Shown here: positions 1 to 64,000 of the stretch, piece after piece
How the letters are laid out: each line of letters begins with the position of its first letter
Position numbering within the stretch: the stretch's first letter is position 1
Made by a program: the position numbers and the translations under genes
Assembly: GCA_038087875.1 (NCBI GenBank)
Contig: CM075995.1
Span: forward strand, 1,924,001 to 1,988,000
Origin: Malacoraja senta
Taxonomy: Eukaryota
Direction: 5' to 3'
Length of the DNA: 64,000 nucleotides
The notes under the pieces: model-generated
The model's input: only the letters and a program-made list of their open reading frames with translations
Told to the model about the DNA's origin: nothing
Databases searched by the model: none

Positions 1-545
1 ATTCAATCATGGCTGATCTATCTCTTCCTAACCCTTTTCTCCTGCCTTCTCCCCATAATCTCTGACACCCATACTAATCAGGAATCTATCTATCGCTGTC
101 TTAAAAATATTAATTGACTTAGCCTCCACTGCCTTCTGCAGCAAAGGATTCCACAGATTCACCACCCTCTGACTAAAGAAATTCCTCCTCATCTCCTTCT
201 TATAGGAACGCCCTTTAGTTCTGAGGCTATGACCTCTAGCCCTGGACTTTCACACCAGTGGAAACATCCTCTCCACATCCACTTTATCCAAGCCTTTCAC
301 TATTCTGTTAGTTTCAATGAGGTCCCCCCCTCATTCTTCTAAGCTCCAGTGAGTACAGGCCCAGTGCCGACAAACAGTCATCATGCATTAACCCACTCAT
401 TCCTAGGATCATTCTTGTAAATCTCCTCTGGACCCCCTCCAGAGCCAGCACATCCTTCCTCAGATATGATGGCCAAAATTGCTCACAATACTCCAAATGC
501 GACCTGACCAGCGCCTTATAGAGCCTCAGCATTACATCCCTGTAG
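1..545 (-). mobile_element. CR1/HER1-like LINE 3' fragment (RT C-terminus + 3' UTR)
   Basis: ORF 314..688 contains VMLRLYKALVRSHLEYCEQFWPSYLRKDVLALEGVQRRFTRMILGM...LGLYSLELRRMRG, typical of the CR1 ORF2 C-terminus. Confidence 0.9.
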
Positions 546-1097
546 ATTCTACATAAAGGCAGAATATTAGTCGATAGGTATTCTCTACTCCTCCACCATT
601 TTTTCGGGGGGGGGGGGAGCGGCGGGGGGTGTATGTGTGTGTGTGTGTGTGTGTGTGCAATATATAGTTTGTTTTGAAAATGAATCAAAGGATCTTTCCC
701 ATCATCTGATACACACCCAGTCTACATAGCTTTGTTGATTATTTCCCAAATCGGAAATAACCAAATAATAGATTTTGAGAAAAAGCAAACGGGAAGTAAT
801 TAAGGCTGCTGATATTATGTAGAGTGGAAACCGGGAATGCTTAAAATCAAACAGTTTATTGTTTAGACCATTGTTTAGAATGACTGGCCATAGAAACTTA
901 TACATGGTATTGTAAACTTAAGTGGAAGATTTCAATATAATGCAATCGTTTTTTTAAACCAAAACGTATTAGCGTACTGCATTTCTTTTGCCGAGAATGG
1001 AAGGAGAAATCATGACATAAACTTGTTTAATGCAATAAAGAGGAACTATAGATGCTAGTTTATACCAAAGATTAACGCAAAATACTGGAGTAACTCA

Positions 1098-1291
1098 TGT
1101 TCAAGACTGGAAAATCGAAGGTAGACAAAAATGCTGGAGAAACTCAGCGGGTGCGGCAGCATCTATGGAGCGAAGGAAATAGGCAACGTTTCGGGCCGAA
1201 GTCTGAAGAAGGGTTTCGGCCCGAAACGTTGCCTATTTCCTTCGCTCCATAGATGCTGCCGCACCCGCTGAGTTTCTCCAGCATTTTTGTC
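1098..1291. mobile_element. Young Penelope-like fold-back insert with hammerhead core, nested in an older Penelope-like 3' end
   Basis: Inverted arms around 1200; core CTGAAGA agggtttcggccc GAAACGTT at 1203-1230; TSD TACTGGAGTAACTCA at 1083-1097 and 1292-1306. Confidence 0.85.
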
Positions 1292-2191
1292 TACTGGAGT
1301 AACTCAGCAGGTCAGGCAGCATCTCTGGAGAAAATGGAAGTGACATTTCTGGTCGGGACCTGAAAATGGCACGATTCCATCCGCCTCAACCACCACCCTT
1401 GGCAGCCTGTTCCAGGCACTCATCACCCTGTGTGTAAGGGGAGAACGTACAAACTCTGTACATACGGCACCCGTAGTCAGGTTCGAACCCTGGTCTATGG
1501 CCCAGTACGGCAGCAACTCTACCGCTGTGCCATCGTGCTGCCCTAAATTGGATTCTTTAAATGAAGCTATCAACACAAATTCCCAGCTCTTTCCCCTTCA
1601 AATAATACTTCATTTTTGCAAATATTTATCTAATTCCATTTTATATCATGTTATATTTTACAGCCTAATACCCATTCCTGAAAAAAATCCATTATGTATC
1701 TCTTTGCACAGGAATTTTATGTTCTGTTACAGTCCTGTAGCCATTGAAGACAACTTCTCACATGGGGCAGTACAGTGGTGCAGCTGGTGGAGCTACTGCC
1801 TCACAGCGCCAGAAAGCCAGGGACCCGGATTCGATTCCAACCTCGGGCGCTGTCTGTGGAGTTAGCACGGTGATGCTGCCTGTCCCGCTGAGTTACTCCA
1901 GCTTTTGGTGTCTATCTACGGTTTAAACCAGCATCTGCAGTTCCTTCCTACACACTCCCTGTGAACGTGTTGGTTTCCTCCAGTGGCTCCAGTTTTCTCC
2001 CACATCCCATAGGCGTGCGGTTTTGTTGGTTCATCGGCCCTCTGTAAATTGGACTTTCTCTGTGAGGAGTGGACATGAAAGCGGAATAACATAGAACGGA
2101 TGTGAACGGGTGATCGATGTTCAATGGTTCTTTTGTTCAATGGTCGACATGGAATCGGTGGGCCGATGCGGCTGTTTCCATGCTGTATCTC

Positions 2192-2728
2192 CGGTTGCTC
2201 TGCGGCCTAACATCATGGAGCTGGCGTCCTTGCTCGAGACTGACTTTGAGCCCCACCGTGGGGCAGTTGCCTGGGATTGACACTCCAACCGTGGCCTGCG
2301 GATTTCAACATCGAGGAGCTCGCAGTCCCGGGTAGAGACTGATGTCAGGAAGCTCCAAAGTCGCAGAAGGTTCGACTAGCCCCGACCCGGGGTCCGATCG
2401 CCAGCGCAGGGAGCTGAGATCCCCCTGATGCGGGAGCTTGATTGCCCCGATGCGGAGGGCTCGACCGCCAGCTACGGGAGCCAAGATCATCCAGACAACG
2501 GAAGGCTCTAGACCCTCGACCGCGGGAGGACAAAGAAGGGAAGAGATTTAACTTTTATCGCCTTTCATCACAGTGAAGAATGTGGAGGAGTCAATGTGGT
2601 GGATGTTTATGTCAAAATGTATTTTGTGTGTTTTGTTGCTTTTTATTGGTATGACTGTATGGCAAATCAAATTCCTCCTATGTCACAAAAATATACTTGG
2701 GTAATAAAGTATGATTATGATTATTATG
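2192..2728 (+). mobile_element. CpG-rich non-autonomous retroposon (family A), inserted in a V-SINE tail
   Basis: Homologous to the reverse complement of 56211-56785; ends in aataaagt(atgatt)n; ATCTC duplicated at the flanks. Confidence 0.7.
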
Positions 2729-3194
2729 ATCTCTAAACCAAACAACGTCAAGCCTTTCAAACCCATTGAAAATTATTCGACCAAATAATTTTTTCTACTC
2801 ATTTTAATAAATCACAGTGAGTGTAATCCATTGACACATGGCCAGATCTTGAGAATTCAGATGGCAGCCCAGATTGCGGGTTGCCCTAGGTCCAAGAACT
2901 GTGCTTCCTCACCCTCACTCCTATGTGAAATGCACTAAGCTGATTATCATGCACAGATCGGGCTTGTTAGCAAAGAACATGGGAGTTCCAAACACTGAAA
3001 CAACACAGCGTGACGCTGTCCTTAAAGATGTCAAGATATTCAAAGCAATTGCAATTTGGGCAAAACAAATCCTCGTTTATCTGATTTTTTTTTAAATGAC
3101 AAAAAAAGTAACCGCAGATTATGAAATGGCGAGACATCAACTGAGGGAACACTTGAAAAGTTCAGTTATTTTCTTAAGAAGAGACCTCTTCATT

Positions 3195-3560
3195 AGAGCC
3201 TCCTCGTCCAGTCGCATCCTGGCCGCTCCCTTTTCTCCCCTCTACCATCGGGCAAAAGGTATAGAAGTGTGAAAACGCACACCTCCAGATTCAGTGACAA
3301 TTTCCTCCCAGCTGTTATCAGGCAACAGAATCATCCTACAACAGTTAGAGAGCAATCCTGAACTACTATCTACCTCATTGGAGGCCCTCGGACTACACTT
3401 GATCAGACTTTACTGGCTTTATCTTGCTTTATCATGTTTCACACTGTGAATGGCTCGATTGTAATCATGTATTGTCTTTCTGCTGACTGGTTAGCACGCA
3501 ACAAAAGCTTTTCACTTACCTCGGTACACGTGACAATAAACTAAACTAAAGTTACTAACT
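3195..3560 (+). mobile_element. Rex1/Babar-like LINE 3' end
   Basis: Encodes SHPGRSLFSPLPSGKRYRSVKTHTSRF..., followed by a 3' UTR ending cacgtgacaataaa(ctaaa)n; the same UTR recurs at 27810, 28200, 51845 and 59510. Confidence 0.75.
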
Positions 3561-3720
3561 AAACAAACTAACTAGAATACATGATGAACCGCAGGATGCT
3601 ATTTAACATGCTCAGCAACTGTGGATCATGAACAATAATGTATGTGTTGATTCCCAGGTCATATTACTTCCCTGAGATTTCCAGCCAGCAGCACACAAGA
3701 AACAACACTATACATAATCA

Positions 3721-3885
3721 GTGTAGGAAGGAACTGCAGATGCTGGTTTAAACCAAAGATATACACAAAAAAGCTAGAGAAACTCAGCGGGACAGGCAGC
3801 ATCTCTGGAGAGAAGGAATGGGTGACGTTTCGGGTCGAGATCTTTCTTCAGACTGGTTAGGGATAAGGGAAACGAGAGATATAGC
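3721..3885 (-). mobile_element. Older Penelope-like 3' end with hammerhead core
   Basis: tgtaggaaggaactgcagatgctgg...gacgtttcgggtcgagatctttcttcag; core at 3824-3851 on the minus strand. Confidence 0.75.
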
Positions 3886-4064
3886 AAGAGGCACCACAGA
3901 GGGGGGCAGCGAGAGAGGATGTTGCAGAACCCTCGTCGGAAAACTTCTTCAAAGTAGACAAAAGAATCACACAGCACAGTAAAAGGCCCTTCAGCACAAC
4001 TCTCCCATGCTGTCGAAGGTGGCCAATGCAAGCTAGTACAATTTCCCCACGTTTAACTCATTTA

Positions 4065-5012
4065 GAAATATTGAAAAATAGGCACAGGAGTAGGTCATTC
4101 GGCCCTTCGAGCCAGCACCGCCATTCACCGCTGATCATCTAAAATCAATACCCCGTTCCTGCTTTTTCCCCCATATCCTTTGATTCCTTTAGCCCAGAGC
4201 TAAATCCAACTCCCTCTTGAAAACATCCAGTGAATTGGGCTCCACTGCCTCTGTGACAGAGTATTCCACAGATTCACAACTCTCTGGGAGGCATGGTGGC
4301 GCAGCGGTAGTGTTGCTGCCTTACAGCGATTGCAGCGTCGGATACCCGAGTTAGATCCCCACTACGGGTGCTGTCCGTATGGAGTTTGTACGTTCTCCCC
4401 GTGACCGCGTGGGTTTTCTCTGAGATCTACAGTTTCCTCCCACACTCCAAAGACGTACAGGTATGTAGGTTAATTGCTTGGTAAATGTAAAAATTGTCCC
4501 TAGTGTGTGTGGGATAGTGTTATGTGCGGGGATCATTGGTCGGAGCAGACTCGATGGGCCGAAGGGCCGGTTTCCACGCTGTATCTCTAAACTAAAATGT
4601 TTTTCCTCATCTCAGTCCTAAATGGCCTACCCCTTATTCTTAAACTGTGACCATTTGGTTCTGGACTCCCCCAACATCGGGAACATTTTTCCTGCATCCA
4701 GTCTGTCCAATCCTTCAAGAATTTTATATGTTTCTATGAGATCTCCTCTCATCCTTCTAAATTCCAATGAATACAAGCCCAGTTGACCCATTCTTTCATC
4801 GTATGTCAGTCCCGCCATCCCAGGAATTAACTTGGTGAACTTACGCTGCACTCCCTCAATAGCAATAATGTCCTCCCTCAAATTAGGAGACCAAAATTGC
4901 ACACATTACTCCAGGTGCAGTCTCACCAGAGCCCTGTACATCTGCAGTAGGACCTCCTTGCTCCTAAACTCAAATCCTCTCGTAACGAAGGCCAAAATGC
5001 CATTAGCTTTCA
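4065..5012 (-). mobile_element. CR1/HER1-like LINE fragment interrupted by a V-SINE
   Basis: ORF 4627..4902 QFWSPNLREDIIAIEGVQRKFTKLIPGM...RRMRGDLIETYKIL; 3' UTR at 4065-4285. Confidence 0.9.
4290..4596 (+). mobile_element. tRNA-derived V-SINE (HE1-like)
   Basis: A-box tggcgcagcgg, degenerate B-box, V-domain gtttcctcccacactccaaagac, CR1-like tail gggccgaagggc..tttccacgctgtatctctaaactaaa. Confidence 0.85.
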
Positions 5013-5556
5013 TCTAAACTTTCCCTCTAAACTTACCTACTCATGTACCTGGCCAAATATTATATCAATGTTATTTTACCCACCTTAACTACTTCTTCTA
5101 GCAACTCAATCCAGAAACCCACCACCCTCTGTGTGGAAAACATTTACCCTCAGGTTCCTATTAAACCTTTTTCCCCTTTCACCTTAAATCTATGCCCTCT
5201 AGTTCTTGATTTCCCTACCTGGGAAAAAGACTCTGTGCATTCGCCCTATCTATTTCATTCATGATTGGATACACCTCTATAAGATCTCTGCTCAGCCTCC
5301 TGCGCTCCAAGGAATGAAGACTGAGTCTGACCAAGCTCTCGCTGTAATTCATGTTCTCGAATCATGGCAACATCTTTGTAAATCTTCTCCCCCTTCTTTC
5401 CAGGCCCAGTTATATGAAAACAAATGTGTTGGGTTTGGAAATCAGAATTTTGAACTGCTCTTGGAAAACTTGATAGAAAATCATTGCTGAAAGAAATCCC
5501 CTAAATCTGCAACATAGCATTGGTAAATCAATCATTTTCGTGTAAAACTGATCACA

Positions 5557-5850
5557 GGGGTGGAACGGTGGCGCAGCGGCAGAGTTGCTGCTTTCCAGCA
5601 CCAGAGACCCAGGATCGATCCTGACTACGGGTGCTGTCTGTACACAGATTGTACATGACCACGTGAGTTTTCTCTGGGTGCTTCAGTTTCCTCCCACACT
5701 CCAAAGATTTGCAGGTTAATTGGCTTCGGTAAAAATTGTAAATTATCCCTCGTGTGTCATGTGTGCTAGTGTACGGGGATCGCTGGTCAGCACAACTTGG
5801 TAGGCCGAAAAGCCTGCTTTTGCGCTGTATCCCTAAATAAAATAAACTAC
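5557..5850 (+). mobile_element. V-SINE (HE1-like)
   Basis: tRNA head, V-domain and tail as in other copies. Confidence 0.85.
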
Positions 5851-6264
5851 ACTAATTCCCTTGACACCGAGTAGTTTTGATTCAGTTCAGAATAAACGCT
5901 TTCCAAGCACTGTCATTCTTCGATAATCTCTCAAATTATTTAGATTTAAAATATTAGAGTGGGAAATTGTCTTTCTAGTATTGATATTGGCTTCTTATTG
6001 TCATGTGTACTGAGTAACATTGAAAACTTTGCGTCCTATCCAGTCAACTATCCAGTCTAACGAAGGGTCTCGACCCGAAACATCACCCATTTCTTCTATC
6101 CAAAGATGCTGCCTGACCCAGAGTTACTCCAGCATTTTATGTCTATCTTTGGTGTAAACGAGCATCTGCAGTTCCTTCCTACACAACTGATAGTCGAGTA
6201 TAATCACGTCATACACAAGTACAACAGCCAGTACAAAGAAAATAGCCAGTGGGCAAATATTGAG

Positions 6265-6960
6265 TCATTGAGTTGTACAGCACAGAAACAGGCCCTTCGG
6301 CCCAACTCACCCATGCCGACAAAGATGCCCCATCTGACCTCATCCCATTTGCCTGTGTTTGGCTCATATCCCTCTAAACCTTTCCTATCCAAGTATCAGT
6401 CCTTTAAATGTTGTTATAGTATCTGCCTATATCATCTGGAAACTCACTCCATGTGTCCACTACCCTCTCTAAGTAAAAACGTTGCCCGTCAGCTTCCTAT
6501 TATATCTTGCCACTCACACCTTAAACCTAAGTCCTCTGGTTCTGCATTCCCCACCCTGGGTAAAAGATACCCATGTGCATTCACCCATCTATTCAACTCA
6601 GAATTTCGCACACCTCTATAAGACCACCCCTTAGTCTTCTGCGCTCAAAGGAATTAAGTACTAGCTTGACCAATCTCTCCCTTTACTCCGGCCCTTGAGT
6701 CCTGGCAACATCCCCGTAAATCTTCTCTGCACTAGTTCCAGCTAATTGACATTCTTCCTACAGCAGAGAGACCAAAACTGAACACATTAAGAAGGGTCTC
6801 GACCCGAAACGTCGCCTATTTCCTTCGCTCCCTAGATGCTGCCTCACCCGCTGAGTTTCTCCAGCTTTTTTGTCTACCTACAATACTTCATTCAATGTCT
6901 TGTACAACTGTGGGACATGTTGGTCGGTGTGGGCAACTTGGGCCGAAGGGCCTGTTTCCA
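6265..6960 (-). mobile_element. CR1-like LINE 3' fragment containing a Penelope-like insert (about 6789-6879)
   Basis: aaacaggcccttcggcccaac tail and CR1 3' region; internal gaagggtctcgacccgaaacgtcgcctatttccttcgctcc. Confidence 0.75.
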
Positions 6961-7232
6961 TGCTGTATGTCTAAATGACAAGCCCTGGTTTGAATAATTT
7001 CTCCTCTTAATTTAATAAGAGTCGAGGCATCAGTATCTTAATCCTATGCTGCACTTGCACCTTAAACAATCTACCCGTCCAAAAACATGGAGCGCTAACA
7101 GATCCCCAGCTGCGGTTTAATCAGTTGGATGCCAACATTCTGTCAGCCTTATAATTTTTTTTCCGTTTATTCTCAAACATCCAGAGATATTAAGCCAAAG
7201 GACACAAAGTGCCAGAGTAACTCAGCAGGTTA

Positions 7233-7495
7233 AGGGCCTGTCCCACTGTACGAGGTAATTCAAGAGTTCTCCCGAGTTTCCCCTGATTCGAACTCAGAGA
7301 ATTACGGTAATATGTTGAAAAATCTTCATGAGCTTACCGCGTTTCCCGGGTAACTGCCGTTAGCGTTACAAGCCGCTAAGAGACATCCCAAGATCCAACG
7401 TACCCGCTACGTACATTCTACGTACTTAACACAAGTTTGATTTTTTTTAAACTCGGGAGAGCTCTTGAATTACCTCGTACGGTGGGACGGGCTCT
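7233..7495. mobile_element. PIF/Harbinger-type MITE
   Basis: Long imperfect TIR AGGGCCTGTCCCACTGTACGAGGTAATTCAAGAG / CTCTTGAATTACCTCGTACGGTGGGACGGGCTCT; flanks TTA/TTG; splits a Penelope-like fragment. Confidence 0.8.
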
Positions 7496-7709
7496 TTGGG
7501 CAGCATCTCCGGAGAACATGGAAAGGTGACATTACCACTGAGTTAAACTGACACTCTTTTGTGTAAACCAGCATCTCACTAGTATGTAAATTGCACTGAG
7601 GTGGAATAGAAGTTGCAGTAATACAGAATACTTTTTGCATAACTGCGCCAGAAAGGGAAAAGGTCAAACAATGTTCCCACTCATGCACTATAAATTGAGT
7701 ACATCAGTT

Positions 7710-8000
7710 AGGGCGGCACAGTGGTGCAGTGGTAGAACTGCTGCTTCACAGCACCAGAGGCACGGGTTCGATCCTGACTACGGTGTTGTCTGTGTGGTGT
7801 TCATATGTTCTCCCTTTGGCTGCATGTTTATTCACTGGGTGCTCCGGTTTCCTCCTTCTTTCCAAAGACGTGCAGATTTATAGATTCATTGCCCCTGATG
7901 TGTAGGATGCAACAGTAGGATAACATTTAATGATGATCGATGATCGGTGTGGACTCAGTGGGCCGAAGGGCTTGTTTCCACACTGTATCTCCAAACGGAA
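7710..8000 (+). mobile_element. V-SINE (HE1-like)
   Basis: gggcggcacagtggtgcagtgg...gggttcgatcc head and tail. Confidence 0.8.
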
Positions 8001-8814
8001 CCAGGTATTAAATATCTTGGAAACACTACTGGCTCTTTCAACTAAAGATCAAGGGTATCACTGACCTGATAAAGGGCAAGGAGTGAACATTGCATTTGAC
8101 AATGACCTAGGTTTATCCACTGCAGGATTTTTAAAGAAAATATAATCCCATGAGGTTAGAATGCTTAGTCTGATGCTGATTATATCTACTAGGCTAACAG
8201 AATTTACCAAGGCTTTATTGAAGTCTGCAACGCAATTAGTTGTATATTCACAAAACCAAGTGGGCTGACATAAAGCAATTATTATCACTTTTTCGAAAAG
8301 AGTTTACTTTGCAACCTCAATTGACCTTGTGAGCTGTTAGCACATGATTTCCGTTCATCTCATTTGTTATTATTCTTTCCAGATATTAAATAAGAAAAGA
8401 CTGTATAATTGGGCCCTTCCACTCAAGGTCCAACTATGAACATATCGTCAAAGCCAGGAAAAATACTGTCATCTGACTGGACATTTTTAATTGCTATTCA
8501 ACGGAGCAGAAACTATAAAAGGCACTTAATTTGTACTTCCCTAACAAGACAAAATGACAACCCCTCATTAAAACACTGCAAGCACAACTTAATCTGTCCG
8601 TCTTCAGTTGCTATCCAATTGAGTTATATAATGGTCACTATTATAAACACAGATGTGATGAGACCACACTTTTGTTCGTGTATCAGGAGGAGGAGTGACC
8701 AGTGGAAGTACCTGAGTGCTGACATATCCTGAACATTGAGTTTCTGGTTCAAACTGAAGCATAATCTCCATGTTTCTACTCCAGGAGTTGGGCAAATTAT
8801 CAATATTAGATACA

Positions 8815-9125
8815 TTTAGTTTAGTTTCGTTTAGTTTAGAGATTCAGCGCTGAAACAGGCCTTTCGGCCCACCGAGTCCACGCCAACCAGCGGGTGATCC
8901 CTGTACACCAACACTATCTATCCTACACACACCAGGGACAATTTACAATTTTACCAAGTCAATTAGTGTACAGACCTGTGCGTCTTTGGAGTGTGGGAGG
9001 AAATCCGGGGAAAACCCACTCAGTTCACAGGGAGACCGTACAAACTCCGTACAGACAGCACCCATAGTTAGGATCGAACCCGGGTCTCTGGCGCCGCAAG
9101 GCATCAACTGTACCGCTGCTCCCTG
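8815..9125 (-). mobile_element. V-SINE (HE1-like)
   Basis: (tttag)n tail, tttggagtgtgggagg V-domain, ggatcgaacccggg B-box complement. Confidence 0.85.
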
Positions 9126-10012
9126 TGTGACCCCTGTGTGGGACAGAGCAGCGAACGAGAGATAGATATGTGGAGTGAATCAAATTAGCCAAGGACCAGG
9201 TTTTGGTGGTTTGATGGATCACAAAATATTTCTGTGCTGTCCTGTTACAATAATAAAGAGCGCTGAGCACTTCTTACAGAACAACAGAAAACTCAGCGAT
9301 GATATATATTCTCTGGGATTGCATGGCACTGCAGCGTTATATCACACTCTCCTGGGAGCATCGTGTGTTGGGCGCGCCTAGGACAATGTGGTCCAGATTT
9401 CTCTGTCAATCTTCATCATGGTCACAAGCCTGGTTAAAGTTTACCTTTGGCCTGATTTGACCCGAAAATGGTCACAAACACAACTGGGTTAAATCAACTT
9501 TCATCTGCAAAACACCGACAGAAGTGCTGTGTGATCCAAGTTATAGGTGCTCATTTTTCAACAGCAATTAGCAAGTGTGCATTGAAAGGATGGAATTTAT
9601 AGCACTAAAATCACAGCTTGCTTGCCTTCATTAATTGACAAGGCTCCCAAATACAATGCCATCTTTCTGCCCATTACATTACTTTCATACATACACAAAC
9701 GATTATCAAATTAAAACGGAAAATTGATAGACCATTATCTCAAACAGAGGATATATTGAATGAAGATTTGCTCATCACAAATCACCGCTTATAAATTTTT
9801 TAAAAGGGAATTAAATATTTGCTTTGAAAAAAGCAATACATAGTTTGGGAATTAGCTGGGTAAAATTAGATGGAATAGGTTTGGAGAAAAGAATGAATTC
9901 TGTGCTGCAATCTTTCAGAACTCTCATAGTGAAAAGTATTGAGAATTTTAGCTGGTATATTAACTTTTCATTCCGATTATGATGTACATTTTTTCTTTAG
10001 ATACTGATGTTA

Positions 10013-10726
10013 AGGGGCTGTCCGACTGCGGCGACCTAATTTACGAGTTTAGATGAGTTTGCCCTCGACTCAAACTCGCAGCATGGTCGACACGTGGTCC
10101 TAGTAGGTTCTATGAGGTCACTAACTCTCCTCCATGCTCGAGGGAAGTTCCCGCATACTCGAGGCCTCAGCAAGGTCGCAGAAATATTTTCAGCATGTTG
10201 AAAATTTTTCCTGGAGTAAAATTTGGTCGACATGGTTCTTTTTAACTCGTAGCGCAGTGCAGTGGGATCGCTAATTAGTTACAGGCAGTCGAGAGCAGCC
10301 GTAGGCAATCTCCTTCGGGCATTTTGATTGGCTCATTGGAGTTTTCAGGACCGAGGAAAACTGACCGGTAGGCAAAATGCCCGCTAAACTTTATTATACT
10401 TCTTAAAAGTGTCTCCACTCCTTCTCCACCCCCCCCCCCCCCCACTCTGCGCTCTCGAAAGGACTTACCGTACACTGTGGCAGCCGTCTTTTACCTTCCT
10501 CTTCATCGCGGGTGTGAATTTCAGACAGCGCTCCCCCGCTTTCCATGGCCCCCGCCTTTGCGATGTGTTTGTGTGCGCGTGTGTGTGCGGTTGGTCGATC
10601 CAGCTCGCAGTTTCAACGCGGATGATCGATCCAGCTCGAGGTTTTCCAGGCGAGTTCCCTTGAGCTTGAAGGTCGAAGACACTCTTCTTAACTCGCGGAT
10701 TCGGTCGCCGCAGTGGAACAGCCCCT
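10013..10726. mobile_element. PIF/Harbinger-type non-autonomous DNA transposon
   Basis: TIR AGGGGCTGTCCGACTGCGGCGACC / GGTCGCCGCAGTGGAACAGCCCCT with TTA TSD on both sides. Confidence 0.85.
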
Positions 10727-10894
10727 TTAATATTAAATGGTGGCACAGCGGTAGAGTTGCTGCTTTACAGCGCTTAACTTTTGCCACTTTCTGCAGTTTG
10801 TCTTTGGCATTATTAATGTAGCTGACAATACTCTCTGCCATTGAAGAACTATATCACTCAACTGAAACTCCAGATTCCACAAGGATCTATTTAT

Positions 10895-11260
10895 TCATAG
10901 TCATAGAATCATAAAACACAGAAACAGGCCCAATTCGTCTATGCCGACCAAGATGACTCATCTAAGCTAAAACTATTAGCCTATATTTGTCCCATATCCA
11001 TCATGGAGTCACAGAGTGATACAGCGTGGAAACAGGCCCTTTGGCCCAACTTGCCCACACCGGCCTACATGTTCCAGCTGTACTAGTCCCATCTGCCCGA
11101 GTCTGGCCCATATGCCTCCAAACCTGTCCCATCCATGTACCTGTCCAACTGTTTCTTAAACATTGGGATAGTCCCTGCTTCAACCAACTCCTCTGGCAGC
11201 TTGTTCCATACACCCACCACCCCTTGTGTGAAAACGTTACTCCTCAGATTCCTATTAAAT
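10895..11260 (-). mobile_element. Two CR1-like LINE 3' fragments
   Basis: Repeated gaaacaggccc tails and CR1 3' sequence. Confidence 0.75.
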
Positions 11261-11361
11261 AATCAAATCAATATCATCAATATAATCAAAACAATGGATT
11301 GGATTTGTTGCACAGCAAGTCAGAGTGTATTTTAGGAGTGTTGACATTCATTGTTCCTTAC

Positions 11362-11528
11362 CTCAAGATGCTCTAAAATGTACGGAGGGTTCGTCATTCC
11401 AAGCCGCAGCATCGCTCCCTCGGGAATCACTTCCACCAGTTTCCAAAGCAATGTGGGAAGATCTGTCCCGATATCTCTTCCGTAAGCACCTGTGTCTTCA
11501 CTGGTCAGCCATATTTCACAGACACCTT
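11362..11528 (-). CDS. CDKAL1: Internal coding exon of CDKAL1 (threonylcarbamoyladenosine tRNA methylthiotransferase, radical SAM), 167 bp
   Basis: Translates to (E)[55 protein letters not shown], recognisable as the vertebrate CDKAL1 radical-SAM segment. On the minus strand the acceptor is ttgacatgttttttcctcatgcAG|AAGGT (phase 1) and the donor is CTTGAG|GTaagg (phase 0). Neighbouring exons were not found in the window. Confidence 0.95.
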
Positions 11529-11684
11529 CTGCATGAGGAAAAAACATGTCAATTGTAGCATTTTCTGCACTCAAGAAATCTATCCTGATCAATACAATGC
11601 ACTATTCAGCACCTGTAGGTGCTTACATTACTTGAATCATTGAATCCTCACAGCAGTCATTCAGCCCTTCATCGAACAGAACAA

Positions 11685-11955
11685 CTTAGTTTAGTTTACA
11701 CTAGAGATACAGTGCAAAAAACTGCCCTTCGGCCCACCAATTCCACACCAACCAGCAATCCTCGTATACTACCACTATCCTACACACTGGGGACAGTCTT
11801 TGGAGTGTGGGAGGAAACCGGAGCACCCGGGAGAAACTCATGCAGTCACGGGGAGGATGTACAAACTCCGTACAGGCAGCACCCTTAGTCAGGATGGAAC
11901 CCGGGACTCTGCCGCTGTAAGGCAGCAACTCTACCGCTGCGCCACCGTGCCGCCC
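11685..11955 (-). mobile_element. V-SINE (HE1-like)
   Basis: Reverse complement of the SINE consensus ending ctaccgctgcgccaccgtgccgccc. Confidence 0.85.
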
Positions 11956-12099
11956 CTTACCGGAATCATTGAATGTTCACAGCAGTCATTCAGCCCTTTG
12001 TCAGGCAGAAGAACTCTCCAGCTCCAACCACTAGCCCTTTCCCTGCAGCCTGACAAGTTTTCCTCTACCACGTATTCACTGAATTGTTTACAAAGGAAC

Positions 12100-13003
12100 C
12101 TATCACCTCCATATGCCAGAGGAAGGATGTCATTAAGCTGGTGCTCTGGGATGCTAAGAAAGCTGGAAATAGCACAGAAAAGATTTACACGGATGTTGCC
12201 AGGACACAAGGACCTGAAATACAGGGAAAGGATGGGCAGGCTGGGACTTTATTCCTTGGACCACAGGTCATAGAGTCATACAGTGTGGAAACAGGCCGTT
12301 TAGCCCAACTTGCCCATGCCAACCAACATGTCCCATCTACACTAGTCCCACCCGCCTGCTTCTGGCCCATATCCCTCTAAACCTACCCAATCCATTAACC
12401 TGTCTAAATGCTTTTTAAATACTGCAAAGAAGGATGAGAGGGAATCTTATAGAAATATATACAATTATTAAGGGATTGGACAAGCTTGATGCAGGGAACA
12501 TGCTCCTCATGTTGGGGGAGTCCAGAACCAGGGGCCACAGTTTAATGATAAGGGGTAGGCCATTTAGAACTGAGATGAGGAAAAACTTTTTCACCCAGAG
12601 TGTTTTGAATTTGTGGAATTCTCTGCCTCAGAAGGCAGTGGTTGCCAATTCACTGGATGTATTCAAAAAGAGAATTAGATAGAGCTCTTAGGGCTAGCGA
12701 AATCAAGGGCTATGGGGAGACGGCAGGAACGGGGTACTGATTATGGATGATCAGCCATGATCACATTGAATGGCGGTGCTGGCTCGAATGGCTGACTCCT
12801 GCACCTATTTTCTATGTTTCTATGCAATAGTACCTGCCTCAACTACCTCCTCCAGCTACTTGTTACTTCCTACCACACTTTTCTGTAAAAAAGTTACCCC
12901 TCAGGTTCCCATTAAATCTGTCCCCCTCACCTTAAATCTACAACCTTACATCGATGTATAATCTCATGAGAGGAATAGATAGAGTGAATGCACAGAGTCT
13001 TGT
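12100..13003. mobile_element. Cluster of CR1-like fragments in both orientations
   Basis: ORFs with QKRFTRMLPG..ERMGRLGLYSL and MRGNLIEIYTIIKGLDKLDAG..RTRGHSL..NFFTQSVLNLWNSLP. Confidence 0.8.
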
Positions 13004-15598
13004 CAGGGCTCTCGCTTAACTTTTTTTCCCTGTTGCCAGCCGGGCAACCTTGGCAGCTTTTTAGGTTGCCAAATGACAGTTTAGGTGGTCATTTAAGATG
13101 GCTTGCATGACGCATGCTCGGACGAAGTGCGTAGTTACCAGTCGGAATTATGCTCAATGAAGCATTCACATATTTTTTCTGCTTCAAATAAAGTCACAAA
13201 CTAACATATTCACCAATCAAGACATGATATATACCACAATGACATGCAGCAAAATTATAATACAGTATCTCAACTCTTTTTACACATTGCAATTAATGCA
13301 ATTTTTATTATTTCTTTCCACTTCCAAACAAAATGTGGTTGGATTATTCAGCGTATGATCAACTTGTGTCAATAAATCCTGGACCATGATAACATATATG
13401 CTTAACCATGCACACTGCAGATTGATGCAAGCATGTTTTCTGTGAAGGACAGAAAATGATAATGACATGGCCATAACATGGGTTGTTATTGCTATTAGAA
13501 CAGAAACACACTCGCTTCCCACATAATTTATCCACAACAAAATATACAGGTTGCAAGGAATTTTCTAAAGGCATTTTATGATAATAGCTGTTAAAACTGA
13601 CTATACCCTCTGACAGGTTAAACATTACACTAACTAACAAGAGATGGCCAAAGGACATAAATGCAGCAAATGTTCTTTTGGTAATATATTTAAAGGTGTC
13701 AAGACGCCACATTAACGGACATTCAGATTAGATGTATGTGTTGTGAACAGCGATGAAGATACCCAGTTTTTTTTTAAAAATTGTTGATAAACGCTGTTTC
13801 CATCATTCCCACTTCAGAATTAACGTTAAAATTTCAACTGAAATATCTCCTGACCAAATTTGTGATGTATATGATTGACTGTAGAAGTAAAACCTGGATA
13901 AATCCAACGTATAGTTGTGAATGTTGCTCATTAAATAACTACAGTACTGATACTCCATATTAAGAGCATTGATTTGCCATTAAAATGAATTCTGTTATAA
14001 CGTGTCAACGGTAGCAGTGACAATCGAACACTGCGGTTTTAATGTTTCACGTGTTCACTATTTAATTCATCTTTATTGACTAAAACAGATAATAACATTG
14101 GGAATTAAAACATATTTGATTGCATTCCGTTATCAAACATAGTCAATGTTAGCTCTGAAGACATTTCCAGCAAAATAAGGTCGGGAGGGGGGGGGGGGGG
14201 GTGTGAATCAGTGCAGGATGGATAGATGGCGGTGGGGGGGGGGGGGGGGGGGCGCTTGAGATGGCAATCGGTGCGGATTGGATGGATTGAGGCAGGGGAA
14301 TTAGTGCGTGTTGGTTGGAGTAGGTAAAATTATGAGGGGAGAGCGCGGGGGATGACAGTGGGGTTGAATGGGGGGGATCTGTGCAAGATGGATGGGGGGA
14401 GCAGTGCAGGATGAAGGGGAGGAGCAGTGCAGGATGGATGGGAAGAGGGGTCAGTACAGGATGAATTGGGGGACCAGTGTAGGATTGATGGGGAGTGGCA
14501 GGAGAATCAATGCGAGGTGGATAGGGAGATCAGTGCAGGATGAATAGATGTGGGGGGAGGAGGGGAGATGAGGAGGGGAGCATAGGGGATGACAGTGAGA
14601 ACTGAATAGAGGCAGGAATGGGGATCAGTGCGGGATGGAGGAGGGGTCTCAGGATAAGGGGGTGGAGGGGGGTTTACAAGAGAGAGAGAGAGAGAGAGAG
14701 AGCGAGAGGAAGGGGCAGAGGAGGTGAGAAGGAAGGCCAGCGTTCCTCGGACAACACATGCATCATCGCTGCCTTGGCCGTCCCTGTCAGGCACGGAAAT
14801 CGCTATCAAAATATGGAGGGGACCGGGGGACAGAATATCTTGGCGGCCGCGCGCGCATGCGCACACTCACACACACTCGCGAGGCTTCGGAGGCTCAATC
14901 CAGTGCTAAATGCAGCTCAACTCTGCCTGTCTCGCCTACAACCCTGTCTCAATCCAGACGGCCGTAGGTTAACCTGGCGGGACAGGCAGAGTTGAGCTGG
15001 GTTTTGCGCTGCTTCTCTGCGCTGGCTGTGGGCCTGCGGGCACAGCTCCCGTCTGACTCCCGACGTGTCAGGCCGCCCTCGGGCATGGGGGGGGGCTCTC
15101 GGGTGGGGACGGGGATGGTCCAGTGGCGGTTCGGCAGCGATTGCAGTGCCGGAGAGCCGAGATCGATCCTGGCTGCGGTGCAGGTCTGCCGAGAGTGTTT
15201 TGGCACGTCTCCCTCCTCCAAGGGTTTGTTTTGAAAGCGCCATTGGCGGAATGGCAGGCAGCGGCCGTAATCAGGCTGGGCGGGGGGCGGGGGGAGGAGG
15301 AGAAGATGGAGCCTCCGCCGCCGCTGCTGCTGCTGCTGTGCGGGGCCCGTCATTCGCTCCGACCCTCCATCACGCCACACTTAGCATCTTTCCCACAACC
15401 GTCGCCGACACAAAATGTCACGTTCCTTTTCTCCAGAGATGCTGCCGGACCCGCTAAGTTACTCCAGTTTTTTGTGTCTATCTTCGGTATAAACCAGTAT
15501 CTGCGTGCCAACCCAGGCAAAATGAGTCGGCGTTTAGGTTGCCTGGCGGCACTTTGGGTGGTCAGTGGCACCCGGGCAACCGCTAATTTCGAGCCCTG
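13004..15598. mobile_element. 2.6-kb non-autonomous TIR DNA transposon (CAG...CTG ends, 5-bp TSD) inserted in a CR1 fragment
   Basis: Ends CAGGGCTC...GAGCCCTG; CTTGT duplicated at 12999-13003 and 15599-15603; removing it restores the CR1 sequence cacagagtcttgtactcagg; subterminal gggcaacc and tttaggttgcc motifs at both ends. Confidence 0.75.
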
Positions 15599-15603
15599 CT
15601 TGT

Positions 15604-15905
15604 ACTCAGGGGAGGGGAATCAAGAAACAGAGGACATAGATTTAAGATGAAAGGGGAAAGATTTAATTGGAACCTGAGGAGAAAATTTTTCACTCATACA
15701 ACGGTGGATATTTGCAACGAGCAGCCAAAGTAGGTAGTTGAGGCATGTACTATAATAGATATTTAGAATTCCTCATTTGGTTAGGTGCATGAATAGGAAA
15801 TGTTTAGAGGGATATGGGCCAAATGTAGGTAAATGGAACTAGCAGATGGGGCATCTTGGTTGGCATGAACGGGTTGGGCTGAGCGGAATGTTTTCTGACT
15901 CTATA
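15604..15905 (+). mobile_element. CR1-like LINE 3' end (continuation of 12955-13003)
   Basis: ggggaatcaagaaacagaggacataga...gtttagaggggatatgggccaaatg... Confidence 0.75.
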
Positions 15906-17004
15906 TGCCAACATTGCTTTAGATTCCAACCATGTCTTTATTGGTCACTTTTAATTTTCTTCCTATTGAATGAATGAATAATGAATGAATAAAATAATTA
16001 TTGGTCAATTATGTTTACATATAAGGAATCTGCATTGGTGTTTTGCTCGCAAAAGGATAAAAAAACACGAAATACAGCAGACAATTAAAAAATAAAACAT
16101 TATAATTTACACCTTCACTTTACACCTGCGGCCTTTTTTCTGATGCTCCGCCAAAAGTGAATAGTCTCCCATTATCCATTCTGGCCAGACACAACACCTT
16201 TTTATATGCTTCTATCAAATCTCCTCTCAGCATTCTCTTTACAAAGGAAAACAATTCCTGCCTCTCTAATTTACCCATATAGCGGTAGTTCCTCTATCAT
16301 AAAATCAATTCTCATACACCTTCTCTCGACCTCATCCTAATGCTTTCACGTGCAGACACAAGGTGGTGATTTACAAACAAAATACACAAAGTGCTGGAGT
16401 AACTCAATGGGCCAGACAGTATCTCTGGAAATCCAGCATCTAGGTGGCATGTACCGCCCCGCCTCTCTTCCAGCTTTCTCTCCACTACTACAATCAGTCC
16501 GAAGAAGGGTCTCGAGCTGAAACGTCACCCATTCCTTCTCTCCAGAGATGTGTCGATCTTCGGTTTAAACCAACATCTGCAATTCCTTCCTAATTCCATG
16601 CTGTATCTTTAAACTAAACTGAACATTCAATGCTTTTTCCAAGCTGCTAATGTTGTAAGATTGTTAAAATATTACTGAAATAACTTTACCACTGGAAAGA
16701 CGTGAAGCATTACATGAATAAAACTGTTTGCACTGGTAAACACATAAAAAAACACAAATAATCCAGTTTCTTGTTTACAGACAAATAGGTCCAGTTATCT
16801 TATTTGTTACAAATTAACCTCCCTCAGTTAGAACGAAAATTGCTCATAAATTATCATTACTATAATTACAATTAAACTAAACATTTTCAGGCATTAATTA
16901 TAAAATATTTTAATGTCACCATTACTCAACAAAATCTACCTGAAGAGCAGAAGATAGCAATTACAATATATTTTTGAACCCTTCACACTTAATTGATTGA
17001 ACTG

Positions 17005-17303
17005 ATTGAAAGATACAGTTTGGAAACAGGCCCTTTGGCCAACTGAAACAATGCTGACCATCAATCACTCGTCCACGCTAGTTCTGCGTTATCCCACCTT
17101 CTCATCCACTCCCACACGAGGGGCAATTTACAGAGGCCAGTTAACCTACAAGCCCACAGGTTCTTGGTATGTGGGAGGAAACCAGAGCACCCGGAGGAAA
17201 CCCACGTAGTCACAGGGAGAACGTGTAAACTCCACACAGGCAGCACCCAAGGTCAGGATCGAACCCGGGTTTCTGACACTGGCAGGCAGCAGCTCCACCA
17301 GCG
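17005..17303 (-). mobile_element. V-SINE (HE1-like)
   Basis: V-domain and B-box complement present. Confidence 0.8.
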
Positions 17304-17309
17304 TTTTTA

Positions 17310-18200
17310 CATGTAAAATTCTTACGGGATTGGACAGGCTAGGTGCAGGAAAAATGTTCCCGATGTTGGGGTGAAGTCCAGAACCAGGGATCACAGTTTA
17401 AGAATAAAAGGTAGGCTATTTAGGACTGAGATGAGGAAAAACTTTTTCACCCAGAGAGTTGTGAATCTGTGGACTTCTCTGCCACAGAAGGCAGTGGAGG
17501 CCAATTCACAAGGTTCAAGGTTCAAATTTATTTGTCACATGCACCAACTAAGGTACAGTGAAATGAATTTGCCAGCAGCGATGCAATTGCAAAAAGAACA
17601 CACAATACACAATAAAATTTAACATAAATATCCACCACAGCCTTCTTCACTGTGGTGGAAGGCAATAAAGTTCAGTCAGTCCTCCTCCTTTGTTCACCCA
17701 TGGTCGGGGGCCTTGAGCCCTTCATAGTCGCCTGCTACGGACGGCCAGATGTACAGGCCCTCTCGTCGGGATGATCGAAACTCCGACGTCGGGACGGTCG
17801 AACACACTCCGCTGTTTGGAGTGCCCAAATCGGCCACTTTCTTACCAGAGACCGCGGCTTCAGGATGATACAGGCCACAGGCCGGCGGTCGGAGCTCTTC
17901 TCCGGCGATCCCCGGCAAGGGATCCCAGGCTCCGGATAGTAAGTGCAAGCCACACCCGCAGCTAGAAGCTCTGCAGACCACAGCCCCAAGATGCCAAAGT
18001 CACCAGGCCAGCGATCGGAGCACTCCTTTCTGGCAACCCCCGGCAAGGATGTTTTCAAGAGTTAGATTTAGTTCTTAGGGCTAACGGAATCAAGGGATTT
18101 CATGGGGTAAAAAGCAGGAACAGGGTACTGATTTTGGACGATCAGCCATGATCATATTGAATGGCGGTACTACCTGCACCTATTGTCTATGTTTCCATGC
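17310..18200 (+). mobile_element. CR1-like LINE 3' end interrupted by a CpG-rich retroposon (family B, about 17511-18048, minus strand)
   Basis: ORF SRTRDHSLRIKGRLFRTEMRKNFFTQRVVNLWTSLPQKAVEANS; the LINE resumes at ggatgttttcaagag; the insert is homologous to 22562-23027. Confidence 0.75.
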
Positions 18201-19420
18201 CACTGTGCCGCTCTTAATATAAAATGCTGGGCCATTTTTTAAATAGTCATCATTTTCCCATTTGAACAGTGAGCAACTTTCACCTTATTTGGGCAGGAGA
18301 ATCATGATGGAAAATTGGCCTGATTATTGGTGTTTTGTGAGGAAGACGGGATTAGGGATGGAAACTACACTCCTAACGGGGGAAAAACACAGTCAATTCT
18401 TAGAGCAGACTGGGTGGGGATTAAAACCCCCTGTTGGGCTGTGGTGTTAAATTAAATGAAGAGGAAACAGCTGTAACAGTAAATCATCATCACAATAGAC
18501 TCACCTAACTTCCATGAGAATTAATTGCCTCACAAGGCAATTAGAACCAAAACCACTAGGTCGCACTCAACAGAACACAACAATTAAGGAAGCACTTTAC
18601 CAGAAGTGAAAAATAAGGATATTATCAGCACAAGTTCAACAATAACACTCATACTCCCCAATGACCTTATCAACAAATGAGCAGGAAGAAGCATGCAATA
18701 ATGAAAACGACTATCCACTTTTTAGAAAACATCACATGTGGAAATTGCAATTGAAAAAATTATGCTGTGGGGAGAACACAGAGAAAAACAAATAAAAGAT
18801 TGCAGCATTTCATAGGATATGTGCATCACACCTGAAAAATAACTACTACAATCAGTCTGAAGTAGATTCCCGACCCGGAATGTCACCCAGAGATTAACCA
18901 AGTAACTCCTGCATTCCCTCTCTCTCCAACCCTCCCCCACCTAAATCGTACCAGCTTCAAAGTCGTCATGTTGAGTCTCATTGTCTGTATTCGTTCTCAC
19001 CGGGCAAATAGCTAACAATGGCAAGTTTCCTTTATCATCATTACTTTGTTGCATATCTTTCATTCATTTATTCTATATTTCTCTACATCACCATCTATAT
19101 CTCTCATTTCCCTCCCTCTGACTCTCAGTCTGAAGAAGGGTCACCTATTCCTTTTTCTGCAGAGAAGCTGCCTGACCCACGCCAGCATGTCTATTTTCAG
19201 TTTAAACCAGCATCAGCAGATCCTTCCCACACATACTGCCTTACCCACCGACTGAGTTAATCCCACACTGTCTTTTTTTTATAAACTAACATTTGCATCT
19301 AGTTTTGACTACGCTTTCCATTTCTATTATTTAAGGATGATATATTTGTGCTTAAATAGCAAACAATGTCAATTGAAGGCAGAATCCAACATAACAAGAG
19401 AACTGAACTCCAAAAGTAAA

Positions 19421-20975
19421 CTGTGTCGGAAGGAACTACAGATGCTGCTTTATACCGAAGTTAGACACAAAATGCTGGAGTAACTCAGCGGTTCAGGCAG
19501 CACCTCCGGAGAAAAGGAATAGGCCCCCATTCCTTCATCAAACTATGGACGTTCAGTCGTGCTACACCTCCAACCCCCACCAGGAAGGTTTTAAGTATAG
19601 GGCGGCGCGACCGACGTTCGCAGCGGCCTCTGCAGTCCGTCCGGCTTTTTTTTTATTTTTGTCCCGTTGAATGAATAGTTTGTTGTGGTTTTTATATTGT
19701 TTTTAGCTGTGTATATGGGGGGCAGGGGGGGGGGGGACTTTTAAATCTCTTCCCTGTACGGGGGACCGATCTTTTCCCTGTCGGGGGTACACAAAAATGC
19801 TGGAGAAACTTTTCCCTGTCGGGTCTCCGTTGTCATTGGGGCCTAGCACCGTGGAGCGGTCTCCAACCGGAACGACCTGGGAGCTCCAGTTGCGGAGTAT
19901 GCAGACTTACCATCGTGGGGCTGGCTGACTTCGGAGCGTGGAGAGCTGTGGTGGCGCGCGGCTGCGACCCGACTCCGGAGCTCGGAGGCTCCAGCCGCAG
20001 GTCCGGTGGACGGTGACATCGGGAGCTCGCGGGTCCCTGGTGGGAGACCGCTTCTCCCGCCTGAGTTGCGGGGTTGAAAATGACCCGGAGCGGGACCTTA
20101 CATCGCCCAGCGCGGCTTTAACGGCCGCGGGACTTGCCATCGCCCGCCGGGGGCTCCAACATCAAGACCCGGAGCGGGGCCTTACATCACCCAGCGCGGC
20201 CTTAACGGCCGCGGGACTTGCCATCGCCCGCCAGGGGCTTTAACATCGGGAGAAGAATGGAACACAGGGGAGAGACAAGACTTTGCCTTCCATCACAGTG
20301 AGGAGGAGATTCACTGTGAAGGATGTTTGTGTAAATTGTGTTGGTTGTGTGTCTTGGTTCTTTTCTTGTTGTATGACTGCAGAAACCAAATTTCGTATGA
20401 ACTTCATACTTGAGGTTCAAATGACAATAAATAAATTGTATAATTGTATAATTAAGGCCCTCCATTTCTTCCTTGATCGCAGACCCAGCCAATTTCTCTC
20501 ATCAAACACTCTCCACCGCCTAGCAGAACTGGTCCTCACCCTTAACAGCTTCTTCTTCAACTCCTCCCACTTCCTACAGGTCAATGGGCACTCGCATGGT
20601 CCCCAGATATGCCTTTTTATTGAGTATGTCAAACAGTCCCTGTTCCAGGTGTACACTGGCCTTATCCCCCAACTCTATCTCCACCACATTGACGACTGCA
20701 TCGGGGCTACCTCCTGCACCCATGCAGAACTCATGGACTTTATGAACTTCACCACAAACTTCCACCCTGTCTTCAAATTCACCTGGACTATCTTGGACAC
20801 CCCCCTTCCCTTTCTTGATCTCACCGACTCCATCACAGGAGATAGACTATCGACTGACCTCTATTACAAACCTGACTTTGAGCCTGAAGAAGGTTTCCGA
20901 CCCGAAACGTCACCTATTCCTTTTCTCCACAGATGCTGCCTGACCCGCTTGAGTTACTCCAGCACTTTTTATCTA
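19421..20975 (+). mobile_element. Degenerate Penelope-like element with an RT fragment, fold-back ends and a nested CpG-rich retroposon
   Basis: Degenerate MDVQS..TS.PHQEG motif at 19540-19595 continues after the insert as KALHFFLDRRP..LAELVLTLNSFFFN..HIDDCIG..LPFLDL..TDLYYKP (20453-20875); hammerhead core at 20884-20911; inverted long end at 19421-19523. Confidence 0.8.
19597..20450 (+). mobile_element. CpG-rich non-autonomous retroposon (family C) with an internal 84-bp tandem duplication
   Basis: Splits the Penelope RT frame; unit gacccggagcggg... at 20082 and 20166; tail gacaataaataa(attgtata)n. Confidence 0.7.
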
Positions 20976-21284
20976 TCCCGAAGCAAACTAATCGCTTTCT
21001 CCAATTGGCAACATGGTCAACTCAGTCATGATGGGCTGAAGAGTGAGCTCATGTGCGGTATTTGCTATGTTCAAACAAGACATTTTTTGGAAACTTTCAG
21101 CAAGTAAGGCAGCATCTAAGGTGATTTAGGACAGTTGCCTCACATGCTGGAATCAATGATCCTCGGACTTAATTCATTTTGCAAAAAAGTCAAACTTCAA
21201 GAGTTTTTAAATGATCATTGAATAGAAATATATGAATAGCAGCACATAATCCGGTAAACTCTGCAAGAAAATATAAACACATTT

Positions 21285-22025
21285 TTAAGGTGGGAGGGGA
21301 AAGATTTAATAGCAATTTGTTTCCACCCCACAGGGTGTTGGGTATATGGAACGAGCTGCCAGAGGAGATAGTTGAAGGAGGCAGTATAACAACATTTAAA
21401 AAACATTTGGACGGGTACATGGAAATGGAATAGTTTAGAGGGATATGGGTCAAACGCACGCAGGTGAGATAAGGATAGATGGGGAATATTGGTCGGCATG
21501 TTGGGCAGAAGGGCCTGTTTCCATGCTGAATCACTCTACAGCTCTAACAAATTTATAGACATCATTTTTATTCACTTCTTCTGGGCCAGTCCCTCAGCGT
21601 AGAGGGTAATCCTGGGGTTCTGTGGTTTTTGAGGCGGTTGGTGAAGCCTATGTGGGTTTAATTTCATTCAACGTACAGATATACCACAGATATTCTAAGG
21701 AGTTGTGCATTGGAACCAACAGTGATTCCCAACAGTGAAATGTCAAGACCTAGAGGGCACAGCTTTAAGGTGAGAGGCACAGAGTTTAAAGGAGACGTAC
21801 GGGGCACCTTCCTTTTAACAAAGAGAGTGGTGGGTGCCTGGAACTTGCTGCCAGGGGTAGGGGTGGAGGCAGATACGATAGTGGCACTTAAGAAGCTATT
21901 AGATAGGCACATGGATATGAAGAGAATGGATGGATATGTGCAGGTAAAGAGATTAGTTTGTCTTGGCATTATGTTGGACACAGACTCTGTGAGCCCAAGG
22001 GGTAGTTCCTGTGCTGTCCTATGTA
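21285..22025 (+). mobile_element. Two CR1-like LINE 3' fragments
   Basis: ORF SRPRGHSFKVRGTEFKGDVRGTFLLTKRVVGAWNLLPGVGVEADTIVALKKLLDRHMD. Confidence 0.8.
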
Positions 22026-22449
22026 CTGAACCAAAACACTGAAGGTCTTTCTACCGAGGACCTCTGACGCATGTGAATCGGCAAACAATTCTACAACTCC
22101 TCAACCAACGCAGAGTCTGAATCAATTCAATAGAAAATTCGGCACAAAAAGCAAAATAAATGAAAAGATGGGATTAAGACAGGAAGAGACAAATGTGACA
22201 AATGGAAATTCCTTTTTAATTTAAATTATCAACTAGAATTAAAATCTGAAGAAATGGTGAAAGGTAATTATCAGCGGTAGACAAATTTATGGCAAGGGTA
22301 TTGTACTGCTTTCAACCTTGCAGAGAAAAGCTAAACCGACAGGTCAGTGATCTAAACAAGGCCTTCATCTCAGTTGATCCATTCAACCAAACATTAAGGA
22401 AACTGACAATCAAAAAGGCTTGTAAAAGTGAAATAGTTTATATAGTCTT

Positions 22450-23125
22450 AGTTTAGTTTAGTTTAGAGACACAGCATGGTAACAGGCCCTTCGGCCCATC
22501 GAGACCGCACTGACCAGCAATCCCAGCACATTAACACTATCCTAGACTAGGGACCATTTTAGTTCAAGGTTCACATTTATTTGTCACATGCACCAATTAA
22601 GGTACAGTGAAGTGAGTTACAATTAAAAATAACACAATACACAATAGAATTTAACATAAACATCCACCACAGCATTCTTCACTGTGATGGAAGGCAATAA
22701 AGTTCAGTCAGTCTTCCTCCTTTGTTCACCTGTGGTCGGGGGCCTTGACCCTCCGTAGTTGCCGCGACGGACGGCCCGATATGCAAGCCCTCTCGTCGGG
22801 ATGATCAAAGCTCCGACGTCGGGACAGATCGAACACACTCCGCTGCTTGGAGTTCCCGAATCAGCCACTACCTTACCGGAGACAGTGGCTTCAGGATGTT
22901 ACAGGCCGCAGGCCGGAGCTCTTCTCCGGCGATCCCCGGCAAGGGATCGGCCCGCTCCGCGATGGTGAAGTCCGCTCCACGCCTGCTGCTAGAAGCTCCG
23001 CAGACTGAGGCTTCAGGATGTACAATCTGCGTACAGACAAGCACCCGTAGTCAGGATCGAACCCGGGTCTCTGGCGCTGTAAGCGCTGTAGGGCGGCAAC
23101 TCTACCGCTGCGCCACAGTGCCACC
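22450..23125 (-). mobile_element. V-SINE interrupted by a CpG-rich family-B retroposon (about 22562-23027)
   Basis: SINE tail at 22450-22560 and head at 23028-23125; the insert matches 17511-18048. Confidence 0.75.
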
Positions 23126-23143
23126 TATTGTTGTTGAAAATAA

Positions 23144-23521
23144 AGGTCCTGTCCCACTTACGTGTCTTTGGCACGCTAATTACGCGACCTCGTGATCCGG
23201 ATCCGCAACGGCCGTGAGCCCCAGGCCGAGCTCGGCGATCGTTTGCCTGCTTCTGCTGCTGTTGAAGGTGAGACGTTGCGTCGCGCCAGGGTCTTGGGCC
23301 TGTCCCACTTTGGCCGTCAGTTCTGCGACAGGCCGTTGGCGCGCGAAGATTTCGTTCGCTACAAAAATTTCGGAGCCCCGCGCAATGTCGCGCACAACTA
23401 CATACCCCTCCGCGCTTCTCAGTGGGACCCGCCCCCGCGGCCATACAATGCCCATGCGCCTCAACGCGACGACGAGGTCGCGTAATTTGCGTGCCAAGGA
23501 CACGTAGGTGGGACAGGCCCT
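23144..23521. mobile_element. PIF/Harbinger-type MITE
   Basis: TIR AGGTCCTGTCCCACTTACGTGTCTTTGGCACGC / GCGTGCCAAGGACACGTAGGTGGGACAGGCCCT with TAA TSD. Confidence 0.85.
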
Positions 23522-23894
23522 TAAGCATCAAGGAAACGTGCAACCCAATGGATCACTTGTGCTTGCTGACAGCTGAGGAAAGCGGCCAGTTATTAGCTGT
23601 TTGAGGCCCAACACACCTCAGATTGCCATGTGCCCTTGGTTAGAGGTGTAAGTCTGAGATGGGCTGGTAGCTGGAAACCACTGCATCTGATAGTCTGCTG
23701 GTTAGTGGCATAGACATGGTGGTAGAGGCAGATACAATAGTGGCAGTTAAGAGACTATTGTATAGGCAGGGAATATGGATTATGTGCAGTCAGAGAGGAG
23801 TTGCTTTAGTTTAGTTTACAGATACAGCATTGAGCAATTCCTTGGTTCCTTATTTAGATCCAACTCTTCATTCATTGTCGGCCAGATGAAATAT

Positions 23895-24122
23895 TACTGA
23901 TTGTATGCCTCGTTGTCACCTTCCCCTCAGCTAACAATGTACTATTCCACATTTCCATATTCATTGTCCCCTTTGATCTCTGTCACCCTTCCATATCTTT
24001 ATGTCTCCATCGTCCCTGACTCTCAGACTGAAGAAGGGTCTCGACCTGAAATGTCACCCATTCCTTCTCTCCAGAGATGCTGCCTGTCCTGCTGAGTTAC
24101 TCCAGCATTTTGTGTCTATCTA
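23895..24122 (+). mobile_element. Older Penelope-like 3' UTR with hammerhead core
   Basis: ctgaagaagggtctcgacctgaaatgtc at 24028, followed by the conserved ...ctccagcattttgtgtctatc end. Confidence 0.7.
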
Positions 24123-24339
24123 CATGTTTTTTCTCTATGTCACAGTTCATTCACCTATTAACATTACCTGATTAATTTATGTATATTGGAAACTGCAATA
24201 ATACAACACTCTCCCAATATGGCATGAGGGAAAATCATATCTTGCGGGGGAATATTAGAAATTACTATTAATATTCAAACACACTTTTTTGTTACTTATA
24301 ACACAGTGATATAACTTATTTTTCTAGTGAACCAGTTGG

Positions 24340-25495
24340 GTTTAAAGGGAGAATAGTAAATTAAAAACAGCAAGTTCAAAGGTGGTGCAGGAAGCGGTAC
24401 AGATGAACATAGGGAACCAGTACAGATGAGCTTAAAAGGAGCCGGGGAACAGGGCCCTATTGTGTTTAAAGGGATCGTGGGAACCAATACATTTAATATA
24501 AAGCATTCAAAGAGGGGCCCCCCGGTGTGTTTAAAGGAAATGTAGGAAATGAGAGCCTCATGAGTTTAAAGGGGCATGGGAATTGAAGTCTCAATAAGTT
24601 TAAAGAGAATCTGTGAAATGGGTTCCCTGTGAGTTGAAGGGCGGCATGGTGGTGCAGCGGTAGAGTTGCTGCCTTACAGCGCCAGAGGCCCGACTTCGAT
24701 CCTGACTACGGGTGCTGTCTGTACAGAATCTGTACGTTCTCCATGTGGCAACCTGGGTTTCCTCCGGGTGCTCTGATTTCCTCCCACATTCCAAAGACGT
24801 GCTGGCTTGTAGGTTAATTGGCTTTGGTCAATTCGATAAATAAATCGTATTTGGTAAATATGAAACTGGGATAACGTAGAAATGGTGTACGGGCGATCAT
24901 TGTTTGCTGCTGACTCAGTGGGCCGAAAGGCCTGTTTCCACGCTGTATCACTAAACTAAACTAGGATTGAAGTCCCAGTGAGTTTAAATTGAAGTCCCAA
25001 AGATTTGAAAGGGAGCGGGAAAAAACCTGGTGAGTTTTAGGGGAGTACGGAAATGGGCCCCCAGCGAGTTCAAAGGGAGTACAGGAATTGGGGGCAAGGT
25101 GAGTTTAAAGAGGGCAAGGGAATTGTGTTTGCAATGAATTTAAAGAGAGTGCAGGAAATGGGCTGATGATGAGTTTAAGGGAAATGCAGGAAATGGGGGC
25201 CCCAGTGTGTTGAATGGGAGCACAGGAAATGGGGCCCCAATGAGTCTAAAGGGAGAAGGGGAAATGAGTCCCTGGTGAGTTTAAATGGAGCACTGGAAAT
25301 GGGAGCAGAATAACTTTAAAAGAAGTGGGAAATGGGGCCCCAATGAGTTTAAAGGGAGCATGGGAAATGGGCCCTGGTGGGTTTAAAGAGAGCGAGAGAA
25401 ATGGGAGCCGAATGAATTAAAAAAGGATGTGGGAAATGGGGGCGCTGGTGAATTTAAAGGGAGCATGGGATGGGGCCCAGGTAAGATAAAAAAGG
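24340..25495 (+). repeat. Degenerate minisatellite (unit about 38-40 bp) interrupted by a V-SINE at 24639-24963
   Basis: Recurring unit similar to gagtttaaagggagcacaggaaatggggccccaat, roughly 20 copies by eye. Confidence 0.75.
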
Positions 25496-25519
25496 TGTAC
25501 TGAAAACAGGACTTAAGAT

Positions 25520-25850
25520 GTGGAGAGGATGCTTCCATTAGTGGGAGAGTCTAGAACTAGAGGTTATAGGCTCATAATTAAATGACGTTCTATTAGGAAG
25601 GAGATGAGGAGTAATTTCTTTAGTCAGAGGGTGGTGAATCTGTGGAATTCTTTGCCACAGAAGGCTGTGGAGGCCGTCAGTGGATATTGTTAAGGCAGAG
25701 ATCGATAGATTCTTGATTTGTACAGGTGTCAGAGGTTATGGGGAGAAGGCAGGAGAATTGAGTTAGGGGGGAAAGATAGATCTGCCATGATTGAATGGTG
25801 GAGTAGACTTGATCGGCCGAATGGCCTAATTCTACTCCTATTCCTTATGA
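25520..25850 (+). mobile_element. CR1-like LINE 3' end
   Basis: gagtctagaactagagg...gtgaatctgtggaattctttgccacagaaggc...ggccgaatggcctaattct. Confidence 0.8.
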
Positions 25851-27162
25851 CCTTAAGAGTGCTTAAAGGGAGGGTGAGAAAACAGTCCCACGTGACATCT
25901 GAATTGCTGGACAATTGCTTCATGGATTATAGGAGTTTTACCATTGTATTTTTTTAAATGTTATTATTATTCATTTTCTGGGATGTGGACATCATGGGCA
26001 ATACAGTGGGATTTACTGTTCATCACTAATCACCCTTGAGAACATGGCAGAGGTCACCTCCTTGAACCACAGCAGATCATTTTCTTCCTAAAAATACATG
26101 TTGTTCATATGATTTTGCAAATATATATCTGTTTGTTGCCATTTACTGTAATTAGCACATGATTAAATTTGTTTATGAGATTTATATTATGTCAACATGT
26201 ACCATTCTTTTCTTTTACAAACATTCCATGAGCGATGACTCATTTGTTGTCGATAGTCCCACAGTGTTATTGTGGGGGGAGTATCAAGATTTGGAGCCAG
26301 AATTGATGAAGGAACACTGATATTGTGATACATCAATTTATTTTTTCAAGGACCAGTCTTACCACTCCCTCTTCTCCTCCCCCACCAGGCAAGACAAACT
26401 GAAGTTTGAAAAAGAAGTTTGAAAGAGTCAGGGGCGGTTTCTTCCCAGCTGTAATCATCCAACTAGAGAGTGGTCCTGACCTCACATTTACCTCATTGGA
26501 GACCTTGAAAGAATCTTTAATCGAACTCTACTGGACTGAACGTAACATCCGTTATCCTCTATCTGTACAGTGTAGACGGATTGATGTGTAGTCTTTCCAC
26601 TGACTGGGCAGCACACCAAAAAAACACTTTGCACTGTACCTCTGCTTAAAAACAAATAGGGAATAATGTTTTAGTGCAAGGTTTATCCAGCAAAGTCCAA
26701 TCAAGGATAGTCCGAGGGTCACCAATGAGGTAGATGGTGGTTCAGCACTTGGTTGTGTCACAGCTCTGAGCTAGGCACCAGGACATATCAGGTGGTCCAT
26801 CACATATTCAGCTTTTGATCATCTCCACCTTCATGAAACAACACCTCTTTCATTTCCAACATACGCAATGGCTTTAAAAGACATCAACTATCTCGGCGCA
26901 TTTCTCAGGAGCATTATCAGAGAGAATCTTGACAGGGAATGGGACGTGTTTGATCACTGATCATGTTCTATGTTTCTATGTGAAGAGATCTACAAGAGAA
27001 CAGAAGTCGTCTATGGAGGGAATTTCAGTGCTTTGGGCTGATGAATTTAAACCTGAAGCTACTCAGAGGCACCTCAGCATATTAATCAATCATTGTAACA
27101 GTTACTGTATTTCAAACGCAGTCAAGTTGTTATTAAGTGCTTTGGGATTCCCCTTGGACAGT

Positions 27163-27675
27163 TCAGTGGTGCAGCAGTAGAGTTGCTGCCTAAAGGGCCT
27201 GTCCCACTTTCACGACCTAATACACGACCTCTGCCGAGTTTGCCCTTGACTCATACTCGCAGCATGGTCGTCACAAGGTCGAAGGTAGGTCGTAGCAGGC
27301 CGTGATGTTAGTCGTAGGTACTCGTGGCATCAAGTAGGTCGGGGCGTTTTTTCTAGCATGATGAAAAATGTCCACGAGTAAAAAAGGTCATGAATTAGGT
27401 CGTGAAAGTGGGACAGGCCCTTTACAGCGCCAGAGACCCGGGTTCAATCCTGACTACTGTATGCTGTTTGTACGTTCTCCGTGTGACCGGCGTCGGTTTT
27501 CTCTGAGAACTTCGGTTTCCTTCCACAGTCCGAAGACGTACAGATTTGTAGGCTAATTGGCATGGTAAAATTGTAAATTGCCCCTAGTGTGTGTAGCATA
27601 GCGTTGGTGTGTGGGGATTGCTGGTCGGCGCAGACTCGGTGTGCTGAAACACTATTTCTAAACTAAACTAAACTA
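27163..27675 (+). mobile_element. V-SINE with a nested Harbinger-type MITE (27194-27421)
   Basis: MITE TIR AGGGCCTGTCCCACTTTCACGACCTAAT / ATTAGGTCGTGAAAGTGGGACAGGCCCT sits at the SINE 'gcc tta cagcg' site, flanks TAA/TTA. Confidence 0.85.
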
Positions 27676-27809
27676 AAAAAAGTTTTTCGTGAACTGGAGG
27701 TGACTCAGAAACCCACTTATCAAAACAGTCAAACAAACCAAGGATATTAAAAAAATATATATATTTTTTCTAAATCAGGTTGAACAGCTGCAAAAGTAGT
27801 TTTACATGT

Positions 27810-28350
27810 CTTCAAGCAACTGAATTATCCTACCACAACTAGAGAGCAGTTCTTGACTACTGTCAACCTCATTGGTGACCCTCAGACTATCTTTGATCGG
27901 ACTTCATTGGCTTTACCTTGCACTAAACTTTATTCCCTATTGTAAATGGCTCGATTGTAATCATGTATTGTCTTTCCACTGACAGTTTGGGCATGCAACA
28001 AAAGCTTTTCAATGTGCAACTCCTCACACTTGCTCGGGTTAAACTGCATCTGTCATTTTCCTGCCCATTACTGTAGCAGATTTGCGCTTCCAAGATGGCG
28101 CCTAACCCAGGCGACTATTTGCGTGCTCGCCACAGAAGTAGATCTACAATCACAGACTACAATCGCTCCACACTCTTCAATCTCTACTCCTGCAGTAAGA
28201 TTTCACAAAACGTTATTCCCTTATCATGTATCTCAACACTGTAAATGGCTCGATTGTAATCATGTATTGTCTTTCCGCTGGCTGGTTAGCACCCAACAGA
28301 AGCTTTTCACTTACCTCGATGCACGTGACAATAAACTAAACTGAAACTTC
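27810..28350 (+). mobile_element. Rex1/Babar-like 3' UTR fragments; the second is preceded by a GC-rich caagatggcgcc head (possible bipartite non-autonomous copy)
   Basis: tgtaaatggctcgattgtaatcatgtattgtctttcc...gtgacaataaactaaact shared with 3440-3550. Confidence 0.6.
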
Positions 28351-29049
28351 ATTTTGAATAACTGTTCTTAAATATGTAGGATATAATGAGAATAGATGCA
28401 AAATGCTGGAGTAACTCAGTGGGACAGGCAGAATCGCTGGAGAGAAGGAATGGGTGACGTTTCGGGTCGAGACCCTTCTTCAGGTTATAATGAGATTTGT
28501 AGGGTCTGTAGAAACGTTCATGTATTAACCACTACTCAAACAAATGGTTAAGAACAGATTGCCATATATTGCTCATTGTATACAGCGTTGGCTCTGTTTA
28601 CACAACTGGCATTTAGCCACAGTAATTATGATCTGTAACTGCGGCAATCAGCTCAAGACTGCGACAGGGTCAAATCTGATCTACAGTGCTCTTATCCAAA
28701 ACTGCTCAAGTCATCAAATTAACCTATTGGTAGCTGAACACCAGCCAAGCATAGACAGGCATTAGAATAAGAATGGTTTAAAAAAAAAGGTTTCTAGGAC
28801 TGGGACCAGCAATATTTAACAAATGAGATGAAATAGAGTCAAAGAGTCATGGACTTGACCTCTTGGCACTAATACAGTTGCAGACAATCACTGTATAAAT
28901 TATCATATGGGACAATGAAACAGGACCTACAAAAAAATGGAAACAGAATTAAATCAGTTATATTGACAATGTTAATTTTGTCTTATATCCAAAAAGGATA
29001 ATCTGATAAGAGCTTAATGGAAGCTCTATTTGTAATACTTATTACTAGA

Positions 29050-29550
29050 GTTATGGAGTCAAACAGAATGGAAACAGGCCCTTTGGCCCAACTTGTCCAC
29101 ACCGACCAACATGCTCCATCTACACTAGTCCCACCTGACTGCGTTTGGTCCATATCCCTCTAAACCTGCCCTATCCATGTACCTGCCTAATATATTTCCG
29201 AAACGTTGCGATTGCCCCTCCTTCAACTGCCTTCTCCGGCAGCTCGTTTCATGCACTCAGAACCCTTTTGTGTTAAAAAGTTACCCCTCATGTTCCTATT
29301 AAAACTTTCCCCCTCACCTTAAACCTATGTCCTCTGGTTCTCAATTCCCCTACTCTGGGCAAAAGACTGTGCATTTACCCGATCTATTCCTCTCATGATT
29401 TTGTACACCTCTATAAGATCACCCCTCATCCTCCTGTGCTCCAAGGAATTGAGTCCTAGCCTGCTCAACCTCTCCCTATAGCTCAGGCCCTCGAATCCAG
29501 GCAACATCCTCGTAAATCTTCTCTGCACCCTTTCCAGCTTGACAACATCT
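29050..29550 (-). mobile_element. CR1-like LINE 3' fragment
   Basis: ORF RDVVKLERVQRRFTRMLPGFEGLSYRERLSRLGLNSLEHRRMRGDLIEVYKIMRGIDRV. Confidence 0.9.
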
Positions 29551-31967
29551 CGTATTTTCACTTTCAGCTTTTAGAAATCTTTATAGAAGCTCTATTGTCA
29601 ATACTTATTATTGGTTTCAAATAATGGAACTTTATTCTTAATCTGCATAACATAGCATTTATAGAGGCATTAATGTTTTCTATAAATGCTATTTTATGCT
29701 GATTAAACAGCTCTCTACATTTAAAGATGTGATAATTTTGGAATAAAGTTAGATTCCATTATTTTAAACCAACAAGTATTATAAATAGAGCTTCTATATA
29801 GATTTCTGAAAGCTGAATTTGAAAATACGAGTCCAACATAGCAGAATAACATGGATAGATACAAAATGCTGGTGTAACTCAGTGGATTAGGCAACGTCTC
29901 TGGAGAAAAACACTAGGTGACGTTTCGGGTCAGAAGCCTTCTTCAGACTAACCTCCTCCATCACTGACAACAGATAGTCATAGAGTGATACAGTGTGGAA
30001 ACAGGCCCTTCAGCCCAACTTACCCACAACGGCCAACATGTCCCAGCCACACTAGTCCCACCTGCCTGCGCTTGGTACATATCCAAACTTGCCTTATCCT
30101 TGTACCTGTCTAACTGTTTCTTAAACATTGGGATATTCCCCGTCTCAACAACCGCTTTTGGCAGCTTGTTCCATACACCCATCACTCTTTATGTGAAAAT
30201 GTACACTTTTTACCAAACATCATGTCCCTTCCCCCAATTACATGATGACGGGAACAGAATTAGCTTCATTGACCACAATAAACGCACAGTGTAAATCTGA
30301 AATAAAAGCAAAAAAATACTGAAGCTACTCAACAGGCCAGGGAGAATCAGACTGACTACCTTTCATTAGAGCTGGAAAAGTGAGAGCTGTTGACACAAGT
30401 AACTGCATGTGCTGGTTTATAAAAAAAAAGATGCAAAAGTGCTGGAGTAACTCAGCGAGTCAGGCAGCATCTCAGGAGACCATAGATAGATGACATTATG
30501 GGTTAGGACCTTCTTCACACCTGACCCGAAAAAGCATATATCCATACTTTTATGTCTATTTTTGCTGGAGTAACTCAGCGGGTCAGGCAACATCTCTGAA
30601 GGACATGGATAGGTGACGTTTCAGGTTGGGGCTCTTCTTCAGACACCAATGTGTCTGAAGAAGAGTTTTGACCTGCAACGACGCCTCTCCATGCCTTCCA
30701 GAAATATTGCCTAACATGCTGAGTAGCTCCAGTACTTGCCGTTTCTTTTGGAAAACTGGGAAAACGAGTATTTAACTTTGGGAGAAGGAGAGTCTGTAAA
30801 TGATCTAGAACAAGAGAATCCTGATGAAACCAACATCTAAGAGAGAAAGCTGACCTGCTGGAGAAGGGTAAATGATGGAAGAATACAGGATAAACTCACC
30901 ATACATAGATCAGTATGGGTGTCAGGGGTTATGGGGAGAAGGCAGGAGAATGGGGTTGTGAGGGAAAGGTAGATCAGCCATGATTGAATGGCGGAGTAAA
31001 CGATGGGCCAAATGGCTTAATTCTGCTTCTACAACTTATGAATTTATGAGGCAAACAGTCCTGCAGTTACGAGTTGCAGAACTTGTTTGTTGGCTGGAAA
31101 CCTGAAGCAAGAGAGAATAAGACAAGCCAAGCAGATCTGTGGAGAGAGAAGATAGACACAAAATGCTGGAGTAACTCAGTGGGACAGGCAGCATCTCTGG
31201 AGATAAGGAATGGATGACGTTTCGGGTCGTGACCCTTCTTCAGAATGGACGCGTTGGGCTGAAAGGCCTGTTTCCGTGCTGTATGACTCTTTCACCTTCT
31301 GCCCACAATTGCTCGTGCCCTTGCCCTTGCCAATGCATGCTGAACTTGTCCATTTCGTCTGGTGTGCACAACCTAAAGTTGTTGGACAACTTGTTCTATT
31401 TGATCTTCCGTTTGTGCACGTCGAGTTGATTGCATTAGTCGAAACAGGGCGGACCACGTGAAGGTTGCAATCTTCCACCCCAAATCTAGGTCACGACACA
31501 ACCTCCCTACAGATGTTCAGCATTAGTTTCACCCTCAACAATAACAATTTGACAAGTTAAAATTTGGAATCTACATCAGTGAACCATGTTTATTGGAAGC
31601 CTATTTACAAAAGGAGTTTGACCTTCAGGTGGAATCCTTCAAGCTTATTTCAAAGTTTTTTTTCCCTCCTGAACAAAGTGCATGCCATTTAGTCCATTGA
31701 TCATCCATCCGTTGAAAAATAAACAAGAGTACTTTTTTTTTAATTGACACATCACATTCTTAAAAGATGGCAGATAAAATACAGTAATCTGAACTGTTTG
31801 AAGAGACTGGACCACAAGATTTTTCTGATTTTAAATTGAAAGTATATTAAATTATGATATGTTATGATATTATGAAATATTAATTTCTCCAACATTAAGC
31901 TTTAAATTTAAATACGTTTGACTAAAATCAAACACCTTAATACCAAGAAAACGGCAGATGGTCTAGA

Positions 31968-32468
31968 GCGGCACAGTGGTAAAGTTGCTGCCTTACAGCG
32001 CTAGATACCCGGGTTCCGTCCCGACTACGGGTGCTGTCTATACGGTGTATGTACATTCTCCCTGTGACCTCAGAGGGCGGTGGAGGCAGGTTCTCTGGAT
32101 GCTTTCAAGAGAGAGCTAGATAGGGCTCTTAAAAATAGCGGAGTCAGGGGATATGGGGAGAAGGCAGGAACGGGGTACTGATTGGGGATGATCAGCCATG
32201 ATCACATTGAATGGCGGTGCTGGCTCGAAGGGCCGAATGGCCTACTCCTGCACCTATTGTCTATTGTCTATTGACCGTGTGGGTTTTCTCCACGTGCTCT
32301 GGTTTACTCCCACACTCCAAAGACATATAGGTTAGTTGGTTAATTGGCTTTGTTCAAAAGGTAAATTGTCCATAGTGTGTAAGATAGTGCTAGTTAGTGT
32401 ACAGGGTGATCGCTGATCGGCTCAGACTCGGTGGGCTAAGGGGCCTGTCTCCGCGCTGTATCTCTAAA
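31968..32468 (+). mobile_element. V-SINE with a nested CR1 3' end (about 32070-32272)
   Basis: SINE is split at tgacc; the insert ends in the (ctattgt)n CR1 tail. Confidence 0.8.
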
Positions 32469-32759
32469 GGTGTTAAGCCTGTCAATGGGGCTAATACACA
32501 AATGAGGAATGCAGAATATTACACCAGACTCACCATACCCATGAATGATGAGGTGCTAGTTTAGTGATGCTAAAACACTTGCCTCCATGCATGCTAACCA
32601 ACTAAACAGCATACAATGCACAGAGACAAGTGATCTCATTCATGACAATAAATTAGATCAAAACTCTGCATCTGCTTGTGAATGGTGGATGATTATTAAA
32701 GCGCAAATGGAAAGAGCAAACTCCAAGAATATCCTGAAGGATCAAACTGTAAAGGACAT

Positions 32760-33179
32760 AGGTGAGGCCACAGTTGTCCGTTCCATTTTGTGTTCCATTT
32801 TGGTCACCCTGTTACAGGAACGATGTTGTTAAGCTGGAAAGAGTGCAGAGAAGATTGATGAGGATTTTGCCACTCGAGGGCCTGAACTTTAGATAGAGGG
32901 TGAGTAGGCTATGACGTTTTTTCCTTGGAGCACAGGAGGATGAGATGTGATCTCTTAGAGGTGCGCAACATCATGAGAGGAATCGGTACGGTAAATGCAT
33001 AGTCTTTTACCCAGAATAGGCGAATCAAGAACCAGAGGTCATAGGTTAAAGGTGAGAGGGCAAAGAGGAAAAGAAACCTGAGGGGAAGCTTTTTCACATG
33101 GGACGAGCTGTACGAGGCAGGTACCATTACAACATTTAAAAGACATTTGGACAGGTACATGGAAACTTTCAGAAGGATA
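32760..33179 (+). mobile_element. CR1-like LINE fragment that hosts the Helitron; continues at 35979-36070
   Basis: ...cagaaggata|tgggtgaatgcagg rejoins to the CR1 3' consensus gagggatatgggccaaacgcagg. Confidence 0.75.
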
Positions 33180-33775
33180 CTAGACCAAGTGGGACCCGTT
33201 GGGTCCGTCCCTCAACGCAGCTAGAGAGGGGGGGGGGGTGGAGAGGGAGGGGGGAGGGGTGCAGAGAGGGAGAGGCAGGGGGGTAAAGATTGAAGGGTGG
33301 GTGGAGGGGGGGCTCACGGCGTCACAGTGGGGGGCTGGTTCCGGAACGCAACACTCCACCACTCACCCATAGGTCCCAATATTCACCACTCCCTAGAGAG
33401 GGGGGGCAGAGAGGGAGGGGGCAGAGAGGGAGGGGGGACAGAGAGGGAGGGGGCCAGAGAGGAAGGGGGCAGAGAGGGAGGGGGGCACAGAGGGAGGGTG
33501 GCAGAGAGGGAGGGGCAGAGACGCGGGGGGCAGAGAGGGAGAGGGGGGGGGGCAGAAAGGGAGGGGACACAGAGGGAGGGGTAGAGGCAGCACCTGCCCA
33601 GGTCATAGAGCAGCAGCCTCCACGAGGCTGCAGGTGGGTGTAGACCTGAGCGAGCCCCCCTCCCTGCCTCCACGCCCCCTCTCCTCACCCCTCTACCGTC
33701 TCCTCCCCGCAATCCTCCGCCCTCTCCTCCCCCTCTCCCTCCACCCTCTCCTCCCCGCTCACCATCCCCCCCCCC

Positions 33776-33975
33776 NNNNNNNNNNNNNNNNNNNNNNNNN
33801 NNNNNNNNNNNNNNNNNNNNNNNNNNNNNNNNNNNNNNNNNNNNNNNNNNNNNNNNNNNNNNNNNNNNNNNNNNNNNNNNNNNNNNNNNNNNNNNNNNNN
33901 NNNNNNNNNNNNNNNNNNNNNNNNNNNNNNNNNNNNNNNNNNNNNNNNNNNNNNNNNNNNNNNNNNNNNNNNNNN
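33776..33975. other. Assembly gap (200 N) within G/C-rich low-complexity repeats
   Basis: Run of N; the flanks share ctcaccatcccccccccc and gtagaggcagcacct.cccaggtcatagagca. Confidence 0.98.
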
Positions 33976-34133
33976 TCCCCCCCTCACCATCCCCCCCCCC
34001 TCCCTCCACCCCCCTTTTCTCCCACCCCCCCCTCCCTCTCTCTCTTTCTCTTCCCCGGGGAGGGGGTAGAGAGGGAGGGGGAGGGGGTAGAGGCAGCACC
34101 TACCCAGGTCATAGAGCAATAGACAATAGACAA

Positions 34134-34583
34134 TGTAAAGGATTCATAATGAGGCATCGTTACTTTACTATCTTTATTCATACTGGAGCATTACACATTG
34201 CACTAGCTCTACGTGGTCTGTCACAGGAACTAGAGAGCGATCTGTGGGTGGGGAGGTGTAGATATACTTGTGATATGGGGAGTGGTTAGTAGGTATGAGG
34301 TCACTATGTTAAAGGCACATGCATATCTCATCTACATCTTTCCTCTTCGAAACGACAGGCAAATACAATGGTGACATGGCGACCACGGCTCATGCGCTAG
34401 GATAGTTAAACAAAATCGCCATAGCGGTCAGGCGGTTTGACAAGACGTCCCGCCCGGGTTCGCGTCTCGCCATCCACCCTTCCTGCAGGAAAGACGAACC
34501 CGAAAGGGAGAAACGGGAGGAGACGGAGGAGACCGCGGCACCGAACCCCGGAGGGGATGCGAGGTCGGGACCGGGAAGAGCGT
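34134..34583 (-). mobile_element. Gypsy-type LTR retrotransposon 3' fragment (integrase C-terminal tail, PPT, 203-bp LTR)
   Basis: Minus strand: ORF ending TRTRAGRLVKPPDRYGDFV*, then PPT GAAGAGGAAAGA (34337-34348) abutting an LTR TGTAGA...AATAAA...TTTACA (34134-34336). Confidence 0.7.
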
Positions 34584-34945
34584 GCCAGCACCGCCATTCA
34601 ATGTGATCATGGCTGATCATCCCCAATCAGTAACCCGTTCCTGCCTTCTCCCCATATCCGCTGACTCCGCTATCTTTAAGAGCCCTATCTAGCTCTCTGT
34701 TGAAAGTATCCAGAGAACCTGCCTCCACCGCCCTCTGAGGCAGAGAATTCCACAGACTCGCCACTCTCTGTGAGAAAAAGTATTTCCTCGTCTCCGTTCT
34801 AAATGGCTTACTCCTTATTCTTAAACTGTGGCCCCTGGTTCTGGACTCCCCCAACATCGGGAATATGTTTCCTGCCTCTAGTGTGTCCAAACCCCTAACA
34901 ATCTTATATGTTTCAATAAGATTCCCTCTCATCCTTCTAAACTCC
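34584..34945 (-). mobile_element. Young CR1-like 3' end nested in the Helitron (its tail lies at 34117-34133)
   Basis: ORF MRGNLIETYKIVRGLDTLEAGNIFPMLGESRTRGHSLRIR..WNSLPQRAVEAGSL. Confidence 0.85.
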
Positions 34946-35607
34946 AGGCCTGAGCGAGGCTGCGGCCAGCATGGACCCGTGTGAGGCCCGGAGCGATCTG
35001 AGGACGGTCAAAAGCAGCGGAGGGCCGGCCGATCGTGGCTTCCGCGAGGGGAAGCCCACCCACCCGTGTGACAGACGATCGGACGTGGGGGACGGAGAGG
35101 AGGTCGTCCCCTGTGACGGCCAAAGATCGCCAGGTGGGATTGGGATCACCAGCGAGGAAAAGGCGACCCGATTCCCCGAGTCCCTGCGATCGATGGAACA
35201 ATGGCAGGTCTCCCTAGACGGCCTCTCCCAGAGGGAGTAATGGCCGTCAAGGCCACCATCCCATCGCGCTGCCCTGCGCCCACGCGGCGATAACGGCCGC
35301 TGCCGCCATGTTCTAGAACTTCAAGGAGCCTAGCGGAGCACGCAGCACGACCTGAGCAGCAGTTTAAAAATGCTAAGTGACAAATTTAAAGAAGTGAAAG
35401 TTAAGAAGCCAAGAAGTACAGAAGACAGAACAGGGATGATGTCACTCGCAGCGCGAGCAGCGTCAGGCAGTCAGATCCATTGTGATGTCATCAGCGAGAC
35501 CATCTCATTTATTTTCTATGTTATTTGAAATTTTTGAAAATTTTCATAAATAACTCGAGAAATAATGCATGAAATTTTCAGATAAGGTGATTTTTGACAT
35601 CATGGAA

Positions 35608-35868
35608 TATAGACAATAAACAATAGACAATAGGTGCAGGAGTAGGCCATTCGGCCCTTCGAGCCAGCACCGCCATTCAATGTGATCATGGCTGATCATC
35701 CCCAATCAGTACCCCGTTCCTGCCTTCTCCCCATATCCGCTATCTTTAAGAGCCCTATCTAGCTCTCTCTTGAAAGCATCCAGAGAACCTGCCTCCACCG
35801 CCCTCTGAGGCAGAGAATTCCAGACTCACCACTCTCTGTGTGAAAAAGTGTTTCCTCGTCTCCGTTCT
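35608..35868 (-). mobile_element. CR1-like 3' end nested in the Helitron
   Basis: (caataga)n tail followed by ggtgcaggagtaggccattcggcccttcgagcc. Confidence 0.85.
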
Positions 35869-36884
35869 ATGTAAGAATTTCACCGTTGGCGCATCGAGTT
35901 TTCAAGGAGATGTGAAACATACACAAACATCACACAAATAAATGCACATCCAAGTTCAGAGTTTTATAAGTATAGAGATGGGTGAATGCAGGTATGTGGA
36001 CTAGGGGAAATGGGGCATCTTAGTCTGCATGGGCAAGTTGGGCCTCAGGGATTGTTCCCAAGACTCTATGATGGGGTCCAACATGGGAGGGCCAAAGAGA
36101 AAGACAGATTATTCACAACCAGAAATGTTGAATCGTTAAACTAAAACTAAACATTCCATTATAGATCTAACCTGAGAGTTGGTTCACACAATCAAGCGTA
36201 AGTCACATCAACAACTGAAGCCAATTCTGTGATTCCTTTCTCATGATACCTCCATATACAATGGATCTTCTGCTTGGACTAGTAATTTTTTCACAGAATC
36301 GGTCATTGAATCATTATAGAAACATAGAAATTAGTTGCAGGAGTAGGCCATTCGGCCCTTCGAGCCTGCACCGCCATTCAATATGATCATGGCTGATCAT
36401 CCAACTCAGTATCCTGTACCTGCCTTCTCTCCATACCCTCTGATCCCTTTAGCCACAAGGGCCACATCTAACTCCCTCTTAAATATAGCCAATGAACTGG
36501 CCTCGACTACCCTCTGTGGCAGAGAGTTCCAGAGATTCACCACTCTCTTGTGTGAAAAAAGTTCTTCTCATCTCGGTTTTAAAGGATTTCCCCCTTATCC
36601 TTAAGCTGTGACCCCTTGTCCTGGACTTCCCCAACATTGAAGATGCCTATTTGAGACCATATGTTTCCATAACAGCAATTTGGGCTCACTTCCCATACCT
36701 GTGGAACAACTCACTTCTGGGCGGTAACCCAGCAAATGCTCTTTGCACTCTTGCCCTTTGTCTTGCTATTCCACACTCAGAGCCATTGAGAATTCCGGAT
36801 TTGATGTGCGTACAAGAATTCTGACAAATGACACTCAAATCTGAAACCATGAAACATTTGGAACCAAATAACTGCAAGTGCAAA

Positions 36885-37120
36885 AGGACACCTAGTGCTG
36901 GAGCAACTCAGCAGGTCAGGCAGCATCTCTGGAGAAAAGGAATAGGTGACGTTTCAGGTCGAGATCCTTCATCAGACGTCATCAATTGAGTCTGATAAAG
37001 GGTCTCGACCCGAAATATCACTAATTCCTTCTCTCCAGAGATGCTACCTGATCTGCTGAATTACTCCAGCATTTGTGTCTATCTTTGGTGTAAACTAGTA
37101 TTTGCTCTTCTTCTTACACA
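36885..37120. mobile_element. Older Penelope-like fold-back insert
   Basis: Inverted arms around 36985; core CTGATGA..GAAACGTC on the minus strand at 36948-36975. Confidence 0.75.
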
Positions 37121-39492
37121 TGGTTAGGTGCTGGACCTGCTGAGTTTCACCAGCACTTTCTGTCCAAATATTAACATTGTCCCTCATTTTGGAAAGCATA
37201 ATTTCAGACCTCACTTTACAAGAACGTCTTAACATTTGTGCTAGCTTCACTGAGGCAGCTTTACTAAAAACTCAGATTGGCTATGAAGGGCTATTACAGT
37301 ATATGCCAGCGAACAATTCCTAATAACTCATTTTAAGTACTTGAAAGTGTCAGGTGCAAAGCAAGCAAAATGCTTTATGAGAACAAAATCCTGAAAATCA
37401 CAGACAACTTACAATACTCATTGCTCACCGATGATAGAAGTGATTTAACTGTTTAATGAGTTACTACGCATATCACATTTATTTTTCATAGTTTTAACCT
37501 CTTCCTCTCAGCTGAATTCATGGAACCAAACCACACACTCTCCTGCAATATCGACAATAAGATGCATTGTTGTTCAAACATGTTTGTCAGCCTTGCATTG
37601 AAATCCCCAGTTATTTTGTGCTTTTGGACTTAACGGATAAAAACACAAATTAAGAAACCCACCTTATTAAATGGAAAATATTAGTCAACATTTATTTCAA
37701 AAAACAAAAATGCCAGCACCAGAGAAATTGTGGGAATTCAATTTTTAAAAAATAAATGCAAATAATAGCATTTACTTGTTCATGTTTCAAATGTCCTTTT
37801 GAAAAGCTCAATAGGGACAAATGAAAAAGGCAGATTAAATTAAACTCAGTCACAGATCCAGTGAATTATTAATGGCATTTGGCAGTGAAGACGTTTTTAT
37901 TTAGTAAAACTCCTCTACAGTCTGAATCTGATCGTGAATAGAAAGCACTGAACAATTAAAATAGCAACCAGTCACTTTTGAACAGAATCAGCAACCAAGG
38001 AAATAATAAGAATCCTGTAGATAGACACAAAAAAGCAGGAGTAACTAAGTGGGCAGGCAGCAACTCTTGAGAGATGAATGGGTGACGTTTCGGGTCGAGG
38101 TCCTTCTTCAGACTGGTTAGGGATAAGGGAAACGAGTAATATAGACGGTGATGTGGAGAGATAAAGAACAATGAATGAAAGATATGCAAAAAAGTAACAA
38201 TGATAATGGAAACAGGCCTTTGTTAGCTGTTTGTAGGGTGAAAATGAGAAGCTTAGTGCAACTTGGGTGGGGGAGGGATAGAGAGAGAGGGAATGTCAGG
38301 GCTACCTGAAGTGAGAGAAATCAATATTCATACCACTGGGCTGTAAGCTGCTCAAGCAAAATATGAGATGATGTTCCTCCAGTTTGTATTTAGCCTCACT
38401 CTGACAATGGAGGAGACCTGGGACAGAAAGGTCTGTGTAGGAATAGGAAGGAGAGTTAAAGTGTCCAGCAACCAGGAGATCAGTGTTAAAGAAGGAACTG
38501 CAGATGCTGGAAAATCGAAGGTACACAAAAATGCTGGAGAAACCAGCGGGTGCAGCAGCATCTATGGAGCGAAGGAAATAGGTAACGTTTCGGGCCGAAA
38601 CCCTTCTTCAGACTGATAGGGGGTGGGGAGAAGAAAGGAAAAAAGGAAAAGGCGGAGGAGGAGCCCGAGGGCTGGGGGAGGGGAGGAGACAACAGATGGC
38701 TGATGAAGGGGAGGGGACAGCCAGGGCTAGCAGAATTGGGAGAATTCAACGTTCAGGCCACCAGGATGTAGACTGCCCAAGCGGAATATGAGGTGCATTT
38801 CCTCCAATTTACGGTGTTGCTCGCTGTGGCCATGGAGGAGACCCAGGACAGAGAGGTCAGATACGGAATGGGAGGGGGGAGTTGAAGTGCTGAGCCACCG
38901 GGAGTTCAGGTTGGTTATTGCGGACGGACCGGAGGTGTTCGGCGAAACGATCGCCAAGCCTCCGCTTGGTCTCACCGATGTAGATCAGCTGGCATCTAGA
39001 GCAGCGGAATGCAATAGATGAGGTTGGAGGAGATGCAGGTGAACCTCTGTCGCACCTGGAACGACTGCTTGGGTCCTGGAATGGAGTGGAGGGGGGAAGT
39101 GAAGGGACAAGTGTTGCATCTCTTGCGGTTGCAAGGGAAGTACCAGGGGAGGGGGTGGTATGGGAGGGAAGGGAAGAATTGACAAGGGAGTTACGGAGGG
39201 AGCGGTCTTTGCGGAAGGCAGACATAGGGGGAGATGGGAAGATGTGGCGAGTGGTGGGGTCACGTTGGAGGTGGCGAAACTGACGGAGGATCACTTGTTG
39301 TATGTGACGGCTGGTGGGGTGAAAGGTGAGGACTAGGGGGACTCTGCCTTTGTTGTGAGTGGGGGGATGGGGAGAGAGAGCAGTGTTGCGGGGTATGGCA
39401 GAGACCCTGGTGCGAGCCTCATCTATGGTGGAGGAGGGGAACCCCCGTTCCCTGAAGAATGAGGACATTTCAGATGCCCTGGACATTTCAGA

Positions 39493-40344
39493 TACACTTC
39501 TTCCCACCCTGCTTCCTGTAAGGACTCCATCCCCCACTCCCAATTCCTCCGTCTACGCCGCATCTGCTCCCAGGATGAGGCGTTCCACACCAGGGCATCT
39601 GAAATGTCCTCATTCTTCAGGGAACGGGGGTTCCCCTCCTCCACCATAGATGAGGCTCGCACCAGGGTCTCTGCCATACCCCGCAACACTGCTCTCTCTC
39701 CCCATCCCCCCACTCACAACAAAGGCAGAGTCCCCCTAGTCCTCACCTTTCACCCCACCAGCCGTCACATACAACAAGTGATCCTCCGTCAGTTTCGCCA
39801 CCTCCAACGTGACCCCACCACTCGCCACATCTTCCCATCTCCCCCTATGTCTGCCTTCCGCAAAGACCGCTCCCTCCGTAACTCCCTTGTCAATTCTTCC
39901 CTTCCCTCCCATACCACCCCCTCCCCTGGTACTTTCCCTTGCAACCGCAAGAGATGCAACACTTGTCCCTTCACTTCCCCCCTCCACTCCATTCCAGGAC
40001 CCAAGCAGTCGTTCCAGGTGCGACAGAGGTTCACCTGCATCTCCTCCAACCTCATCTATTGCATTCGCTGCTCTAGATGCCAGCTGATCTACATCGGTGA
40101 GACCAAGCGGAGGCTTGGCGATCGTTTCGCCGAACACCTCCGGTCGGTCCGCAATAACCAACCTGAACTCCCGGTGGCTCAGCACTTCAACTCCCCCTCC
40201 CATTCCGTATCTGACCTCTCTGTCCTGGGTCTCCTCCATGGCCACAGCGAGCAACACCGTAAATTGGAGGAAATGCACCTCATATTCCGCTTGGGCAGTC
40301 TACATCCTGGTGGCCTGAACGTTGAATTCTCCCAATTCTGCTAG
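39493..40344 (+). CDS. 5'-truncated Penelope-like ORF: RT thumb, Cys-rich linker and GIY-YIG endonuclease
   Basis: Open frame YTSSHPASCKDSIPHSQFLRLRRICS...FPCNRKRCNTC...NLIYCIRCSRCQLIYIGETKRRLGDRFAEH...VAQHFN...GLNVEF*. The C-x4-C-x2-C linker is characteristic of Neptune-group PLEs. No RT core or 5' start is present. Confidence 0.88.
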   Translation, partial: YTSSHPASCKDSIPHSQFLRLRRICSQDEAFHTRASEMSSFFRERGFPSSTIDEARTRVSAIPRNTALSPHPPTHNKGRVPLVLTFHPTSRHIQQVILRQFRHLQRDPTTRHIFPSPPMSAFRKDRSLRNSLVNSSLPSHTTPSPGTFPCNRKRCNTCPFTSPLHSIPGPKQSFQVRQRFTCISSNLIYCIRCSRCQLIYIGETKRRLGDRFAEHLRSVRNNQPELPVAQHFNSPSHSVSDLSVLGLLHGHSEQHRKLEEMHLIFRLGSLHPGGLNVEFSQFC

Positions 40345-40460
40345 CCCTGGCTGTCCCCTCCCCTTCATCAGCCATCTGGTTGTCTCCTCCCCTCCCCCAG
40401 CCCTCGGGCTCCTCCTCCGCCTTTTCCTTTTTTCCTTTCTTCTCCCCACCCCCTATCAGT

Positions 40461-40488
40461 CTGAAGAAGGGTTTCGGCCCGAAACGTT
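40461..40488 (+). ncRNA. Minimal type-I hammerhead ribozyme motif in the Penelope-like 3' UTR (mirror copy at 38584-38611, minus strand)
   Basis: CTGAAGA-A-GGGT(TTCG)GCCC-GAAA-CG-TT: catalytic core, stem II with a UUCG loop, and palindromic ACGT in place of stem III. Confidence 0.7.
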
Positions 40489-41214
40489 ACCTATTTCCTT
40501 CGCTCCATAGATGCTGCTGCACCCGCTGAGTTTCTCCAGCATTTTTGTGTAACCAGGAGATCAGGTTGGTTCACACGGGCTGAGTGAAGGTGTTCCGCGA
40601 ACCGATCGCCCAGTCTGCGTTTGGTTTCGCCGATGTGTGAGTCCACATCTTGAACAAACGGATACAGTGGATGAGGTTGGAGGAGGTGCAAGTGAACCTC
40701 TGCGTAACCTGAAAGGACTGTCGGGGTCCCTGGACAGAGTCGAGGGAGGAGGTATAGGGACAGGTGTTGCATCTTCTGCAGTTGCAGGGGAAGGTACCTG
40801 GGAAGGGGGTGGTTTTGGGGGGCAGGGATGTGTTAACCAGGGAGATGCGGAGGGAACGGTCTCTGCAGAAATCGGAAAGGGGTGGAGATGGGAAAATGTG
40901 GCTGGTGGTGGGATCCCGTTCGAAGTGGCGAAAATTTCAGAGGATTATGCGTTGTATACGACGTCTGATGGGGTGGAAGGTAAGGACAAGGGGGACTCTG
41001 TCTCTGTTGCGACTAGGGGGAGGGGGAGCAAGGGCGGAACAGCGAGGTACCGAGGAGACACGAGTGAGGGCCTCATCTATGACGGGAGAGGGGAACCCCG
41101 GTTCACTAATGAATGAGGACATCTCGGTTGTTCTAGTACTGTGCCTCTCACTCCATTCACACCAAATGCTGTGAATTCTTTTCAATGTTGATTGGCAAAA
41201 TACTTATAGTGTTG

Positions 41215-41505
41215 CCATGGAGTCAGACTCTTACAGCGTGGAAACAGGCTCTTCGGCCCAACTTGCCCACACCGGCCAACATGTCCCATCTACACTAGCC
41301 TCACCTGCCCGCATTTGGCCCATATCCCTCTAAACCTGTCCTAAACCTGTCTAAATGTTTCTTAAACTTTGTGATACTACTTGCCTCAACTACCTCCTCC
41401 GGCAGCTTGTTCCATACACCAACCACTCTGAAAAAGGTCCCCCACTCAGGTTCCCATCAAATATTTCACCCCTCACCTTAAACCTATGTACTTCGGTTCT
41501 CGATT
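41215..41505 (-). mobile_element. CR1-like LINE 3' end
   Basis: gaaacaggctcttcggcccaacttgccc...catatccctctaaacc. Confidence 0.8.
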
Positions 41506-42219
41506 TAGTAAAGTAAAAGTGTTATTTATTTGAAGTCAAATGAATTCCATCTGAAACTGGTTGGTTTTATTATTTCATTGCACAGTTCGGCCCAGAAAAC
41601 ATGGGAATAAGTCTAATGTTTCAGAACCTAAACTTACAAACTCAGTAAAATCTGCTTTCTCAAGCTTCATGAACTTGGGATAAAGTTTAAAAGAAAATGT
41701 TAATAATAGAAAATGCCAGAAATACTTGCCAGGTCAGCCAGCATCTCTCCTGGAGAGAACAGTTAACGTGTCCAAAGTGATCCTGATTAATGAACCTTAT
41801 TAAAGGCAGCTTGAAAACATTTCTGGAGAAGAATTATCCAGCTTACGGCTTAGACATCAGCAAAGATCTGAAGAAGGGTCTCGACCCAAAACGTCACCCA
41901 TTCCTTCTCTTCAGAGATTCTGCCCTCCAGCATTTTGTGTCTAGCAAGGATCAATTGTCTGGACATCCACCCTCATTCCAATAAACACGTGAATTTACCT
42001 CTCTGTAAGTGCATTATTTTAGAATGGAGCTTCACAGCTTCAGCTCAAAACCATTCAAATGTAATAATGGCATCGACTTTGCAGTACAAATTATGATAAT
42101 GCACAAACATGCTCATTGGCTTCCGCAGTATATACAGAACAGTAGATGCAGCAAAAAAAAAGCATTACGCTTTGAAATGTACTTGTGAGTTCAAATAAAG
42201 ACACAAAGTGTTGGATAAA

Positions 42220-42580
42220 AGTGTATAAGATCATGAGAGGAATAGATTGGGTAAACACACAGTGTCTTGCCCAGAGTAGGGGAATCAAGAACCAGAGGGC
42301 ATAGATTTACGGTGAAGGGGACAAGATTTGATAGGAATCTGAGGGGTAACTTTTTCACACAAAGGGTGGTGGGTGTCGGGAATGAGCTGCTGGAGGAGGT
42401 AGTTTCTGGCAGGGACGTTCTACCACAACATTTCAGAAGCAATTAGATTGATACATGGAGAGGAGAGGGTTAGAGGGCCAAACGCAGGTAGGTAGGACTA
42501 GTGTAGATGGGATATGATGGTCGGTGTGGGTAAGATGGGCTGAAGGACCTGTTTCCACACCGTGTTACTCTATGACTATA
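42220..42580 (+). mobile_element. CR1-like LINE 3' end
   Basis: gtgtataagatcatgagaggaatagat...tttttcacacaaagggtggtggg...ctatgactat. Confidence 0.8.
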
Positions 42581-42685
42581 GTTCAGGAGGTCAGGCAGCA
42601 TCTCTGGACACTCTTCTTCCAACTGATTTTAGTAGGGGGAGAAAAAGCTGTCAGAGAAATGAGGACAGGACAAAGCCTGGTAAGT

Positions 42686-42869
42686 ACACAAAAATGCTGG
42701 AGAAACTCAGCGGGTGCAGCAGCATCTATGGAGCGAAGGAAATAGGCAACGTTTCGGCCCGAAACATTGCCTATTTCCTTCGCTCCATAGATGCTGCTGC
42801 ACCCGCTGAGTTTCTCCAGCATTTTTGTATACCTTCGATTGTCCAGCATCTGCAGTTCCTTCTTTAACA
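42686..42869. mobile_element. Young Penelope-like fold-back insert nested in an older Penelope-like 3' UTR
   Basis: Near-perfect hairpin centred at about 42758; TSD CAAAGCCTGGTAAGT at 42671-42685 and 42870-42884. Confidence 0.88.
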
Positions 42870-44446
42870 CAAAGCCTGGTAAGTGATAGGTTCACATATG
42901 TGAGGGGGGGAGTTTATTATCACATGGTTGGACAAAGGCCATGGATGAAAAGACAAAGATTGTGTGAAGAGATAAGGAATGAAGAGGTATGAAATGTGAA
43001 GCCGGAGGATGGAAAATAGGTGGGAGGAGGATAATTGCACCAAGATCAAGAACACACTCTGGAAATTGTAGTTTCTATACACACCCACCAAAATAGTCTG
43101 TTGAATGAATGGAGTCTCAGGCCTTAGTCTGCTAAGTTAAATTAAATCTCTGGATTTATATTCGTGTGATTGACTTCTCCGTCAACTATATCGCTACACA
43201 GCTGCTGGATGTCAAAGTTCCCCCATCCACTGATGGCTTGCAGCAACAAACGTCAGAAGAGGGGAACATGTTACCACAGAGATCCCGGGGTCATTGGGAG
43301 TTTTCTTCAAGGTCAGAAGCAGATACCTGCTTTACCAATGACCATGATTTTCAGACCACTGTTTACCGGGGTTGACATTTCTATCCAGCATAAACACTAT
43401 CTTTGTCCTCCACTTATGATAAAGCTTCAAGTGGATCTGTATTATTCACACTGTCAGAATTCTGACATTGATCCCCTATTTTATATTGTTCCTTTCAGAC
43501 ACAAAGATGTAAGAGCTCTTAAATTTAAAGCAGACATCAAAAATACATTTTGATTTGCAGGCCGAATAACCTTCAATTGAACTTCCATGTCAATTTTGCC
43601 AATTGAACAAAATATCTGGAGAGCTAAGCACAATGAAGAATTTTCAAAAATAGTATCATTTAGATCAGAGATACAGCGCAGAAACAGGCCCTTCGGCCCA
43701 CCGAGTCCGTGCCAACGAGCGATCCCCGCACATTTACACCTTCCTACATACATTAGCAACAATTTACAATTATACAAAGCCAATTATAGATCTCAAATTA
43801 TGTTTGTTATTTTCCATGAAATAATTCCGAGGGATTTTCAGTGCAACTTCATACTCCTATCCAAATTTCAAATGTACTGCCATGCACAAAAATGACAAAT
43901 TACTTCAATTTGTATTTAATATGTCCTTCATTGGTACGTCCTTCATCAGTAGCTCCCGATATAAAACATATTTTCTAATCCCAGTGCAGCATCAAAGTCA
44001 TCCTATGTATTATCTTTTTCAGAGGAATGCAGGGTAGATTTGCTTTTGATCTTCAAAAGTAAGAAGCGTATTTCATGATCAACTGTGCATCATCCTTTTT
44101 GCTTCTATGCCTGAAAGCCTGATTATTGTTGGCTGTGTATTAACTGGAACTCGGAAAGGAAAGCTGTTGAAGAATACAAAGAGCAGATTTTGCACAGAAA
44201 AATGACATTTACTCTTCCGATTTGCTTGCTATCCTTGCCAACTTAACCCCCCCTGTTCTCCACTGACCCCCTCACTTGTCGTCATCTATCTTGCTGTCAT
44301 GGCAACTTTTACTATTCTACACCATGCAACTAAGTGCTGGTGTAGGCATACAGCACCCTTCTCTTTTCTAATCAGGGCCAGGACAAACTGAGAGAAGCGT
44401 TGATGGTTCCATTAAATAGTCATAATCTTCAACAAAGAGTTGCTAG

Positions 44447-45415
44447 GTGGCACGGTGGCTCAGCGGCAGAGCTGCTGGCTTACAGCGTCAGAGACCCGGG
44501 TTCGATCCTGACTAGGGCTGCTTGTCAATAGACAATAGGCGCAGGAGTAGGCCATTCGGCCCTTCGAGCCATTCAATGTGATCATGGCTGATCATCCACA
44601 ATCAGTACCCCGTTCCTGCCTTCTCCTCATATCCCCTGACTCCGGTATCCTTAAGTGACCTTTCTAGCTCTCTCTATAAGGTATCCAAGAGAACCGGTCT
44701 CCACCGCCCTCTGAGGCAGAGAATTCCACAGACTCACAACTCTCTGTGTGAAAAAGTAATTCCTCATCTCCGTTCTAAATGGCTTACCCCTTATTCTTAA
44801 ACTGTGGCCCCTGGTTCTGGACTCCCCCAACATCGGGAACATGTTTCCTGCCTCTAGCGTGTCCAAACCATTAATAATCTTATATGATTCAATAAGATCT
44901 CCTCTCATCCTTCTAAATTCCATAGTATACAAGCCCAGCCACTCCATTCTCTCAGCATATGACAGTTCCGCCATTCCGGGAATTAACCTTGTGAATCTAC
45001 GCTGCACTCCCTCAATAGCAAGAATGTCCTTCCTCAAACACGGAGACCAAAACTGCACACAATATTCCAGGTGTGGTCTCACTAGGGCACTGTACAACTG
45101 AAGAAGGACCTCTTTGCTCCTATACTCAACTCCTCTTGTTATGAAGGCCAACATGCCATTCGCTTTCTTCACTGCCTGCTGTGCCTGCATGCTTACTGCA
45201 TGTCTGTACGGAGTTTGTACGTTCTCCCCGTGACCACGTGTGTTTTCTCCGAGATCTCCGGTTTCCTCCCACTCCAAAGACGTGCAGGTTTGTAGGTTAA
45301 TTGGCTTGCTATAAATGTAAATTGTCCCTAGTGTGTGTAGGGTAAGTGTCAATGTGCGGGGACACGGTGGGCCGAAGGGCCAGTTTCCGCCCGTAGCTCT
45401 GTTAACTTAACTAAA
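44447..45415. mobile_element. V-SINE (+) containing a nested CR1/HER1-like LINE fragment (about 44526-45200, minus strand)
   Basis: ORF QQAVKKANGMLAFITRGVEYRSKEVLLQLYSALVRPHLEYCVQFWSP...WNSLPQRAVETGSL; SINE head and body lie on either side. Confidence 0.9.
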
Positions 45416-45957
45416 ACCTTCTGCATCGTGGATTTATGACCTTTTCAATACAGTACGATGCATTTTGCCAAATCACATCACTTTTATTTTCATTTTGTTT
45501 ATTACCTTCATTCAAGTAGCACTCACTGTTACATGAACTCCACATTGGCAGTAGATTTTGGATAAATCAGAAGTCAGGCAGTGAACCTTAATTCCATGTG
45601 TATAAAGGAACTGCAGATGCTGTTATAAACCGAAGATAGACACAAAAGTTCTGGAGTGACTCAGCGGGTCAGGCAGTATCTCCGGAGAAAAAGGATCGTG
45701 ACATTTTGGGTCAGGTCCCTTCTTCTGGCCCTTCTTGGGTCTGAAGATGGGTCTCGCCTGAAATGTCACCCATCCTTTTTCTCCAGAGATGCTGCCTGAC
45801 CTGCTGAGTTATTCCGGCACTTTGTGTCAACCTTAATCCCATGGTGGGGAAAATTTTGGAGAACATTACAAGGAACTGGACTTATGTATAATTGGAAAGG
45901 CAAGGACTGATTAGAGATACAGCGTGGGCTTTGTGACAGTGAAATCTTGTCCCACAA

Positions 45958-47050
45958 GGGCGGCACAGTGGTGCACAGTGGTGCAGCAGTAGAGTTGTTG
46001 CCTTGCAGCACTAAAGACCCGGGTTACATCCTAACCACAGGTGCTGTCTGTATGGAGTTTGTATGTTCTCCCTGTGATCACGTGAGTTACTCCGGTTTCC
46101 TTCCACACTCCAAAAACGTACATGTTTGCACATCATTTGGATCTGATAAATTGCCCCAAGTGTGTAGGATAGTGCAAGTATACGGTATGCTCGTTGATCG
46201 GCACGGACTCTGTGGGCCGAAGGGCTTGTTTCCACGCTGTATCTCTTAAGAAAAATTTTATGGTCTAAAGCATATTATTATAATCTTTATTGAACAACCA
46301 TTGTGTCTCCAAACAACTCATTTTTAAAGGATAGAATATCAATATTCCCCTATTCTATGATCACAATTTTATTCATTTAAATTATTTTCTGGGTAAGGTT
46401 TTGATTATATTTCATTTTTATATATTATTTCTTTATGGATGTTAGTTTACCCGAAGCAAAATGAAGTGAATGATAAAACTGCTTGCTATTTTCCAGTTCA
46501 CAAACTGATGAATTCTTAATGTTGACACAAGGAACTGCTGATGCTGGTTTACAAAAAAAGATACAAAGTGCTGGAGTAACTCAGCAGATCAGGCAGCATC
46601 TCTGGAGAACATGGATGGTCTCCAGAGATGCTGCCTGATCTGCTGAGTTCTCCAACACTTTGAGTTCTTAACATTGTTCATCTTGCTCAGTAAAATTATT
46701 AGGAACCAAAAACATCCCAAAATCCTGGAAAAAAATAAATTCAATGATAAGGTCACAAAAAGGGCGGCAATGTGATGCAGTAGTAGAGTTGCTCCCTCGC
46801 AGCGCCAGAGACCCGGGTTCGATACTGACTATGGGTGCTGTCTGTACGGATTTTGTACGTTCTCCCTCCAGGTGTTCCGGTTTACCCCCACAGTCCAAAG
46901 ATGTACCGGTTTGCAGGTTATTTGGCTTTAGTAAAATATGTAAAATTGTCTTTCGTGTGTAGGATAGTGTTAGTGTACGAGGTTGTTTGCTGGTCGGCAG
47001 GGACTCGGTGGGCCGAAGGGCCTGTTTCCACGCTGTACCTCTAAAGTCTG
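45958..47050 (+). mobile_element. Two V-SINEs (45958-46250, 46762-47050) with an older Penelope-like fold-back between them (46523-46660)
   Basis: SINE consensus motifs; inverted gcagcatctctggag arms. Confidence 0.75.
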
Positions 47051-47054
47051 TACC

Positions 47055-47830
47055 TGTAGGACATCCGGTGGCGCTGCATGATGGCTGCCTCCGCTTATAG
47101 TCCGTTTGTCTTTCTATCTTTTTTTATTTTTAGTTTGTTTAGAGTATGTTTCTGGAGGTTTTTATTATGGTGTTTTGTGTGGAGGGGTGTAGGGTGCGGG
47201 GGGGAAACCGTTTTTTAGTCACTTCCTGGCAAGGATGCGACTATTTTCCGAGTCGCGCCCTGGCCCCGCTCCTCGTGGCTTACCAACTAGATTGGCGCGG
47301 CCTTTCCTGCCGGGGGACCGGACCAGAGCTTCAGCAGTGGCGGCGCAGCGCTGGATACATCGTGGAGCGGGCAATTGTTGGGCCTGCTGCATCAACATCG
47401 CGGAGCTGTGGTTTGTAGACTCCCAGCGCGGGCGGCGCTGACCAACATCGGTGTGAAGAAACTGAGTCCTACCTGCCGCCAACGTTGAATCTCCACCCAG
47501 CTCAGCCTGTGAACTTCGGGAGCCACGGACTCCGGTAGGAAGTGGCCGATTCGGAGTTCCCGGCGAGAGGGCCTGAACATCGGGCCGCCCGTAGCGGCGA
47601 CTGTGGGGGGCTCGGGTGAACAACAAACAACATCGACGAGGAGGTTAACTGAACTTTGGTGCCTTCCCTCACAGTGGGAAACTTGAATACTGCTGTGGGG
47701 ATGTTTATGTTATAGACTATTGTGTTCTGTGGTTTTATTTTTTTTATTCGTATGGCTGTATGGGAAAAAGCATTTTGTTGTCTCTGCTTGAAGACAATGA
47801 CAATAACGTTGAATCAAATCAATCAAATCA
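47055..47830 (+). mobile_element. CpG-rich non-autonomous retroposon (family E)
   Basis: GC head + T-tract + G-run layout like 19597; shared box gccttccctcacagtggg..ctgtggggatgtttatgtt; tail gacaataa..(aatca)n; AAGTCT flanks. Confidence 0.65.
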
Positions 47831-48354
47831 AGTCTAAAAGCAAAAATTCACGTGTAGCTTTCTTCTAAGCAAACACTATTGTGCCTATTGTAAGCACAAA
47901 ATCTCTTCCAATTCAATTTTCAAGTAACAATTACTATTGTCTTTGTTACTTGAGATAATTGCTACTACCAAGGTGAATGCAAACATATTCAAACCAAAAT
48001 TGCCTCTGCATTCAATAGAATAAAGTCTTCCAACCTAAAGTTACACAGATGACAACAAGGTTAGCTGCACTAGAATTAGTTTATTATCAGTACTATCAGC
48101 TAGCTTCCGTGTATGCAAGGAATGCCTCAGTACCAATCAAGAGACCTTCAACACCCACTCCAAACCCACACCACTGATCTGCAAATATAACCTACTGACA
48201 TACTACTTCCTGAAGAAGTATGATGCAATAAACTTTTTTTTAACATTTAAAAAAAAAAAATTGTGAAAAGCCATTCAAAATTAAAACAATTAACGACCAC
48301 AAATAAAAGAAACGAATACTCAAGCTCAAGAAACATAAAAGTGCTTCATAGTAA

Positions 48355-49325
48355 TTTAGTTTAGAGATATAGCGTGGAAACAGGCTCTTCAGCCCACCAA
48401 GTCTGCGCCGACCAGCGATCCCCGCACCTTAACAATATCCCACACATTAGAGACAATTTAGATTTATACCAAGCCAATTAACCTACAAGCCTGCACGTCC
48501 TGAAGATCTCGGAGAGAACCCACGCAGGTCACTGGGATAACGTACAAATTCCGTACAGGCAGCACCCGTAGTCAGGATCGAACCCGGGTCTCTGGCGCTG
48601 TAAGGCAGCAGTTCTACTGCTGCGCCACCATGCCGCCCAAATGAGTATGTTTGAGATGTACTGTTGCGACAAATTAAATGTAGAAAGGAAATATGCATTG
48701 TACCAAACGATGAAGCCACTTTCAGGAGAACATAGCACAGTAGAGCACAGGAACAGACACTTCGACCCACAATGTCCGTGCTGAACATGAACCCCACGCA
48801 GCCACAGGGAGAACATACAAACTCCGTACAGACAGCACCAGAGGGCAGGATTGAACTTGAGTCTCTGGCACAGTGAGACAGCAGCTCTACAGCTGTGCCA
48901 CTGTGCCACCCTCATTACTCATATACTCATTTCTTTTTTATTCTGGTAACACAAATTTAGAAAAAATCTGCAGAACTCAGCAAGCCAGGCAACATCTCTG
49001 GAAGACATGGATACGTGGCGATTTGGGTCAGACACAGATATATTACTTGGAATTGCCATCACTCGATGTTAAATATGAATCTAAATTTATGTTCCATGAT
49101 AAGAAGATTGAATAGTGCTGCCCCTCATAATTCATCTTTTCTGAAAACCTCAAGATCACTCCAAAGACGTACAGGTTTGTAGGTTAATTGGCTTGGTATA
49201 AATGTAAATTGTCCCTAGTGTGTGTAGGATAGTGTTAGTGTGCAAGGATCGCTGGTCGGCACAGACTCGGTTGGTCGAAGAGCGTGTTTCTGCGCTGTAT
49301 CTCTAAACTAAACTAAACTAAACTT
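48355..49325. mobile_element. Cluster of V-SINE copies and fragments
   Basis: 48355-48638 (-), 48795-48912 (-), 49158-49325 (+) match the SINE consensus. Confidence 0.75.
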
Positions 49326-50437
49326 AAAACAGTATTCATAAGATCAGCCCTGATATTAGTTTGGAAGACATGCGCCAATTTTAATGGGCTTCAAACAATT
49401 ATGCACACACACACACATATTTTGCACTTAACAACCAGTAACAGTCTACAACTGCAGATGCTGGTTTAAACCGAAGATATACACAAAAAGCTGGAGTAAC
49501 TCAATAAGAGATTCTGCCTGTTCCGCTGAGTTACTCCAGCTTTTTGTGTCTATCTACAGTCTACAATTGGCTGGATGTTTGAGATAAGGATTCAAAGCCA
49601 ATATTTTTAGGCCAAGATATGCTGCAGATAGACACAAAAAGCTGGAGTAACTCAGCAGGACAGGCAGCATCTCTGGAGAGAAGGAATGGGTGACGTTTCA
49701 GATCGAGGCCCTTCTTCAGACTGAGGGATATTCTGCTTCAACTTGAGTTCAGCTTGAGGGAATTTCATATTTCCTGGTTCTTCATGTAATTCTTGTTCCA
49801 CAAATATTATTAGAGAATCGAAGAATGTAACATGATGCTTACAAGGATTAATTCTCTTGAAGCATATTGTATGTGCCTTTAGCAGTTAGGACTCAGTTTC
49901 TTCACACCAGTGGCATTTATCTTAATTGACACCATTTATGCATGTGGAATTTTAACTAGTAGTCTGCAAAGACACTTTTAATACATTAGATGGAATTGAT
50001 TTTTCCCTGGGTCTAATTCAAACATTAGAACCAGGTTAAAATCGGCCAGAGCAAAGCGGAATTATATTTATTTAGTAATTATATTTAGTAATATAATAAT
50101 AATAATAATAATAGATTTTATTTATATAGCGCTTTTCAGGACTCAAAGTCGCTTTACAATTGAGAGTCAGGAATAAACAAAACAAAATAGAGCAGTAAGA
50201 CACAGGAGCCATCCGATCATAGCTGATCAATTTTTCCCTCTCAACCCCATTCTCCTGCCTTCTCCACGTAAACTTTGATGTCCTTAAAAAAAATTAAAAA
50301 ATCAATATTTATTTTTAAAATTGGATCAGGAAAGCAGCCAAAGTTGAGGAATACAAAGGTTATTAGGTAAAGGGAAACTAAGATGTCCAAGCATTGTCAA
50401 CCCTTGCTCCTTAAGCACAATCGGTTTGAAGCCTGTT

Positions 50438-50735
50438 AGGGTGGCACAGTGGCGCAGCAGTAGAGCTGCCTTACAGCACCAGAAACCCGGGTTCAATCCT
50501 GACAACGGGTGTTGTCTGTATGGAGAATGTACGTCCTCCCTGTGACCCTGTGGGTTTTCTCCGGGCGCTCCAGTTTCCTCCCACACTCCAAAGACGTACA
50601 GGATTGTAGGTTAATTAGTTTTAGTAAAAAGTGTAATTTGCCCCAAGTGTGTAGTGTTCGGGGAACGCTGGTCAGCGCGGACCCGGGGGGGGGGGGTGAA
50701 AGGCCTGTTTCTGCACTGTATCTCTAGAGTCTAAA
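50438..50735 (+). mobile_element. V-SINE (HE1-like)
   Basis: Head, V-domain and tail present. Confidence 0.85.
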
Positions 50736-51522
50736 AGTCAGTTATGGAAATCTCCACTCAATTACTTATATAATAAAGAATGGCAGTCTTGATTAAAATT
50801 TTACTTAACACATTTCTTAAACATTTTTCCAGCAATAATAACTCTACATGTCCAAAAATGTTTGCAAAATCAAAGTGCCTTAAAAACAATAAAACACTGG
50901 CCTAAGTTTTTAGCAGATACATTCAGGGAAGTCACTTTTCAGTGAAGTATCATGCACGAAATAATGTAGGACACAGTTCTTTGTTTCCGCGCTGTATCTC
51001 TAAACTAAACTGAACTAAATGAAAGAAACAGTTTTCAATTGGCAGGATTAGGTAAAAGTTTGCACAACGTGCCATACTGAAACCAATTTATATTTATATT
51101 GACACAAAGCATATTGCAGGAGCATAATCCACCTGCTAAGGTGTTCTGATCCAATCCTATTTGTACCGAGTATCCGAAATTACTCTTTAAAAAGAGGGCA
51201 TGTAAGAACTGCATACTTGGGTCGGTTCCAGATCCACCTATGGGGTAAGAACCAGGCTGCAAACAGCAGCTGTTTATTTGCGCCAAGGTACAGCAGGTGC
51301 TGTACAAAAGTACGAGGCAATCGCACACCTGCCACTTTGACCAGTGCACAGGTAAATCAGTATATCTCGACCTTTGTTTGCCTGTCAGCAGTGCCAGATG
51401 TTCAGCGAAACATGAGCACAGCCATTCCTGCCCGTACTGGCTCAAACTCTGATAAGATTACAAAGTGATTGAATGCATCTGACGACTCTTACAGCTGCGT
51501 GGACTGAAAGACTTAAATCAAC

Positions 51523-52075
51523 CGGCACGGTGGCGCAGCGGTAGAGTTGCTGCATTACAGTGCTCACGACCCCAGAGACACCGAGTTCGATCCTGGCCAC
51601 TGGTGCCTGTCTGTACGGAGATTGTTCGTTCTCCCCGTGACAGCGAGAGTCTTCCCCGAGAACTTCGGTTTCCTCCCACACTCCAAAGACGTAAGTTAAT
51701 TGGCTTGGTATAAATGAAAACATTGCCCTTACAATTTTTGCCCCAACAAAGTGTAGGAGGGTGTTAATGTGCGGGGAGCGCTGATCGGTGCGGACTCGGT
51801 GGGCCGAAGGGCCTGTTCCCGCGCTGTATCTCTAAACTAAACCATCCTACCACAACCAGCGAACTGTCCTAAACTACTATCGACCTCGTTGGGGACCCTC
51901 GGACTATCTTTGATCGGACTTTACCTTGCACTAAACGTTATTTACTTGTCTTGTATCTGTACACTGTAAATGGGTCGATTGTAATCATTTATTGTCTTTC
52001 AGCAGGCTGGATAGCACCCAACAAAAGCTTCTCACTGTACCTCGGTACACGTGACAATAAACTAAACTGAACTGA
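51523..52075 (+). mobile_element. V-SINE (51523-51842) followed by a Rex1-like 3' UTR
   Basis: SINE consensus, then ggactatctttgatcggact...gtgacaataaactaaactga. Confidence 0.8.
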
Positions 52076-52374
52076 GCGGCAACGTGAACTCTTCACACCC
52101 GTAAAGTGGTGGACATATTTGGGCATGGGAGGCAGCTGCCGAGAACTAAGCGGGACCCGACTGGGGATGAAGAAGGTGTGAGTATTGTGTATTTTGTAAG
52201 CCAAAAAAAAAGAATTTCACTGTACCGTGCTGGGTACAAGTGACATTAAAGTAGTATCATCATCATCATCATCATTATATTTAAGACGCTGAAGATTTCT
52301 ACAGTAACACCTAACATACAAACAGATCACAGTCTTGTGCATGATTCATCAATTAAGACAGTCCTTTTTTATCT

Positions 52375-52965
52375 GTGAAGCTGAAAGGGTGCAGAGGACA
52401 TTTAGGAGGATGTTGCCAGGACTCGAGGGCCTGTTTCAGTTTAGTTTATTGTCACATGTACCGAGGTACAGTGAAAACCCGTCAGCAGAAAGACAATGCA
52501 TGATTAAAATTTGAGCCATTAACAGTGTACAGCCTGAGCTCTTGGGAGAGGTTGAGCAGACGGACTCTATTCCTTGGAGCGCAGGAAGACGAGGGGTGAT
52601 CTTATAGAGGTGTAGAAAATCATGAGAGGAATAGATCAAGTAGATGAACAAAGACTCCTGCCGAGAGAAGGTGAATCGAGAACATAGAGAACGTAGATTT
52701 AAGGTCAGGGAGGAATGATTGAATACGATCCTGAGGGGTAACTTTTTCACACAAAGGGTGGTGGGTGTATGGAACAAGCTGCCAGAGAAGATAGTTTAGG
52801 CAGGGACTATCACAGCGTTTAAGAAACATTTGGACAGGTAGACGGATAGGACAGATTTAGAGGGATATGGGCCAAACGCAGCCAGTGTAGATGGGGCATG
52901 TTGGTCAGGGTGGGCAGGTTGGACCGAAAGGCCAGTTTCCACGCTGTAAGACGCGATGACTCTAA
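52375..52965 (+). mobile_element. CR1-like LINE 3' end with a nested Rex1-like tail
   Basis: gctgaaagggtgcagaggacatttaggaggatgttgccagg...tttagagggatatgggccaaacgc. Confidence 0.8.
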
Positions 52966-53469
52966 ATAACACCAACTTTGCAAAAGGGAAAATTTATACT
53001 TAACAGCACAACCTGCGGCTGGAGAGTCTCTCGGCAGATTTTGGACACGTGAAATTTATAGGTTTACCTCACTGACAAGTGTTAATGCTACATAAAATAT
53101 TCAACCTCAATGTTTGAAAAATGCTTTTCAGAGAAAGTATTTGAATAAACCTTCGGCTAAAAGTGTTAACATTCCTCGGAATGGACTTTTTTGAACCCGT
53201 TGCCCTTTTCGACAGAGGAAAAAAAAGATTCAGAAACAAGATTTTACCAGTTTGCGGGCAGATTGCCAAAAACAAGTACTTGGTTTACTAAACATATTTC
53301 CAGACAAGCAGATTGTCAACACAGTGAAAAAAGTTGCTTAATCACTGTGCGATGTTCTGAAAGCCCCGACCCTTGAAAAAATGCAGCTTCTCAGCTATTT
53401 GCCTCTCTGAATGAGTCAAAGTTTGGCCACGGCGCCTTGGATATCACACCAAGTAACAGTTACTCAAAA

Positions 53470-53785
53470 TTAGTTTAGTTTAGTTTATTTTAGTTTAGAG
53501 ATACACCAGGGAAACAGGCCCTTCGGCCCATGGTGTCCGCGCCGACCAGCAATCCCCGCACACTAACACTATCCTGCACACACTAGGGACAATTTACATT
53601 TATACTGAGCCAATTAAGCTATTAACCTGTACGTCTTTGGAGTGTGGGAGGAAACCGGAGAACCTCAGAGAAAACCCACGCAGCTCACGGGGAGAACGGA
53701 CAAACTCCGTAAAGACAAGCACGCATAGTGAAGATCGAACCCGGGTCTGTGGCGCGATAAGGCGGCAACTCTACCATGCCGCCCT
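53470..53785 (-). mobile_element. V-SINE (HE1-like)
   Basis: Reverse-complement consensus with (tttag)n tail. Confidence 0.85.
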
Positions 53786-53941
53786 GTCAGAGAAAATTAA
53801 AAGCAAAATAATTACACTGATTTTAAATAGCCAGGTTGGGAAAAGGAAAGTGCGATCTCTTCAGTATTTGATGATTTTATCCTTTTAAACAGGATTATTC
53901 ATGTTTTAAATACAGATTTGGATAACAAAGGGAAGAATTAG

Positions 53942-54151
53942 TGTAAGATGGAACTGCAGATGCTGGTGTACACCGACGATAGGTACAAAGTGCTGGAGTA
54001 ACTCAGGAAGTCATGCAGCATCTGATGAGAAAAGGAATAGGTGACGTTTCAGGTCGAAACCCAATTCCTATACCTAAACCTGTCACCTATTCCTTATCTC
54101 CAGAGATGCTGCCTGACCCGCTGAGTTACACCAGCAGGTTGTGTCTATAAG
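53942..54151. mobile_element. Older Penelope-like fold-back insert
   Basis: Long end left, short end right; TSD GGGAAGAATTAG at 53930-53941 and 54152-54163. Confidence 0.78.
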
Positions 54152-54849
54152 GGGAAGAATTAGAATGTTCACTGTAGTCAATGGGGCCTTGTTAGTATCT
54201 TCTTCCTTTTAGTAATGTTATTTACAAAACTTAGTCAGATGTGACACAAATTAAAAAAAAGGCCTCACTACTGTCACTGAATTACTGCATTTTCATACAA
54301 GCTATAATTTTTTTTTTAAAGAGCAGTTTTCCTGTTCTAAAACAGTAGAGGTTATAACAGTATTGTAAAACAAATATTTCAAACCAATAAATCTACATGC
54401 ATTCGATACATCACCCACTTGTTTTCATAAGTTGTGATATAATAAAGTAATATCCGTTCACTAAAAACAGTTCTCTTTGTGTGACAATATTCGCCGGTAA
54501 GGTACACCAGCACCTCTAAGAAGTTAAAAGCTAGATTTTCACATATTTAGGATTTGTTATATTACAGAATGATTATTGAAGTTTAATAAATAAAAAGTAT
54601 TAACTAAATTAGGCAGGCAGTCCCTTAAACAGCTTTGATGTGTAGGAAGGAACTGCAGATGCTGGTTTATAGATAAAGTCTGAAGAAGGTTTCCAACCTG
54701 AAACGTCACCTATTCCTTTCCTCCAGTGATGCTGCCTGACACGCTGAATTACTCCAGCATTTTGTGTCTATCTTCTTTAAACAGTTTAAGCAGCTTGTAG
54801 GACGATGATCCACCATGGGCATGAACAGCAAGGAACGATATGTTAACCA

Positions 54850-55270
54850 GCACATTTTTGTCTTCTCTCCTCACCTTGGAGGACCTACACAGTTCCCACT
54901 GTCTCAAAAAATCCCAGAAGATCATAAAGGACATTTTCCACCCCGGTCACTCCCTGTTTGAACTGCTGCCGTCAGGCAGACGGTACAGATCAATGAGGAC
55001 AAGGACAAACAGACTCAAAAACAGTTTTTATCCCACAGCAATAACTACACTTAATGTAGCCACCAAATGAGTGCAGGTGTGCTACACACCAAAGGGACTG
55101 TGAAATCGACAGAAGAATGTGTTTTTTTTCATGTTATTTATTTTAGTTGTTTATCTTAGACTTTTGCTCTTAGAAAATGTGTGAATGGTGCACTGACTGG
55201 TTGGCATTTTTAATTTCGTTGTACATGTTTACATGTTATAATGACAATAAAGTATTCATTCATTCATTCA
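54850..55270 (+). mobile_element. Rex1/Babar-like LINE 3' end
   Basis: ORF LTLEDLHSSHCLKKSQKIIKDIFHPGHSLFELLPSGRRYRSMRTRTNRLKNSFYPTAITTLN; tail gacaataaag(tattcat)n. Confidence 0.85.
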
Positions 55271-55894
55271 TCATCTACCCCATTGAGGACATTGGACTTT
55301 GGGGCTACTGACGAACTGATGCGGGCTACAGCATTGAGAACTACACTCTGTATCTTCCCCTTTGCTTTACCTATTGTACTTGAGTTTGAATAGGTTGTAT
55401 CTATGCGTGGTATATCTGATCTGTTTGGACAACTTGCAAAACAAATCTTTTCATTGCACCTCGGTACATGTGACAATTATAAACCTAAACCCTAAACCTA
55501 AGCCCGACAAGAAAAGCACTGCTTGTAACTAAATTGATCTGCCTATCGTAAAATGGCCTATTGCAAAGATAAGAGTATTATTAATGAACGGATTAATTAT
55601 TCAACCAAGGCCTTCTTTTCAATGTTCAGTTTTGATGTTTTGCAATGGAAGATGGTTGCAAGGAGCGCTTCACCTGAAGTTTGTGAATAGCAGATAAGCT
55701 GTCTGGAAAAATTTGTAAGTGCTGTATGTTGATCACAAGCTGGTGAACAATATGGCCATTATGTCCTGCTCTTAACAGAACTCATACCACCTGCCACTAA
55801 ATTGTGACGCCGTGCTCAATTATATATAATTAAGCACCGCATTGATTCCCTATACAAATATTCCCCGTGGAAACTTAACATTTCTGTCACGCTT

Positions 55895-56785
55895 TTAGTT
55901 TAGTTTAGTCTACAGATACAGCGCGAAAACAGGCCATTTGGCCCACTGAGTCTACACCGACCAGCAATCCCGGCACATTAACACTATCTTGCACACACTG
56001 GGGACAATTTACAATTGTACCAAGCCAATTAACCTACAAACCTGTATGTCTTTGGAGTGTGGGAGGAAACCGAAGATCTCGGAGAAAACCCACGCGGTCA
56101 TGGGAAGAACGTACAAACTCCGTACAGACAGGCCCCGTACACAGGATCGAATCTGGGTCCCTGGCGCAGTAAGGCAGCAACTCTACTGCTGTGCCACCAT
56201 GCCGCCTGTTTGATCATAATCATAATCATACTTTATTAGCCAAGTATGTTTTGCAACATACGAGGAATTTGATTTGCCAGACAGCCATACCAAAAAAAGC
56301 AACAGAGCACACAAAATACATTTTAACATGAACATCCACCACAGTGACTCCTTTGCATTCCTCACTGTGATGGAAGGCGAAAAAAAGTTCAATCTCTCTC
56401 TTCTTTATCCTCCAGCGGTCGGGGACCTCTAACTTTCCGTTGATAGGACGATCTTACTCCCGTAGCCGGCGGCGGGCCTCCTCCTTGGGGCGGTCAAGCT
56501 CCTGCATTGGGGGGGGGAATCTTTGCCTACCCCCCTGCGCCGGGCGATCTACCCCGGGTCGAGGCTAGTCGAACGTCGTGCGGCTTTTGGAGCTCCCGAT
56601 GTCGTTCTCAACCCGAGACTGCGAGCTCCTTGATGTTAAAGTTGGAGCGTCGATCCCAGGCAAGGAATCGACTCCGAAGTCCACGGGGCTCAAAGTCAGT
56701 CCCGAGCAAGGCCTCCAGCTCCACGATGTTAGACCGCAGAGCGACCGGAGACATGATCCGGAAAACGATCGCATTTCCGGCAAGA
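55895..56785 (-). mobile_element. V-SINE (55895-56207) adjacent to a family-A CpG-rich retroposon (56211-56785)
   Basis: SINE consensus; the second element is the reverse complement of 2192-2728. Confidence 0.8.
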
Positions 56786-57244
56786 TTAACCCTAATCAAC
56801 TGCAAAACCCAAGAGAAACTGGGCCATTCGTGTAAAGGCAACAGCACCAATATATTCTAGATACCTAGTGATTAAGCAAATTATCAAATGCACCTGATTC
56901 TATGCATTATTCTGAATTGGAAGATTTTGCCTGATTTCTGATTCTGAAATGTAAACTAAGTTTACACATACTTTGTAATACAACAGATGATTATTAGGAA
57001 GCAAGCTTAATTTATTCATAGCTGTTCAACTACAACACAATAAATCCCAAGTAAAGACAAGGTAACATGTTAGATAATAAGTATACCTTTGACACCATCT
57101 GCTGGCAATGTAATATTCAATGAATCACTAAGCAATAATTTTTTTACACAATACTATTTACCACCCAAGACAAAATTCCATATTTGTGTTCATATCAGTT
57201 TAGTTTATTGTCACGTGAACTGAGGTACTGTGAAAAGGTACTGA

Positions 57245-57540
57245 GGCCACTGTTTAAGAATAAGGAGTAAGCCATTTAGAATGGAGATGAGGAAACACTT
57301 TTTCTCACAGAGAGTGGTGAGTCTGTGGAATTCTCTGCCTCAGAGGGCGGTGGAGGCAGGTTCTCTGGATGCTTTCAAGAGAGAGCTAGATAGGGCTCAT
57401 AAAAATAGCGGAGTCAGGGGATATGGGGAGAAGGCAGGAACGGGGTACTGATTGGGGATGATCAGCCATGCTCACATTGAATGGCGGTGCTGGCTCGAAG
57501 GGCCGAATGGCCTACTCCTGCACCTATTGTCTATTGTCTA
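57245..57540 (+). mobile_element. Young CR1-like 3' end nested in a Rex1-like 3' UTR
   Basis: Near-identical to 32070-32272 and to the reverse complement of 34584-34830; (ctattgt)n tail. Confidence 0.85.
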
Positions 57541-57839
57541 AAAGCTTTTGTTGCATGCTATCCAGTCAGCAGAGAGACAATACATGATTACAATCGAGCC
57601 ATTTACAGTGTATGGAGACATGATATGGGAATGGCTTTTAGTGCAAGATAAAGCCAGCACAGTTTGGTAAGAGTAGAGATTTAAAAGTGTGGAGCAATTG
57701 TTGATTTGCTTCTGTGCACAAATAGTCGCCTGGGTTGGGCATCAGGTTAACACATTTAGCTTGTCATCAACCTATCTACAAGTTAACTTCATGCCATCAC
57801 AGAATTATTTTTTTTTAAAACTTTTTAGTTTAAGTTTTG

Positions 57840-58145
57840 ATTTTAGAGATACAGCGTGGAAACAGGCCCTTCGGCCTATCGAGTCGGCGCCGACCAGCAA
57901 TCCCCGCATATTAATACTATCCTACACACACTAGGGACAATTTTTCCCATTTACCAAGCCAATTAACCTACAAACCTGTACGTCTTTGGAGTGTGGGAGG
58001 AAACCGAAGATCTCGGAGAAAACCCACGCAGGTCACGGGGAGAATGTACAAACTCCGTACAGACAGCTCCTGTAGTCGGGATCGAATCCGGATCTCCGGT
58101 ACTGTAAGAGCAGTAAGGCAGCAACTCTACCGCTGCGGCACCGTG
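57840..58145 (-). mobile_element. V-SINE (HE1-like)
   Basis: Full reverse-complement consensus. Confidence 0.85.
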
Positions 58146-58849
58146 TTTGCCATTTATCGTATTATAATTCACTCTGGTAACTAATGTACAATGATGTTAA
58201 ACTATATTCTGTTCTCTGGTATTTTTCTCTTTGCACAACCTGTTGCCTTGCGTATGGCCTGATTGTACATTGTATAGTATGATTTGATTTGACTGGTTAG
58301 CATGCAAACAACAGCCTGTATTTCAGTGGACATGTTAATAATAAATCAATTCAAAGCAGTCCCCCCCCCCACCCTCACCCCCACTGCCCCCCCCAACCTG
58401 GACTCACTGCTAATTCTCCCTTCCCCCTCCAACGACATTCCTTCCTCTAGCTTCACAATTCGCTACTCTTCAATCCTTTAGTCTCACACCTTCTAGCTTT
58501 TCAATTCTGGCCTTTGTCCAAACATGTGCCGATCAAAAAATGACTTTGCCTGTATTCACCTATTAAGTGCCATGATTTGTCCTGCCCCTCCTCCCTTCCA
58601 GCTTTCTTGACCCCCAAACCCCCCATCCCACCCATTACAATGAGTCTGAAAAAGGGTCCCAAACCAAAACATCACCTGTCCATGTTCTCCAAGGAACCTG
58701 CCTAACCCGCTGAGTTACTCCAGCATTTTGCTTCCTGATCTGCCACTGTCTGCATTTCTAAAAGAGAAACCAAAAATTGCCGGACTACTCAACAGGTCGG
58801 GCAGCATCTACAGAGAGCAGAACAGGGTTCACATTTTATTTCTATAGTG

Positions 58850-59059
58850 TAGATATACACAAAATGCTGGAGTGACTCAGCAGGACAGGCAGCCTGAAGA
58901 AGGGTCTCGACCCGAAACGTCCTCAGTCTGAAGAATGGGTCTCGACCCGAAACGTCACCCATTCCTTCTCTCCAGAGATGCTGCCTGTCCTGCTGAGATA
59001 CTCCAGCATTTTGTGTCTATCTTCGGTTTAAACCAGCATCTGCAGTTCCTTCCTACACA
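58850..59059. mobile_element. Older Penelope-like fold-back insert with two tandem hammerhead cores
   Basis: Cores at 58894-58921 and 58928-58956; flanked by a duplicated tttctatagt. Confidence 0.8.
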
Positions 59060-59509
59060 TTTCTATAGTATGTTGCTTTGTGATCCCCACATCAATTTGA
59101 ATGTTTGCTGTCTATAAACAGCGATTCTGCTCTCTGGTTATTCTCAAGTGCATTTTGACTGCAGCTCCAGATATCTTGTTTTTTCATTTCCCACCTCAGA
59201 CCCATTCGTTCTGCCCCTCAGTCATATTTACTTTCAGTTCTGGTACTGTGCTCAAGTGAATCTTGCATTGTTGATTTTCCCAGGGGATAACACCACCATT
59301 TCCTTCTGATGCTCATTCTCTGTGGACCTCTTCAAGGCAATTTTCACTCTCTCCAAGCAAGCAGCAAGAAGTTCCTTTTGCCATATTACTTACGTCTGCA
59401 CCAAATTAACTCTTCGATCCTGGCCCAAAGATGCCCTATTACTTCGATATATTTTTGCACCCTCAGATCAATGTCCTGTTAGTGCAATATGATCTTTCAA
59501 TAATTTTGT

Positions 59510-60200
59510 TTAGTTTATTGTCATGTGGACCATGGTTCAGTGAAAAGCTTTTGTTGCGTGCTAACCAGTCAGTATAAAGACTATACATGATTACAATCGG
59601 GCTGTCCACAGTATACAGATACATGGTAAAGGGAATAACGTTTAGTGCAAGATGATGTCCAGTAAAGTCGGTTTAAAGATAGTCCGAGGGTCTCCAATGA
59701 GGTAGATGGTAGCTCACGACTGCTCTCTAGTTGTTGATAGGATGGTTCAGTTGCCTGATAACAACTGGGAAGAAACTGTCTCTGAATCTGGAGGTGTGCG
59801 TTTTCATACTTCTGTACCTATTGCCTAATGGGAGCTGGTGGCCTTGTCAAAGCAGTGTGAAGTATAAATGGGGTCAATAGAAGGGAGGTTGGTTTGTGTG
59901 ATGGTCTGTGTTATGTTCACTATTCTCTGCAATTTCCTACAGTTTTAGATGGTTCCCAAACCAAGCTGTGATGCATCCCGATAAAATGCTTTCCGTGGCG
60001 CACTTTCCGTAGAAGTTGGTGAGAGTTGTAGGGTGGACAAAAGTGCTGGAGAAACTCAGCGGGTGCAGCAGCGTCTCTGGAGCGAGGGAAATAGGCAACG
60101 TTTCGGGCCGAAACCCTTCTTCAGACTCAGAGAGTTGTAGGGGATGTGCCAAACTTACTAAGCCTTCTAAGAAAATCGAGGCATTGCTGTGTTTTCTTGG
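59510..60200 (-). mobile_element. Rex1/Babar-like LINE fragment with a nested young Penelope-like insert (60034-60129)
   Basis: TTLTNFYGKCATESILSGCITAWFGN motif; insert flanked by the 13-bp TSD GAGAGTTGTAGGG; hammerhead core at 60097-60124 (minus). Confidence 0.8.
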
Positions 60201-60856
60201 CCATTACTTCAGTATTTACATTTAACCTGCAAGCAAACTCAATGCCAAAAGAAAATAAATCAGTACAACAAAAAGTTAGTACACCGTAGGTTATTTTTCA
60301 TAAAACAAAATGTCAGCAGAGAGGAGAGATAAAACCTAAAGGTCATAAACATAAGATAGACACAAAAAACTGAAGTAACTCAGCAGGTCCGACAGCATTT
60401 CTGGAGAAAAGGAATAGGTGACGTTTTAGGTCGAGACCTTTCTTCAGAACATAAGACAAACTGATCAATCCAATGGGTACTTCAGAAACAATTCCACTAC
60501 CTAGAGATTAGATTTGAAAAACGCTACCAGAGAGAACAGATGAGGTAAATAGAATAGATGTTTTACCAGGAATCTAGATAGATATTTGATGATGATGTAA
60601 ATATGTTAAGAGTAAAAAGATTGGGAAGAAACCAATTGAAGTGCATGTTTTTCCCGAAACAACTGGCTGACACTTACGTAAAGTTTAAAATGTATAAATT
60701 TAGCGAATAAATACCACTTAAAAATCTCGACCACCACAATATTCAGAGTGAATATAGGCCTTTACTACTGTCCAACACAGTCAATTATACATTTTAAGAC
60801 ATCTGTATATAACATGACTTGCATATTAAATTCCTGCTCTGAAATGGCAGTCTTTC

Positions 60857-61155
60857 TTTAGTTTAGTTTATTTAGCGATACAGCTTGGACACAGGCCCTT
60901 CGTCCACCTAGTCCATTCCGACCATCGATCACCCATTCCCACCAGTTCCATGTTATCCCACTTTCACATCCAACCCCCTACGCACCTGGGTCAATTAACC
61001 TACAAACCCGCACGTCTTTGGGATGTGAAAGGAAACTGGAGCACCCAGTGGAAACTTAGGTGGTCACAGGGAGAACGTGCAAACTCCACACAGACAGCAG
61101 CCAAGGTCAGGATCAAACCCGGGTCTCTGGCGCTGTGAGGCAGCAACTCTACCGG
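60857..61155 (-). mobile_element. V-SINE (HE1-like)
   Basis: Reverse-complement consensus. Confidence 0.8.
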
Positions 61156-61939
61156 ATGTTCCACTGTGGTGCTGCCAGTCGCACACGTTCTCGCTGGTTC
61201 TTTAGGCGTAGGAATTAACTCCTCAAGCAACATAAGATGCAACTTTTATTTTGCAACATGCTGAACTAATTACATAGCTTGCGACAGGTTTTGAATGAGT
61301 GCAAACGTTATCACGTTCTGTTTATTCATTATTGTCTAACCTGTTATTCTGCTACAAGGTTTCAAGTAATTTGCATGCACCAAGCTACAAATTAAACATT
61401 GCACTAAACATCAAAAAGGTTCACAGAACTTCACGTAAGAAGAAATCTGTTACTACTGTGTAGAAAGGAACTGCAGATGCTGGTATATACAAAAGATAGA
61501 TACAAAGTGTTGGAGTAACTCAGTGGGTCAGGCAGCATCTCTGGAGAAAAGGAATAGGTGACGTTTCAGGTCGAGACCCTTCCTCAGTTTAGTCTCCAGA
61601 GATGCTGCCTGACCCGCTGAGTTAGTTCAGCACATTGTGCCTATCTCCTGTTGCTACTTGGAAGGTTGACAGTGGGTGAAATTAAGGAAGTCAGCACAGT
61701 ATTTATATTCTACTTGACTAGCAAGCAAGTTCCACTTTCAGAAGTACATCAGGTACATTTTGGGGCACCACAGTTGTTAGACTAGTAATCCAAAGGCTTG
61801 AACAATCCGTGGATGGCAGTTGAAATCTCATTATTGCAAAGGTGGATCTTCAAATCTACCTCGTTCCGGACCTTGGACTTTTCCCTCTGGAACAGTAACA
61901 CTACTCTGCCGCAAAACTATTTCTCCTTGTTAACCTCTC

Positions 61940-62550
61940 CGAGGTTAATTCCCGGGATGGCAGGACTGTCATATATTGATAGAATGGAGCGACTGGGCTT
62001 GTATACACTGGAATTTAGAAGGGTGAGAGGGGATCTTATTGAAACATATAAGATTATTAAGGGATTGGACACGCTAGAGGCAGGAAACATGTTCCCATGT
62101 TGGGGGAGTCCAGAACCAGGGGCCACAGTTTAAGAATAAGGGATTGGCCATTTAGAACAGAGATGAGGAAAAACGTTTTCACCCAGAGAGTTGTGAATCT
62201 GTGGAATTCTCTGCCTCAGAAGGTAGTGGAGGCCAATTCTCTGGGTGCTTTCAAGAGAGAGTTAGATAGAGCGCTTAAAGATAGCAGTCAAGGGATACGG
62301 GTAGAAGGCAGGAACGGGGTACTGATTGGGGATGATCAGCCGAATGGGCCGAATGGCCTACTCCTGCACCTATTGTCTATTGTACTACCTGTCGTACTTC
62401 TGTACAGCTGAATTGTAACGTTTAAGAAACAATTAAACAGGTTCATAGATAGGACAGGTTTAGAGGGATATGGGCCAAACGCAGGCAGGTGGGACTAATA
62501 TAGATGGGACATGCTGGCTGATGTGGGCCTTGGGGCCCGTTTACACGCTG
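61940..62550 (+). mobile_element. CR1/HER1-like LINE 3' fragments
   Basis: RLIPGMAGLSYIDRMERLGLYTLEFRRVRGDLIETYKIIKGLD.. then frameshifted GESRTRGHSLRIR..WNSLPQKVVEANSL. Confidence 0.9.
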
Positions 62551-63036
62551 TATGGCACTATGATTCTATGAATTGTATTCACATGTGATATGATCTGATT
62601 TAATAAAATAGCTTGCGCAAAAAGCTTTTCACTGTATCTCGGCATGTGTAACAATAATAAAACCATACCAATACTTAAATTTTGTTAATAATGCAGGATC
62701 TTCCCAAATGAAAGAGTGACTAATCTCAGTAATACAGAGCTAAAATGTTGTTTGATTGTTGTTAAAATCCCAATTGGTTCACTCATGGAGAGAAACCTGC
62801 CAAACTCAGGCCTGATGTGACTTTAGATCCTCAGTCATGTGGTGGACTAATAGCTCATGAAATGGCCGAGCAAGTCATCCATCTGTACGATTACAGTAAT
62901 TTGTTATTTACATAAACGTAAAACGAGTGAAACGGGACAGTCCATTTGACAAGGACTTTGCACTGGCACAATTACATCATTTTCAGATCAACCTTGCTAA
63001 ATCCTCCTCATAAAACACCAATGCCGGTGATGGCAG

Positions 63037-63330
63037 GCCGGCACGGTGGCCCAGCGGTAGAGTTGCTGCCTTACAGCGCCAGAGACCCAGGTTCGATCCC
63101 GGCTACGGGTGCTGTCTGTACGGGGTTTGTACGTTCTCCCCATGACCGCGTGGGTTTTCTCCGGGACCTCCAGTTTCTTCCCACACTCTAAAGACGTACA
63201 GGTTTGTAGATTAATTGGCTCGGTGTAAATGTAAGATTGTCCCCCGTGTGTGTAGGATAGTGTGGGGATCGCTGGTCAGTGTGGACTCGGTGGGCCTGTT
63301 TCCTCGCTGTATCTCTATACTAAACTAAGC
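63037..63330 (+). mobile_element. V-SINE (HE1-like)
   Basis: ggcacggtggcccagcggtagag..ggttcgatcc head, V-domain, tail. Confidence 0.85.
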
Positions 63331-63774
63331 TGAGTCTAAATGGGAGAACTGTCCCACAAACGCCACCACTGCAACTCAGAACAAAGCCTCACCCAAAATG
63401 GCCACTCCCACATAGCCCATCTGCCTGAGTCTGTCTGCCATATATACGCCACCAAGAGCAGTCACTCCCAGACACTGGACAGTCTGAAGAAGGGTCTCGA
63501 CCAAAAACTTCACCCATTCCTTCTATCCAGAGATGCTGCCTGTCCCACTGAGTTACTCCAGCATTTTGTGTTTATTCTCGGTGTAAACATGCATCTGCAG
63601 TTCCTTCCTACACACTGTTGGCTCTTTTTAAAATCTCATTATTATATGATAAACCATCTTTGGTTCAATGAGGAGCGCTGGAGGGAACACCAGCAGCTGC
63701 ATCAGTCCTAGCAAAGTAATGGGTGCCAGTGCGCAGAAGCTGCAACAAAGGACCGTCCTCTGGAGGAATTTACA

Positions 63775-63997
63775 AGTTTTTTTACAGAGGGCAGTGTGTG
63801 CCTGGAACGCGCTGCCAGTGGCAGTGGTGGAGGCAGATACAATAGTGGTATTTAAGAGGCTTTTAATTGGCACATGGATGTGCAGGTAATGGAGGAATAG
63901 GGATCACATGCAGGTCGAGACGACTATATTAACGGCATTATGTTGAGCCCTTCACTGTAGGCCAAAGGGTCTCTTCCTGTGCTGTACTGTTCTATGT
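63775..63997 (+). mobile_element. CR1-like LINE 3' end
   Basis: FLQRAVCAWNALPVAVVEADTIVVFKRLL. Confidence 0.75.
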
Positions 63998-64000
63998 ACA

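Follow-up and report, generated by a model that had tools for sequence, protein, structure and literature searches.

The hammerhead-like motifs in the window, a 64,000-nucleotide stretch of Malacoraja senta DNA, are genuine: they are minimal self-cleaving RNA sequences that Penelope-type elements (PLEs) carry at their ends. The flagged motifs are the published minimal PLE hammerhead, a kind already known, and are ordinary in a genome full of copies. They probably represent the minimal hammerheads of Neptune-type PLE terminal repeats, scattered as short insertions and likely inert in host RNA. The sequence-only reading had proposed that minimal type-I hammerheads were spread by PLEs in a CDKAL1-type gene, and this part was borne out; its further proposal, that the copies pair in cis and cut the host pre-mRNA, was not.

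All 17 motifs listed in that reading were present in the window sequence. A total of 19 hammerhead cores was found, against a chance mean of 0.18 (maximum 2) in 200 dinucleotide shuffles, and an HMM search recovered 60 family fragments. The coordinate of a plus-strand motif is that of C3; for the minus strand it is the lowest position of the 28-nt motif, and C3 sits 27 higher (3851 for the motif at 3824). The two further cores were both on the plus strand (24028..24055 and 45741..45767), their ACGT palindrome having degenerated to ATGT. The window motifs showed the core CUGANGA-H ... GAAA-palindrome-UH with G10.1-C11.1 and without helix III. The Rfam scan of the window returned 51 matches at E values up to 10, none of them to a hammerhead family; the matches were of hairpin type only and arose from fold-backs. 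Stem II had earlier been read as structurally constrained. Families A and B differ in it by one U-A to U-G change only, both-sided change was seen in 0 of 6 pairs, and compensatory changes were absent. The stem II covariation score, for 17 of the 19 motifs (two with indels were omitted), was 0.171, below the shuffle mean of 0.216. Structural constraint was thus not upheld.

The window motifs are terminal-repeat stubs of PLEs, about 95–135 bp long. A single young PLE insertion was located from 38483 to about 40549, consisting of an inverted arm (38483-39482, minus strand) and a 5'-truncated copy (39493-40551, plus strand). It was 99% identical to other copies, had a 14-nt target-site duplication, and was nested in an older PLE (38289-38483 and 40552-41185). 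The C-terminal part of the PLE ORF, comprising a C-x4-C-x2-C linker and a GIY-YIG endonuclease, was found at 39493..40344 on the plus strand, and this reading frame precedes the hammerhead at 40461. Among seven long copies fetched from elsewhere in the genome, five carried two hammerheads, 3,918–4,000 nt apart. Three of these kept an open frame of 1,224–1,250 codons, and an intact 1,238-aa ORF exists, starting about 165 nt after C3. The layout of the element is hammerhead, 5' leader, RT/GIY-YIG ORF, and hammerhead, with the hammerhead placed in both pLTRs. The ORF carries YIDD and YIGET motifs and matched RVT_1 (E 6e-6) and GIY-YIG (E 7e-4) at scores slightly short of the Pfam cut-offs. The single ORF with RT and C-terminal GIY-YIG, the partial tandems, the inverted 5' copy, and the optional 30–40-nt tail were consistent with EN+ Penelope-like elements. 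Fold-backs occurred in 92 of 298 copies, and copies had two preferred 3' ends, at about +93 and +130 from C3. The linker between RT and endonuclease conforms to the CX2-5CxxC pattern of Neptune; a linker of the C-x4-C-x2-C kind is a mark of Neptune/Nematis (PMC8557442). The elements would be Neptune-type Penelope-like retrotransposons, a class taken from the linker motif, which is common to Nematis.

The minus-strand copies were confirmed to be sense to the CDKAL1-type gene, whose exons lie on the minus strand. A coding exon (EGVCEIW...ILEHLE) with AG/GT ends was located at 11362..11528 (minus strand) and matched TIGR01578 with an E-value of 1.9e-21; three upstream CDKAL1-type exons were on the same strand and in order. 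The gene is presumably CDKAL1, a name based on the TIGR01578 family match and the human exon. A PDB search with the exon at 11362..11528 gave no match. Ten of the 11 sense copies lie within one intron of about 81 kb, which holds a 200-N assembly gap (33776..33975). The extent of the gene is uncertain, because the 230 kb downstream yielded no match for the next CDKAL1 exon and other CDKAL1 exon matches were out of order on the scaffold. GC-rich stretches of the window were considered as a nested promoter and rejected; the stretches are repeats.

Intact young hammerheads are among the window motifs. The motif at 38584..38611 (minus) is sense, lies in the inverted arm, and is complementary to that at 40461..40488 (plus), which is 117 nt past the ORF stop behind a polypyrimidine tract and TCAGT. 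A further one, at 60097..60124 (minus), is the best candidate among the sense copies, and its stub (60032-60127, minus) has a 13-nt target-site duplication. TCAGT behind a pyrimidine tract is also compatible with a 3' splice site. The young-family motif (GGGT-TTCG-GCCC) at 1203..1230 (plus) lies inside a fold-back insertion (1113-1294). The older family includes the sense motif at 3824..3851 (minus; stem II of 2 bp), in the intron downstream of the exon, and an exact core at 28456..28483 (minus) lacking the helix I 5' strand, whose stub (28392-28483, minus) has a 10-nt target-site duplication. A decayed PLE reverse-transcriptase fragment at 20421..20873 (plus), with 60% amino acid identity to the young element, directly joins the motif at 20884..20911 (plus), which has a stem II of 3 bp and no helix I. 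Stem II was also 3 bp at 54680..54707 (plus) and, on the minus strand, at 29919..29946, 36948..36975 (fold-back with 36984-37106), and 49692..49719. It was 2 bp at 30615..30642 (minus; fold-back with 30648-30751) and 38084..38111 (minus). A 4-bp stem II was present at 31216..31243 (minus; helix I 1 bp) and, with one G-U, at 61560..61587 (minus), a copy that lacks the helix I 5' strand and forms a fold-back with 61593-61661. The additional core at 45741 forms a fold-back with 45597-45731. The only close tandem in the window was 58894..58956 (plus), antisense to the gene, where two cores (58894 and 58928) are 34 nt apart; helix I is absent from the first.

Genome-wide, the two families had 17,539 and 19,784 exact cores, 37,323 in total, and the reversed-pattern control had 0. 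The window held 6 exact cores against 1.23 expected from the genome (p 0.0017). The left flank held 18 in 220 kb and the right flank 2 in 200 kb.

The 5' ends of young copies were concentrated at the edge of the hammerhead. Among consecutive copies, 46 of 93 started within 12 nt of C3, 4 at 13–60 nt, and 43 beyond 100 nt; 20 of 73 tail-anchored copies ended at -6..+1. This pile-up likely reflects run-off at the RNA start. The 5' ends were also about 2–3-fold enriched at the predicted cut site. The excess was 2.0 (95% 0.55–5.4) once 5 doubtful junctions were removed, and the 73-copy sample did not show it (2 at +28). Two tandem arrays were joined at the predicted cut site. These cut-site ends and array junctions may, tentatively, preserve traces of past cleavage in vivo. 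In old copies, a cap-copied G at -4 was hinted at (6/9 non-C, p 0.009); the young set had no clear excess (G 6/34), and it is not claimed.

A mechanism may be proposed for these ends. The PLE protein would start reverse transcription at +93 or +130, frequently running off the 5' end of the RNA. By a slight preference, this end would arise from transcription starting at the conserved TCAGT immediately upstream of the core, which would also account for the 2-bp helix I. Most templates would be uncut. Whether the hammerhead occasionally cuts the element's own transcripts after GUU/GUC, likely as a dimer and aided by the PLE protein, so that 1–2% of young copies start at the cut site, is evenly balanced. 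After insertion, the core does undergo CpG decay.

A less likely though serious alternative is that the motif no longer cuts in this lineage and that source elements retain it for promoter, splicing, or protein-binding functions (TCAGT being initiator-like, with ACGT about 30 nt downstream), the cut-site excess arising from microhomology. Several +28 junctions do have microhomology, helix I (one U-A, one G-C) ranks among the weakest in the published alignment (PMC4209133 supplement), the hammerhead fold is predicted to rank 4–9 kcal/mol below the best local fold in minimal context, and no RNA ends were found at the site in Anolis (PMC11167929). However, both families have kept all the catalytic nucleotides, the base added after A9, G10.1-C11.1, and the palindrome, despite differing upstream sequences. 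Moreover, 2 of 11 jump-back junctions were at the cut site, and net 5' ends at +27, one base upstream of it, were about zero.

It is improbable that the short copies form an element in their own right, non-autonomous and SINE-like or retrozyme-like, beginning at the hammerhead and mobilised by the PLE protein. Half of the young copies begin at one narrow site, many have flanking duplications (at least 9 nt in 21 of 34 non-fold-back short young copies), and tandem arrays of 138–384-nt units exist elsewhere in the genome. However, subfamily marks and 3' ends are common to short and long PLE copies, the 5' edge of short copies is spread over about 7 nt, and unit boundaries differ from array to array, so that no array constitutes a family.

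Cutting of CDKAL1 pre-mRNA by the intronic copies was not supported at the level of sequence. Over 186 kb of intron there were 50 sense and 43 antisense copies, with no strand bias, and the core was intact in 18/50 and 14/43, respectively. Lack of strand bias is compatible with harmless cutting as well. In the 81-kb intron alone, raw counts of intact cores leaned sense (14/31 vs 6/24). G12 was changed to A in 44/169 copies, compared with 50/337 at non-core CpG Gs, and core variants genome-wide comprised 4,467 G12>A, 3,733 C11.1>T, and 1,993 loop G>A. Selection against active cores was rejected as the cause of G12 loss. CpG decay is enough, because the partner C of the same CpG is lost nearly as often. 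Non-CpG core positions departed from the family majority less than the tail did (58/1,581, 3.7%, vs 512/7,428, 6.9%), which was attributed to a mix of selection acting on the source elements and bias in the alignment, in unseparated shares. Strand bias and a core kept on the inserted copy, as in a domesticated ribozyme, were not observed.

Against the 2–6 bp of PLE minimal hammerheads, helix I is 2 bp in the source sequence, 0–1 bp in 6/19 window copies, and at most 2 bp in sense copies. Only 2/11 sense copies combine a 4-bp stem II with a 2-bp helix I, and one of these (C3 38611) faces its own 970-nt inverted arm. In a context of ±130 nt, the hammerhead-compatible fold was predicted to lie 5.8–46 kcal/mol above the ensemble in 11/11 sense copies, by an equilibrium calculation that takes no account of aid from proteins or of the order of folding during transcription. 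The core can also pair with the pyrimidine tract downstream, but shuffled tracts did so equally (19–75% of shuffles), and a selected off switch was therefore rejected. The PLE minimal hammerhead shows no cleavage as a monomer and low cleavage as a dimer (PMC4209133), and that of Anolis cleaves only with PLE protein and is not required for insertion (PMC11167929).

It is very unlikely that sense copies, paired in cis via the ACGU palindrome or folded by germ-line PLE protein, cut CDKAL1 pre-mRNA co-transcriptionally and tune its output like the CPEB3 intronic ribozyme. There are 11 sense cores, six within 500–700 nt of another, local core density exceeds the genome average, the family's hammerhead tentatively appears able to cut in vivo, and an intronic ribozyme acting on its mRNA has precedent (PMC10919898). 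However, besides the missing strand bias and free G12 decay, close sense pairs have a broken stem II or helix I. The dimer interface, predicted at about -3 kcal/mol, competes with antisense family copies 6–2,165 nt away, 8/9 Xenopus tandem dimers assayed did not cleave (bioRxiv 10.64898/2026.07.22.740005), and the right flank, known intron, is poor in cores. Equally remote is a scenario in which the hammerhead of this recently active PLE cuts in living cells and PLE protein, whenever it is produced, also folds intact intronic copies (such as 60124 and 61587), nicking host pre-mRNAs, including CDKAL1, at thousands of sites. Any cutting of CDKAL1 pre-mRNA by lone intronic copies is very likely negligible.

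The motif was compared with known systems. Metazoan PLE pLTR minimal hammerheads (Cervera and De la Pena 2014, PMC4209133) likewise have CUGANGA plus an extra base, G10.1-C11.1, and GAAA-CG-UH without helix III, and occur in both terminal repeats and as thousands of dispersed single copies. Here, in contrast, helix II has 4 bp and helix I consists of just a U-A and a G-C pair, and the exact cores far outnumber the 4,000–9,000 motifs reported for coelacanth and Xenopus (PMC4209133); cartilaginous fish are absent from that alignment. Anolis Poseidon PAc (Frangieh et al. 2024, PMC11167929) also has two 3' end points 30–40 nt apart and inserts mostly from uncut RNA. The present element differs from it in having a Neptune-type linker and in the length and start of its ORF. 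It also has the 5'-end pile-up at the hammerhead edge and a tentative excess at the cut site, where no RNA ends were found in Anolis. Non-LTR retrozymes (PMC7229834; bioRxiv 10.64898/2026.07.22.740005) resemble the tandem arrays of pLTR-derived units elsewhere in the genome, two of which are entirely without the core. In the window, copies stand alone or inverted, with 58894/58928 as the only tandem; head-to-tail repeats in which every unit has a full hammerhead were found at other loci. Domesticated intronic ribozymes (CPEB3; ultraconserved amniote intronic hammerheads) are likewise sense-strand motifs within a large intron. As far as their available descriptions go, they are single conserved, monomer-capable loci, whereas the copies here are multicopy, decaying, and without helix III.

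Cutting by PLE hammerheads in vivo, and its purpose, have been called unclear (PMC4209133, PMC8557442, PMC11167929). The added value here is a young, very abundant family with more than 17,000 near-identical copies. Their insertion start points form a readable record of RNA ends, in which a strong edge immediately precedes the core and a second, weaker edge coincides with the predicted cut site; counted in full, they could explain why such genomes fill with 100–135-bp hammerhead-headed stubs.

All 17 hammerhead motifs claimed in the sequence-only reading were found in the sequence, its minus-strand coordinates being the low ends of the motifs. Two extra cores with a decayed palindrome gave a total of 19 in the window, compared with 0.18 expected in shuffled sequence, and 60 fragments of the hammerhead-bearing repeat were present. 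Exact cores of the two families numbered 17,539 and 19,784 genome-wide (control, 0), and 6 lay in the window versus 1.23 expected. The left flank was as rich in exact cores (18 in 220 kb). The right flank, where known introns of the CDKAL1-type gene lie, was core-poor (2 in 200 kb). In both sequence and location, the motifs had the features of the minimal hammerhead ribozymes of Penelope-like elements (PLEs), and they lacked those of a domesticated intronic ribozyme. They are real PLE hammerheads of an already known kind. The window also contained abundant copies of what we take to be a tRNA-like SINE (4294–4531, 24638–24963, 63035–63251, and others) and presumed LINE reverse transcriptase (RT) tail fragments (44651–45406 and 61789–62411); ARAGORN detected no tRNA gene in the window.

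The proposed spread by PLEs was supported. The motif at 40461 lay behind a GIY-YIG frame. Both belong to one insertion of 2.07 kb, which has an inverted arm and shows a target duplication of 14 nt; copies of this element elsewhere in the genome were 99–100% identical. Of seven long copies fetched, five carried two hammerheads, 3,918–4,000 nt apart. Three of these had an open frame of 1,224–1,250 codons, which encoded RT, a C-x4-C-x2-C linker, and GIY-YIG. Because this linker fits the rule outlined in PMC8557442, the parent element is classed from its sequence, by linker rather than by tree, as a young Neptune-type PLE. PLE coding sequence also preceded the older core type, at 20884 and, on the same strand, in 5 of 30 loci. 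The N-terminal third of the young PLE frame (L082, 3130–6843) was interrupted by a long insert rich in proline and serine, in which 78-nt repeats occur.

The window contained one CDKAL1-type exon (11362–11528, minus strand), with three exons upstream on the same strand and in order. The CDKAL1 name leans on the TIGR01578 match and on a presumed likeness to the human exon. Further exon matches at G000:C19 1333253 and 2569159 were out of order or on the opposite strand, and the scaffold had 200-N gaps each 50–150 kb; the gene may therefore be mis-scaffolded.

The idea that sense (minus-strand) copies pair in cis and cut the host pre-mRNA was not sustained, since helix I and stem II were rarely both complete, folding was unfavourable, and the strands were even. 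A 4-bp stem II was present in 5 of 11 sense copies, two of which also had a 2-bp helix I. The hammerhead-compatible fold lay 5.8–46 kcal/mol above the ensemble in all 11 (260-nt context), and the ACGU dimer interface contributed about −3 kcal/mol. Across 186 kb of intronic DNA there were 50 sense and 43 antisense copies, with intact cores in 18 and 14, respectively; the 81-kb intron alone gave 14/31 and 6/24. The nearest antisense family copy was 6–2,165 nt from the sense copies, and copy 38611 lay opposite its own perfect inverted arm. The sole sense case hard to dismiss is the pair 60124/61587, 1,463 nt apart, whose two copies might together make a helix I of 2 bp. In earlier reports, a minimal hammerhead monomer showed no cleavage and multimers weak cleavage (PMC4209133), the Anolis motif cleaved only in the presence of its protein (PMC11167929), and 8 of 9 Xenopus dimers failed to cleave (bioRxiv 10.64898/2026.07.22.740005). 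The hammerhead copies at the CDKAL1-type locus are likely inert. An acceptor-like pyrimidine tract and YAG flanked the hammerhead on both sides at 40430–40460 and 40489–40510. The upstream acceptor-like sequence was kept in sense copies 3851, 38111, and 38611, which, judged by sequence, might be cryptic splice acceptors.

Decay was investigated with 337 tail matches over about 680 kb; the analysis took in the 298 whose tail was nearly complete. In 170 older-family copies the non-CpG core differed by 3.7% versus 6.9% for the tail. This contrast speaks for the sequence-only reading's criterion of a core conserved above its neighbours, but variation among source elements and bias in the alignment confound it. 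G12, the general base, read as A in 44 of 169 older-family copies, and non-core CpG Gs were changed in 50 of 337; in older-family copies the G12 change was the more frequent. Single variants across the genome were G12>A (4,467), C11.1>T (3,733), and loop G>A (1,993). The suggested pairing constraint on stem II was not borne out, as an alignment of 17 motifs held no base pair in which both partners had changed. At ten loci (L405–L407, L410, L412–L414, L417, L419, and L435), a multicopy repeat contained a captured young stub, G12-mutated and followed by a CT-rich run; this stub is amplified as a passenger of the repeat.

On contig C1, 5' ends were examined for the first 93 exact cores of the young family, with the first core base, C3, as position 0. 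Copies started within 12 nt upstream of C3 in 46, at 13–60 nt in 4, and beyond 100 nt in 43. The 3' ends of the 50 non-long copies fell at +90 to +104 in 34 and at +120 to +135 in 15. A tail-anchored sample agreed, with starts at −6 to +1 in 20 of 73 and at +8 to +12 in 12. Flanking duplications of at least 9 nt, counted with no control for chance, accompanied 21 of 34 non-fold-back short copies. These stubs would arise by run-off at an RNA 5' end. All subfamilies shared (T/C)CAGT after a pyrimidine tract despite differing upstream sequence. Alternatively, this hammerhead-edge sequence could serve as an acceptor for splicing, like the one in D. virilis. An initiator-type transcription start, by the general initiator consensus, would be the likely source of an RNA 5' end near the hammerhead. 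Penelope is described as having an internal TATA-less promoter (PMC2377424). In L316 and L331, an oligo(A)-ended piece (end +280 to +283) was joined via an A run back to −3/−4; these junctions look like short oligoadenylated transcripts copied in tandem. Fold-back insertions occurred at 42679–42864 and 1113–1294 of the window and in 92 of 298 sampled copies, and many young-family junctions lay at a GTTTCGG/CCGAAAC palindrome. Such insertions would yield long double-stranded RNA within pre-mRNA.

The predicted cut makes +28 the first base. The 11-unit array L289–L299 (G000:C1:27817319-27818779; period 138) consisted of units running exactly from +28 to +165, and array L319 (G000:C1:381271255-381271857; period 165) of units from +27/28 to +192, both without the core. 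Of the 11 jump-back junctions that could be read by eye, these made up 2 (p about 0.003 under a uniform distribution over a range chosen afterwards); the L289–L299 junction had a 4-nt microhomology, one base off. Arrays L300–L312, L315, L317, and L318 had units of 254–384 nt, each with an intact young hammerhead. They are retrozyme-like, natural dimer substrates, with boundaries differing from array to array. RtcB-type ligation of hammerhead ends, described for retrozymes (PMC7229834), could make the circles behind arrays bounded at the cut site.

Copies by start site were estimated from pattern counts, the first 30 loci of each pattern being classified. About 200 copies started at +28, about 60–70 at +29 and +30, and net about zero at +27. 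The +28 excess ratio was 3.0 (95% 1.2–7.5), 2.3 (1.2–4.3) with fold-backs, and 2.0 (0.55–5.4) after removing five doubtful junctions. At the sequence level, this excess is only suggestive of a trace of hammerhead cutting. Searches of the literature outside subscription papers listed no title or abstract opening about pile-ups of 5' ends or footprints at the cut site among PLE copies. The interest lies mainly in the young family, whose copies keep a record of RNA ends that can be put to the test.

Follow-up and report, generated by a model that had tools for sequence, protein, structure and literature searches.

The 2,067-bp insert at positions 38484-40550 of the window (the whole 64-kb stretch of DNA analyzed) is almost certainly the product of a young Neptune-type Penelope-like element (PLE), an insertion that is non-autonomous and truncated at the 5' end of both copies. 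Comparison with the other head-to-head pairs in the window yielded two new observations: a one-tail pairing rule and the ability of either arm to reach further 5'. The insert is a clean natural product on which to study the origin of inverted copies and one-sided tails.

Anatomy of the insert

The structure is real and consists of two 5'-truncated copies, head to head, from a single insertion event, because one target-site duplication (TSD) encloses both copies. The features of the insert and its surroundings are as follows.

38019-38483, minus strand: 3' portion of the older host element (GIY-YIG end, 3' UTR, pLTR and short end), sharing 74.8% identity with the young copy
38470-38483, no strand: left TSD, 14 bp, same letters as 40551-40564
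38484-38522, minus strand: Penelope 'tail', 39 nt, left copy only, by which the left arm outreaches the right arm's end
38523-39482, minus strand: left arm, 5'-truncated (part of RT thumb, linker, GIY-YIG, 3' UTR, pLTR)
39479-39492, no strand: center junction (4-nt microhomology, 2 native nt, 8-nt insert), from the sequence and loose ends
39493-39589, plus strand: unpaired 97 nt, RT thumb codons by which the right copy extends further 5'
39493-40344, plus strand: 283-aa open frame with RT thumb, C-x4-C-x2-C linker and GIY-YIG with CCHH residues
39590-40550, plus strand: right arm with the short (untailed) 3' end
40551-40564, no strand: right TSD, same letters as 38470-38483
40565-41137, minus strand: 5' portion of the older host element, sharing 75.5% identity with the young copy

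The initial annotation described a palindrome of about 2.07 kb with arms of about 960 bp inside a single 14-bp TSD, and these dimensions hold for the arms at 38523-39482 (minus) and 39590-40550 (plus) and for the identical flanking repeats at 38470-38483 and 40551-40564. The TSD scored 14, compared with 8.5 for the 99th percentile of 300 random position pairs. The spacer of about 107 bp reported between the arms is correct in length (107 nt), but 39493-39589 is the right copy's own 5' end and not foreign sequence; it is continuous with the right arm as element sequence and aligns to the thumb of relatives. The 39-nt 3' tail of the left copy (38484-38522) had gone unmentioned.

The center microhomology is CTGG (39479-39482). 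The 2 nt that follow agree with the element's native upstream sequence, which was taken from loose ends at 39493 in runs X1 and X2 (agreement 0.72-0.73). The 8-nt insert (39485-39492) is locally templated, a copy of 39467-39474, and therefore produces the 13-nt junction duplication noted initially, with copies at 39463-39475 and 39481-39493. That 39493-39589 belongs to the right copy is supported by the opposite-strand joint 39482/39589, seen in four of four sequencing runs, and by loose ends in other family copies.

Aligned to each other, as the initial annotation had suggested, the arms are near-identical, with 957 of 958 aligned bases matching, one substitution and five one-base indels, and show no high divergence. 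All six differences fall in the left arm, and three are frameshifts. The indels had been placed in homopolymers, which fits four of the five, located within or next to 2-6 identical letters in a row; the indel at 38543 lies outside a homopolymer. The left-arm differences are probably assembly errors rather than true arm divergence.

We also considered whether the whole palindrome could be an assembly or chimeric-read artefact, in which a fold-back read doubled one copy. Residual assembly indels do occur nearby: over 836 nt of unique flank, the assembly differs from run X1 by 6 gap letters and no substitutions, and neither X1 nor X6 has the extra base at 37266. Among the reads and contigs listed, none runs across 38483/38484 or the center. 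However, a fold-back read would double the flank instead of yielding a 14-bp direct TSD or a continuous host frame, the 39-nt one-arm tail and the templated insert are not expected from it, and nine other pairs have the same layout. We therefore find an artefact scarcely credible.

Judged by sequence, the insert and its family are young. In organism D, ten subfamily letters of the insert (among those listed) are replaced in ~94-100% of depth; of the 979 bases in its orthologous flank, 35 are different. Near-identical arms, one TSD and the replaced subfamily letters bear out the recent single insertion that had been proposed. The active family proposed with it is an overstatement (no polymorphism and no full-length ORF was seen). 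The young Penelope family is shown to be high-copy: in run X1, summed contig depth reaches millions on the element versus 25.6 on the flank, a ratio that is not usable as copy number. Run X2 has almost no depth over the unique flank.

Nesting in the GIY-YIG region of an older Penelope element, also proposed initially, was confirmed by the ~75%-identical host: with the insert removed in silico, the host frame reads through the C-terminal half of GIY-YIG at the insertion point. The host-element end is common to organism D, in which an X6 contig spans 37100-38074. The host ceases to be homologous at the equivalent of 39589, one base from where the left arm has its 5' end (39590). No family-wide truncation hot spot was seen at 39589 in depth, where neighboring bins were similar (a coarse test). 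A search for a TSD of the host element found none. The host may continue in decayed form past 41137: a single weak match, equaled by 3 of 1000 shuffles, lies another 80 bp out in what seems to be a different repeat.

Coding frame, clade and 3' end

The initial annotation reported a 283-aa thumb-linker-GIY-YIG frame in one arm, and this frame is indeed open, with codons at 39493-40341 and a stop at 40342-40344; it lacks a start codon and the RT core. Its GIY-YIG Pfam match (E = 2.4e-4, 21.8 bits) is slightly under the curated cut-off of 22.6. Ninety-eight longer relatives align across the entire frame, the majority carry RT Pfam, and the relatives carry DKG and YIDD motifs. The best named match is 62%, in Stegostoma tigrinum; a PDB sequence search gave no matches.

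A C-terminal GIY-YIG endonuclease (EN) lies behind the RT thumb, as in PLEs, with the RT core truncated away in the insert. In PMC3846280 and PMC8557442, the PLE layout is defined as a pLTR, an inverted 5'-truncated copy, an optional 30-40-bp tail and a TSD, all of which were found here. The thumb precedes the EN, the first GIY-YIG strand is followed by a CxxC, and two His are present; a C-terminal EN with CCHH rules out Naiad, Chlamys and Hydra. The linker had been taken to mark Neptune. C-x4-C-x2-C is present and fits Neptune, but is not diagnostic alone, as a CX2-5CxxC linker between RT and EN is common to Neptune, Nematis and Naiad (PMC8557442); it rules out Penelope/Poseidon. Neptune is the likely label because, in a 35-genome survey (bioRxiv 10.64898/2026.07.22.740005), vertebrates had only Neptune and Poseidon.

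Both pLTRs carry a candidate ribozyme motif, identified by comparing the sequence with the description in PMC4209133.

38584-38611, minus strand: minimal-hammerhead-like core, left pLTR
40461-40488, plus strand: minimal-hammerhead-like core, right pLTR

The minimal PLE pLTR hammerhead has a catalytic core, an unpaired base before stem II, a G-C first pair and a palindromic helix III (PMC4209133), and all four are present by eye at 40461-40488. The core is kept in most of the aligned copies. Helix I has 2 bp at most by eye versus 4-5 bp in the minimal hammerhead, and the minimum-free-energy fold predicted for the pLTR monomer is another hairpin, not the ribozyme shape. Rfam gave no matches at gathering score across the window and, at E up to 10 over 40300-40560, four weak unrelated matches with no hammerhead. 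Poly(A) RNA of organism D, which is not a self-cleavage test, has no sharp molecule ends.

The 39-nt tail also occurs on 42831-42869 and on older subfamilies. In 13 aligned copies it pairs with the pLTR to close a stem of 8 bp, with one compensatory change only; the predicted fold has a z of -3.0 with the tail and +0.3 without it.

Head-to-head pairs and the insertion mechanism

The census of pairs covered one 64-kb window, with candidates chosen by eye out of 35 pLTR clusters. Ten pairs are bounded by a TSD (A, E, F, G, H, I, J, K, L and M, where E is the 38484-40550 insert), and every one has exactly one tailed and one untailed end (10/10), a pattern with a probability of at most 0.001 under independent ends. 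With a score of 30, the tail of A falls short of the 99th percentile of the null (36), and the TSDs of pairs H, K and M just reach the corresponding percentile. Five entries at four loci (B, C, D, N) were left out for want of a TSD; in B, both outer ends are tail-like (scores 30 and 56). Single-armed copies are many. TSD lengths range from 11 to 16, and the TSDs are 62% A+T versus 55% for the window. Two sister mini-palindromes belong to the same young family.

1098-1292, no strand: left end with an internally deleted tail, right end short, TSD of 14-15 bp, inside an older pLTR
42684-42869, no strand: left end short, right end tailed, TSD of 15-16 bp, inside the 3' UTR of an older element

A metagenome pattern scan returned one match; it falls in bacterial coding sequence that BLAST does not match to the window, and we attribute it to chance.

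The arm that reaches further 5' is the untailed one in five pairs (A, E, G, I, K; in G by 4 nt only) and the tailed one in four (H, J, L, M); F is ambiguous. The pLTR core has no substitutions between arms within A and within E, and 2-3 between inserts.

With moderate confidence, we favor priming from both nicks over simple fold-back because of the one-tail rule, the two reach classes and the two published RT start sites. The GIY-YIG endonuclease would nick both target strands 14 nt apart, and each 3' OH would start reverse transcription of element RNA, with the tailed left copy begun at the distal start site and the untailed right copy at the proximal site, 39 nt upstream. The center would close by annealing at the 4-nt microhomology, with one slippage copying 8 local bases, and fill-in would yield the TSD. 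Both arms would come from one template lineage, as two cDNAs off one RNA; alternatively, one long cDNA may fold back and meet a short tail-primed cDNA. Beyond the observed anatomy, TSD, one-tail rule and junction layout, we infer two primings in one event and the manner of center closure. In another clade and in vitro, tail length equals the spacing of two RT start sites, each of the two strands is cut and extended, and a dimer is predicted (PMC11167929). No difference between strands was seen there in the use of start sites, so that study leaves always-mixed pairs unaccounted for. Searches of an open-access library turned up no published account of twin priming in Penelope.

Rather unlikely, in our assessment, is self-priming or fold-back, in which a single template, either cDNA or antisense RNA, folds back and is copied to give a hairpin, and endonuclease processing leaves the tail at one end. 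Fold-back has been put forward for head-to-head junctions (PMC3846280), and the tail is attributed to EN-mediated resolution (PMC8557442). It accounts for the identical arms, the 4-nt microhomology and the center of pair F, a natural 15-nt hairpin, and all six deviations on one arm could be error-prone copying. However, a copy cannot exceed the 3' end of its template arm, yet the shorter-5' arm is tailed in E, A, I and K; in E, the tail was not copied from the longer-5' arm because that arm has none. A fixed-polarity cut predicts the tail on one arm class always, but both classes are seen, and both outer ends coincide with the RT start sites of PMC11167929.

Microhomology with a locally templated insert is a signature of polymerase-theta end joining. 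The center could be a later scar, left when a palindrome that was once longer or closer to perfect was cut as a cruciform and mended through microhomology, so that the junction and 5' reach would be uninformative on insertion. The center resembles such joining, and short inserts are also central in G, I, J, K and M. This reading leaves the one-tail rule at the outer ends unaccounted for, little time was available because the insert is young, and joining during insertion is expected to give the same scars; we regard it as highly unlikely. Later re-cutting and repair of palindrome centers can nevertheless blur the 5'-reach argument for priming from both nicks.

An extension of both-nick priming, distinctly unlikely as a whole, is that head-to-head Neptune insertions are obligately twin-primed by one RNA-protein complex, with the distal site used on one nick and the proximal on the other, which would always leave one tail, and that in older-relative targets pairing of cDNA with the 75%-identical host fixes the point of trimming or fold-back. 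The twin-priming half by itself carries the moderate confidence given above. If true, host-strand pairing would explain why the left arm starts at 39590 where host homology ends at 39589, and would fit the young inserts inside older Penelope pieces (3/5 versus a 9.3% background, P ~0.007, post hoc). The end-pairing rule and the 5'-reach freedom can be counted in any genome of the group and would separate twin priming from self-priming.

Genomic context and relation to known systems

The initial annotation placed the insert in a CDKAL1 intron. A splice-site scan identified one exon that supports the intronic position.

11362-11526, minus strand: internal exon, MiaB-like tRNA methylthiotransferase gene (TIGR01578 positions 178-231 of 421, E = 1.9e-21)

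The sequence supports a location in an intron, 27 kb upstream of this exon; the gene is presumably CDKAL1. None of 216 other non-repeat minus-strand ORFs contained a further methylthiotransferase exon. The insert is a passenger and itself functionless. In the pre-mRNA it would fold into a long dsRNA hairpin, with 96% of its transcript predicted to be paired. Poly(A) RNA of organism D, which may lack the insert and so provides no test of the locus, had a change spectrum (A>G 55, T>C 32) similar to that of the organism's run X6 (50 and 28), and no reads over 37183-38012. A run search (shares <0.2 left out) gave no RNA run among the matches listed. For dsRNA handling, a test bed is available in a young vertebrate Neptune family that is high-copy and has near-perfect hairpins of kilobase size in introns.

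In LINE-1 twin priming, both target nicks prime cDNA and the inner ends join by microhomology. The LINE-1 pieces cover different parts of the RNA, whereas the arms of the insert overlap almost fully and have two fixed starts; pair K, with a tailed arm of 32 nt, resembles the non-overlapping LINE-1 form. With Neptune, the insert shares the C-x4-C-x2-C linker before GIY-YIG, the CCHH residues and a vertebrate host, but no (TA)n targeting was seen at the insert (TSDs 62% A+T versus 55% for the window). Poseidon of Anolis carolinensis (PMC11167929) has, like the insert, two 3' end positions one tail apart, a hammerhead-like pLTR motif and a stem-loop involving the tail. It belongs to another clade, lacks the Cys linker and prefers AT-rich cuts, unlike the insert target, and inverted products are absent from the main text of that paper.

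The closest likeness is to Pen2a_Av-type PLEs as described in PMC3846280 and PMC8557442, which share the head-to-head layout, one TSD, a tail at one end (30-40 bp) and GIY-YIG at the C terminus. The inverted copy is 960 bp in the insert versus pLTR-sized in those elements, both copies of the insert lack the RT core, unlike the Pen2a_Av type, and the TSD is 14 bp (11-16 in the window) versus 8-10 bp in the rotifer cases. Pen2a in Pen3, from these papers, is nested in opposite orientation in another Penelope element, as the insert is. Head-to-head truncated copies with a one-sided tail are an already published insertion form, ordinary for PLEs.

Structure of the insert and its encoded protein

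The 2,067-bp insert consists of two head-to-head copies of a Penelope-like element within a single target-site duplication (TSD), as the initial annotation had proposed, and the 13-nt junction duplication and open 283-aa frame that it described were also recovered:

38484-40550, insert, between identical 14-bp repeats
38470-38483 and 40551-40564, identical 14-bp target-site repeats
38523-39482, minus strand, left arm
39590-40550, plus strand, right arm
39463-39475 and 39481-39493, 13-nt duplication
39493-40341, plus strand, open frame of 283 aa

When the insert was computationally removed, the host element (an older minus-strand element, 75% identical to the insert) read openly through the second half of GIY-YIG at the insertion point, in agreement with the annotated target. 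Aligned with each other, the arms match at 957 positions and differ by a single substitution and five one-base indels, bearing out the view that they differ mostly by indels. The 107 nt between the arms had been described as a spacer; the length holds, but this is element sequence belonging to the right copy. In each of the four runs examined, further copies of the family show the opposite-strand joint 39482/39589, and the right copy is therefore 97 nt longer at its 5' end. The left copy carries a 39-nt 3' extension, the Penelope tail described in PMC3846280 and PMC8557442. Because native element sequence upstream of 39493 ends in CTGGAC (loose ends at 39493, agreement 0.72-0.73) and the left arm terminates in CTGG, we read the centre as a microhomology of 4 nt and, next to it, an 8-nt copy of sequence lying 18 bases to the left, which produces the 13-nt duplication; that this junction is a secondary scar is improbable.

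The 283-aa frame yielded a borderline GIY-YIG match in Pfam. Among 1,301 candidates, 98 were longer relatives, and the best named relative (62%) is from Stegostoma tigrinum. Aligned with 12 of the 98, the frame starts in the RT thumb, C-terminal to the relatives' YIDD and FLD motifs, and continues into a C-x4-C-x2-C linker and then the endonuclease. The frame thus represents the 3' third of a Penelope-like ORF; it lacks both a start codon and the RT core and has no mobility of its own. The linker, initially taken as a mark of Neptune, does exclude Penelope/Poseidon but is common to Neptune, Nematis, and Naiad, according to PMC8557442. Neptune is still the likely label, given that the host is a vertebrate and that the endonuclease is C-terminal and has CCHH residues (bioRxiv 10.64898/2026.07.22.740005). 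The best hits suggest a cartilaginous-fish host. The element's terminal repeat unit (pLTR) has a core resembling a minimal hammerhead when compared by eye with PMC4209133, with a helix I of only 2 bp. The predicted fold of this region is a different hairpin, and Rfam searches returned no hammerhead match.

Gene context, age, and assembly quality

A splice-site scan identified one exon:

11362-11526, minus strand, exon matching TIGR01578 positions 178-231 of 421 (E = 1.9e-21)

The animal member of TIGR01578 here is presumably CDKAL1. No further exon of the methylthiotransferase gene was found among 216 of the 531 minus-strand ORFs from 11.6 to 64 kb (the ORFs that contained 90 bases outside repeats), and from this exon and screen we infer that the insert is intronic. 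As RNA, 96% of its bases would be paired in the predicted fold; zero RNA reads covered unique intron.

Organism D shares the flank (35 differing letters in 979) and also has the end of the host element. At ten subfamily places in the insert (38653, 38715, 38722, 38733, 38769, 38797, 38798, 38929, 39078, and 39399), another letter accounts for about 94-100% of organism D depth; in organism A the insert's letter is present in part. The young subfamily postdates the split from organism D, which the host element predates, and so the insertion postdates it too. The claim that the insert is young is therefore supported. Six other organism labels in runs X3-X15 contained 33-41% of sampled words of the locus's left half; organism D, the one label among six examined in detail, has related subfamilies without the insert's own.

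At the six positions where the arms differ, the variant listed from reads is the right arm's letter in 6/6, the left arm deviating, and three left-arm indels break its frame. A single locus is invisible among so many copies, so these letters are no proof of left-arm error. The unique flank differs from its best DNA match (run X1) by six gap letters and no substitutions over 836 nt. We consider assembly error the probable source of the six differences, and genuine error-prone copying of one arm doubtful. At 37266, in unique DNA, one extra base is absent from X1 and from the organism D run X6, a sign of residual assembly indels in the region. An assembly gap of 200 N lies at about 33775-33975, 4.5 kb from the insert, with G/C-rich simple repeats on both sides. 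It is very improbable that the insert is an artefact.

Head-to-head pairs in the window

BLAST queries with two native pLTR-plus-tail stretches produced 35 clusters in the window. Among these we selected by eye 15 entries, representing 14 loci, in which the minus arm lies to the left of the plus arm. Ten of the 15, the insert included, are bounded by a TSD of 11-18 bp containing no more than two mismatches.

TSD-bounded pairs besides the insert, all tailed at one end and untailed at the other
1098-1292 (pair A)
42684-42869 (pair F)
45599-45828
46520-46660
49451-49555
53942-54148
54640-54773
58849-59059
61458-61647

The outer ends were one tail and one short, untailed end in 10/10 (probability under independent choice at most 0.001), with the TSDs of three pairs scoring only at the null 99th percentile and the pair A tail, which has an internal deletion, scoring below the null 99th percentile for tails. 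Among the five entries without a TSD, B appears to have a tail-like sequence at each end, and C and D seem to be nested. The following inverted groups combine pLTRs from different subfamilies and are nested or lack a TSD:

16352-16592, apparently tailed at both ends
30388-30740
36860-37165

The longer 5' reach belongs to the untailed arm in five pairs and the tailed arm in four, with one ambiguous, and several of the nine other pairs have short inserts at the centre. The pLTR cores show no substitutions between the arms of pair A or of the insert and 2-3 between inserts; the arms of pair F have three differences. In 13 aligned copies, tail and pLTR form an 8-bp stem, with one compensatory change. 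Published work already describes copies arranged head to head, tails on one side only, and nesting (also PMC8969392); a search of the open-access literature found no paper on a mixed-end rule or twin priming for Penelope-like elements.

Several smaller features were noted. At the centre of pair F (42751-42765), both arms share the 15-nt hairpin that naturally forms the hammerhead-like stem II. A minimal insertion occupies 19786-19808, where perfect repeats of 15 bp enclose 23 bp from the short end of the young family. A single-armed young pLTR with a 13-bp TSD (60034-60129) sits in an apparent LINE RT region and begins at the hammerhead-like motif, like many solo copies. Two LINE 3' fragments (34622-34946 and 44597-45406), which we take to be CR1-like, have open RT C-terminal frames and are 93% alike over 235 nt.

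Origin of the insert

Homology of the host to the young family stops at 41137, equivalent to 39589, and the left-arm match begins at 39590, so that the left arm's 5' end and the host's 5' homology end agree within one base. Read depth shows no step at 39589. By a rough, post hoc estimate, such a coincidence would arise by chance a few times in a thousand. The left-arm end could have been set by new cDNA pairing with a resected host strand; coincidence or a stop site common to both is another possible cause. Older Penelope pieces, which make up about 9% of the window, harbour three of its five young-family inserts, and PMC3846280 also reports nesting.

An anole Poseidon protein cuts and extends both target strands, and the tail length equals the distance between the two RT start sites (PMC11167929). 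If each outer end were an RT start site, a head-to-head insert would record two primings. We favour such twin priming, with the centre closed by microhomology, as somewhat better than an even prospect; this includes a hybrid form, the encounter of a long, folded-back cDNA with a short one primed at the tail. Plain fold-back from a single cDNA cannot yield the product, since in this insert the tail is missing from the arm that extends further 5'. Trimming a hairpin with fixed polarity does not yield it either, as the pairs include both reach classes. Self-priming followed by endonuclease resolution, proposed in PMC3846280 and PMC8557442, keeps a minor share of our confidence, as the argument from 5' reach would be weakened if the centre had suffered deletions afterwards.

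The proposed scheme would resemble L1 twin priming, and the centre would resemble polymerase-theta scars.
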